From Anaeramoeba ignava BMAN (lineage: Eukaryota; Protista; Anaeramoebae): DNA of 64,000 nucleotides. The DNA lies in assembly GCA_028826165.1 (NCBI GenBank), contig JAPDFW010000064.1, positions 62,001 to 126,000 of the forward strand. The letters run 5' to 3'. Positions 1 to 64,000 of the stretch are shown one piece after another. Position numbers and translations under genes: made by a program. Position 1 is the stretch's first letter. Each line of letters begins with the position of its first letter. The notes under the pieces were generated by a model. It saw only the letters and a program-made list of their open reading frames with translations, was not told where the DNA came from and made no database searches.

Positions 1-618
1 ATTATAAATTTAATTATAAATTTAATTATAAATTTAATTATAAATTTAAGTATAATTATAAATTTAATTATAAATTTAATTATAAATATAATTTAATTAT
101 AAATATAATTATAAATTTAATTATAAATTTAATTATAAATTTAATTATAAATATAATTATAAATTTAATTATAAATTTAATTATAAATTTAATTATATAA
201 ATTTAATTATAAATTTTAATTATAATTATAAATTTAATATAAATTTAATTATAAATATAATTATAAATTTAATTATAAATTTAATTATAAATTTAATTAT
301 AAATATATTATAATTATAAATTTAAAATTTAATTATAAATATAAATATTATAAATTTAAAAATTTAATTATAAATTTAAATATAAATTTAATTATAAATT
401 TAATTATATAAATTTAATTATAAATTTAAATATAAATTTAATTATAAATAATTATAAATTTAATTATAAATTTAAATATAAATATAATTATAAATTTAAT
501 TATATAAATTTAATTATAAATATAATTATAAATTTAATTATAAATATAATTATAAATTTAATTATAAATTTAATTATAAATTTTGTATAAATTTAATTAT
601 AAATTTAATTATAAATTT
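1..618. repeat. Intronic 12-bp tandem array (ATAAATTTAATT)n in WASHC5 intron 1
   Basis: Direct reading. Variant unit ATAAATATAATT is interspersed. Confidence 0.95.
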
Positions 619-620
619 AC

Positions 621-830
621 AGGATTTTCAGAAATTTGATTTTCAACAAAACCTGATTGAGTTAAATATTGAAAATCCATTAAAATAAATTCATGAATTT
701 TTTCAGGTTCATTTTTATAAATTTCAGGAATATTATCAGAAAGTCTGAAAAGTTCTGCAATAATAGCATTTCCTCTACTAGAAAGTTTTAATGAAGTAAC
801 AATAGCTAAATTTACTTCTTCAATATCCAT
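621..830 (-). CDS. WASHC5: WASH complex subunit 5 / strumpellin, first exon; the gene continues beyond the window start through a repeat-filled intron
   Basis: MDIEE..SSRGNAIIAELFRLSDNIP..ILMDFQYL matches the strumpellin N-terminus (GNAIIAELLRLSEFIP...DFSYF). GT donor (gtaaat) at 620. Confidence 0.88.
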
Positions 831-839
831 TTAAATTTT

Positions 840-900
840 TTTAAGAAATGAAAAAAAAAATGAAAAAAAAAATAATTTTTTTAATTTTTTTTCATTTTTC
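840..900. promoter_or_regulatory. Compact bidirectional promoter with back-to-back TCATTTT initiator-like motifs
   Basis: AAATGAAAA (846, 858) faces WASHC5 and TTCATTTT (891) faces the CH-RasGAP gene. The two start codons are only about 100 bp apart. Confidence 0.55.
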
Positions 901-931
901 ATCTTTTCTTTTCTTTTTTTCTTTTTTTGAA

Positions 932-3623
932 ATGGATTCTAATTTACCTTTTGAAACAAAATCTTTATTAATTAAATTACTTTATGATCCTAATATAAAA
1001 ATTCTTCAAAAACCAAATGAAAACGTTTATAATATTGCACCACTTGATTTATTACTTAGATGGGTTAATTTTCATTTAAAAATAGAAAATCAACAACCAA
1101 TTAAAAATTTAACAACTTCTTTAAAAGTAAAAAAAAAAAAAAAGCAATTTAAAAAATTAAAAAGAAAAAGAAAAAGAAAAATTCAATTTAACGTTTTTTT
1201 TTTTAAATTAATTTTAATTATTTCTTTATTAAGGATGGAGTTGCTTTAGCTCATTTAATTCATAGATTAACTAAAGTTAAAATTGATTATGTTTTAAGTG
1301 AAAAAACAAATTTTCAAAGAATTGAAATTTTATTTCAAATTTTAAAAAATTTAGAATATCCAAATTTTATTTGTAAAACCCAAGATATTATTGATGTAAA
1401 TATTTTCTTTCTTTTTTGTTTTAAATTTTTTTTAATTTTTTTTAATTTTTTTTTTGTTTTTGCTAAATAGGGAAATGAAGCTCAAATAATTAAATTTTTA
1501 ATTAATTTATTTCTTTGGAAATCAAAACTCAAACCAAAAAATATAGAAAAAGTAAATAAATTTAATTATAAATTTTGAAATGAATTTAATTTTAAATTTA
1601 ATTATAAATTTAATTATAAATTTAATTATAAATTTAATTATAAATTTAATTATAAATATAATTATAAATATAATTATAAATTTAATTATAAATATAATTA
1701 TAAATTTAATTATAAATTTATTTTGAATTTAATTATAAATTTATTACAAATTTACTTATAAATTTAATTATAAATATAATTATAAATTTAATTATAAATT
1801 TAATTATAAATTTAATTATAAATATAATTATAAATTTAATTATAAATATAATTATAAATTTAATTATAAATTTATTTTGAATTTAATTATTAATTTAATT
1901 ATAAATTTAATTATAAATTTAATTATAAATATAATTATAAATTTAATTATAAATATAATTATAAATATAATTATAAATATAATTATAAATTTAATTATAA
2001 ATTTAATTATAAATTTAATTATAAATTTAATTATAAATTTAATTATAAATTTAATTATAAATTTAATTATGAATTTATTTATAAATTTAATTATAAATTT
2101 AATTATAAATTTAATTATAAATTTAATTATAAATTTAATTATAAATTTAATTATAAATTTAATTATAAATTTAATTATAAATTTAATTATAAATTTAATT
2201 ATAAATTTAATTATAAATTTAATTATGAATTTATTTATAAATTTAATTATAAATTTAATTATAAATTTAATTATAAATATAATTATAAATTTAATTATAA
2301 ATTTAATTATAAATATAATTATAAATATAATTATTAATTTTATTATAAATATAATTATAAATTTATTTTGAATTTATTTTGAATTTATTTTGAATTTATT
2401 TTGAATTTAATTATAAATTTATTTTTATAAATAGCTTCGCAAAAAACTCTCTCCAATTAATAACCAACAAAATAAATATTCCAAAACATCCCAACTCATA
2501 TCCAAATTCTCACCATCACAAACAAATCAGACGAACGGAATGAAAATAACACAACAATATCAACAACAAGAACGAAACAATACACAACCATCATATGTAT
2601 CAACAAGTCCCAACATACAATCACACAATTCACCTGATCATTTTTTTCCGAAATCAAGACAACCCTTTTCGAATTTAACAAAAACAACAACAACAACAAC
2701 ACAAAGTCATTTTCAACCGCAAAGACTTGGCCCAAGAACCTTTTCATCAGGACAAACACCTTCATATCTTCCACAAGAAAAATCGGAAATTTCTAAGCAA
2801 ATTGAGCAAAATATTCAACAGGAAAAAAACAAAACTTATCATCTTAATCAAGAATTTATTGAAGCACTTGAAATGGCGCAAAAATCACTAATTCAAGAAG
2901 AAGTTCCTGAAAAAATTACTGATATTTTAACAAAATCTGATCCAAAAAATTCCAACGAATATCCTTTTCTCATCAATGATTTTCTTGAAAAACTAATTGA
3001 TAATCCATTTGTCCAATCATGTCATCACAAAATCGCATTTGAAATGCCAGAAGCCGTTAACAAAGAGCAAATATCAGCTTTACTTACATTTTCTCGTTTA
3101 AGCAAAAGTGTTGTTTTTCAATTCCAATATTTGCAGAAACAACTGAAGCAAATCTTCGGATTAATTGGCCAATCTTTACCTCAACCAAGTGCTAAACTTG
3201 CTGAACTTTCCCAGAAATTCTTCCACTTTTCATCCTCAAAAAAAAAATTACTTCCTGTCAAAGAATATATTTCCAAATTATTTTTTGTCGAAATTCTCAA
3301 AATTTTGAATATTCTTAATTTACCTTTAGAAGATATTGTCAAATCATTAGTTCCTATTTTCCGTCAATTCCCTCGTGTTTTTAATGACTCTCCTTTTCTT
3401 TTCTCAATTTTGGACCAAGTTTTACAAGCACTTACTTCAAATACTACTTTTTTAACCAAAAGAAATGATTTCGAATTTTTGATATTCTCATTCTTTCTGA
3501 AATTTCTTGAATGCATTGTATTTAAAAAAGAATTCCGCAATTTTTTTGTTCAGGATCTTCTCCAACTAAAAAATGGTAATTAATTTATTTATTTCTTTAT
3601 TTCTTTCTTTCATGTTAAAAAAA

Positions 3624-3656
<33 letters not shown>

Positions 3657-5632
3657 CAAGAGGATAAAATTAAGGAAATTAATTCAGAATTATCAATTCC
3701 AATCGATAACTATTTCCTATTTGAAGTTGATTTTGAAGAAATTGAAATTATTTTATCACACATTTCAGATTTTCTTCCAGAAGAAATTTCTGTTGTAAAA
3801 AAAAACAAAAACAAAAAAAAATTTAGTTTAATTTAATCTAATCCAAAAAACAAATATTTAGGATTCTCAAAAAATAACAGAGAGTCTTAAAAAACAAACA
3901 AGAGGAAAACTATTTGAAATGATTATTCGACAATATCTTCCTAAAGAAACATTCGCATTTATAAATAAATCTTTAATGCAGTTTGAAAGCAATCAAACAG
4001 TTGAATATCGGTCATGTCTTGAACACGGAAAGAAATATTTAGGAGATTTCTTCGATCTTGATGCAATCAAACTTTTAACAACCGTTTTGAATTTCCATGA
4101 CTCACAAATATCGCAATTAAATCATCTTTCGAAAATGATATTTTGTTTTTTCCAACAATTTGACATGATCATTCCTTTCATCAAAATGGGAATATCACAA
4201 CAATTATCAACAACTGTTTCTGCTGGTTCTTTATTTTCTGAAGATGAATCTTTAACAGAAGTTGTTTCTCTGTTTTTATTCCATTTCGGAAAAGAATATT
4301 TAAACTCTACACTCAAAGATATTGTCAATGAGTTTTGTACTTCTGGCTTGAATTTCGAAGTTGATCCCAATGAATTGGATGATCCAAATCCTTCAATAAT
4401 TTCCCAAAACATGACTAATCTTCGAAATTATTTCCACAGATTTGCTGATATTATTTTTAGTTCAATCGATAATATCCCTCAAAATTTCTGTCAAATTTCT
4501 CAGCATCTTAAACAAGAAATGACTATTCGTTATCCTGATAGTGTTATTGCAACTGTTGGTGGTTTGGTTATTCATCAATTAATTTGTAAAGCTTTGAAAG
4601 AACCTCGAATCTTCAATTTAATTGATTGTAAATAAAACAAACGCAAACAAAAAACAAATTGAAAAAACTGTAATTATTCTTCTTTTTTTCTTTTTGATTT
4701 TTTTTCTTTAGTTGAACCTTCAGAACAATCAACAAGAGGATTATCTTTAATTTCTTCAATGCTTAAATCATTATCAAAAGGAACAACTTTTGGAACCTCT
4801 AAACGTTATTTACAATCTTTGAATCAAGAACTAATTTCTCGGTTTCCCGAAAGAATGAAATTTGTTGATAATGTTTCTGTAAATAATAATTTTTATAATT
4901 TGAATGATTTTTATAATTTATATTTTTTTTTTGAATATTTTTTAGCAAAATTGTAATGAAAAAGCTGCTAACATGACAATTTTCAAATATCAACAAGAAC
5001 CAACATTTAAAATTACACAAGATCAAATTGTAGTAGATTTTGCTTTAGTTCTTCATTTAGCACTGAATCTTCCAATGGATTTTTTTTCACAAGTTGGAAC
5101 AAATCAAATCAAAAAAATTCATGATAATTTCGAAAGATTTTCACGAGATATTTATCAGTTCACAAATGAATTGACAGATCTTGAACTCATTAGTTTAGAT
5201 TGTCGATTGCAGTTTGAAAGTGATATGAAAGAAAATAATCGGAATCCAATTATTTATTCAGAAGACAGTACAGAATCCAAATGGAAAAAACTTATCAAAA
5301 CAAAATCTTCGAAACAAGATCATGTTCAAATTGCAGAATTTGTTGAGAAAAGAAAGCCTGTTTTCAAAAAGCGTTTTGTTGTTTTAAAACAAAATTTAAT
5401 GGCAATTTTTGCAAGAGAACCTCAATCAGATAATGATTTATTGATTCCACCTGAACTTTATGAAATTACACGAAAGGATCATATAATTTCAAATTCACAG
5501 AAAAATGTAAAGAAAAAAAATGCATTTGAAATTCAATTTAATTCTGGTCCTCATTATATTTTTGCAATTGAACAAACAATGGATTATGTTGATTGGCTTT
5601 ATTTACTTAATAATACAACAAAAACCAATTAA
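932..5632 (+). CDS. Multi-exon calponin-homology + RasGAP-like + C-terminal PH domain protein, probably a catalytically inactive GAP
   Basis: ATG at 932. Exons approx 932-1126, 1234-1395, 1471-1551, 2435-3575, 3661-~3794, 3862-~4627, 4712-~4878, ~4946-5632 with GT-AG introns. LLLRWVNFHL..LKDGVALAHLI is a fimbrin-type CH motif. GKEYLNSTLKDIV..NFEVDP..NLRNYFHRFADIIFSS is RasGAP. FKKRFVVLKQNLMAIF..FEI..DWLYLL is PH. Confidence 0.85.
1552..2434. repeat. Intronic 12-bp array (ATAAATTTAATT)n filling intron 3 of the CH-RasGAP-PH gene
   Basis: GT at 1552 and AG at 2433-2434. The repeat fills essentially the whole intron. Confidence 0.93.
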
Positions 5633-5929
5633 TTATTTTTTTTTTAATTGGAATTTTCTTTCTTTCTTTCTTTTGAAAATTTACAAAGAAAAGTTGATTT
5701 GATTTAATTTGATTTAATTTGATTTGATTTGATTTAAATTCAATGATTTGTTGTTTTGTTATTGTTTTTTTTTAAACAAGATTCCGAAATTAAAAAATCA
5801 AATTAAAAAAATCAAAAAAAAAAAGGTTTTTTAATTTCTTAAATTTTGAGAAAGAAGAAAAAAAATTAAATTTGATTTTAAATTAAATTTTTCTTTTGAA
5901 TTTTTTTTTTAAAATTTTGTTTGAATTTA

Positions 5930-8253
5930 TTATTTGATATAACGATGAATTCTTTGGAAATGTTGAGAACGAATTTCACTTAAAGCTCTTTCTAATTGGT
6001 CAGTAATTTCTTTTAATTCATGGAAATCACAATACATAGTGAATATTTTATCATCTGAAGTAGTTATTCTAATAATATAATAAGGTTGAAATTGTTCTCT
6101 TAATTTACGACTTGCGAGTTGAACATCAAGTCTCCATTCCATTGTTTTTAAATAAGGTAATTCAAAAGTCATTTTATTCAAGAATTTTCTTATTGGTGAA
6201 TTTTGTTGTTCATATTGATCTATCATGTAAATTCTTAATTCTTCTTCTATTTGTATAACTTTTAAAAAATCTCCAAATTCTTCTTTTGATATTAAAGTTT
6301 TTGAACTTTGTGTGTATAAATATGTTATTGATTCTATGCATTTTTGAATTACTTCAATATCTACTTGTAATTTTTCTGCTGCTTTGAGTAAGACTCTTGG
6401 TTTTGGATTTCCCAAAATAAATTTCATTGTAATATTAACGAATTCTTTTCCAACTTTTTAAGAGAATTTTAACAAGAAATTTTATAAATAATTTTATATA
6501 TAATTTTATAAATAATTTTATAAATAATTTTATATATAATTTTATAAATAATTTTATAAATAATTTTATAAATAATTTTATAAATAATTTTATAAATAAT
6601 TTTATAAATAATTTTATAAATAATTTTATAAATAATTTTATAAATAATTTTATATTAAATTTTATAAATAATTTTATAAATAATTTTATATTTAATTTTA
6701 TATTTAATTTTATAAATAATTTTATATATAATTTTAATAATAATTTTATAAATAATTTTATAAATAATTTTATTAATAATTTTTATATATAATTTTATAA
6801 ATAATTTTATAAATAATTTTATAAATAATTTTTATAAATAATTTTATAAATAATTTTATATTAAATTTTATAAATAATTTTATAAATAATTTTATATATA
6901 ATTTTAATAATAATTTTATTAATAATTTTATAAATAATTTTATTAATAATTTTATATATAATTTTATAAATAATTTTATAAATAATTTTATAAATAATTT
7001 TTATAAATAATTTTATAAATAATTTTATAAATAATTTTATAAATAATTTTTATAAATAATTTTATAAATAATTTTATAAATAATTTTATAAATAATTTTA
7101 TAAAATAATTTTATAAATAATTTTATAAATAATTTTATAAATAATTTTATAAATAATTTTATAAATAATTTTATAAATAATTTTATATTTAATTTTATAT
7201 TTAATTTTATAAATAATTTTTATAAATAATTTTATATTAATTTTTATATTTAATTTTTATAAATAATTTTATATTTAATTTTATATTTAATTTTATAAAT
7301 AATTTTATATTTAATTTTATAAATAATTTTATATTTAATTTTATAAATAATTTTATAAATAATTTTATAAATAATTTTATATTTAATTTTATAAATAATT
7401 TTATAAATAATTTTATAAATAATTTTATAAATAATTTTATATTTTAATTTTATAAATAATTTTATAAATAATTTTATAAATAATTTTAAAAATAATTTTA
7501 TAAATAATTTTATAAATAATTTTATAAATAATTTTATAAATAATTTTATATTTAATTTTATAAATAATTTTATAAATAATTTTATATATAATTTTATAAA
7601 TAATTTTATAAATAATTTAATAAATAATTTTATAAATAATTTTATAAATAATTTTATAAATAATTTTTATATTTAATTTTATAAATAATTTTATAAAATA
7701 ATTTTATATTTAATTTTATAAATAATTTTATAAATAATTTTATATTTAATTTTATATTAAATTTTATAAATAATTTTATAAATAATTTTTATAAATAATT
7801 TTATAAATAATTTTATAAATAATTTTATAAATAATTTTATAAATAATTTTATAAATAATTTTATAAATAATTTTATAAATAATTTTATATTTAATTTTAT
7901 AAATATTTTTATAAATAATTTTATAAATAATTTATATTTAATTTTATATTTAATTTTATATTTAATTTTATTAATAATTTTATAAATAATTTTATAAATA
8001 ATTTTATAAATAATTTTATAAATAATTTTATAAATAATTTTATAAATAATTTTATAAATAATTTTATAAATAATTTTATAAATAATTTTATAAATAATTT
8101 TATAAATAATTTTATTAATAATTTTATAAATAATTTTATAAATAATTTTATAAATAATTTTATAAATAATTTTATAAATTGTTTACACTCAACAGGTATT
8201 GATTTAAGAAAACTAAGTTCATTAATTTGTTGTTGAGTTAAAATTGAAACCAT
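5930..8253 (-). CDS. COMMD2: COMM domain-containing protein 2 (two exons: 8187-8253 and 5930-6453)
   Basis: Spliced product MVSILTQQQINELSFLKSIPVE-F-GKEFVNITMKF...YTQSSK...EWRLDVQLASRKLR...LERALSEIRSQHFQRIHRYIK follows the COMMD2 pattern (EWRLDVQLASRSLR...RRVVRNIK). Confidence 0.92.
6480..8180. repeat. Intronic 12-bp array (TTTATAAATAAT)n in the 1.73-kb COMMD2 intron
   Basis: Intron 6454-8186. The repeat is read directly. Confidence 0.95.
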
Positions 8254-8457
8254 TTTTTAAATTAAATCTTAAATTAAAATTTTTTATTAAAAAAAGGAAA
8301 ATGAAAAAAAAAAAATGAAAAAAAAAAATTTTATTGAATTTTTATTAAGGATTCAGAAAAAAAAAAATTTGAGTAAAAAAAAAACGAAAAGAAAAAAACT
8401 TGGAAACTTTAAGAAAAAGAAAAGAAGATGTAAGAAAAACGAGAGGAAAAGAAAGGA

Positions 8458-9285
8458 TTATTTCTGGTCCTTTTTATTTTTAGGGGTATTCTTCTTCATT
8501 TTCTGTTTTTTTCTGCGTCTAGCATTACCATCCAACCACTCATCATCATCATTAATTTTCTGGTTCTTTCCTTTACCAGTTAAGTTAGGAGAAGGGGCGG
8601 ACTTTTTTTTGGATGAAGTATATTTGTAGTATCTAAAACCACCGTAAGAAAAACCACCAAGAAGAAGCATATAAGTGAAAACACCGCTCAAATCAACACT
8701 ACCTGTGATGTCATCAATAATTACCGTTGAATTAAAAAAAATGTCAGTAAAATTTTCTCTATTTTCTGCGAATTCCTCGTACAAAACGCTCATAATGATT
8801 GTATAATTTCTTGGTTCAAAACCTTCCTGAAGATAGAAAAGATACGGCAAAGAGACCTCTTCTTTTGGCATAACTTTTGTATTATGATAATCAGATGGCG
8901 TAAAATTTGTAAGTATTCTGCTCATGTCCGGCAAAAGCATACTTCCAGTTATATAATGAACCACAAAAGGGTTTTCTCCTGTGTTCAGAAAACCGACAAC
9001 AACTCTTATTGTGTTTCCCGGTTTCAAGTGCAGATCCCCGTTGTAGGGCATGATTGCTTGTATTTTCATGTTAGGTGATGACTTGATTTTTCCTTCTTCT
9101 TCTTCTTCAGTTTGTTTTGTTTGTTCTTCTTCATATCTTCGTATTAATTCTCGTTGTTTCTCCGTCATTTCTTCGTCTTTTTCTTCGTCAAATTCATATT
9201 CTTTTTCTGTTGCTTTTGTTTTGTGAATTGTTAATAGTAAATTGATAATTATTATTAAAAGAAAAAATATTGATTTTTTTTTCAT
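8458..9285 (-). CDS. SSR1: Translocon-associated protein alpha (signal sequence receptor alpha), intronless
   Basis: Signal peptide, acidic N-terminus, VVVGFLNTGENPFVV..NFT, FFNSTV, one TM helix and a basic tail containing DDEWL. This is typical TRAP-alpha architecture. Confidence 0.88.
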   Translation of the reverse strand: MKKKSIFFLLIIIINLLLTIHKTKATEKEYEFDEEKDEEMTEKQRELIRRYEEEQTKQTEEEEEGKIKSSPNMKIQAIMPYNGDLHLKPGNTIRVVVGFLNTGENPFVVHYITGSMLLPDMSRILTNFTPSDYHNTKVMPKEEVSLPYLFYLQEGFEPRNYTIIMSVLYEEFAENRENFTDIFFNSTVIIDDITGSVDLSGVFTYMLLLGGFSYGGFRYYKYTSSKKKSAPSPNLTGKGKNQKINDDDEWLDGNARRRKKQKMKKNTPKNKKDQK

Positions 9286-9394
9286 TTTAAGAAAAAAATT
9301 GGAAAGAGAAAAATGAAAAAAATGAAAAATTAAAAAATTGAAAATAAAAAAATTTTTTTTTCTTTTTCTTTTTTCATTTTTTTTTTTTTTTAAA

Positions 9395-11403
9395 ATGCAA
9401 AATAATTCTAAAATTAATTCTTCTCAAAAAATTCAAGAATTTGAATCTTTTATTAATGAAAAACTTAAACCAGATCTTCAAAAAATTCTTGATTTAAGAG
9501 ATTCTATTTATACAAAAATTTCTAATTAGTATTTATAATTAAATTTATATCAAAATTTATAACTAAATTTATAATTATATTTATAATTAAATTTATAATT
9601 AAATTTATAATTATATTTATAATTATATTTATAATTATATTTATAATTATATTTATAATTAAATTTATAACAAAATTTATATCAAAATTTATAATTAAAT
9701 TTATAATTAAATTTATAATTAAATTTATAATTAAATTTATAATTAAATATATAATTATATTTATAATTATATTTATAATTATATTTATAATTATATTTAT
9801 AATTATATTTATAATTATATTTATAATTATATTTATAATTATATTTATAATTATATTTATAATTAAATTTATATCAAAATTTATAATTATATTTATAATT
9901 AAATTTATAATTAAATTTATAATTATATTTCTAATTATATTTCTAATTAAATATATAATTATGTTTATAATTATATTTATAATTAAGTTTATAATTAATT
10001 TTATAATTATATTTATATCAAAATTTATAATTATATTTATAATTAAATTTATATCAAATTTATATCAAATTTATAATTAAATTTCTAATTAAATTTATAT
10101 CAAAATTTATAACTAAATTTATAATTATATTTATAATTAAATTTATAATTAAATTTATAATTATATTTATAATTATATTTGTAATTATATTTATAATTAA
10201 ATTTATAATTATATTTATAATTAAATTTATAATTATATTTATAATTAAATTTATAACAAAATTTATATCAAAATTTATAATTAAATTTATAATTAAATTT
10301 ATAATTAAATTTATAATTAAATTTATAATTATATTTATAATTAAATTTATATCAAATTTATATCAAATTTATAATTAAATTTCTAATTAAATTTATAATT
10401 AAATTTATATCAAAATTTATATCAAAATTTATAATTATATTTATAATTAAATTTATAATTAAATTTATAATTAAATTCATAATTAAATTTATAATTAAAT
10501 TTATAATTAAATTTATAATTATATTTATAAATAAATTTATAATTATATTTATAATTAAATTTATATCAAAATTTATAATTAAATTTATAATTATATTTAT
10601 AGTTAAATTTATAATTAAATTCATAATTAAATTTATAATTAAATTTATAATTAAATTTATAATTATATTTATAATTAAATTTATAATTAAATTTATAATT
10701 ATATTTATAATTAAGTTTATAATTAAATTTATAATTAAATTTATAATTAAATTTATAATTAAATTTATAATTAAATTTATAATTATATTTATAATTATAT
10801 TTATAATTATATTTATAATTAAGTTTATAATTAATTTTATAATTATATTTATATCAAAATTTATAATTATATTTATAATTAAATTTATATCAAATTTATA
10901 ATTAAATTTATAATTAAATTTATATCAAAATTTATATCAAAATTTATATCAAAATTTATATCAAAATTTATAGTTTAATTCTTAAAAATAATCTTGAAAT
11001 TTTGGAAGAAATAAATTCAACTGAATTAACAACACTTATGGATTTTGGAGCAAATATATTTGTTCAAACAAAAGTGTAAAAGAAAACTTTTTTAAAATTT
11101 ATTTAAAATCAGTTAAAAAAATCAATTTTAAAAAAATCTTCTTTTTTTTGCTTTTATTTTTGCTTTGTTTTTAGACATGATACTTCAAAATTATTTGTTG
11201 ATATTGGCGCAAATGTTTTTCTTGAATTTACTAGAAAAGGTGCTATTAATTTTATTGAAAAACAAGAAAAAATTCTTAATGAACAAGCTGATGAATTAAC
11301 TGAAAAAGCTGCTAAAATTAAAGCAAATATTCAAACAATTTCTCAAGGAATTTATGAATTAATGAATATAAATGAAAAAGAAAAAGAAAAATATAGAAAA
11401 TGA
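9395..11403 (+). CDS. UXT: UXT-like alpha-type prefoldin subunit (3 exons: 9395-9528, 10974-~11075, 11175-11403)
   Basis: KIQEFESFINEKLKPDLQKILDLRDSIYTKISNY|LILKNNLE..MDFGANIFVQTKV|HDTSKLFVDIGANVFLEFT matches the UXT/prefoldin-alpha pattern. Confidence 0.88.
9529..10973. repeat. Intronic 12-bp array (TTTATAATTAAA / TTTATAATTATA / TTTATATCAAAA)n in UXT intron 1, with a higher-order duplication
   Basis: GT at 9529 and AG at 10972-10973. The rare variants ...ataactaaa... and ...ataacaaaa... recur at about 9560/10110 and 9668/10254. Confidence 0.93.
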
Positions 11404-11498
11404 ATAGAATTTATTATTTATTTTTTAAATAAAAAAAAATTTGAAAAAAATTTTTTTCATTTTTTTTCTTTTCATTTTTTTTTAAAATAAAATATAAA

Positions 11499-14400
11499 AT
11501 GGATTTAAAAGAAGAAATAATTAATTGGATGAGTCACGTTATTCAAGAAGAAATTTCTAAAAATATTATTCAATTCTCAATTCAACTTTGTTCTCTTATT
11601 AATTCAATTCAACCAAACACAATAAAAACGATTTCCAAGTAAATCTTTTTCGAATTTTAAATTGAATTTTAAATGAATTTTATAAATAAATTTTATAAAT
11701 GAATTTTAATTTTAAATGAATTTTAATTTTAAATCGAATTTTAATTTTATAAATGAATTTTAAAATGAATTTTAATTTTAATTTTAAATGAATTTTAATT
11801 CGAATTTTAATTTTATAAATGAATTTTAAAATGAATTTTAAATCGAATTTTAATTTTAATTTTAATTTTAAATCGAATTTTAATTTTAATTTTAATTTTA
11901 ATTTTAATTTTAATTTTAATTTTAAATGAATTTTATAAATAAATTTTAATTTTAATTTGAATTTTAATTTGAATTTTAATTTTAATTTTAATTTTAATTT
12001 TAATTTTAATTTTAATATTAATTTTAATATTAAATCGAATTTTATAAATGAATTTTATAAATCGAATTTTATAAATGAATTTTATAAATGAATTTTAGTT
12101 CTTCTTCTGAAAATTTAACTCAATTTATTAATGCATGCCAAAATCTTGGAATCAAAAACAACCAATTAATTACTTCCCAAGAAATTATTAATCAAGATGA
12201 AAAATTTTTTCAATTCATTTCCCTTTTAAAAAATTATTCAAATCAAAAAATCAAAAAACAAGAAAAAAAAATCAAAGAAGAAAAAACAATAACAAAAACA
12301 ATTATTTGGAGTATTTGCCCAATTAAAGACACTGAAATAAAGGGATTTGTTTTTATTATTTATCAACACAAAACAAGGAATATTTTTGTTTACTCAAGTC
12401 CACAATACGCAAGTATTTCAAAATCAAAAGAAATAGAAACTTCACTTCACAAAATAATCGAAGAAAAAGATCATTTTGATTCAAAACCAAATCATATTTC
12501 TTTTGATTCTTCAATTGATGCTTTTGTTCTGATTCGTTTTGAATCTTCTTATTTTATTGAATCAACAATTTCTTTCCAAAATTTAATTGATTCTAACAGC
12601 TCTTTTCTTTCACAAATCCAAACCTTATTTAACCCAAATCCACAATCAAAACCCAATATTTTTTTATCTTTAAAAAAATTGCTTGAGCAAAATTATCAAA
12701 ATACTAATGCTTTAAAAGAACTTCTTCTTTCTTTTGAAAAGAAAAATTTTTCATTAATTATTCCTGTCAAATTTGAAAAATTAACTTCTTCTTCATTAAA
12801 TCCAAAAATTATTCAAGTTCTTCTAATATTCAATTCTAAAAAATTCCAATTACAAAAAGAATCCAAAGATTCTCTTGTTTTTGAAGCTTCTATTTCTCAA
12901 ATTCAGAATGTTTGTAGATTAAATGATTTTTTTTTTCAATAATTTATTCATTTAATTTATTTTTATATTTGATTAGATTTCATTTGATCAAGAAAAAACT
13001 TTTTTACAAATTGAGGTTATGGATTCACATCAAAAAATTGTCCAATGCAAAATATTTACTGGAATCACATTATTTGGCATGATTTATCAAACTTTTAATT
13101 CTCTATTAGGTTATTAATCAAAAAACAAAACAATATTTTTATTAAATTTTCATTTAAAAAAAAAATAATTATATATATATATATTATATAGAAAAATCAA
13201 ATTCCGAAAAAAAAGAAAAAAAGGATTCTTTCCCTCTAATTTTTTCCAAGAAACAAGATCTATTTATTCATAAATCAAATTTGTTAAAAGGAAGATGGTC
13301 AAATCTTTTATCCAAAATTGATATGAATCAAAATCAAAATCAAAATCAAAATCAAGAAGATTTTCCAAATTCACTCAGTTTGGAAAATTTTATAGATTCG
13401 ACATCTTCAGAAATAAAATCAAATAAATGGAAAGATATTGTGATCAAACAATTTGGACAAAGTCAAATCACTGATTGTCGTCTTCATCTCGAAAATGAAA
13501 ATACTCATAAAAAAACACAACTTCCAGTTTTATTGCAATTTTTCCCAACATCTCTGCATATAATAATATTTGATTCCACAAAAATTGTGGTTCCTTTTAG
13601 CAAACAACTCGAAATTTTATTCAACAAATCAAAATATGAAATTGAATTTAAAACTCCATCAAAAAATATTGTTTTAACAACTTCCTCCTTATTAAATCTA
13701 TATTGTTTTGGCAAAACCTATCAATTAATCCAGAGATACAAAGGAAGTTCTGCAGAAAATTATGTAATTGATGGAGAAATTATGGGAACTGAAGAAGAAA
13801 TCAAAGCAATAACACTTCGGTGTTTCAACAAAGAACATGCAAATTTCCAAATCAAATTCAAAACTCTTTCAGCAGAAGAATATGATTTAGGAATCATTTC
13901 ATTAGCCAAAAGCCATTTTACGATTTTTTCTCAATCTCATCAATATCAAATGAATTGGAACGAGTTTGTCTTCAAATCTTCTGTTGATGATAAAGATTGT
14001 TTTGTGATTCAAATGGAATTTAAATTGGGACAGAAAACCAAAATATTACAAATGCAATCCACTTCACAAAACAATACAAAAATTTTGTATCAGTGTTTCG
14101 AACTATTTCAGCATGAAAGTACTGGACAGAATTTAGTTTTTTCAGTTCCCAAAATTGAAACTTCTGTGCTTATTCGGAATTTAGATTTGAATATTCCCAA
14201 AAAATATCGAATTCCGTTATCTTCTGATCGTTTAAGTTTAAATAAAGAAAAAACCAAATTGAAGATTAATGAAGATTTATCTGATTTGAAAATGTTGCCC
14301 TATCTCCAAATACAACAAAATTTCCTCAATTATCTCCCAACAGAATTTGTTTTCAAATTTGAAGAAATTAAATCAAAACCAAAATCAAAAATATTAAACA

Positions 14401-16431
14401 AATCCAAAAAGAAATCAAAATCAAAAATCAAACAATAAAAAATCAAAATCAAAATCAAAATCAAAATCAAATCTAAACACGAACAGCCAATCGAATAAAA
14501 TCTATAAAGCAACACAAAATATTCAGAAAAAATCTCTATATTATTACAATGAAAATGATTTTGATTCCGATGATTCTGTCAAAAAAGACACATTTCGAGC
14601 AATAGCATTAAATCAATATGGATATTCATCAGAATTTCTAACAATTGAATTTTTACCCACTTTTTTCAAGATCGCAACACCAACACATTTGATTGAGCGG
14701 AAATATTCTCTTTATTCACAAGTGATCATCTGCTCCGAATCAATCAATGATTGCTATTTTTTCATTGATGAAATTCATTTCTTAGTTTTGAGATTTCCAC
14801 AACATGAAAAATTATGGGAATTTTTTGAGAAATTCCAAGGATACTCAAAATCAGTAGGAAAAATACACGAATATCAATGCAAAATAAAAACAGCGTTTTC
14901 TTTGATTGATGTTGAATTTGAATTGAGACAAAATTCGTTCAGAATTATTGCCGATTCTGTTTATGTAGTTCGATATTCGCCAGATAATTCGATCAAAATT
15001 GACAATCAGAAGAAAATCGCAAACATTTTCATTTCAAGAACAAACTGGATTTCTCTTCATTTTCCGGAATTAGACCAACTCATTGAATTCACAAGCGATT
15101 TCAAGAAACTTCGAGATAACTTTATTGGGCATTTCTCAACAGATTCTCACATGAAAATAACAAAAATTTACAACCAATTTTCGAACCAAAAATGCAAAAT
15201 ATTCCAGACTTCTTATTCATTGACTTATCTTGAAAAACACCACCAATTCATTTCTGACCAAATTACAAATATTACACTGAAAAAAACAAAAAGTGGGAAT
15301 TTACTTGCAATTCTTTTTACTGGAACTTCTGATCTTTTTGTTGTCAGATTTCTCAATCAAGTTGAAAAAACAAATTTCGAAAATGATTTTGAATCGGCAA
15401 AACAAAAAGAATTGAAAAGATTAGCAAGTGAAAAAGAAGCTGTTCAAGAATTAAAACTAGAAAAAGAAATTGAGCAATTATCACAACCCGGAATTTATTC
15501 AAATTTTCAGACTGATTCAATAAACGATCACGATATTTTCTCAGCTTATTTAGTGGATAAAAATATGGAAATTCGATCTTTGATTCGTTTTCAATTTCAT
15601 GAAGAACATCTTTTGATCTTAACCCCAAATGCAAAATTCAATATCGATTATTCCTCTCAAAATTTATCTACTCAATTTGAACCACAATTACAAAATGCTT
15701 GTGAAATTTCTTTTGCAAATTTTTCGCCAATGAAACTTCTATTTGAAAACAATAAAATTATGACAAATTTTGTTTCTTTGTTAAAATCAAAGATCTCAAG
15801 TTCGCAGAAAAATAAATTTGATTCAACCAATTCAGCAAATGTTACAATTATTGATTCAAGTGAAGAAAAACCTATTCATGGAAAAATTGAAATTTATAAA
15901 GAAAATCAATCTTTTATTCTCAAAAATTCCTTTTACAAACGAGAATTTTCTTTTGAAAACTCAATTATTCAAGTTGAATCACAAGATTCAAATATTTGGA
16001 ATATTCACACTTTAAATCAAGAACAAATTAGTGTTGTTTTCCAAGAAGAAAATGCAAAAAACATTTTATTTAGAAAATTACAACATTTTTTTGTTGAAAA
16101 TCCAAATTCTCAAGATGGAAATGATTTTTTAAATTCTTCAGTTGATTTGGAATTTACAGTTGAAATTTTAACTAAAGAATTTCAACAAATTGAAGAAGCA
16201 AAATTGAAATTTTCAAAAGAATCAAAACTTGAAATTTTATTTTTTGGAAAACAATTAAAATTTGACAAGAAGAATTTAATAGTGAAAAAATATGCGAAAA
16301 GTAAATTTATAACATTTATTGAAGTTTTTGATTTTGGAATAATTTTATTCCAATTTCACAAAAAAGAAGAATTTGAAAGATTTTTATTATTATTTTCAAA
16401 AAAGAAAGAAGAAAAAAAAGAAATAAAATAA
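11499..16431 (+). CDS. Large protein with an N-terminal calponin-homology domain and multiple divergent PH-like modules; apparent frameshift at about 14370-14440
   Basis: MDLKEEIINWMSHVI..LCSLINSIQPNTI|SSENLTQFINACQNLGI is a CH domain. Introns at about 11639-12098, 12910-12976 and 13110-13191. The frame of the 14689 ORF extends upstream through NQNQNQNLNTNSQSNK to about 14441. Confidence 0.7.
11645..12098. repeat. Intronic 6/12-bp array (ATTTTA)n and (TTTTAAATGAAT)n
   Basis: Direct reading within intron 1 of the CH gene. Confidence 0.85.
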
Positions 16432-16568
16432 AAATAAAATAAAATAAAAATAATTTTTTACAAAAATGAGTAATTCAATTCCAACTTTATTTTAAATTTA
16501 TTTTTTTTTTCATTTTTTTTTTCATTTTTTTCTTTTCAATTTTTTTCTTTTTCTTTTCTTTCCTTAAT

Positions 16569-19500
16569 ATGAGTAGATACGATAGAGCCATTACAGTATT
16601 TTCTCCTGATGGACATTTATTCCAAGTTGAATATGCGTTGGAAGCTGTTAAAAAAGGAACTACAGCAGTGGGAATTCGTGGGAAAGATGTTGTAGTTATT
16701 GGTATTGAGAAAAAGACTACAGCTAAACTACAAGACCCTCGAACCGTGAGAAAGGTTGTTCATCTTGATGAACATATTTGTGTTGCATTCGCAGGTTTGA
16801 ATGCTGATGCAAGAATATTGATAGAAAGAGCTCAACTTGAATGCCAAAGACATAGACTTTCTGTTGAAGATCCAATTAGTGTTGAATCTATTACTCGTTA
16901 TATTGCTCAAGTTCAACAGGTTTTTTATTTTATAAACAAATTTATAATTAAATATATAAATAAATTTATAAACAAATTTATAAATAAATATATAAATAAA
17001 TATATAAATAAATATATAAATAAATATATAAATAAATATATAAATATATAAATAAATATATAAATAAATAAATAAATAAATATATATATAAATTTTGAAA
17101 TAAATATATAAATAATTATATAAATAATTATATAAATAAATATATAAATAAATATATAAATAAATATATAAATAAATATATAAAATAAATAACAAATATA
17201 AATAAATTTTGAAATAAATAAATATATAAATAAATATATAAAACCTGAAATAAATAAAAAATAAATAAATAAATAAAAAATGAAATAAATATATAAATAA
17301 ATAACAAAAATAAATAAATAAACAAAATATATAAATAAATAAACATATAAACAAAAAAACAAATAAAAAATATATAAATAAATATATAAATAAATATATA
17401 AATAAAATAAATAAACAAAATATAAAAAAATAAAATAAAAAACAAAATAATATAAACAAAAAACATATAAAAAAACATATAAATAACATATAAAACAAAA
17501 ATATATAAATAAACAAATAAAAAATAAAAAAAACAAAATAAAACATAAACAAAAATAAATACAAACAAATAAAATAAAAAAATAAATAAAATAAATATAA
17601 AATATAACAAATAAAAAATATAAATAAACATATAAATAAAAAAATAAAATAAAATACATAAAAGCAAAAATATAAATAAATAAACAATATATAAAAAAAA
17701 TAAAACAAACAAATATAAATAAAAATAAACAAAAATAAAATAAACATACAAAAAAATAAACAACAAAAAAAAATATGAAAATAAACAAAAAATAAATAAA
17801 TATAAATAAAACAAACAAATAAATAAAATAAATGAAAACAAACATATAAATAAAATATAAACAAAAAATAAACAAAATAAAAAACAAATGTAAAATAAAT
17901 AAACAAATAAAAAAAATAAATAAAAATATAAAAAAATATTTTGAAAATATATAAACAAAACAAAATACAAAATAAAAAATAAACAAAAATATAAATAAAA
18001 AAAATAAACAACAAATAAATAAAATAAACAACAAAAAATACATAAAAAATAAAAAAAAAAATAAAACAAATATAAATAAACAATATAAATAAACAAAATA
18101 AAAAATAAATAAACAATAAAATAAATAAACAAAAATATAAATAAAATAATAAACAAAAATGAAAATAAATATATAAAAACAAAAAAAAAAATATAAACAA
18201 AAACAAACAAACAATAAATAAACAAACAAAATAAAAACAAATAAACAAATAAATATACAAATAAATATAAAAACAAATAAATAAACAAATAAAAAAAAAT
18301 AAACAAATAAACAAATAAATAAAATAAATAAAAAATATAATAAACAAATAAATATAAAAACAAACAAAAAAATAAAATATAGCATACAAAAAATAAACAA
18401 AATAAATATAAACAAATATATAAACAACAAAAATAAAATAAATAAACAAATAAATAAATAAATATATAAAAATAAACAAAAAAAATGGAAAAAATAAATA
18501 AATAAACAAAATAAATAACAAAAAATAAACATAAAAAATAAATAAACAAACAAAATAAACAAACAAACAAAATAAATAAATAAAATATATAAACAAAAAA
18601 TAAATAAACAAATAAAAAATAAATAAAATAAATAAATAAATAAACAAATAAAAATATAAAACAAAAAAAACATATATAAAATAACATAAATAAATAAACA
18701 AATAACAAATATAAATAAATAAACAAATAAATAAATATATAAACAAAAATATATAAATAAAATATAAAAACATATAATAAAAATATATAAAAAAAACATA
18801 TAAATAAAATATATAAACAAATAAACAAACATAAATATAAAACAAAAAAAATAAACAAAATAAAAAAACATATGAAAACAAAATATAACAAAAAACATAT
18901 ATAAAAAAATATAAATAAACAAAATATAAACAAATATAAATAAAAAAATAACAAATAAAATAACAACATAAAAACAAACATATAAACAAAATAATAAATA
19001 AACATATATAAAACAAAAAAAAATACATAAATAAATAAATAAATAAATATATAAATAAAAAATACAAATAAATATATAAAAAACATATAAATAAAATAAA
19101 CAAACATAAAACAAAACAAACAACAAAAAATATTAAAACATAAACAAAATAAAAATATATAAATAAACAAAAAAAAAAACATAAACAAATACATAAATAA
19201 CAAAATATATAAAAAAAACATATAACAAAATACATAAATAAAATAAAATAAAAACAAATAAATAAAAAAAAATAAATAAAAATAAACAAAATAAATATAT
19301 ACAACAAACATATATAAAAAATAAAATAAAAAAATATATAAATATAAACAAATAAACAACAAATAAAACAAATAAATAAACAATATAAATAAATATAAAC
19401 AAAAAAAACAAAATAAATAAATAAATAAATAAACAACAAATAAATTATATAAATAAAAAACAATAAACAAATAAACAAAAAACAACAAAATAAAAACAAA

Positions 19501-21896
19501 TAACAACAAATAAAATAAATAAAAATAAACAAATACATAAACAACATATAAATAAACATAAAAAAAATATACAAATAAATATATAAATAAATAACATATA
19601 AAATATACAAACAAAATATAAAACAACATATAAACAAATAACAACATAAATATATATAAAATAAATATATAAAATTTTAAAAAATAAACAAAAAATATAT
19701 ACAACAAAATATAAACAAATACATAAATAAATATATACAAAAAACAAATATATAAAATAAATATAAATAAAAATAAATAAATAAAAAACAAATAAAAAAA
19801 ATATATAAATAAATATATAAAAAAATATATAAATAAATATATAAAAAATATAAATAAAAAAAATATATAAATAAACATATAAATAAATATAAAACAAATA
19901 TATATACAAAACAAAAATAAAAAAAATACAAAATATAAAATAAATAATAAATAAAATATAAATAATATAAACAAAATATGTAAAATATAACAAAATATAT
20001 AAATAAATATATAAATAAATATACATAAATAAATATATAAATAAATATAAATAAATATATAAAATAAATATATTTATATAAATAAATATATAAATATTTA
20101 TATAAATAAATAATTAAATATATAAATAAATATATAAATAATTAAATATATAAATATATAAATAAATATATAAATAATTATATAAATAAATATATAAATA
20201 AATATATAAATAAATATATAAATAAATAATTAAATAAATATATAAATAAATATATATAGTTGTGTCAAAAAACCGGGTCAGTGTCAAAAACCCGAGTCAA
20301 AAGAAAAATAAAAAAAATTTTGGTTTTTTTTTTTAATCATGATTTTTATTGAATAAAGTTTTTTTAGATTTATAGTTTTTCTTCTTTCTCTTTTTTCTTT
20401 TTGTTTTTGGTTTCTTTTTTTCATATTCTTCAACTTTTTCCAACATTTCTTGACTAGTCAAGATTTTTCCATTAATATCCAATCTCTTTCTCTGTTTCTT
20501 TAATTTCTCCTGTCCCGCAGGTTTCAAAACAATATTCTCATTTCCTAACACTTTGGTGGGATCAAATGGATAGATTCCCGCTTTATTGAATCCAGAATAT
20601 ATTTTTTTGATTGTCGCAGATGATTGAAAGGCATCATAAACATCAAGGAATGAAAGAATATTAGAAGATAGCTTTCCTCTTCTCCTTAGATACTTTTTAA
20701 ATGTACCAAAGACACTCAAATCTAATGGTTGAAGAAAATGACTTGAATGGGCAGGAAGTACAAAAAGTTCAATTTGGTTCTTCATGAAGTCTTTAATCAC
20801 TTCCTGAACCAACCCTTGAATTGTGGCCATCAAGAATAAGCAATGTCTTCTCTTCTTTTGTTTTTTTATTGAGCTGAACATAAGGTATGAAAATTTCGAT
20901 CGCCCATTTTGTGAAAATTTCTTGTGTAATCCAACCAGAAGGTGCATGGACAAAACTGAAAGGAGGAACCAATTCCTCTCAGGAGTTTCTTCAATTACAA
21001 TTGATTGCATAGGTATAATCACTAATGGATCCAGAGATTTTCCAGCAGCATTGACACAAACAACTAAAGTTGTATGGAAATTTTCAATTTTGGGGAGAGT
21101 AACAGAAGGTTGGTAAAAGAACTTTTTGTCAAAACGACAAATTTTTGCAAATCTTTACTCTTTGTTTATCATGGTCTCATCCATATTAAATATTTGATGA
21201 GGAAAAAAATTATTTTCCTGAAACAAGTCACCCAGCCGATCAAAAAAGGATTTAACCTCATCAACAGATACTTGGGAACGAGCTCTTTCTAAAACTTGGG
21301 GTAATTTTATTATAATATCATTTTGGTTGGCAAAATTGTAAACCCACCCTCTTGAATTAATATGTGGTTTTTCCATAAAATCCAATTCAATTGATGGTTT
21401 TTCATCAAAAAAGTGTTCATTAATCCATTCTAGAACCTCATTTATATTGAGTGACTTTCCTTTTTCTGCTGAATGAACAATTTTTTCTTTGAGCTCTTTT
21501 TTTTGTTCATCACTCAACACAGGTGGCCGACCCTTCCTTCCTACTTCTCTGCCTTGTTTCAAAGCTGTAAGAGCTCTTTGAAGAGCTGACAGAGAAATGC
21601 CAAAAAACTCACAGATACTTCTCTGTGAGATTGGCTCTTTTTCTGTCTGCCCAATCAAATACACTTTTGCAGCCTTCTCAGTAACTGAAGAGATATTGCG
21701 AATTTCAGAAAAATGAGAGATTAAACGAATTCTTTTATTAATATCAATTTTTTCTTCTTCTAACATATGAAAAAATAAAAAATGAAAAAAAAATAAAAAA
21801 AATTTTGACTCGGTTTTTTGACACTGACCCGGTTTTTTGACACAACTATATATAAATATATAAATAAATTTATAAATAAATATATAAATAAATATA

Positions 21897-21971
<75 letters not shown>

Positions 21972-22090
21972 ATATAAAAAATAAATAAATAAATAAATAA
22001 AATAAACAAATAAAATAAAATAAAAAAAATAAATAAATAAACAAATAAATAAAAATAAATAAATAAAAAACAAATAAATAAATAAACAAA

Positions 22091-22121
<31 letters not shown>

Positions 22122-22895
22122 AATAAATAAAATAAACAAAATAAATAAATAAAATAAATAAATAAAATAAATAAAACAAATATAAATAAATAAATAAATA
22201 AAAATAAATATAAAAAATAAAAAAAATATATAAATAAACAATATATAAATAAATATATAATTAAATATATATAATTAAATATATAAATTAAATAAATAAA
22301 TAAAATATATATAAATAAATATATAAAAAATATATATAAATAAATATATAAATAAATATATAAATAAATATATAAATAAATATATAAATAAATATATAAA
22401 TAAATATATAAATAAATATATAAATAAATATATAAATTAATATATAAATAAATATATAAACAAATATATAAATAAATAATTAATTAAATATATAAATAAT
22501 TAATTAAATATATATAGAGATATACACAAAGTGGAGGAGTAAGACCATTTGGAATATCAACATTAATAGCAGGATTTAATTCTGATGGAAAACCAAAACT
22601 TTATCAAACGGATCCAAGTGGATCATTTTCATCTTGGAAAGCAAATTCAATTGGAAGAAATGAAAAACCAGTTCGAGAATTTTTAGAAAAGAATTACAAA
22701 GAAGTAGATGAAGAAGAAGCAGTTAAATTAGCTGTTATGGCTTTAGTTGAAGTTGTTGAATCAGGAAAAAAAAATATTGATATCGGTGTTTTAAGAAATG
22801 GAAAACAAATTGAATTTTTAGAAAGAAACAAAATTGCTGATTTGGTTAAAGAAATTGAAGCAGAGAAGAAAAAAAAAGAAGAAGATAATTTCTAA
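16569..22895 (+). CDS. PSMA7: 20S proteasome subunit alpha-4 (exons 16569-16919 and 22518-22895; 5.6-kb intron)
   Basis: [27 protein letters not shown]...IAQVQQ|[20 protein letters not shown]...[16 protein letters not shown] is the PSMA7/PRE6 signature. Confidence 0.97.
16925..20256. repeat. PSMA7 intron array: (TATATAAATAAA)n at the edges, degenerate and nearly G-free A/T/C sequence in the interior
   Basis: Clean 12-mers at about 16980-17180 and 20000-20250. The interior is irregular and A-rich with frequent C. Confidence 0.85.
20259..21846 (-). mobile_element. pogo/Fot-like (Tc1/mariner-related) DNA transposon, about 1.59 kb, with 44-bp TIRs, inserted at a TA site in the PSMA7 intron array
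   Basis: Left TIR 20259-20302 is GTTGTGTCAAAAAACCGGGTCAGTGTCAAAAACCCGAGTCAAAA. Right TIR 21803-21846 is its reverse complement with 1 mismatch. (TA)4 flanks both ends. The interior encodes an HTH + DDD transposase. Confidence 0.95.
20333..21766 (-). pseudogene. DD35D pogo/Fot-type transposase, interrupted as assembled by one in-frame stop and two compensating frameshifts
   Basis: HTH ([22 protein letters not shown]) and IFNMDET. TAA at 21155-21157. Then [26 protein letters not shown] and [10 protein letters not shown] lie in another frame (about 20815-20980), followed by [13 protein letters not shown]. Confidence 0.88.
21848..22515. repeat. Remainder of the PSMA7 intron array: (TAAA)n and (TATATAAATAAA)n
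   Basis: Direct reading. AG acceptor at 22516-22517. Confidence 0.9.
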
Positions 22896-23138
22896 ATTCT
22901 CTTTTTGTTTTTATTCTTCTTTTTCTTTTTTTCTTCTTTTACTTTTTTTTTCTTTTACTTTTTTTACTTCAAACAAAAAGAATAAAAAAAACATTTTTCT
23001 CTTTCAAGTTTCTTTTTTGAAATTTTGGAAATTTTTAAATAAAAAAAAGTGGAATGAAAAATTTATTATAAAAAGATAAAGATTTTTATTAAAAAAAAAA
23101 GACATAAAAAATTAATTTAAAAAATTAAATTAAAAATT

Positions 23139-25287
23139 TCAATTTTTATCAACTTTTTTCTTTGAATTTTTTTCTTTTGAAGATAGATAACGAAAAGGAA
23201 AAAGTGATAAAGTTAAAAATAAAGTAAACCAAAGAACAATTGTAATAAATAAAGAAGCATAATTATATACATCCCAAATTGAAAGAATGAAACTAATTTA
23301 AATTAAATTAAATATTAAATAGAATTAAATTGAATATTGAATATTGAAAATTAAATTGAATATTAAATTGAATTGAATTGAATTGAATTAAATTGAATTA
23401 AATTAGATAAATTAAATTGAATATTAAATAAATTAGATATTGAATTGAATTAAATTGAATTAAATTGAATATTAAATTGAATTAAATTGAATATTAAATT
23501 GAATTAAATTGAATTAAATTGAATATTAAATTGAATTAAATTGAATTAAATTGAATTGAATTGAATTGAATATTAAATTGAATTAAATTGAATTAAATTG
23601 AATATTAAATATTGAATTAAATTAGATATTGAATTGAATTGAATTAAATTAAATTAAATTAAATTAAAATTGAATTGAATTGAATTGAATTGAATTGAAT
23701 TAAATTGAATATTAAATTGGAATTAAAATTGAATTAAATTGAATATTAAATTGAATTAAATGAATATTAAATTGGAATTGATTAAATTAAATGAATTGAA
23801 TTGAATTGAATATTAATTAAATTGAATATTGATTTAAATTAAATTAAATTAAATTTTGAATTAAATTGAAAATTAAAAAATTGAATTGGAAATTGGAATT
23901 AAATTGGAATTAAAAATTGGAATGAATTGGAATTAAAATTAAATTGATTTGAATTAAAATAGAAAATTAAATTGAAAAATTAAATTAAATATTAAATTAA
24001 ATTAAATTGAATTAAATATTGAATTGAATTAAATAAATTAAATTGAAATTAAATTTGAATTCAAATTGAAAATTAAATTGAATGGAATTTGGAAATTGAA
24101 ATTGAATTGAATTGAATTAAATTGAATTAAATTGAATTAAATTAAATTGGAATATTAAAATTGAATTAAATATTGAATTAAATTAGATATTGAATTGAAT
24201 TAAATTAAATTAAATTAAAATTAAATTTAAATTGAATATTGAATTGAAATTGAATTGGAATTGAATTAAAAATTGGAATTAAAATTGAATATTAAAATTA
24301 GATATTGAATTAAATTAAATATTAAATTGAATTGAATATTAAAATTAAAATATTAAATAAATATTAAATTAAATTAAATATTAAATTAAATTAAATTTGA
24401 ATTGAATTAAATTTGGAATTAAATTGAATTAAAATTGAATATTAAATTGAATTGAATTGAATTAAAATTGAATTGAATTAAATTGAATTGGAATTAAATT
24501 GAATTAAATTGAATATAAAATTAAAAAAATTAAATGAATTAAATATTAAATTAAATGAATTAAAATTGAAAATTAAATTAAAATTGATTAAATAATGAAT
24601 TGAATTGAATTCAAAAATTGAATGATTAATTAAATTAAATTTGAATATTAAATTAAATATTAAATTAAATTGAATATTAAATTAAATTGAATTAAATATT
24701 AAATTGAATTGAATTAAATTGAATTGAATTAAATTGAATTAAATTAGATATTGAATTAAATTGAATTAAATTGAATTAAATTGAATTAAATTGAATATTA
24801 AATTGAATTGAATTGAATTGAATTAAATTGAATTAGATATTAAATTAAATATTAAATTGAATTGAATTAAACTGAATTAAATTGAATTGAAAATTAAATT
24901 AAATATTAAATAATGAATTAATTTAAATTAAATAAAAATAAAAATTAAATACAATGGAGCTGATAAAATTGCAGATCCAGTTGTTAATTTTATTTGAAAA
25001 CCATATTTTTCAAATAAAGAAGTGTGATTTTTCCAATTAATCTTTTTTTGATTAACAAAAGGAACATAAAAAATTAAATAAAAAAAATTTATAAAGAAGA
25101 TTAAAAGACATAATAATGAAATCGAAAGACATAAAATCGAAAATTGAGTTTGTTTTTGTTTTAAAGTTTTGCATAAATCCCATTTTTTAAAAATATAAAT
25201 TGTTAAAATCCAGAAAGAAATTATAATATAAATTTTTGGTTTTTTATAAATTGATTTTTTATTTTGATTTTGATTTTGATTTTTCAT
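23139..25287 (-). CDS. TMEM128: TMEM128-like four-TM membrane protein (exons 24953-25287 and 23139-23292)
   Basis: Spliced ...FYLIFYVP..KYGFQIKLTTGSAILSAPF|FILSIWDVYNYASLFITIVLWFTLFLTLSLF resembles the TMEM128 C-terminal pattern (IPITTAS..FNIALWHVWSFFT). Exon 2 is absent from the ORF track. Confidence 0.7.
23295..24945. repeat. Intronic array of 5/10/12-bp units (GAATT, GAATTAAATT, GAATATTAAATT)
   Basis: Intron 23293-24952. Regular at the edges and irregular in the middle. Confidence 0.88.
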
Positions 25288-25465
25288 TTTATAATAAAAA
25301 ATAAATTTAAAGAGAAAAAATGAAATTAAAAAAAAAATGAAAAAAATGAAATAAAAAAAAAAAGTGGAACAAATTCAAGAAAAAAAGATAAAATAAATTG
25401 AAAAAAGAAATCAAATTGTTTAATTTGTTTGGAAAAAAAAAGAAAAAAAAAGAGAAAAAAAAAAA

Positions 25466-28400
25466 TCACTTTTTGCTTTTTGGTTCTTTTTCGCATAACA
25501 AAGAAAATTCTTTCAATCTTTGAGCGGAAGTAATAGGAACATTCAATATAGCAGATTGGATTTCGGGAACATGATTAAAATTGAAGGGAAATCTTTGGAA
25601 GTTTGAAATGATTTCAATCAAACGGAATTGAGAAACGAATTTTTCGACTTGAATTCTATTTTTCTCATCAATATCTATATAAGAAGATTCGATACTATTA
25701 ATATCAGTGAAGAAGTGTTCCAAAGAAGGAATACAAGGGGGATGAAGGGCTTTGTAGTGGTTTTTATACTGGGATTTAAGCTGCAATTCTTTCAACTCAT
25801 CTTTGAGTTCTTGAAGCGCTTTTTTTTGCTGTTTTCCTAGTTTATTCCATGTTTTTCTGAGTCGCGCAATTGGATCTTGATTAAAAGCTTCAAGAACCGT
25901 TACCAAACTTGCATAATTATTCATTTTTCTTAAATGAATAGCAACATCGACTAATTTAAATAGCGTTTTTGACCGTTTGCTCATTTTTGGATACTTCACA
26001 ATATGATAAACAACCCAATTGATTAAATTTTTTAAATATTGATCATATTCAGCCATATTTTTCACGTTTTTGATTTTCGGTTTTCCTTTTTGAAACCCCT
26101 CCTTTACAAATATCCCCCAATTTCGGAACTCAAGCGGCGTTATTTTGGAAAAGAAGGCAAATTCAATAAGCGAGATTTGCCGAGCAAGTTCAAGAGAGTC
26201 GTTGTCCAAAACAACGTCGTCAACATGTTTTTTGGATGTTTTTTTCTTCCTCAAAATTGAGCTTGGAATTTCTTGTTGAAAAATATTGTAAATTTCTGGC
26301 TTGGCAAAAATATCATAAACCCAGATATCATGCCAATCTTTGTGCTGGACACAAAGAGCACCCTCTTTCTTCGAAAATGAGAAGTGAAGCTTCTCGTTAT
26401 TGTTTGCAATGTCTTTCTCAATAACTTTTATAACATCATCGTCAAGTCGCCAAGAGTCGTACCAGTTGGGCGACTCTTTATTTACTAACTGCGTCCGTGT
26501 TTCTGTGAATATTTTTTGGGAAAATTGCTCCAATTGTTCAGAAACTGCATATTTGATTGGCAAAATTTCTGCCGGAAAAGCCGTTGTGTTTCGAGAAAGG
26601 AAATCAAGAAGAATCCCGAAAATTTGGTTTGGTTCAAATTCTTCTTTTGTTTCGGATTCCTTCTGTTTTTTCTGAAATAAAGTGTTTAAATTTTCTTTTG
26701 AAAGTGTTTGGCTTTGTGTTTTTTTGGGGATTATTTTGGATTCAAATGAACTTGTAGATTTGGGTGGTTGAATAAGAGAATTTTCCGTTTTGGATCGTTC
26801 GATTTGAACAGGTTTTGGAATTGGAGGTATTTCTGTTGGAATCATTTCAGAATCAATAGGAGGTATTGGAGGCAATGATGTCAGTTGTGGAAATGATGTT
26901 AAAGGTGGGAGTTCTTCCGTTATCGGTGGCGGAGGAGGCGGCAATTCTATCGGTTCAGTTTGTGATCTTATTGGCAATTTGGGCGCCGTTTTTGGTGGAA
27001 GTTTTGGTGGAAGTAATTCTTTTGATGAGCTTGTTTTTCTTATCGATGGTTTTGATAATGGAGTTGGTGATTTTTCTTTTGGTGGTGTTTCTTGTGGTTT
27101 CACTTGGAAAAATTGCTCCAAGCTACTTATTGTTCGTGATATTTTTTGTGGTGCTCTTCGTCCGCTTGTTTGTCCTGATTTTTCACTTTCCTTTTTATTT
27201 GATTCATTGCTAACATTCTGGAATAAATTGATTTTGTTTTTGAGTCCTCCTCTTGGAATCCCTCTAATTATTTGTTTGGGTGGTTCTTTTGGATCTCCTC
27301 TTGGAAATCCTCTTGGAAACCCTCTGCGTTGTCCTCTTGGTGGACCTCTGCGTTGTCCTCTTGGTGAGCCTCTTGGTTGTCCTCTTGGTGAGCCTCTTGG
27401 TGAACCTCTTCTTGTTCCTCTTGGTTGTGATCTTGGAATATTACTTTTTTCATTAATATTTTCATTAATACTTTTATTAATATTTTGATCTTCTTTATTT
27501 TCATCTTTATTATCATCTTTATTATCATCTTCTTTATTTTCTTCATTATTATCTTTATTATTATCTTCTTCTTTTTCATCTTTATTTTCATCTTCTTGAT
27601 TTTCATCTTCTTATTTTCATCTTCTTGATTTTCATCTTTATTATCATCTTTATTATCTTCTTTTTCATTTTGATTTTCATCTTCTTTATTTTCATCTTTA
27701 TTTTCATCTTCTTGATTTTCATCTTCTTTATTATCTTCTTTATTATCATCTTCTTTATTATCTTCTTTTTCATCTTCTTTATTATCTTCTTTATTTTCAT
27801 CTTCTTTTTCATTTTGATTTTCATCTTCTTTATTTTCTTCTTTTTTTTTTTTTCTTTTTATTTTTTCATCTTCTTTTTTTTTTCTTTATTGTCTTCTTTA
27901 TTATCTTCTTTTTCATCTTTATTATTTTCATCTTTATTATCATCTTCTTTTTCATCTTTATTATCTTCTTTTTCATCTTCTTTATTATCATCTTCTTTAT
28001 TATCTTCTTTATTATCTTCTTTAATATTTTCTTTATCATCTTCTTTTTTTTGATTTTCATTTTGATTTTCATTTTGATTTTCTGCTAATATATTTTCTTC
28101 TTGAAATGAAACATCACTCGAATCTCCAAATGATGAATAACTTGTAATATCCTTTTGTTCTGACAAAGAAGACTTAATTGTTTGTTCAGCATTTTTCGAT
28201 TTTCCTTTCCGTTTCTTTTTACTTTCCATCTCTTCAATTTTCTTAATCTCTTCATAAAATATCTTGTTTAAATCTCCCAATGGCATCTTATCTTGCTTTT
28301 TGGATGCATAATTTTGAATATAGAAAACTTCCACTTTTTTCATTTGTTCTTCAAATTTTTCCACATTGAAGAATTTATATTGATTCAAAACAAGAAAATT

Positions 28401-31400
28401 GAATTTGGGGAAATTTGACTTATTAATCAAATTGTTTTCATGAAAATCCGAAAATAATTCATAAATCCATGTCACAATAAGAATTGTAATTCGAGCGCGC
28501 ACAAATTTTCCTTTATTTGAAAGTTCAGGCTCAAAATAAATAAATTTGGAAATGTATTCGTCTGGATTTTCAAAAATGGTGATTAATTTTTTAAGAAATA
28601 ATTTTCTTTTCATGAAATTTCTGAAGAAATAAAGAAAATGAATGCAAAATTGATAATCAAGCAAAGGTTCTGTTAGAATTCTATCGAGTAATTTATCAAA
28701 AGTTCCAAATGAAATTTTGGGGAATTTATATCTTGGGAAATGCTGAACATTAACTTCTTCAAATAGTTCAATCATATTCTTGCATTTTGTAAATCCTTTC
28801 TCTTCTGCAAGTTGGAGTGCAGTTTTGCCTTCAGAATCCATTTGAGAAATAGTGGCGTTATATTCAATTAATATTTTGGTAAATTTGACATCGTTTCTTA
28901 AAATAGCCATATGCAAAACTGTGGCTCCGCTGAAATAATCTTGTTGTTTAATATCAGCAAATTTGCTGATTAATATATCAAAAGCAGCGAAATTCTGTCC
29001 TGAAACAGTAGCTAAAAGTGGATTAGTGTACATATTGATTAAATATCGAAATCCATATTTGGAAATGTCTTTTAATTCCTTTTCGGTTAAACTTGTGTTT
29101 GTTTTCTTGATTTTGATCTCGTTTTGTTGAATAAATGTTAATAAGTTTTGTCCATCTACGTTTGCTCCATCGTTGATTAATTGGGGAATGTTTGTGTTGT
29201 TTCTGTAAAAACATGCATTGATTAATGCAACGTCTAAAATCACAAAAAGAAATGAATATTGTTTTTTCAATGATGCGTATTTAAGTGGATTTATTCCTTT
29301 AAAGTTTTTGAGATATGGGTTTGCATTTCGATCAAGAAGTAGAAAGCATAAATCAGTATTTTGTTTTTTGACTGCATAATGAAGCGGCTAACAAATATTT
29401 TATAAATAAGTTTTCAAATATTTTATAAATAAATTTTATAAATAAATTTTATAAATAAATTTTATAAATAAATTTTATAAATAAATTTTATAAATAAGTT
29501 TTCAAATATTTTATAAATAAGTTTTATAAATAAGTTTTATAAATAAATTTTATAAATAAATTTTAATAATTTAGATTAACTTACAACACGACCCTTTTGT
29601 AAATAAAATTTGGAATAAGTTTTCAAATAAATTTTATAAATGAAGTTTTATAAATAATTTTTCAAACTGAAAAATGAAGAGAAGTGTAAATTAACAAAAG
29701 CACCATTAGAAATGAGAAATTTTTAAATAAATTTTATCAAATGATTGATCAAATAATTTTATAAATAAGTTTTAAATAAATTATATCCATTATGACATTT
29801 GAACGTTAATTTATAAATCCAAGTTTTTAATTAATTTTATAAAAGTTTTATAAACAAATTTTATAAATAAGTTTTTTTTGCTGCAAAATAAATAAGTTTT
29901 TTTAAATAAGTTTTTGTTTCTATAAATTTTATACCCCATTTTATAAATATTTTAAAAACAGAAATATTTTTATAAATGAATTTATATGTCTTTATAAATA
30001 AGCATCATTAGTGATTCATTATCAGAAAATTTCTATTTTTTTAATCAAATTTTATAGATTATTTTATTAATTAGTTTTTATTAATTATTTTATTAATTAT
30101 TTTATTTAATTATTTTATAAATTATTTTTATAAATTATTTTCAAATAAATTATTTTTATAAATATTTTTTAAATAATTTTTTCAAATTATTTTATAAAAT
30201 TTTTAATTATTTTATAAATTATTTTCAAATGAATTTTATAAATAAATTTTAATTATTTATTTTATTATTTTTTATAAATTTTTTTGGAAAGCTTTATTAT
30301 CAAATTATTTTAAATTTTAAAATTTGAAATTTGAAAAATTATTTCAAATTATTTTATTAATTAAAAAATTATTTTAGAAATAATTATTTTTTATTTTGAT
30401 TATTAATAACTAAATTTTAATTAATTATTTTTATTTGAATTTAATGTTTAATTATTTTATTAATTATTTTTTAATTATTTCCTTTAATTATTTAGTAATT
30501 TTTTCCTCCAAATCTTGTTTCTGAAATTAATTATTTTATTAATTATTTTATTAATTATTTTCATTTTTAATTAATTTTATAGATTATTTTATTAATTATT
30601 TTATTAATTATTTTATTAATTATTTTATTAATTATTTTATTAATTATTTTATTATTTATTTTATTAATTATTTTATTAATTATTTTTATTAATTATTTTA
30701 TAAATTATTTTATTAATTATTTTATTAAATTATTTTATTAATTATTTTATTAATTATTTTATTAATTATTTTATTAATTATTTTATTAATTATTTTATTA
30801 AATTATTTTATTAATTATTTTATAAATTATTTTATTAATTATTTTATTAATTATTTTATTAATTATTTTATTAATTATTTTATTAATTATTTTATTAATT
30901 ATTTTATAAATTATTTTATTAATTATTTTATTAATTATTTTATAAATTATTTTATTAAATTATTTTATTAATTATTTTATTAATTATTTTATTAATTATT
31001 TTATTAATTATTTATTAATTATTTTATAAATTATTTTATAAATTATTTTATAAATTATTTTATAAATTATTTTATTAATTATTTTATTAATTATTTTATT
31101 AATTATTTTATTAATTATTTTATTAATTATTTTATAAATTATTTTATTAATTATTTTATTAATTATTTTATTAATTATTTTATTAATTATTTTATTAATT
31201 ATTTTATTAATTATTTTATTAATTATTTTATTAATTATTTTATTAATTATTTTATTAATTATTTTATAAATTATTTTTTTAATTATTTTATTAATTATTT
31301 TATTAATTATTTTATTAATTATTTTATTAAATTATTTTTTGCAAATTATTAATTATTTTATTAATTATTTTATAAATTATTTTATTAATTATTTTATTAA

Positions 31401-33620
31401 TTATTTAATTAATTATTTTATTAATTATTATTAATTATTTTATTAATTATTTTATAAATTAGTTATTTTATTAATTATTTTATTAATTATTTTATAAATT
31501 ATTTTTATTATTTTATAAATTATTTTATTAATTATTTTTATTAATTATTTTATTAATTATTTTATTAATTATTTTATTATTATTTTATTAATTATTTTAT
31601 TAATTATTTTATTAATTATTTTATTAATTATTTTTATTAATTATTTTATTAATTATTTTATTAATTATTTTATTAATTATTTTTAATATTTTTATTTATT
31701 TATTTTTATTAATTATTTTTATAAATTATTTTTTATTAATTATTTTTATTTTATTTTTATAAATTATTTTATTTTTATTAATTATTTTATTAATTATTTT
31801 ATTATTAATTATTTTATTAATTATTTTATTTTTATTTTTTATTTTAATTATTTTATTTTATAAATTATTTTATTAATTATTTTTATTTTATTAATTATTT
31901 TTTTAATTATTTTATAAATTATTTTATTAATTATTTTATTAATTATTTTTTATTATTATTTTATAAATTATTTTTATTAATTATAAATTATTTTTATAAA
32001 TTATTTTATTAATTATTTTTTAATTATTTTTAAATTATTTTATTAATTATTTATAAATTATTTTATTAATTATTTTATTAAATTATTTTATTAATTATTT
32101 TATTAATTATTTTATTAATTATTTTATTAATTATTTTATAAATTATTTTATTAATTATTTTATTAATTATTTTATAAATTATTTTATAAATTATTTTATT
32201 AATTATTTTATTAATTATTTTATTAATTATTTTATTAATTATTTTATTAATTTATTTTATGAAATTATTATTTTATTTAATTTATTATTTTATTTATTAT
32301 TATTTTATAAATTATTTTATAAATTATTTTATAAATTATTTTATAAATTATTTTATTAATTATTTTATTAATTATTTTATTAATTATTTTATTAATTAAT
32401 TTATTATTTAATTTATTATTTAATTTTATTAATTATTTTATTAATTATTTTATTAATTATTTTATAAATTATTTTATAAATTATTTTATTAATTATTTTA
32501 TTATTTATTTTATTAATTATTTTATAAATTATTTTATTAATTATTTTATAAATTATTTTATTAATTATTTTATAAATTATTTTATTAATTATTTTATAAA
32601 TTATTTTATTAATTATTTTATTAATTATTTTATAATTATTTTTATTAATTATTTTATTAATTATTTTATTAATTATTTTATTAATTATTTTATTAATTAT
32701 TTTATTAATTATTTTATTAATTATTTTATTAATTTTTTATTAATTATTTTATAAATTATTTTATTATTTTATTAATTATTTTATTAATTATTTTATTAAT
32801 TATTTTATTAATTATTTTATTAATTATTTTATTAATTATTTTATTAATTATTTTATTATTTATTTTATTAATTATTTTATAGATTATTTTATTAATTATT
32901 TTATTAATTATTTTATTAATTATTTTATTAATTATTTTATTAATTATTTTATTAATTATTTTATTAATTATTTATTAATTATTTTATTAATTATTTTATA
33001 AATTATTTTATTAATTATTTTATAAATTATTTTATTAATTATTTTATAAATTATTTTATTTATTATTTTATTAATTATTTTATTAATTATTTTATTATTT
33101 ATTTTTAATCAAATTTTATAGATTATTTTTTATAATTTCAAAAAAAAAAAGCAAAAAATACATTTAATTTAGCATTATATTTCAAAAGAACTTTTAGACA
33201 AGAAACACGACCATAACGACAAGCGTAATGAATTGGAGAAAAACCAAGATTATTAACAGAATCGGGGTCAGCACCAGTAGCCAAAATTCTTTCACAAAAC
33301 TGATGATTTCCAAGCAAACAAGCGATATGAAGAGAAGTCCAACCGAAATTATTTTTTGCATTAAGATTCATTCTGTATGAAATTAATACATCAAGACACT
33401 CAATATTAGGCGTTGGATCTAAACAGCAATAATGAACCCCTGTATCTCCTGTGTTGCTTTTTGAATGAATAAGTACTCTTCTTGCTACTGTTGGATTTAG
33501 TAATTTTGGTATCACTTGTGATTCTCCTTCAAAATTTGAATTCCAAAACATCGGTCGTTGTATCATGTTCTCTTCATCTTGTCCTTCAATTATTACCCCT
33601 TTTTTCTTGTTTAATGTCAT
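25466..33620 (-). CDS. Ankyrin-repeat Ras guanine nucleotide exchange factor (ankyrin repeats - REM - acidic/RG/Pro-rich linker - CDC25 domain)
   Basis: Exon 33162-33620 has GWTSLHIAC and GFSPIHYAC ankyrins. A corrupted exon lies at about 29585-30032. The exon from 29387 has PLHYA, GATVLHMA and GTFDKLLDRI (REM). CDC25 motifs are ELARQISLIEF, LINWV, MNNYASL, IARLRKTW and PPCIP. Frameshifts fall in the low-complexity tract at about 27480-27900. Confidence 0.88.
30050..33135. repeat. Intronic 12-bp array (TTTTATTAATTA)n, about 3.1 kb, in RasGEF intron 1
   Basis: Direct reading. Donor at 33161. Confidence 0.93.
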
Positions 33621-33759
33621 TTCTTTTTTAAATTTGTAGTTTGAATTTTTAAGTTTTTTTTTTTTTTGAAAGAAAAAAAATGAAAAAAATTAAAATTAAA
33701 AATGAAAAATTTTTGTTTTGTTTTTTTAAGAAAAGATCAAAAAGAAGAATTAAGAATTC

Positions 33760-34110
33760 AGTTAGAATTAAGATTAAGAATTAAAATTAAAATTAAAATT
33801 AAAATTAAAATTAAAATTAGAAATTAAAATTAAAATCAGAATTAAAATCAAAATCAAAATCAAATTAAATTTAAAATTAAAATTAAAATTAAAAATTAAA
33901 ATTAAAATTAAAATTAAAATTAAAAATTAGAATTAAAATTAAAATTAAAATTAGAATTAAAATTAAAATTAAAATTAAAATTAAAATTAAAATTAAAATT
34001 AAAATCAAAATTAGAATTAGAATTAGAATTAAAATTAAAATTAAAATTAAAATTAAAAATTAAAATTAAAATTAAAATCAAAATCAGAATTGGAATTAGA
34101 ATTAAACTAA
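33760..34110. repeat. Intergenic (AAAATT)n hexamer array between the divergent RasGEF and SCYL2 genes
   Basis: Direct reading. Confidence 0.9.
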
Positions 34111-34169
34111 AAAATTTTTTTCATTTTTTTCATTTTTTCATTTCATTTTTTGATAATATTTTTTTTAAA

Positions 34170-37100
34170 ATGGGAAATCAAATTAAAAAAGATTTTAATA
34201 TTGAAGAACAAAAAGCTTCAGGAGGACCAAATTTATGTTGGAAAATTTATCCAGCAACAACTAAAAAAACACATGAAAAAGTTTCTTTATTTTGTTTAGA
34301 CAAAGAATCAATAAAATCAAAGAAAAAAGAAAAAAAGCAATTTTTAGAAATGATTCGAAAATCAATTAGTTTACAATCTAATATTAATCATCCAAACATT
34401 TTATCTGTCAAATCTCAAATAATTGAAAGTAATTCTATGATTGCTTTTATTTCTGAACCTATTTATGCTTCAATTGCAAATATTTATGGAAATTTATCAA
34501 ATATTGAATTTATTGATTCAAATATGAAGGAATATGTTTTTGATGCTTTTGAAGTAATTTTAATTTATAAATGAATTTTAATTTATTAATTCTTAATTTG
34601 AATTTTAATTTATAAATGAATTTTAATTTATAAATGAATTTTAATTCTTAATTTTAATTTTAATTTTTAAATGAATTTTAATTCTAATTTATAAATGAAT
34701 TTTAATTTATAAATGAATTTTAATTTATAAATGAATTTTAATTTAAATTTAAGATAACTGAAGGAATTAAAACAATCTCAAAAGCTCTTGATTTTTTACA
34801 TAATATGGAAAAAATTGCTCATTTATCAATTTCTCCAGAATCAATATTTATCACAGAAAAAGGAGAATGGAAATTAGGATCTTTTGAATTTTCTGGAAAA
34901 TTAACAGAATCAGAAAATATGATTGAAACTGCTAATTTTAATTTTACAATAAATGTAAATTATTTTATTAAATTATTTTATTAAATATTTTATTATTTAT
35001 TAAATATTCATTAAATATTTTATTTTTCAAAAGGATAATACTCGTTTAAGTCCTCTTCTTTCATTTACAGCACCAGAAGTGGCTTTGCAAAAAAAAGCTT
35101 CTTTAAATTCTGATATGTTTTCATTAGGATTACTAATTCATTACCTATTTGAAAATAAAACAAACAAATCTGATTATTTACTTATTAACAAAAATGAATC
35201 ACTAGAAAATTATTCTCAATTTATCGATAATTTAAACTCAAAAATAACAGAAGATCCTGATTATTTTGTCTCTTTTTATTGCTCAAATCTTGATGAACAA
35301 GAAATCAATTGTTTGAAAAAAATCCCCTTTTATAGATTATTGGATAAAAATATTTTTTCCAGAATTAACTCAAGAGACTTTGTTTCAATCGATTATTCAG
35401 ATCAAATGAGATTGCAAATCATTAATTATTTGGAAAATTTGAAATTTAAAGATTCTCAAGATAAATTCAAATTTTTAAAAGGATTAATTCATGTTCTTCA
35501 ATCATTTTCAAGAAATGTGATCAAAAACAAAATTTTGGCAAAATTAATTGAGGTTTTGAATGATGATAAAATTTTGCCACAAGTTTTGCAAATCATTTTG
35601 ATTATTATCGAAAGTCATCTACAAGTCAATGAATTCGAAGAAATTATCCTTCCAAATATTAAAAAATTCCTCACAGATCCTGATCAATTTTACTTAGTTT
35701 ATAAACTCTTTATTCAGAATCTCCACATTTTATTTTCTAAATCTTCTCCAAAAACTCAAGAAGAATGTAAGCAAAAATCAAAAATAATCAAAAATCAAAA
35801 ATCAAAAATCAAAAATCAAAAATCAAAAATCAAAAATCAAAAATCAAAAATCAAAAATCAAAAATCAAAAATCAAAAATCAAAAATCAAAAATCAAAAAT
35901 CAAAAATCAAAAATCAAAAATCAAAAATCAAAACATTTTTTTTAAATTTTCAAAAAAATTCTATAAAATGAAAAAGATTTGGTTCCTTTTATTTTCCAAC
36001 ATCTTGAAAATCATAACAATCAACTTCAACAAGAAATGATGCAAAAATTACGAAATTTAGCGACTAATATTGATTCAAGAGTATTAACAGATCAAGTTGT
36101 TCCCAAAATAATATCAATGATTCAAAACAAAGATGAAAATCTTTCATACAAAATACAATTAATGATTACTTTAAATACTTTATTAAATTATATGGATATG
36201 CCATCAATCGAAGTTCAAATTATTCCTTATTTATCAAAATTATCAGATTTAGATTCTTCTCCTGCTTTAATCATGGCAATTCTAGGGTTGTCATTTACAA
36301 TAATCAAAAAATCTAATTTTGAAAATGCATGCATTATTAAAATAATTCCATTATTGCTTGATCTTTCATTGAGTCAACAGCTTAATTTAGAGCAATTCGA
36401 GAAATTTATCAAAATAACTGAAAAAATGCTCCAAACTTTATTTCAAAGCAGATTAAATCAATTTGATGGGAATGAAACCCAAAATCAATCATTTTCGCTG
36501 ATGAGCAATTTATCTAAAAAGGAGCAGAATATAAAACAATCTGAAATATTACCACAAAAGGAATATGCCAATGACAATAATATTAACCAATTACAGAATA
36601 AAGGATTTGATAAAAATGATAATCCAGAAAACCAACAATCGATTTTTGCAAAAAAGCGTAAAAAATTTACCAAAAAGAACAAGTCTAAACAAAGTTTATC
36701 AAGATATTCCAAGTTGAAAAAATCTCAAAATTTCAAAGATAATAAATCTCAAAAAATGCAAGTTAATTCTTCTGTGCTAAATTCTGATTCCCTTGGGTTA
36801 TTTGATAATCTTTCTTTTCACCAACCAGTTAATAGTGAGAAGAATAATGGAATTCAGAATATGAATGAATCTGAAAGTATTTCTGAAGAATCAGAAAATG
36901 AAGAAACAAATCACCAAAACCAAAACCAAAATCAAAACCAAAACCTATTATCAGGATTAAATATTTTTAATGGAATGAATATTAATCAAAATCAAAATCA
37001 AAATCAAAAAAACCAAAAAAGTGAATCAGAATCAGAATCCTATTCAGAATCAGAATCAGAATCAGAAAATGAAAATCAGAATCAGAAAATGAAAATGAAA

Positions 37101-38584
37101 ATGAAAATGAAAATGAAAATGAAAATGAAACAAATAATAAAAATACTTTATATTCAAATATTCAAGAATCAAAAATAGATTTAAATCAAGCAGGAAATTT
37201 ATTATCAGGATTAAATATATTTAATGGAATGAATATTAATCAAAATGAAAATTTAACCCAAAATCAAAATCAAAATCAAAAAAACCAAAAAAGTGAATCA
37301 GAATCCTATTCAGAATCAGAATCAGAATCAGAAAATGAAAATGAAAATGAAAATGAAAATGAAAATGAAAATGAAACAAATAATAAAAATACTTTATATT
37401 CAAATATTCAAGAATCAAAAATAGATTTAAATAAATTTCAAAATCAAATTCAAAATTCAAAATCAAAATCAAAATCAAAATCAAAATCAAAATCAAAATC
37501 AAACAGGAAATTTATTATCAGAATTAAATATATTTAATGGAATGAATATTAACCAAAATGAAAATTTAACCCAAAATCAAAATCAATATCAAAAAAACCA
37601 AAAAAGTAAATCAGAATCACAATCACAATCACAATCAGAATCAGAATCCTATTCAGAATCAGAAAATGAAAATGAAAATGAAAATGAAAATGAAAATGAA
37701 AATGAAAATGAAAATGAAAATGAAAATGAAACAAATAATTCAAAAAAAATCAAAAATCAAAATCAAAATCAAAAACCAAAAAGTGAATCAAAATCAAAAT
37801 CAAAATCAAAATCAAAATCAAAATCAAAATCAGAAAGGAAAATGAAAATGAAAATGAAACAAATAATAAAAATACTTTATATTCAAATTTCAAAATCAAA
37901 ATCAAAATCAAAATCAAAATCAAAATCAAAATCAAAATCAAAATCAAAATCAAAATCAAAATCAAAATCAAAATCAAAATCAAAATCAAAATCAAAATCA
38001 AAATCAAAATCAAAATTAAAAATCAAAATCAAAAAGGAAATTTATTATCAGAATTAAATATGTTTAATGGAATGAATATTAATCAAACCAAAACTCCACA
38101 AATAAAACAACAAAATAACAATTCTTTTATGAGTGATCTATCTTTCATCGAAAATAAAGACCAAAAAATTCAAGAAAAACAAAATTCATTTTTCGGAATA
38201 AATCCAATAAATCAAAAACAAGAACCAATAAAAACCAATGAAGATTTGTTATCAATATTTGATACAAATAGAACACAAACACAAACACAAACAGAAGTGA
38301 ATGATTTTGATATTTTTATTGGTAAAAAAGAACAGCAAGTAAATCCAAAAAAGAATAAATTAAGTTTATCTCATAAAAAACTTAAATCAAGTCGAGAAAT
38401 TCGAATTCCTTTTAATCGCAAAAAACAAAACCAACAAAATAATTCGAATCAAAAAGATGTTTTCAATGAATTCCTTAATTTAATTCCTGATAAACAAGAG
38501 GAAAAAAAAGATTTTCCACAAAATTCGAATTCATTTTCAATGTTTGATTCTTTGGAAATTGTTTCAAATCAAAAAAAAATTTAA
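34170..38584 (+). CDS. SCYL2: SCY1-like pseudokinase (SCYL2/CVAK104-like) with HEAT repeats and a low-complexity repetitive C-terminus (frameshifted as assembled)
   Basis: MGNQI..ASGGPNLCWKIY; HPNILSV..AFISEPIYASIAN; ALDFLHN..AHLSISPESIFITEKGEWKLGSFEF; PLLSFTAPE; SDMFSLG; KFKFLKGL; LNLEQFEKF. Introns at about 34554-34753, 34955-35033 and 35767-35977. Confidence 0.85.
35770..35932. repeat. 7-bp (AAAAATC)-type array in a SCYL2 intron
   Basis: Direct reading between gtaagc (35767) and ..aaag (35977). Confidence 0.85.
36948..38090 (+). repeat. Internal coding tandem duplication in the SCYL2 tail: four anchors TTATCAG(G/A)ATTAAATAT..TTTAATGGAATGAATATTAA separated by 6-bp NQ/ES/EN runs
   Basis: Anchors at about 36948, 37202, 37515 and 38045, encoding LLSGLNIFNGMNINQ. 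Confidence 0.85.
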
Positions 38585-39050
38585 AACTGGAATTATATTT
38601 GGAATTATGATTAAAATTGGAATTAAAATTAAAATTAAAATTAAAATTGGAATTGGAATTAAATTTAAAATTGGAATTGGAATTAAATTTAAATTTAAAA
38701 TTGGAATTAAATTTAAATTTAAAATTGGAATTAAAATTTAAATTTATAATTAAATTTAAAACTGGAATTAAAATTGGAATTAAAATTGGAATTATATTTA
38801 AAATTAAATTTAAAACTGGAATTATATTTGGAATTATGATTAAAATTAAATTTAAAACTGGAATTGGAATTGGAATTAAAATTAAATTTAAAACTAAATT
38901 TAAAACTGGAATTGGAATTAAATTTAAAATTAAAATTGGAATTAAAATTAAATTTAAAACTGGAATTGGAATTAAATTTAAATTTAAAATTGGAATTAAA
39001 ATTAAAATTGGAATTAAAATTAAATTTAAAACTAAATTAAAAATTAAAAT
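38585..39050. repeat. Intergenic 6/12-bp array (AAAATT, GGAATT, AAATTT, AAAACT)
   Basis: Direct reading between the SCYL2 stop and the FNTB 5' region. Confidence 0.85.
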
Positions 39051-39061
39051 AAAAAAATATT

Positions 39062-39130
39062 TTTTTCATTTTTCATTTTTCATTTTTCATTTTTCATTTT
39101 TCATTTTTCATTTTTCATTTTTTCATTTAT
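39062..39130 (+). promoter_or_regulatory. Tandemly reiterated (TTTTCAT)n initiator-like motif upstream of FNTB
   Basis: About nine copies ending about 10 bp before ATG 39139. Confidence 0.5.
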
Positions 39131-39138
39131 TTTGGAAA

Positions 39139-42100
39139 ATGGCAGAAGCTACTTTAAAAAAACCAGAATTTTCAACACCACAAAGTTGTTTTACAAAGAC
39201 ATATGTTGATCAAAAGTTTCTAGAAACAAGTATTTTAAGACGATATGATTTATTTCGAGAAGATCCTGAATATTCGGAAAAAATCCGACTAATTCGGGAT
39301 GAACACAAGGAGTATCTTCATAAATCAGCCAGAGGATTAAGCGAGGGATATCAAGAACTAGATGCGAGCCAGCCTTGGTTTTGCTATTGGATACTTAATT
39401 CTTTAGATCTTCTTGGCGTGCTTGATGATACTTCCTCGTTTGTTTATAAAGAAAACTTGTTTGAGAAGACTATTTATACAATCGCTAGGTGTCAAGGTGA
39501 GCTCGGCGGATTCGGTGGTGGTCCGTTGCAAGACTCCCACTTGGCTCCTACTTATGCTGCTGTTAATGCTCTTGCGATCGTTCAAAAATATCATAAAGGT
39601 GCTCTTGATATTATTGATTCAAAAAAAATGTTCTCCTTCTTATTGAGTCTAAAACAACCAGATGGATCTTTTGCTATGCATATCGGTGGCGAACGTGATC
39701 TTAGGTTTGTTTGATTTTTTCTCAAATTTTGAAAAAGGAATTTATAATTATATTTATATTTAAATTTATAATTAAATTCAAAACAAAATTTATAATTAAT
39801 TTTATAATTAAATTTATAATTATATTTATAATTATATTTATATTTATATTTATAATTATATTTATAATTAAATTTGTAATTAAATTTATAATTAAATTTA
39901 TAATTAAATTTATAATTAAATTTATAATTAAATTTATAATTAAATTTATAATAAAATTTATAATTAAATTTATAATAAAATTTATAATTAAATTTATAAT
40001 TAAATTTATAATTAAATTTATAATTATATTTAAAACAAAATTTATAATTAAATTTATTAAATTTTAATTAAATTTATAATTAAATTTTATAATTTTATAA
40101 TTATATTTATAATTAAATTTATAATTAAATTTATAATTAAATTTATAATTAAATTTATAATAAATTTATAATTAAATTTATAATTAAAATTTATAATTAT
40201 ATTTATAATTAAATTTATAATTATATTTATAACAAATTATATTTATATTTATATTTATATTTATAATTAAATTTATAATTAAATTTATAATTGCTATTTA
40301 TAATTAAATTTATTTATAATTAAATTTATAATTAAATTTATAATTATTTTTTTATTTAATTAAATTTATAATTAAATTTATAATTAAATTTATAATTAAA
40401 TTTATAATTATAATTATATTTAAATTTATAATTAAATTTATAATTAAATTTATAATTATATTTATAATTAAATTTATAATTAAATTTATAATTAAATTTT
40501 ATAATTAAATTTATAATTAAAATTTAAATTAAAAATAAAAATTTACTAATTAAATTAAATTTATAATTTATATTAAATTTATAATTAAATTTATAATTAT
40601 ATTTATAATTAAATTTATAATTATATTTATAATTATATTTATAATTAAATTTATAATTATATTTATAATTAAATTTATAATTAAATTTATAATTAAATTT
40701 ATAATTAAATTTATATTTATAGTTATATTTATAGTTATATTTATAATTAAATTTATAATTAAATTTATATTTAAATTTACAGAGGATTATATTGTGCACT
40801 TTCAGTTGCTTATTTATTAAACATTCAAACAGAAGAATTAATCAAAGATTCAGAATTATTTGTAAAATCATGCCAAACATATGAAGGAGGATTAGCATCA
40901 GTTCCATTTGCAGAAGCACATGGAGGATACACATTTTGCGGAGTAGCAGCACTTGGACTTTTAGGGAAAATGGAAGTAATTGATGTTGATTCTCTGTTTC
41001 AATGGCTTGTCAACAGACAAATGAAATTTTCTGGTGGATTTCAAGGAAGAACAAATAAACTTGTTGATGGCTGCTATTCTTGGTGGCAAGGAGGCGCTTT
41101 TCCATTGGTTGTTGATTATATCCAAAAAAGAGATGGTATTTCTTTGCAAAATAATAATAATGGTGATTGGGCTTTTCATCAATTCGCTTTGCAACAGTTT
41201 ATTTTATCTTGTTGTCAACAACCTGATGGTGGACTTCGTGATAAACCAGAGAAGTAGTTTTATTCAAATATTTTAATTTTAATTTAATTCCAATTTAATT
41301 TTATTTAATTTTAATTTGGATTTTAATTTGATTTTAATTTGGATTTTAATTTTAATTTAATTTAATTTTAATTTGGATTTGGATTTTAATTTAATTTTAA
41401 TTTTATTTAATTTTAATTTGGATTTTAATTTATATTGGATTTTGGATTTGAATTTTAATTTCAGTTGCCTTAATTTTAAAATCATTTAACATTTAATTTA
41501 ATTTGGATTTGGATTTGGATTTGACTTTTGAATTTGATTTGGATTCTTTGGATTTTAATTTAGTTTTAACAGACAATTTGGATTTTTTGGATTTGGAACA
41601 AATTTGAATTTATTTTTTGGATTTGGCTTTTGATTGGTTTTGATTATATCCAAAAAATTTGGATTTTTTTATTTAATGGTTTGGCTTTTTATTTCGCTTT
41701 TGCAACACCTGGTTTATTTTATTTGGATTTGGATTTGGTTTTATTCAAATATTTTAATTTTAATATTAATTCAATTCGGTTTTTGGATTTTAATTTAATT
41801 TTAATTTTTTTAATTTTAATTTTATTTGGATTTGGAATTTTAATTTTGGATTTGGATTTGGATTTGGATTTGGATTTTAATTTAATTTAATTTGGATTTG
41901 GATTTGGAATTTAATTTAATTTATTTTAATTTGGATTTGGATTTGGATTTTAATTTATTTTTTATTTTGGATTTGGATTTTAATTTAATTTATTTTTATT
42001 TTTTTGGATTTGGATTTGTACTTTAATTTAATTTAATTTGGATTTTGATTTTATTTTAATTTGGATTTAATTTAATTTAATTTAATTTGGATTTTATTTA

Positions 42101-42475
42101 ATTTTAATTTAATTTTAATTTTAATTTTAATTTTATTTTAATTTAATTTAATCTAATTTTAATTTAATTTAATTTATTAGAAATCGTGACTTATATCATA
42201 CTTCATATTGTTTATCAGGCCTTTCAAGATCTCAATACAATACATTCAGTAAAACAACAACTGTTCTTGGAATAAAAGAAAATCTTCTTGTAAAATCAAA
42301 ATATAAAATTCATTTCCTTTTAAAAAAAAAATATTCATTCTTTATTTTTATTATTATAAAAACAAAAACAAATTTTTAGAAAGAAATTGATCATATTCAT
42401 TGTATTCCTGTTGATAAAGTTGAAGTAGCAAAATTACATTTTCAAAATTCAAAACTTGAAGAAAATAAAAATTAA
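39139..42475 (+). CDS. FNTB: Protein farnesyltransferase beta subunit (exons approx 39139-39704, 40783-41254, 42181-42289, 42380-42475)
   Basis: LDASQPWFCYWILNSLDLL, GGFGGGP..HLAPTYAAVNAL, CQTYEGG, EAHGGYTFC, GFQGRTNKLVDGCYSWW, GGLRDKP and DLYHTSYCLSGLS. Confidence 0.96.
39740..40780. repeat. Intronic 12-bp array (TTTATAATTAAA)n in FNTB intron 1
   Basis: Direct reading. Same unit as the UXT intron. Confidence 0.92.
41270..42178. repeat. FNTB intron 2 array (TTTAA, TTTTAA, TTTGGA) with embedded exon-like fragments
   Basis: Direct reading. See the finding on the ghost copy. Confidence 0.8.
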
Positions 42476-42611
42476 AAAAGTTTTCTTTCTCTTATTAATT
42501 TTTTATTTTGGAAAAAGTAAAAAAAAAGAATTTTTTTAATCAAAACAAAAGTGGAACAAAAGCAAACAAAAGCAAAAAAAAAGCAAAAAAGAAAAGAAAA
42601 AAGAAAAAAGA

Positions 42612-44335
42612 TTATTTGACTGAAATTTTCTCTGAAATTTTATCTGAAATCTTTTGCATTTCTTGAACCATTTGTTGGATATTTTTGCAAACATTTTTAA
42701 TTTCTTGATTTTCAGAAGAAATTTTAATTTTTGCTTCTTGTTCAATTTTCATACCTTCAAGTCTTCTTTGTAAATTTTCTTCCAAATTGGAATATTTCTT
42801 TTTAAATTGCAATCTGTTAAAATTGATAGTTTGTTGAGTTTCATTGATTTCAGAATCCAACCTTGACATGACACTTACGAAAATTTCCTCGATCAAATTC
42901 AACTTTGGAACAACTAAGTGTTCAAGTTCCATATTTTCATTTGATCTAACAAGTGATTTAGTTGAATCAATTTTTTGATTGACTTCTTCATTAATCACAA
43001 AAAGTGGTTCCGTTTTGGATCGAGCAAAACGAGGTTTTGGTGAATGAAGTTCTTTGGGAAGAGATCCAGTGGAAAATGATTGCGGTTGAGAGTCTGAAAA
43101 ATAATGTGAAATTACAACAACATCGCTATCAACGTTTGTTGTCACTTGAGTTGTTTCACTTGTCATATTTTCACTTGAATCATTTGTTTCTGGAATCCAT
43201 TGTTGATTAGATATTTCGTTTATATCCTCTTTTAAAGGTCCTTCAGTTCGTTGAAACATCGTTTGTCCTGCTGGTTTTCCTCCTAGATTTACTAATAATA
43301 ATGATACATGTGCCCAAAATAATTCTCCACTTAAGGTTTTCATTCTGAGATCAAATGATACTCTTCCACTTGAATCACTAATTTTTTTTTAATTTAAATC
43401 AATATCAAAATCAATTTTAAATCAATTTTATATCAATTTTATATCAATTTTATATTAATTTTAAATCAAATTTTATATCAATTTTAAATCAATTTTAAAT
43501 CAATTTTAAATCAATTTTAAATCAATTTTAAATCAATTTTAAATCAATTTTATATCAATTTTAAATCAATTTTATATCAATTTTAAATCAATTTTAAATC
43601 AATTTTAAATCAATTTTATATCAATTTTATATTAATTTTATATCAATATCAAAATCAATTTTATATCAATTTTAAATCAATTTTAAATCAATTTTATATC
43701 AAATTTAAATCAATTTTTTCAATTTTATATCAATTTTATATCAATTTTTAAATCAATTTTAAATAATCTTATATCAATTTTATATCAATTTTTAAATCAA
43801 TTTTATATCAATTTTAAATCAATTTTAAATCAATTTTATATTAATTTTAAATCAAATTTATATCAATTTTAAATCAATTTTATATCAATTTTATATCAAT
43901 TTTAAATCAATTTTAAATCAATTTAAATCAATTTTATATTAATTTTATATCAATTTTATATCAATTTTATATCAATTTTATATCAATTTTAAATCAATTT
44001 TAAATTAATTAAATAAATTTGGAAAAATTTAAAAATTTGTTAATTTTGATTTTTGGAACAATTTTTCAATTTTTTGATCAATTTTAAATAAAAATAAATA
44101 AAAATAAATAAAAATTAAATTTTAAAAATTTTAAAAAATTAAAAATTAAAATTTTAAAATTAAATAATAAATCAATTTTAAATCAATTTTGATCAAAAAT
44201 CAAAGAATGAATCAATTTTATATCAAAAATCAATTTTTAAACTAAATCAAATTATACATTTTTGAAAAATCAAAAACTAATTTTTATATTTTTTTTTTTC
44301 ATAATAAGAATAAATAAAATAAATAAAATAAATAA

Positions 44336-44366
<31 letters not shown>

Positions 44367-44976
44367 AGAATTGTCTTCAAATTGATCAAACTTGAAATAA
44401 ATTTTTGAAAATAAGAATTTAAAAATAAAAAGGATTTTAAAAAGTGGAAAAAGTGGAAAAATTTTCAAATTGATCAAATTAATAATTAAAATTAATTTTA
44501 AAATTAAAAATAAAATTAAAATTAAAATTAAAAATTAAAATTAAAAATTAATATTAAAATTAATATTTAAAATCAAAATCAATATTAAAATTAATAAATG
44601 AAGATCCAAAAGAAAAAAAGAAGAAAGAAAAAAGAAAAAAAAAACACGTCAAAAAGATCAACAAAAGAAAATAATAAATAAAAAAAAAAATAATAAAAAA
44701 TAATTACGCGATTGCTAAAGAAATTTGTTTTTCAACAAAAGCAGCAGAATTATCAACTTCTAAATGAGATTGAGTGCGCGGAATTTGAGACATAATTTTC
44801 ATTTTTTTTGCTTGTCTTTTTGAACCTTTGAATAAAATAAGAAAAGGTTCATTAAAGTGTAAAATGTCTTTAAGTGGTGATAAAACTGCAACTGCTTCTT
44901 TCGTTGTTTTGATTCGTTTTAAATACCCATTTACTTTGTTTTTGGGGATTTGTATTGCATTCGGTGAATTTCCCAT
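42612..44976 (-). CDS. N-myristoylation-motif PAS/PAC-domain protein with a C-terminal coiled coil (exons 44708-44976 and 42612-43377)
   Basis: MGNS N-terminus. EAVAVLSPLKDILHFNEPFLILF is a PAS core. SFDLRMKTLSGELFWAHVSL is a PAC motif. The in-frame splice is GC|T across intron 43378-44707. Confidence 0.75.
43395..44010. repeat. Intronic 12-bp array (TTTTAAATCAAT / TTTTATATCAAT)n
   Basis: Direct reading. Confidence 0.9.
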
Positions 44977-45849
44977 TTTGTGATTATTATTGATTTGAAT
45001 TTAAAATAAAAAAAAAATGTAAAAATAAAAAAAGATAAAAAAAAAGTGAATTAGAAAAATAATTTTTTTTTATCAACTTTTAATTGTTTTTAATTTATAT
45101 TTTTATTTTAATTTTATTTTATTTTTATTTTATTTTTAATTTCTAATTGATTTATTAATTTATTTTTTTAATTTGCTTTTTTTTTTTTGCTTATTTTTGT
45201 GTTGTAATTAATTGATCCATTTAACAAGATCAATTATTCTTCTTTTTTTTTTTTTTTTCCTTTTTTATTTTTTTTTATTTAAATTTTGGCTTATTTGGTT
45301 TTTGTTTTTATTTTTGTTTTTTTTTTTGGAATAATAAAATTTAATTAAAAAAAATAAATAAAATTAAAAATAAAAAAAAGCAAAAATAAAATCACAATTA
45401 CTTTCCTTTTAAAAAAAAAAAATTTTATTTTTAATTAAAAAATTAAAAAATTAGAGAATGATCAATAAAAGAAAAATAAATAAAAATAAATAATAAAAAA
45501 TAAAAAGAATAAATAAACAAATTGGAAAATTTAAAGATTTTTCTATTTACACGTTAATTGTTTTTTAAATTAAATCTTATTCAATTAAAAATTTTTTGAT
45601 TTTTCTTTTTTTTTTTTTGTTTTGAATCATCAATTTTTTCTCATTTTTTTGCTTTAATCCCCTAAATTTTTCAATTAAAATTTATTTTTTTTTCAATTTA
45701 AATTTGATTATTGATTTTTTTTACACTTGGATCTAATTCAATTTCTTATCAATTTCTTATCAATTTCCTATCGATCTTCTTTTATTTTTTAAATAATTAA
45801 AAAAAATTTTTTTTCTTTTCATCAATTATTTTTTTAAAATATTTCTAAG

Positions 45850-48800
45850 TCCAAAATATCCCCTTTTTTAATTTTTATTTTTAAATTTAAATTCTAAATA
45901 AATATTTATTTGCTATTTAATTTAATTTAATTTGATCATTCTGAAAAATTTTTTTATTTTTTTGGATTAATTAAATTTTATTTTATAATTTTATTATTAT
46001 AATAAATCTCCCTTTATTTTTAATTTAAATTTGAATAAATTATAAATTTAAATTTTAAATCAAATTTTAAATAAATATTTATTTGTTATTTAATTTAATC
46101 TAATTTAATCATTCTGAAAAATTTTTTTATTTTTTTGGATTAATTAAATTTTATTTTATAATTTTATTGTTATAATAAATCTCCCTTTATTTTTAATTTA
46201 AATTTGAATTAATTATAAATTTAAATTTTAAATAAAGATTTATTTTAATCTAATTTAATCTAATTTGATCATTCTGAAAAATTTTTTTATTTTTTTGGAT
46301 TATTCAAATATTATTTTATAATTTTATTGTTATAATAAATCTCCCTTTATTTTTAATTTAAATTTGAATTAATTTTAAATTTAAATTCTAAATGAAATTT
46401 TAAATAAAGATTTATTTGCTATCTAATTTAATCATTTGGGAAAATTTTTTTATTTTTTTGGATTATTCAAATATTATTTTATAATTTTATTGTTATAATA
46501 AATCTCCCTTTATTTTTAATTTAAATTTGAATTAATTATAAATTTAAATTTTAAATAAATATTTAATTTTAATCTAATTTAATTTAATTTAATCTTTTTG
46601 AAAAATTTTTTTATTTTTTGGATTATTTAAATATTATTTTATAATTTTATTGTTATAATAAATCTCCCTTTATTTTTAATTTAAATTTGAATTAATTATA
46701 AATTTAAATTTTAAATAAATATTTATTTGTTATTTAATTTAATCTAATTTAATCATTCTGAAAAATTTTTTTATTTTTTTGGATTAATTAAATTTTATTT
46801 TATAATTTTATTGTTATAATAAATCTCCCTTTATTTTTAATTTAAATTTGAATTAATTATAAATTTAAATTTTAAATAAAGATTTATTTTTAATCTAATT
46901 TAATCTAATTTAATCATTCTGAAAAATTTTTTTATTTTTTTGGATTATTCAAATATTATTTTATAATTTTATTGTTATAATAAATCTCCCTTTATTTTTA
47001 ATTTAAATTTGAATTAATTATAAATTTAAATTCTAAATGAAATTTTAAATAAAGATTTATTTGCTATCTAATTTAATCTAATTTAATCATTTGGGAAAAT
47101 TTTTTTATTTTTTTGGATTATTTAAATATTATTTTATAATTTTATTGTTATAATAAATCTCCCTTTATTTTTAATCTAAATTTGAATTAATTATAAATTT
47201 AAATTATAAATTTAAATTTTAAATAAAGATTTAATTTTAATCTAATTTAATTTAATTTAATCTTTTTGAAAAATTTTTTTATTTTTTGGATTATTTAAAT
47301 ATTATTTTATAATTTTATTGTTATAATAAATCTCCCTTTATTTTTAATTTAAATTTGAATTAATTATAAATTTAAATTTTAAATAAATATTTATTTGCTA
47401 TTTAATTTAATCTAATTTAATCATTCTGAAAAAATTTTTTATTTTTTGGATTAATTAAATTTTATTTTATAATTTTATTATTATAATAAATCTCCCCTTA
47501 ATTTTTAATCTAAATTTGAATAAATTATAAATTTAAATTTTAAATCAAATTTTAAATAAATATTTATTTGTTATTTAATTTAATCTAATTTAATCATTCT
47601 GAAAAAATTTTTTATTTTTTGGATTAATTAAATTTTATTTTATAATTTTATTATTATAATAAATCTCCCTTTATTTTTAATCTAAATTTGAATAAATTAT
47701 AAATTTAAATTTTAAATCAAATTTTAAATAAATATTTATTTGTTATCTAATTTAATCTAATTTAATCATTTGGAAAAATTTTTATTTTTGGATTAATTAA
47801 ATTTTATTTTATATTTTATTATTATAATAAATCTCCCTTTATTTTTAATCTAAATTTGAATTAATTATAAATTTAAATTTTAAATCAAATTCTAAATAAA
47901 TATTTATTTGCTATTTAATTTAATCTAATTTAATCTTTTTGAAAAATTTTTTTATTTTTTTGGATTATTCAAATTTTATTTTATAATTTTATTATTATAA
48001 TAAATCTCCCTTTAATTTTAATTTAAATTTGAATTAATTATAAATTTAAATTTTAAATCAAATTTTAAATAAATATTTAATTTTTATCTAATTTAATCTA
48101 ATTTAATCATTTGGAAAAATTTTTTTATTTTTTTGGATTAATTAAATTTTATTTTATAATTTTATTATTATAATAAATCTCCCTTTATTTTTAATCTAAA
48201 TTTGAATTAATTATAAATTTAAATTTTAAATCAAATTTTAAATAAATATTTATTTGTTATTTAATTTAATCTAATTTAATCATTCTGAAAAATTTTTTAT
48301 TTTTTTGGATTAATTAAATTTTATTTTATAATTTTATTATTATAATAAATCTCCCTTTATTTTTTAATCTAAATTTGAATTAATTATAAATTTAAATTTT
48401 AAATCAAATTTTAAATAAATATTTATTTGCTATTTAATTTAATCTAATTTAATCATTCTGAAAAATTTTTTTATTTTTTGGATTAATTAAATATTATTTT
48501 ATAATTTTATTATTATAATAAATCTCCCTTTAATTTTAATCTAAATTTGAATTAATTTTAAATTTAAATTTTAAATCAAATTTTAAATAAATATTTATTT
48601 GCTATTTAATTTAATCTAATTTAATCATTCGGAAAATTTTTTTATTTTTTGGATAAATCAAATTTTATTTTATAATTTTATTATTATAATAAATCTCCCT
48701 TTATTTTTAATTTAAATTTGAATTAATTTTAAATTTAAATTTTAAATCAAATTTTAAATAAATATTTATTTGCTATCTAATTTAATCTAATTTAATCTTT

Positions 48801-49130
48801 TTGGAAAATTTTTTTATTTTTTTGGATTAATTAAATTTTATTTTATAATTTTATTATTATAATAAATCTCCCTTTATTTTTAATTTAAATTTGAATTAAT
48901 TATAAATTTAAATTTTAAATAAATATTTAATTTTAATCTAATTTAATCTAATTTAATCATTCTGAAAAATTTTTTTATTTTTTGGATTAATCAAATTTTA
49001 TTTTATAATTTTATTATTATAATAAATCTCCCTTAATTTTTAATCTAAATTTGAATTAATTATAAATTTAAATTTTAAATAAATATTTAAATTTAATCTA
49101 ATTTGATTATTTGGGAAAAATTTTTTTATT
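45850..49130. repeat. Intergenic satellite: about 19-20 tandem copies of a 160-174-bp AT-rich unit
   Basis: Landmark AATAAATCTCCCTT at about 46001, 46175, 46335, 46498, 46658, 46818, 46979, 47152, 47325, 47485, 47658, 47826, 47999, 48172, 48344, 48517, 48688, 48861 and 49021. Confidence 0.95.
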
Positions 49131-49224
49131 TTTAATTTTAGTTTGAATTGAATTTCGTTTAATTTGGAAAATTTCAAAAAAAGAAAAGAAAAAAAAAAGA
49201 AAAGAAAAAAATATCTTATTGAAA

Positions 49225-52200
49225 TCAATTCAAAAACTTTTGAAGTAATTGTTGTATAGATTTGAAAGTAGATTGAACAGAATCAACGGGTTTAAAACAT
49301 TTGGACAAAATTTCTTGAAGTTGTAAATCATTAGCAAACAAAGAAGAATTCTCATAAAGAGAAGCAGTAAATTTTTCTAAAGAAAAACCATTTTTGAGGT
49401 TTGAAAATAAAGTATTTATCAAAAAATTATCAAAAGAAGAATCTCCGTTATTCATAACAAAATAAAAAAGCAATCCAAATTGAAATAAATCAACAAGAGA
49501 AGAATCCAATTGCTGTCCGAATTTGTAACTTTGATATTCTTGAGGAGAAAAAGAAAAAGAAAAAGAAAAAGGAAGAGATTTTTGACTGTATTTTTTTTCC
49601 AAAAATCTAAGTTTGAATTTGGGTGAATAAATATGTCCATATCCATGCATTTTAACTTCTTCTTGATAGTAAAAAATGCTATCAGGATGCAAATTTCCAT
49701 GATAAATTTTCTCCTCATTCAAATAAAACAAACAATCCAAAATATTCATTAATATTTGAACTCGCAAATTCTTTTGTCCAAAATTTTTGCGATTTGTTAA
49801 TTGCAAAATTGTTTGGTTTTCCAAAAAATCAACCTCGATTGGGTTTTCATAAACAGCCAAATATTCGTTATCAACATAACAAACTCCAAACATTTTCATT
49901 AAGCTTGAGTTACCTTCGCTTTTGCGGATTAGTTCTGTCATTAACTCCCTAAAATTTGGAGCTTTTTCCATTTGATTCCAAAAAAAACGTTCGTGAACCT
50001 TCAAAACAAAAGCGTTTGCTCCTCGATATTTGGCCTCAAATTTTTGCAATTGGGCCTCAATATTTAAGAAGGTCAAATTTTCAGGCTTAAGTTCCCAAGA
50101 GTAGTTCTCCATTTCTGCATAGATCATTTTGTTATTACACATTTGTGTGATTCTGAATGGAGAATAAGATGCAGGATTTGGGAACTTGGAATAATAATGA
50201 CAAAAGGCTCCATATTGTAATAATAACTTGGATATTTCATTGCATTCATCATAACATGAATGCTGCAATGCTGTGATTTTCTGCTCGTCTATTGACATAG
50301 GATCTGCGCCTTGCTCGAGCAAAAACTTCACAATATATGCATGCTTTAATATTGTTGCTTGCATTAATGGGTTTTGTTTTTCTATTCCTTCTTTTTCAAG
50401 GAAATTTCGAAATCTTTCCTTTTTTCTTCTTTTGATTTCATCAATCAAAATAACAAGTGATTCGATATCGTTATTTTGTATTGCTAATCCTATAGGTGTC
50501 ACTTTGCTTTCATCGCTTAAGTTGTATTCTGCTCCTTTAGAAAGCAGAAATTTCAATATTTGATGTCTTTTGTTCGAAATTGAATATAAAATTGGTTTTC
50601 CATTTGAATAGTTGATATCTGCTCCTTTTTCTAGTAATGCTTCGACTATTTCGAAATTTCCAAGCATTGTTGCAAGTGTTAATGGATTAAAAGAGATGGA
50701 CATATTTTCATTAACTAATTTGACTGGAGCTGATTTAAATTAAAATTAAAATTAAATATAAAATTAATATTAAATATAAAATTAAAATTAATATTAAATA
50801 TAAAATTAAAATTAAAATTAAAATTAAAATTAAAATTAAAATTAAAATTAAAATTAAAATTAAAATTAAAATTAAAATTAAAATTAAAATTAAAATCAAA
50901 ATTAAAATTAAAATCAAAATTAAATATAAAATTCGAAATTAAAATTAAAATTTAATATAAAATTAAAATTAAAATTAAAATTAAAATTAAAATTAAATAT
51001 AAAATTAAAATTAAAATTGAATATAAAATTAAAATTAAAATTAAAATTATAAATTAAAATTAAAATTAAAATTAAAATTAAAATTAAAATTGAAATTAAA
51101 ATTAAAATTAAAATTAAAATTAAAATTAAAATTAAAATTAAAATTAAAATTAAAATTAAAATTGAATATAAAATTAAAATTAAAATTAAAATTAAAATTA
51201 TAATTATTTACAATCCATCTCTGAAACTAATATATCAAAACTTCGATTAATAAACTTTGCAATCGAATCATATTCAAGAAGTGTACAAAGAATCTGAACT
51301 TGATTTTCAAATATGGCTAAACATATTGCTTTTGGATCTTCATCTCCTGATTCAACAAGTAATTTGCATAAATCAAGATTTCCATTTTTAATTGCAAATA
51401 AAAGACAGGATTCTTTATCACCTGTCAATTTGGGATTCATTCCTGTAGAAACAAGATATTTTGATAGATTATAATTTGAACATCTACAGGCAAGATTTAA
51501 AAGAGATGGATTTCCTTTTGGAGTTTTAAGTGGAAGTTTAAGTTCTTCATGAAGATATTGAATACCATCAATCCATCCTTCAACACTAAAAAGTTCCATT
51601 AAATTAAGTTGCTTATCAAAAAGGGAATTATGATAAAATTTAATAAAAGAAGAATATAAATTTGGATCATCAACAGAAACTATAATTATATCATTATTAT
51701 TTTCGTTATTGTTTTCGTTATTATTTTCATTGTTTTCATTATTATTTTCGTTATTATTTTCATTATTATTTTCATTATTATTTTCATTATTATTTTCATT
51801 ATTGTTATTATTTTCATTATTATTGCTTTCATTGTTTTCATTGTTTTCATTGTTGTTTTCTTTGTTTTCTTTGTTTTCTTTGTTTTCATATGAATTTCCT
51901 GAAATATTATCAAACTGAAAATTATCTAATTTTAAATTTGCAAAAATTTTCAAAATTGCCATATTCTTAATAAACGGCAACTGGAAAAGAACATTTCGGG
52001 AAACTTTTGCTGATTTAGATATCAAATACTCAACAACATCATCTCTTCCTTTCTGAACAGCAAGAGATAAAGGGCAATAGCCTTCAAAATTTTGGTGTTT
52101 AATATCAATCTTGCCGAAATCAATGATGGACTGAATAAGCTTCAAACTTTTTCCTGATTCAATTGAGAAATGAATAGAATTATCCCCTGTTTTTTCGTTA

Positions 52201-53003
52201 TAACCAATAAGCATTAAATATCGAATTTTTGGATTTGAATTATTGAGAATAAACTCAGCAATCTGTTCATAATTGTCGCCTTGAAAAGAAAGCGCCAGTT
52301 GAAGGGCTGTAAGACCCTCCTCCTTGGTTCTCATCACAAGCAGCTTCTCTGTGATGAAACTGGCCTGCCGCTGATTGGCTCTTGGCAAGTTGGAAAGCTT
52401 CTCAAATAAAATCTTAATTAAATTTAATTCTCCTTTTAAAATCGCAAGATGAAAAAATGTCAGATCATCCGATTCTTCCTTTTGAAATAAATCAGTCACT
52501 AAATTAGAGCTCAAAACATTCTCCACAATCTCATTATATCCCGATAACACGACCGAGTGCATAAGATACTCTACTCCTTTTCGATTTGTGTTTGGCTCCT
52601 TTGTCACTCTTTGGATGACCGTTTTTTTTTTTTCTTCGCTATTTATCATTTTCTTCATTGATGCTAATAAAATATTCACATATTTATCTTCTTTGGAAAG
52701 AATCGCCACGTGAAGCGGCGTTAAACCCTTCTCATTTGGCATAAATACTAAATTTTCATTTTCAATTAAAAATGCAAATAATTTTTCAAATGATGTGATT
52801 TTTTCTTTTAGTTTTAATTCTTCATTATCATCTTCATTTTCTATTCGTGTCTTGATTTTGTGAATTGATTTGATTGCATTGTGTAAACATGTATTTTGTG
52901 TTTGTGGATCTTTTTGAAGAATTAATCCCGGTTTTAATTTAGCAAGTTCAAGTGCTTTTTGAAATTCTGCTTGTTTACAAAGAAATAATATTGTTGGATC
53001 CAT
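49225..53003 (-). CDS. Ankyrin-repeat protein with a C-terminal pseudokinase domain (exons 51212-53003 and 49225-50729)
   Basis: Many ankyrin repeats (NTCLHNA, GLTPLHVA, GLTALQLA, GYCPLSLA, NPLMQA). Kinase-like fold with IYHGNLHPDSIF, KMHGYG, FSPQE and VDLFQFG. Confidence 0.85.
50735..51205. repeat. Intronic (AAAATT)n hexamer array
   Basis: Intron 50730-51211. Confidence 0.92.
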
Positions 53004-53226
53004 TTATAAATTTTATTATTTCAATTTTCTTATTATTTTTTATTTAAAAAAAAAAAAATTTATTTAAAAAATGAAAATGAAAAAAATGAAAATGAAAAAA
53101 ATGAAAATGAAAAAAATGAAAATGAAAAAAATTTTGTTTTGCTTTTTTTTATTCAAAAAAAAAAACGAAAAAAAAAAATATAAAAAGATTTCTTTTTCTT
53201 TTTCTTTTTCTTTTTCTTTCCTCCAA

Positions 53227-56200
53227 TTAATTATTTAAATTAATTTGAAAATTATTAATTAAAAAATTGTTCATCTTTTGTTTTTGTAATTTTGGAGAAT
53301 TTTCAATAAAAGAATTTTCTTCAATTGAATTTAATTCTGGTGATCTTTCTTCAATTAGGGATTGATCAAAATTTAATCTTTTTTTTTGAGGTTTAATTAA
53401 TTCATTTGTTTTTTTTTGTTGTATTTCAGATTCATTTAAATTTAAGAAGAATTTTTGTTTTGGATTTTGAATTGGATTTTTTTTTGGATTTTGAATTTTA
53501 TTAATTTGAATTTGATTTTGAATTGAATTTTGAATTGGATTTTGAATTGGATTTTGAATTTGATTTTGAATTGGAATTGAATTTTGAATTGGATTTTGAA
53601 TTGGATTTTGAATTTTATTAATTTGAATTTGATTTGGAATTGAATTTTGAATTGGATTTTGAATTGGATTTGGAATTGGATTTTGAATTGAATTTTGAAT
53701 TGGATTTTGAATTGGATTTTGAATTGGATTTGGAATTGGATTTGGATTTTGAATTTTATTAATTGGAATTGGATTTGGAATTGAATTTTGAATTGGATTT
53801 TGAAAGAAATTCCCAATATTTGAAAAATTTAAATTTGGATCATCAAAAAAATTATTTTGGAATTCTTTTGTTTTTTCTGTATTTGTTGAATCAACTAACT
53901 TTTCTAATGAATAATTATTTGTTGTTGTTGTTTTTTCTTGTGATTGTAATTGAGATAAATTGGGTATTTTGTTTTCATTTCTTGTTTTAATAGAATTATT
54001 TGGATCAAAATTAATGAAATTGTAAACATTATTATTAAGTGATTTGAATGAAAAATTAATATTGTTATTAATTGTTTGTGTTTGAATATTTGAATTGGGA
54101 TTTTTGATTATGGTTTGTGGTTTTAAAAAATTTGTTTCTGAATTATTGATTGCTTGATTTGGAAAAATTGATTGATTCATATTATAAGAATTTCCAAATG
54201 TATTTCCAAAATTATTCATGTTTATATTCGGTTTTTTGTCTTTTTTCATTTCGGAATTATTTTTAAATGATTCTTGATGTATTTTTTGGAAAATTTCAAG
54301 ATTTGATTTTTGTTGTGGAAAATTCATTTTTAAATCAGGAAGAAAATCAACAAATTTTTCAGGAAATTTTGAAGAATCTTGAAGTGATTGTTTTCCATTT
54401 TCAAATTTAAAAGGAAATTTTGTTTGGTTGTCTAATTCTTGAGACTTTTGATTGAAATTAGGATTCAAATTCAAATTCAAATTCAAATTCAAATTTTGAT
54501 TTGGATTTTGAATTGGATTTTGAATTGGATTTTGATTTTGATTTTGATTTTGATTTTGATTTAAATTGAAATTTAATGGATTTCCAAATCTTGTTTGATA
54601 TTGAGTATTTACAGGTGATATGTTCCTTTCAAATACTCCAATTTTTGAATCTTTATTTCTTTCTTCGAAATGTAATTTTTTCAAATTTGATAATCTATCA
54701 ATAATTAATTGCTTTGTTTCAGAAACAGTTTTCTTTTGAAGTTCATTTCCATTTTTATTTTTATTTTCATTTTCTCTTGTGATTTCATTTTCTTTCTTAA
54801 TTTCATTTTCTTTAATTTCATTTTTATTTTTATTTCCATTTTCTTTCTTAATTTCATTTTCTTTCTTAGTTTCATTTTCTTTCTTGATTTCATTTTCTTT
54901 CTTAATTTCATTTTCTTTCTTGATTTCATTTTCTTTCTTAAGTTCATTTTCTTTCTTGATTTCATTTTCTTTCTTAATTTCATTTTCTTTCTTGATTTCA
55001 TTTTCTTTCTTAATTTCATTTTCTTTCTTAATTTCATTTTCTTTCTTAGTTTCATTTTCTTTCTTAATTTCATTTTCTTTCTTGATTTCATTTTCTTTCT
55101 TAATTTCATTTTCTTTCTTAATTTCATTTTCTTTCTTTTTAAATTTTGAAATAGTTGAATCATCTGATTGATTATCATCAGAATCAGTTACAAGAGAAAC
55201 ATAAACATTTCTCCAATTCATTCTAAAATAAGCTCTACTTTTCAATGCAGATATAGCTTCATAATGATTAATAAATGCAACAAAGCATTGAGCAGAAGCA
55301 CTCAATTTTGATTTGATAATATAAATTCCATTGGAACAAATTTTATAATTATTAAATAAAGATTTAATTGCATTTGGATTAACATGAAAAGGGAGATTTT
55401 TTAATCTTAAAACAGCATCTTGTGGGAATCTATTTATAAATTGTCGAGTTTCTTCACTTGTGATAATTTTTTTATCAGGATCTGCACTGTCATGTGGTTT
55501 GGCAATATTCATTGTATTAAATACCATTCCGTTAATTGTTTTTCCTTTTATATCCTTATAAGCAATAACAAGATTCCTGAAATCATTGAAATTAACAAAA
55601 GCACAATGTGTATGTTGAATTACTTTCACACTATTAATTTTTCCATATTTTGAACATAATCCTTCAAGTTTTTGTTCTGTAAATTCTTCTCCAACATCTC
55701 CAATCCACATTGTTTTGCTATGACAAAAATTCTTATCTAAATCATAATATCCTGTTAGTTCATCAACTTCTTCATTTGTTAGTTGACTCAAAAGATTGTT
55801 TTGTAATTCTTTATTGGGATCTTCATTTTTATTCGTGTTGTTTTGTAAGTTTTCTTGTTTTTTTACTGGTTCACTTTTTGTTTTTTTGACAATTTGTAAT
55901 CGATTTTGTTTTTGTTGCTTTTTATTTGGATTAGAAAGTGATTTAATTTTTTTGGCTATTTGTGGTGATTCTTTATTTTGATTTTTATTTTGATTTTTAT
56001 TTTGATTTTGATTTTTATTTTGATTTTGGTTTGCATTTTGATTTTGATTTTGATTTTGGTTTTGATTTTGTTTTTGATTTTGGTTTGCATTTTGAATTTG
56101 ATTTTGTTTTTGATTTTGATTTTGTTTTTGTTTTTGATTTTGTTTTTGATTTTGAATTTGATTTTGTTTTTGATTTTGTTTTTGATTTTGGTTTGCATTT

Positions 56201-59200
56201 TGATTTGCATCTTTGTTTCGTTTATTTCTTTTTCTCTGCTTTTTTCTCTTTAATTTCTGTTTCTTATTTTCAATTTTTTCTAGTCTTCTTTTTTCTGCTT
56301 CCAATTCAGCAAGTCTTTGTTTTTCTTTTTGTTCTTCTTGAAACTTTTTCAATTGTTCATCTCTTTCAATTTTTTCAATTTTGAAAGTATAATCATTAAT
56401 TTTCTTTTGGATTTTAATTTTTTTATCAGCAATAAATTTCTTTGTTCTATTAATAAGCTTGGAGATTTCTTTCTTGTATTGTTTTTCATAGATGATATTT
56501 TGAAAAGAAAATGTGTGATTATGCTCTTTTTTGGCATAATAATATTTATATTCATTTTCTAATTGAATCATGAAAAATTTTGAGATGAAAACTAAGAAAA
56601 GCATATATGGTTCTTGAAGATCGGAATTGAAAAATTCAAAAGTATTTTGTGCTTGTTCCAACTTGATTTCTAATTGTTCTTTGTTTATTCTTGAATTTTT
56701 TCCATTGTCAATTTTTTTGGTGGTTATATCATTGATTTTTCCATCTGCAAAAAGTATTTCACAATTAATATCTGCAAATTTTGAAATTTCTTTAAAAAGT
56801 TCAAGTGCTTTTTCTTTTGTAGATATTTCATTTGGAGAAATTGTGAGTTTATATTCTTGATTTTTCTTATTGATATTTTGCTTTTTTTTCTGTGTTTCTT
56901 GTTCTTGTTCTTTTGTTTCAGGAACTACTATAAATTTATCAAAAAGATCAAATTTAATGAAGAGTTTTTCAATATTTCCTGAAATTAATTGAGCTCGATC
57001 TCTTAATTGATTTTGATTTTGATTTTGATTTTTGATTTTGATTTTGATTTTTATTTTGTTGAGGATTATTTCTTTGTCCTTTTCCTTTTCCTCTTCTTTT
57101 TTTTTGTGACTTCTTTTTTGGAATTTGAAAATTTTGTGAATTGGATGGTTCTTTTATATTTAGATATTTACTTTTTTTATAAAGAAGAAAATCCATAAAT
57201 CTTGAAGAATTTTTCTTGAAATATTTATCAATATAATTTTCCAAAAAATTGATATTTTGTGAAAGAATTTTTTCAATATTTTGATTTTCCCATTGCTCTA
57301 TTAAAAATTGAGAAAGAATTTCAGGAGTAATTGAAATTGAATACCAAAGATTTTTTTCATCAACATCTTTGAATTCATTTTCTTGATTTTTTGAATTTTC
57401 TTGATTTTTTGAATTTTCTTGATTTTTTGAATTTTCTTGATTTTTTAAATTTTCTTGATTTGATTGAGTTTTTTCAATTTTATGATAATTTCCCAGCTTT
57501 TGTAATTGATAAATTGTCTCTAATTCTTCCATTGTTCGTGGTTGATTTAAGCTATTTAACATTTGAAATTTCTGAATTTCTTTCAATTCTTGAATTTTTT
57601 CTTCAAGTTTGTCCATATATGGTTTTTCATTTATTATATTTTTTTGTTCATCTTGATTGATTTGATCTTCTTGATGTAAATTGATATTTTCTTGTTCTTG
57701 ATAGAGTAAAATTTGGATTTGATTAAAAAGAGTATTTGCTTCTTCATTATCTGGATCTAAACGAAGTAAATTATATAAATCTATTTTTTATCAAAATATA
57801 TATATAATCAATGAATATTATTGCTTTGTTTTTGAATTGGGGAATTTTAAATTAATTTTACCTTCTAACGCAAGTAAATTTTGTTGAGATTCAATAAAAG
57901 CAGTTGCTCTTCTTAAAAGAGATTTTTTATTTTTAGGATTAAATTTAAGAGATCTTGTGCAAATTTGAATAGCTTTATCATATTCTTTTAAATGAAGAAG
58001 ACAAAGTGCTTCATTTGATAAAATTGAAGACAATCGTTTAAAATCATATTTTGGTGTATTCAGAAATGATTTATTATATAAAATAAGTGATGGTGCCCAA
58101 TCATTTTGTTGAAGATATTGTTTGGAATCTTTGGCCATTTGTTTTCCAGTTTTAATTGCCTAATTTAAATAAAAAAAACAAAAAAAAATATATTTTAACT
58201 TTCAATCCAAAATTAATTGAACAATATTTACAACTGATTTTCTTCTAAATCTTTCAATTTCAACCTCTTTTTCTCGAATTAATGTTGAAGGATCTTGAGA
58301 AGAAAAAACTTTTTTTGCAAATTTTCTATTTCCGATTGTGTTTTCATTTGTATTCGGAAATTTGGTTGAATGATGAAGTAAATCTAAATTTGAATCTAAA
58401 TTTAAATCCAATTTTATTTCTGTATTATATTTAACTTCATTATCAAATTCATTATCAGATGGACAATCACTACTTGTCCAAAAAACTTGATTTTCTTCTT
58501 CAAATTTTGATTTTTCAGATTCCGTAATTAATCGATCAAAATGTTCTATTTCATTATTATTATTATTATCACCATTATCATCTTCAATAACTTTTTGAAT
58601 AGCAGGCATTAAAAAATGTGTTCCAAATTTATCAATCATTTTTTTCTTAATTATTCTAATTTTAATATTTTCTTTTTTATTTTCATTTTCCGTACATCCA
58701 AAAAAATTTATAAAATTTTCTAGTTTATTTTTGGGAATAATATCTGTTATTTGGGTTTTTTGAAGAGCTTGAAGACGTTCACCTTTTTGTGTTAGGAGTG
58801 TGACTGTTTTTGAAATTGTTGAGATATATGGAAATTTAAATATATTTTCAATTTGATTTGAATTTTGATTTTGATTTTGATTTTGAATTTGATTTTGATT
58901 TTGATTTTCAATTTGATTTTGATTTTGATTTTGAATTTGATTTTGATTTTGATTTTGATTTTGATTTTGATTTTGATTTTCAATTTGATTTTTATTTTGA
59001 TTTTCAATTTCATTTTCATTTTGATTTTGCTTTAGGAGAAATAAATTAATATTTGGTTTCTGATTCTTTTGTAAAAAATTTTCTTCAATTTGTCTAAATT
59101 CTTTTTTAAATATTGCTTCAATAATATACATTTTCAATGAATGTTGTGGATCTGATTCATTTGAAAAATCAATTGAAGTATAAGCAGAACTTTCGATTTT

Positions 59201-61983
59201 GAACATTTCAAAAAATAATTTATGTGTAGGTTCAGCTGATCTTTGTTCAAAAACAGAAGTAGGAATAGGTATTTCTTGGAAATTGCATAAATGATAATCA
59301 TTTTCATTAAATTCTTTTGGAAAATAATTTTCAATTTCATTTGCAATGACTAAAGATGGTGGAAAAAGTGAATTTTGGTTTTCTTGATCTACATTATTAG
59401 ATTCATTAATAGAGTGATTATCTTTTTTGAGTTGAATATTTGATGTATTGTTTTGATTTTGATTTTCTGTTTGATTTTGATTTTCTGTTTTATTTTTATT
59501 TTTATTTTGATTTTGGTTTTGATTTTGGTTTTGGTTTTGATTTTGAATTTGATTTTGAATTTGATTTTGAATTTGATTTTGATTTTTCATTTCTCCTTTT
59601 TCATTTCTCATTTCTCCTTTTCTCCAAATTTTTGTATTATATTTTCTGAATGCAAAAAATAAAAGTATCATTAATCGATGATTTTGAAGCCAAAATTGAT
59701 GATTGTTCCATATATATTCAATTGCTTCATTTTCCTTCTCTGTATATTTATTTGAAAATATGTGGGTTGGTAAATTTTTCTTTCCAAGAAAAATATTTGG
59801 GACTTCTGGATTAAAAGCAATTGCTCTTTGTAATAATTTATATAAAATATAAACTTTTTTTTTCAATTCTTTTCTGTTTGATTTTTGGATTTTTTTAATT
59901 TCTTGAATTTCCTGATTTGTAAGTTGAGTTGTATCTAATTCATTTTGAATTTCTTTCATAGTATAATTTAATTTGAATTGAGGCTCATTTTTTTGAAATT
60001 GTTCTTTTATAATTTCATTGAAAATGGAATAATTTGATGAATAATTTTTTGATTCTTTGGAAAGAAAAGAAAAAAATTTAAATATTTTCTTAAATAATGA
60101 AAAAGTTATGAATAAAATTTTTTACTTTGAGATTCAAGTAAAAACAGAAGATAATTTTTGATTCGTGACTTTGCTTTGATATTTTCAATTGTTTTTTGGA
60201 ATTTTAGAACAACTTTTGTATATTTCCATGTTGTAGAAGCATCTCCTGGGAATTTTTTGTAAAAATCAGAAGCTTCTTTGTTTCTTTTTAAAGATAATAA
60301 AATTGGCATTATATAGAAACGAACACCAAGTGGATCTTTAGGTGAAATTTCTAAAATATCATAATATTCTTTTAGGGCTTGTTCTTTATTATCTAAACCT
60401 TTCCATAAACCTTAAATAAATAAATAATTTTATAAAATAATTTTATAAATAATTTTATATTTAATTTTATAAATAATTTAATAAATAATTTTATAAATAA
60501 TTTAATAAATAATTTTATAAATAATTTTATAAATAATTTTATAATTAATTTTATAAATAATTTTATAAATAATTTAATAAATAATTTTATAAATAATTTT
60601 ATATTTAATTTTATAAATAATTTAATAAATAATTTTATAAATAATTTTATATTTAATTTTATAAATAATTTTATAAATAATTTTATAAATAATTTTATAA
60701 ATAATTTTATAAATAATTTTATAAATAATTTTATAATTAATTTTATAAATAATTTTATAAATAATTTTATAAATAATTTTATAAATAATTTTATAAATAA
60801 TTTTATAAATAATTTTATAAATAATTTTATAAATAATTTTTAATTAATTTTATAATTAATTTTATAATTAATTGAATAATTAGTTTTTATATATAATTTT
60901 TTAAATAATTTTTTATTTTAATTTTTGTTTTAATTTTCAATAGTTATTTTTTAAATAATTTTAAAATAATTTTATAAATAATTTTATAAATAATTTTATA
61001 AATAATTTTATAAATAATTTTATAAATAATTTTATAAATAATTTTATAAATAATTTTTATAAATAATTTAATAAATAATTTTATATTTAATTAAATTTTT
61101 ATTTAATTTTATATTTAATTTTATAATTAATTTTATAATTAATTTTATATTTAATTTTATATTTAATTTTATAAACAATTTTATATTTTGTTTTTATAAA
61201 TAATTTTTAAAAATTTTATAAAAAATTAAAAAAAATCAAAAATTTTTCAAATTTTAAAAAAAAATTTTATAAAAGAAATTTTATAAATAATTTTATAAAT
61301 AATTTTATAAATAATTTTATATTTAATTTTATAAATAATTTTATAAATAATTTTATATTTAATTTTATAATTAATTTTATATTTAATTTAATAAATAATT
61401 TTATAAATAATTTTATAATTAATTTTATAAATAATTTTATATTTAATTTTATAAATAATTTAATAAATAATTTTATAATTAATTTTATAAATAATTTTAT
61501 AAATAATTTTATAAATAATTTTATAATTAATTATTTTTTGAGGAATTTTTTTCTTTTTGAAATTTGGATACACCAAGCATAATCATTTTTCATCTTCAAA
61601 AGAGAAATAATTGAAGAATGAGTTTCAAGAGAATTTAAATCAATTTTTAAATTTTCAATTTTTTTCTTTTTCATTTCAATAGTTTGATTTAGATATCTTA
61701 AACATTCTTCTGGAATTGTTGATTCTTGTGCAAGGTAAACTAATGATTTAATACTTTTGGGATAAAATTTTAAAGCCAATTCTGCATTTTTGATTCTTTC
61801 AATTCGAGATTTTTCATGGATTACTTTTTGAAGAATATTTTTTGCTCTTTTTTTATTCAAAATTTTTTGTTCTTTTTCATTTTCATTTGCTAATGTAATT
61901 CTCATCATTTTTTCTAATTCTTCCTTTGTAAATTCATTTAATAATTCTTCTGGAATATTAATTTGTTGTTGTTCTTGATTCAT
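53227..61983 (-). CDS. Very large multi-exon protein: ST7-like helical/TPR N-terminus, TPR domain, coiled coil, two RRMs and N/Q-rich tails; frameshift at about 57000
   Basis: ATG at 61983 and intron 60411-61571. [81 protein letters not shown]1 MWIGDV..CAFVNF and RRM2 [20 protein letters not shown] and PIQN repeats. Confidence 0.75.
60420..61530. repeat. Intronic 12-bp array (TTTATAAATAAT)n, same family and orientation as the COMMD2 intron
   Basis: Direct reading. Confidence 0.92.
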
Positions 61984-62216
61984 AATTTGAAAAAAAAAAT
62001 GTGAAAAAAAAAAATGAAAAAAAAAATTCAAAAAAAATTTTTTTCAATTAAAAAAAACAACAAAAAAAAAAAAAAATTTTTAAAAAAGAAAAAAACCAAA
62101 CTTAATTTTAATTTTAATTTTAATTTTAATTTTAATTTTAAATTTAATTTTAATTTTAATTTTAATTTAGAATTTTAATTTTAATTTTAATTTTAATTTA
62201 AATTTTGGAATTCAAA

Positions 62217-63270
62217 TCATTTTTTTTGTTTTGGTAAATGAAATGGAAAGAAAACTTCTTTAAAATTATTCAATATTCCTTTTGAATAAGGATTGCGAAT
62301 TTCTTTTTCTGTTGGAATATTTTTTAATTGGGAAATAAAAGTAACATTTTCATGAGTTCGTAAAAAAAGTTCTTTTAATTTTTCATTTGGAATTTTAAAT
62401 TTATTTGGATCGATTGGTTTTCTTTGAGAAAGTGGTTTATTTTCTTCCATTTTTTCATATTTGGCAATTAGTCTTTTTGTTCTTGTGAAGCTTTAAAATT
62501 TTCAAACATATGAATTTCTTCTTTTAAATCAGCATATCTGAAAGTTTCATTTGTTGTTGTATTAGTTGCAATCAAATATAAATGATATGCCACAAAAGCA
62601 AATAAAACAATTCCCATCATAAAAACCATAATCAATAATCCAAATAAAGCTCTATATTCAACAATGATATACTTATAAAGAAAATTTTAATTTTATATTT
62701 AATTTTAATTTTAATTTTGATTTTAATTTTAATTTTTTAAAATTTTTATTTTAATTTTAATTTTAATTTTTATTTTTAATTTTTTGATTTTAATTTTATT
62801 TTTAATTTTAATTTTAATTTTAATTTTAATTTTAATTTTAATTTTAATTTTAATTTTGATTTTAATTTAAATTTGATTTTAATTTTAATTTTAATTTGAT
62901 TTTAATTTTAATTTTAATTTGATTTTAATTTTATTTTTAATTTTAATTTTGATTTTAATTATAATTTTAATTTTAATTTTAATTTTATTATAATTATCTA
63001 CTCGAAGAATATGTGAAAAAGAGATTGGCGAAGGATTTCCATATTTATCAAAAAACACAAGATCTAAAATTGAACTATTTTTAACATTATAATATAAAAT
63101 TCGGAAAATAATATAACTTGCATAACTGCACATAATCATGTTTGCAATTAAAAATAAAACAAAATATCGATAATTATTTAATCCCATAGTATTTGCAACC
63201 CATCCACAATAGTGATCATAACGTGCAACACATTTGTTAACAAATCTACAATGTTTTGATCTTGCAGGTC
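62217..63270 (-). CDS. DHHC-family palmitoyltransferase (Swf1/ZDHHC4-like, DHYC variant), 3' exons; the 5' part lies beyond the window
   Basis: RPARSKHCRFVNKCVARYDHYCGWVANTMGLNNYRYF, YHLYLIATNTTTNE and NPYSKGILNNFKEVFFP. Intron at about 62673-63001 and a one-base homopolymer frameshift at about 62475. Confidence 0.9.
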
Positions 63271-63279
63271 TTTTTAAAA

Positions 63280-64000
63280 ATGATTATTAAAATGATTATT
63301 AAAATTTATTATTAAATTTATTATTAAATTTATTATTAAATTTATTATTAAATTTATTATTAAATTTATTATTAAAATTATTATTAAATTTATTATTAAA
63401 TTTATTATTAAATTTATTATTAAAATTATTATTAAAATTTATTATTAAATTTATTATTAAATTTATTATTAAATTTATTATTAAATTTATTATTAAAATT
63501 ATTATTAAATTTATTATTAAATTTATTATTAAAATTTATTATTAAATTTATTATTAAATTTATTATTAAAATTTATTATTAAAAATTATTATTAAAAATT
63601 TATTATTAAATTTATTATTAAAATTATTATTAAAATTTATTATTAAAATTATTATTAAAATTATTATTAAAATTATTAAAATTATTATTAAATTTATTAT
63701 TAAATTTATTATTAAAATTATTATTAAAATTTATTATTAAAATTATTATTAAATTTATTATTAAAAATTTATTATTAAATTTTATTATTAAATTTATTAT
63801 TAAATTTATTATTAAAATTTATTATTAAAATTATTATTATTAAATTTATTATTATTAAAATTATTATTAAATTTATTATTAAATTTATTATTAAATTTAT
63901 TATTAAAATTTATTATTAAATTTATTATTAAATTTATTATTAAATTTATTATTAAATTTATTATTAAATTGATTATTAAATTTATTATTAAATTTATTAT
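63280..64000. repeat. Intronic 12-bp array (TTATTAAATTTA)n in the DHHC gene
   Basis: Direct reading to the window end. Confidence 0.92.

Follow-up and report, generated by a model that had tools for sequence, protein, structure and literature searches.

The introns of Anaeramoeba ignava BMAN appear, on balance, to have been overgrown by a limited set of dispersed, AT-rich 12-bp satellite families, with the repeat period mainly inherited rather than set by a dedicated ruler. On this reading the 12-bp families are dispersed over hundreds of non-coding sites, and ATTATAAATTTA (F1) and AAAATTATTTAT (F2) are the main two in the window, i.e. the whole 64,000-nt stretch of contig C65 that was analysed. 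The published assembly consists of 147 contigs and 42,843,398 bases (Table S1, PMC11550330); it is Nanopore-based, and array lengths and units are given as assembled.

Tandem repeats identified by TRF made up 46% of the window, and arrays made up 30–46% of the sampled sequence. Approximately one-third of the introns in the window were satellite-inflated, with lengths of 0.2–5.6 kb and AT-rich repeats. Twelve complete introns were 95–100% array, from a few bases after the GT to a few bases before the AG; with the UXT intron, a probable intron of a PAS-called gene and two introns truncated at either end of the window, the total was 16. These array introns were as follows.

1..620, minus strand: strumpellin/WASHC5 intron 1, truncated at the window start; F1 array (1–619, 52 copies, TRF period 12)
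1552..2434, plus strand: RasGAP-gene intron, 883 nt; 98% F1 array (1556–2421, 73 copies)
6454..8186, minus strand: COMMD-gene intron 1, 1,733 nt; 98% F2 array (6478–8179, 141 copies, sense-strand AAAATTATTTAT)
9529..10973, plus strand: UXT/prefoldin-like intron 1, ~1,445 nt; F1 array reversed (9516–10980, 122 copies)
11639..12098, plus strand: intron, 460 nt; 97% 12-mer array GAATTTTAAATT, higher-order period 66 (TRF)
16920..22517, plus strand: PSMA7 intron, 5,598 nt; arrays 16932–20256 and 21848–22514, base period 4 (ATAA) with 12-nt superperiod TATATAAATAAA and a degenerate A/C-rich interior
23293..24952, minus strand: TMEM128-like gene intron, 1,660 nt; 5/22-nt array; GT/AG, open frames
29388..33161, minus strand: Ank-RasGEF gene intron, 3,774 nt; 13-mer array (29397–29915) and 12-mer array ATTTTATTAATT (30049–33129, 256 copies); GTATTT...GTTAG
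34554..34753, plus strand: protein kinase gene intron, 200 nt; 18-mer array; Pkinase HMM 15–81 / 101–154
39705..40782, plus strand: FNTB intron 1, ~1,078 nt; F1 array reversed (39739–40779, 87 copies)
41255..42180, plus strand: FNTB intron 2, ~926 nt; 6-, 5- and 11-nt arrays (ATTTTA, ATTTGG, ATTTTAATTTA)
43378..44706, minus strand: probable first intron of the PAS-called gene; 11-mer array TTTAAATCAAT (43393–44010) and smaller arrays
50730..51211, minus strand: ankyrin-repeat gene intron, 482 nt; (ATTAAA)n; GTAAAT...ATCAG
60411..61571, minus strand: ST7-like/TPR gene intron, 1,161 nt; 96% F2 array (60420–61532, 92 copies)
62672..63001, minus strand: DHHC gene intron, 330 nt; (AATTTT)n; DHHC HMM 14–93 / 95–131
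63270..64000, minus strand: DHHC upstream intron, truncated at the window end; 12-mer ATTATTAAATTT (TRF), which is F1 with one substitution

These arrays are located in spliceosomal introns. Pfam model coordinates were continuous between exons across array introns of the PSMA7, FNTB, DHHC, COMMD, UXT, strumpellin, Ank, kinase and TMEM128 genes. The two array introns of FNTB separated Prenyltrans HMM 1–132 / 130–271 and 130–271 / 272–302, and the deposited A. ignava FNTB protein, P0121, joins the window exons exactly across both (aa 189 and aa 346). Together with the degree of fill, these results bear out the original prediction that arrays occupy introns almost from GT to AG. In PSMA7, for which the public model ends at 134 aa, Proteasome HMM 1–97 was found in exon 1 and 93–188 in exon 2. 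The strumpellin/WASHC5 exon (612–830, minus strand) covered Strumpellin HMM 1–50, with a minus-strand GTAAAT at the array edge; the downstream COMMD exon matched COMM_HN 23–100 and COMM, the missing start being supplied by a 22-aa first exon with GT/AG boundaries; and the upstream TMEM128-like exon matched TMEM128 HMM 11–77. Ankyrin repeats were present at the end of one exon and the start of the next in the Ank-RasGEF gene, and in both exons neighbouring the intron of the ankyrin-repeat gene. The UXT/prefoldin-like exon 11107–11400 covered Prefoldin 57–114, and the exons flanking the array in this gene were read by eye, with a putative intron boundary at GTATTT...ATAG. The 3′ splice site of the DHHC upstream intron precedes the exon that begins at DHHC HMM position 14.

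Three further introns were delimited by splice sites and open reading frames. The RasGAP-gene intron (GTAAAT...ATAG) had open frames on both sides and RasGAP and PH domains downstream, with no Pfam continuity across it. The intron at 11639..12098 (GTAAAT...TTTTAG) was flanked by open frames of 64 and 280 codons, and the ST7-like/TPR intron (GT/AG) by open frames of 157 and 100 codons, with a weak ST7 match in the upstream exon. The PAS-gene array probably lies in the first intron, as suggested by a 3′ splice site read by eye, without Pfam support.

A duplicated gene pair with exons 89–95% identical has kept arrays of 343 and 360 bp in its introns, and a pogo-like DDE transposon (~20257–21847; DDE_1 match), bounded by terminal inverted repeats (inverted 19-mers), lies between the two PSMA7 arrays. 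On this evidence the arrays are a lasting part of the genomic DNA. That a Nanopore-based assembly of such extremely AT-rich DNA created them, or their lengths, as artefacts is hardly credible: homopolymer errors could account for part of the 11- and 13-nt unit-length variants, but the splice sites of real genes bound the arrays precisely, two of them being annotated introns in the deposited FNTB model; the inserted transposon has intact inverted repeats; duplicated genes keep similar arrays; and units are common to thousands of loci.

All nine period-12 arrays in the window were intronic; apart from the PAS and PSMA7 arrays, treated below, the other intronic arrays had periods of 5/22, 6, 6/11, 13 and 18. 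None of the three intergenic arrays had period 12:

33736..34115, no strand: 6/37-nt array (TRF) between divergent RasGEF and kinase genes, with no same-strand exon pair around it
38577..39055, no strand: 6/54-nt array (TRF) upstream of the FNTB start codon; P0121 starts at an ATG ~80 nt downstream
45875..49092, no strand: satellite with a 173-bp unit, 19 copies (TRF), with no exon pair at its flanks

Period 12 is the dominant repeat length genome-wide. In the window, autocorrelation gave an identity of 0.50 at lag 12 against a background of ~0.38. Across the genome, the spaced core TATAAAT was matched 53, 1,526, 48,587, 829 and 321 times at periods 10 to 14 respectively, and ~32,000 of the period-12 matches were left when perfect 6-mer arrays were removed. 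The mirrored core gave 28,945 matches at period 12 versus 227, 2,635, 1,631 and 2,064 at periods 10, 11, 13 and 14. The predicted genome-wide enrichment was thus confirmed (48,587 versus 53–1,526 at neighbouring periods), and period 12, represented by at least 10 distinct units, occurs far more often than expected if arrays drifted freely among neighbouring periods. Among 97 kb of independent loci there were eight arrays of period 12, twelve of period 6 and four of period 11, and none of period 7, 9, 10 or 14. More bases lay in period-12 than in period-6 arrays in a 160 kb sample, and far more than in arrays of period 18 or 24, a distribution that pure drift does not predict. Counted by distinct units, period 12 also outnumbered 11 and 13 (~13 versus 6 and 5, in a small sample), which runs counter to the satellite-family reading.

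The units had been described as intron-specific; instead they recur between introns. F1 was found in four arrays, in the WASHC5, RasGAP, UXT and FNTB genes, and in two orientations, as predicted; F2 was common to the COMMD and ST7-like/TPR arrays. The two families made up six of the nine period-12 arrays in the window and, by extrapolation, approximately half of the TATAAAT period-12 signal genome-wide. Exact matches to three F1 units in tandem numbered 2,979 in the genome versus 634 for the mirror image, and to five F2 units in tandem 2,413 versus 35, so abundance is sequence-specific and not composition-specific. The window carried 9 and 7.5 times its share of these matches respectively, indicating local clustering, and inverted copies of one G-bearing family lay close by on both sides of a Rab7-like gene.

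Secondary variants were shared as well. ATTATAAATATA was the commonest variant in each of the four F1 arrays, and the double-substitution variant AAAATTAAATAT in each of the three F2 arrays, one of them on contig C1. The same secondary variant at different loci and contigs points to descent or inter-locus exchange as the link between arrays of one family, within which the period can simply be inherited. Recurrent mutation could in principle also yield shared variants. Between units, the original prediction of differences of only a few substitutions left no signal: the mean distance under the best rotation and orientation was 3.14, versus 2.96 for random AT-only 12-mers. A common 12-mer ancestor is not demonstrable because AT-only 12-mers are saturated.

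The register was imperfect, with 5–15% of unit spacings off 12 (11, 13 or 14). Arrays were homogeneous in blocks, and higher-order units of 24 nt occurred. Other dispersed families, with 11- and 13-mer units, are likewise built on the TATAAAT core. Two of the arrays listed as 12 nt in the original prediction differ: TRF, autocorrelation and anchor spacing all place the PAS array at period 11, and the PSMA7 array is a 4-mer with a 12-nt superperiod. Given the shared units and variants, the register slips and the 11- and 13-mer families, the proposed dedicated process, whether length-constrained or templated, is not supported. A single templating RNA cannot supply at least 10 different units in both orientations, and nothing observed suggests a templated ruler, which is no more than a possibility. 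The results neither demonstrate nor refute selection for a 12-bp lattice or a repair bias.

Under the satellite-family reading, an array would be seeded by copying from an existing array into an AT-rich intron, often at short range, through ectopic repair synthesis or template switching, gene conversion, or reinsertion of circular repeat DNA. Growth and local homogenization would then proceed via replication slippage and unequal exchange, with expansion stopping at the splice-site regions, the sole constrained bases. AG and GT were depleted on the sense strand (26 and 36 observed versus 117 and 140 expected); units creating them may have been purged by selection. New units would arise by substitutions, and rarer period-changing indels would give the 11- and 13-mer offshoots. 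No loss of mismatch repair has to be invoked, as Msh2–6 have been reported as present in Anaeramoeba (PMC10710043). No copying intermediate or donor–recipient junction was seen, and the flanks of four F1 and three F2 arrays, which directly adjoin unique exon-proximal sequence, had no common sequence, inverted repeat or target duplication.

An intrinsic 12-bp constraint, or 6-bp step, driving many sequences independently to period 12 is possible but unlikely. It could take the form of slippage or repair favouring 12-nt loops, or of selection for DNA or chromatin with some 12-bp periodic property, a counterpart of the 10-bp PATCs that encode curvature in Caenorhabditis elegans introns. Such a constraint would fit the very sharp peak at 12 for core and mirrored core alike, the number of distinct 12-mer units, some of them G/C-bearing, the dominance of periods 6, 12, 24 and 36 with near absence of 7, 9, 10 and 14 in the 160 kb sample, and the intronic position of the period-12 arrays. 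However, F1, F2 and perfect (TATAAA)n arrays give much of the peak, the register is not kept, arrays of 11, 13, 14, 16 and 173 nt also reach kilobase length, and the contrast between introns and intergenic regions (9 versus 0 of 3) is not significant. Nor would a purely physical period rule lead one to expect the 5- to 70-fold differences in abundance between units and their mirror images. We regard it as distinctly improbable that AT-rich hexamer microsatellites gave rise to the 12-mers as dimeric higher-order repeats, which would make period 12 simply 2 × 6. Hexamer arrays were the most numerous class (19 in 160 kb), with 16,589 matches to (TATAAA)n and 85,555 to AATTTTA at period 12, mostly (AATTTT)n; lag-6 identity was 0.66–0.69 in F1 arrays; and TTGATT arrays contained clear 6+6 variants such as TTGATT+TAGATT. 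Against this, the TTGATT arrays with such variants in the window encode Asn-Gln repeats, the halves of AT-only 12-mers agree at only 2–4 of 6 positions (mean ~2.6 versus 3 at random), the F2 and RasGEF units have no lag-6 signal, and period 18 is rare although trimers should accompany dimers.

Delivery by a mobile element, either Helitron-type with a minisatellite or introner-like and possibly creating the introns, seems less probable still. The recurrence of units and variants at many loci on different contigs would be expected, and intronic periodic DNA from Helitron minisatellites has a precedent in C. elegans (preprint 10.64898/2026.08.08.743475). The F1 and F2 flanks described above speak against it, as do several host introns that split conserved domains of old genes; Helitron_like_N had no matches in the genome, which is weak evidence as control genomes also gave none.

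Among known systems, the gigantic introns of the Y-linked Drosophila genes kl-3 and kl-5 are likewise spliceosomal introns composed mostly of simple tandem satellite; they are transcribed through and spliced out, with arrays extending nearly from splice site to splice site (PMC6508621). Those are megabase introns with 5–7-bp units in a handful of testis-specific genes under a dedicated expression programme (PMC6508621), whereas in A. ignava introns of 0.2–5.6 kb with mostly 12-bp AT-only units occur in housekeeping genes and amount to about a third of those in the window. The dispersed euchromatic X-linked 1.688 and Rsp-like satellites of Drosophila (PMC7403614) and the satellites of Tribolium (PMC11610590) also form many short arrays in gene-rich DNA and introns, with local and long-range spread and inter-locus exchange, for which circular DNA and microhomology-mediated repair have been proposed (PMC7403614, PMC11610590). 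Their units are 100–360 bp, compared with 11–13 bp of nearly pure A+T in A. ignava, where arrays fill whole introns and make up 30–46% of the sampled sequence, and where such routes of spread are putative.

The PATCs of C. elegans are similarly extended, periodic, AT-rich non-coding DNA from tandem minisatellites, concentrated in introns. Located in introns of germline genes, they combine a 10-bp helical period with degenerate sequence and a demonstrated anti-silencing function (PMC4947018), and their origin has been traced to a Helitron minisatellite (preprint 10.64898/2026.08.08.743475). In A. ignava, by contrast, period 10 hardly occurs, the repeats are sharply defined, and neither a Helitron signal nor a function is known.

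Dictyostelium discoideum carries a load of AT-rich simple sequence akin to that of Plasmodium falciparum. Both resemble A. ignava in extreme A+T content, slippage-prone low-complexity non-coding DNA and coding Asn/Gln repeats. In P. falciparum, 1–9-bp microsatellites constitute 10.7% of the genome (preprint 10.1101/560516). In these two species 1–6-bp units are dominant and introns are short, whereas in A. ignava kilobase 12-bp minisatellites define the upper tail of the intron-length distribution.

Tandem repeats identified with Tandem Repeats Finder (TRF) made up 46% of the window, compared with 30% of the 97 kb sampled from unrelated loci on six other contigs. The A+T content of the window was 82.6%, and base identity at a lag of 12 was 0.50, the background being about 0.38. 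Sixteen inflated introns were found, with an array content of about 19.5 kb, or 30% of the window. Their sizes ranged from 200 to 5,598 nt and their array fill from 95 to 100%, as delimited by GT and AG splice sites flanked by open frames. Twelve introns were complete, with GT and AG and a frame open on each side; the boundaries of the UXT and PAS introns were read by eye.

The intron assignment was assessed by Pfam searches of each exon separately, by reference and with no joined sequence built. Pfam coordinates continued over the arrays in PSMA7 (1–97 and 93–188), FNTB (1–132, 130–271 and 272–302) and DHHC (14–93 and 95–131), and likewise in the kinase, COMMD, UXT, strumpellin, two ankyrin and TMEM128 genes. 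In the RasGAP, CH-like and ST7-like genes the introns were assigned by splice sites and open frames, and that of the PAS gene is a probable intron. The deposited A. ignava FNTB protein (413 aa) joins the exons of the window exactly at residues 189 and 346; the first junction spans 1.08 kb of 12-mer array and the second 0.93 kb of 6/11-mer array. The genome authors describe mapping RNA-seq onto the A. ignava genome. By splice boundaries, and in the genes listed also by protein continuity, the arrays appear to occupy spliceosomal (GT-AG) introns.

Large intergenic arrays were restricted to three in the window, with periods of 6/37, 6/54 and 173 nt. The last has a period unrelated to those of the intronic arrays:

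45875–49092: 173-bp satellite, 19 copies that are 89% identical, with a higher-order form of 333 bp, in the sole large intergenic gap of the window.

The published annotation comprises 32,108 introns with a modal length of 76 nt, a G+C content of 8.1% and a maximum length of 4,168 nt (PMC11550330). Across the window and nine sampled loci on other contigs (L001–L009), short introns of 59–138 nt were largely made up of private tandem units of 6, 8 or 13 nt, in 2–11 copies. Arrays of kilobase size form the tail of a continuum with short introns. When the short introns were compared, no conserved 3′ motif that could have seeded an array was found beyond the AG itself.

The largest intron lies in PSMA7, where a transposon interrupts the array. 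Together with a duplicated gene on another contig (C3), the relevant features were:

16569–22892, plus strand: PSMA7 locus, with an intron of 5,598 nt (16920–22517) and exon 2 (22518–22892) matching Proteasome HMM positions 93–188.
20257–21847: pogo/Tigger-like DDE_1 transposon within the PSMA7 intronic array, with terminal inverted repeats of about 38 nt (tandem 19-mers) and TA flanks.
L009:1–5354 (C3, 100–105 kb): tandemly duplicated gene, repeated at about 3.66 kb, with exons 89–95% identical.

The deposited A. ignava PSMA7 model is 134 aa long, ends in ...RYIAQVQQ followed by 17 residues read from the array, and is missing exon 2. The model is cut off because annotated introns reach 4,168 nt at most, less than the 5.6 kb of this one, and other gene models are probably truncated by giant repeat introns in the same way. 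The same repeat is present on either side of the DDE_1 transposon, so the array is older than the insertion. In the L009 duplicates, homologous introns hold (TTTGAT)n arrays, 343 bp long in one copy and 360 bp in the other, which is an indirect hint of copy-number variation, and the duplication provides an internal clock for array turnover. A transposon within one array and the retention of arrays in duplicates indicate stable genomic DNA rather than assembly noise, with exact lengths as assembled. No A. flamelloides orthologues were recognisable among the protein matches listed.

The units had been described as intron-specific, differing between introns and all 12 nt long. After rotation and reverse complementation, the units of the WASHC5, RasGAP, UXT and FNTB introns were a single 12-mer, ATTATAAATTTA (family F1), and the COMMD and ST7-like/TPR introns shared the 12-mer AAAATTATTTAT (family F2). 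The unit of the DHHC intron differs from F1 by a single substitution. The PAS array, also reported as 12, has a period of 11 by TRF, autocorrelation and anchor spacing. The PSMA7 array has an ATAA base repeat with a TATATAAATAAA superperiod of 12 nt, and the middle of the array is degenerate and A/C-rich. The observation that units lie a few substitutions apart carried no signal: after best alignment, the mean distance among nine distinct units was 3.14, compared with 2.96 for random AT-only 12-mers, of which only 181 classes exist. Sequence relatedness among the units was therefore discarded as nothing above chance. Copy number per array was 37–256 with 79–92% matches (TRF), and lag-12 autocorrelation was 0.8–0.9. 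Orientation relative to transcription was mixed in both F1 and F2, which rules out a fixed orientation.

Period 12 is special in the A. ignava genome, and the genome-wide enrichment whose absence would have refuted the original proposal was present. A full TRF period spectrum was obtained for sampled sequence, and the genome-wide spectrum was obtained as pattern counts of three TATAAAT cores at fixed spacing on both strands, together with the mirrored core TAAATAT, over 42,843,398 bases in 147 contigs; an AATTTTA core was counted at period 12 only. There were 48,587 TATAAAT matches at period 12 compared with 1,526 and 829 at periods 11 and 13.

Genome-wide matches, on both strands, to three copies of a core at fixed spacing, by period.
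Period 10: TATAAAT 53; mirrored TAAATAT 227
Period 11: TATAAAT 1,526; mirrored TAAATAT 2,635
Period 12: TATAAAT 48,587; mirrored TAAATAT 28,945
Period 13: TATAAAT 829; mirrored TAAATAT 1,631
Period 14: TATAAAT 321; mirrored TAAATAT 2,064

Perfect (TATAAA)n accounted for about 16,600 of the period-12 count of either core. The remainders, roughly 32,000 and 12,000, were still 5- to 40-fold over periods 11 and 13. Among arrays of at least 120 bp in 160 kb, 21 had period 12 (18.6 kb), 19 had period 6 (8.4 kb) and five had period 11 (4.9 kb), or 8, 12 and 4 arrays respectively for independent loci only. Periods 7, 9, 10 and 14 had next to no arrays in the same 160 kb, and period 10 had none. An additional locus on contig C1 contained four arrays, all essentially of period 12 (one 12/23), with G/C-bearing units in three of the four.

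A further core, TTGATTT, was rejected as a third test of period since Asn-Gln repeats in coding sequence confound it. At 12-nt spacing it gave 57,158 matches genome-wide compared with 61 for its mirror image TTTAGTT. Its matches in the window (37460–37983, 55978–56158 and 58853–58973) lie in coding sequence, where the sense strand repeats AATCAA (Asn-Gln), which implies a proteome very rich in N/Q hexanucleotide repeats.

Several results suggest that the period is probably inherited within spreading satellite families rather than set by a ruler. Exact genome-wide matches to three copies of F1 numbered 2,979 compared with 634 for the mirror image, and those to five copies of F2 numbered 2,413 compared with 35; by this contrast, array abundance is sequence-specific. 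Extrapolating from the window, F1 and F2 together account for about half of what remains of the TATAAAT signal at period 12 once hexamers are set aside. The window's share of both families was 7–9 times that expected, with same-family arrays in adjacent genes on opposite strands, and on contig C1 a G-bearing family lies inverted around a Rab7-like gene. ATTATAAATATA was the commonest variant in all four F1 arrays, and the two-substitution variant AAAATTAAATAT was commonest in each of the three F2 arrays, of which one lies on a different contig. Such shared secondary variants indicate common descent or exchange between loci, as independent birth would not yield them. With head-to-tail arrays, many loci and shared subvariants, F1 and F2 are satellite/minisatellite families. 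Between 5 and 15% of unit spacings were 11, 13 or 14 (register slips), and 11- and 13-mer families on the TATAAAT core were dispersed over many loci. Blocks that are 98–99% homogeneous adjoin diverged blocks, and 24-nt higher-order units are present, the appearance expected of satellites that evolve through slippage and unequal exchange. Degenerate edges were considered as a sign of unequal crossing-over and set aside, as there was no consistent gradient and homogeneity was patchy.

The main alternative to inheritance of the period within families is a preference, irrespective of sequence, for a 12-bp (and 6-bp) repeat register in non-coding DNA that is transcribed. Unrelated sequences would then converge on this register and intron size would be shaped by the process, its source being either one specific step of slippage or repair or selection acting on the mechanics of DNA or chromatin. 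A real bias to 12, mutational or selective, would account for about 13 distinct units at that period compared with 6 and 5 at periods 11 and 13, for the greater amount of DNA in period 12 than in 6 (and far greater than in 18 or 24), and for AT-only 12-mers with no recognisable hexamer-dimer structure. A 6+6 origin of these 12-mers was rejected, their halves matching at 2–4 of 6 positions, no better than chance. We consider a bias of either kind unlikely, and the full register preference improbable. A periodicity of about 10 bp in A/T tracts, as in the periodic An/Tn clusters (PATCs) of C. elegans introns, was excluded by the 53 core matches at period 10 compared with 48,587 at 12. With the helical repeat almost absent, any mechanical logic must differ from that of PATCs.

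Templated, telomerase-like repeat addition, one of the options that the original proposal had put forward, is hard to reconcile with at least 10 distinct 12-mer units alongside arrays of 4, 5, 6, 11, 13, 18 and 173 nt, in both orientations and all at internal sites. As for mobile-element origins, array edges had no Helitron or introner termini, inverted repeats or target-site duplication, and the flanks of seven arrays from two families shared nothing. The PF14214 profile for Rep/helicase genes had no match in the genome, a result that is uninformative because the control genomes also had none.

Other features of repeat distribution were observed on contig C1. A Rab7-like gene (C1:62933–66444) is split by introns into very short exons, down to 6–9 codons. 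One of its introns contains 75 copies of the F2 unit, and its 5′ half is flanked by inverted copies, 2.1 kb apart, of a G-bearing 12-mer family, TTAAAATTGRAT. Among the matches listed, repeats on C1 kept one orientation throughout, for F2 at nine loci over 1.6 Mb, (TATAAA)n at four and (AATTTT)n at five, and all 11 TTGATTT loci listed, in the first 270 kb, also shared an orientation. In five 10-kb samples of this contig (L001–L005), the plus strand had far more G than C in 15 arrays and the reverse in three. This orientation bias may reflect a chromosome-scale strand polarity of repeats or genes.

The arrays begin 0–35 nt past the 5′ splice site and end 1–25 nt ahead of the AG; as they reach so near the splice sites, the branch point must fall within repeat units. 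Shuffling predicts 117 AG and 140 GT on the sense strand, compared with 26 and 36 observed, and the antisense GT count was 244. The G/C-bearing units contain G or C but almost never both. On the sense strand, four intronic arrays have G and four have C, so that strand is not generally G-free. The composition of these roughly eight informative arrays suggests that units creating cryptic splice sites may have been purged.

Tandem or satellite repeats in Anaeramoeba introns are unmentioned in PMC11550330 and its supplements, the intein paper and the A. pumila preprint, as judged by the words tandem, satellite and RepeatMasker. The architecture is unreported in these papers and occurs in a recently sequenced and phylogenetically isolated eukaryote in which tandem repeats form roughly a third to half of sampled DNA. 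Short-unit, AT-only satellites are a main determinant of intron size in A. ignava, the long tail of intron length being satellite DNA, with a striking 12-bp period that is probably inherited. A practical consequence for annotation is that gene models break at repeat-filled introns. Housekeeping genes here carry hundreds of arrays of kilobase scale. This makes a compact system for studying satellite spread between euchromatic sites, how splicing copes with repeat-only introns in which neither a branch region nor a polypyrimidine region is set apart, and why a single repeat length dominates.

The nearest parallels are found in Drosophila Y genes, whose giant introns are filled with satellite DNA (PMC6508621), in satellites that disperse from locus to locus in euchromatin (PMC7403614, PMC11610590) and in the periodic intron DNA of C. 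elegans derived from Helitron minisatellites (PMC4947018; preprint 10.64898/2026.08.08.743475). The register preference, if true, would parallel the PATC system at 12 bp instead of 10 and would obey another physical logic: PATCs follow the 10-bp helical repeat, whereas period 10 is almost absent from A. ignava.
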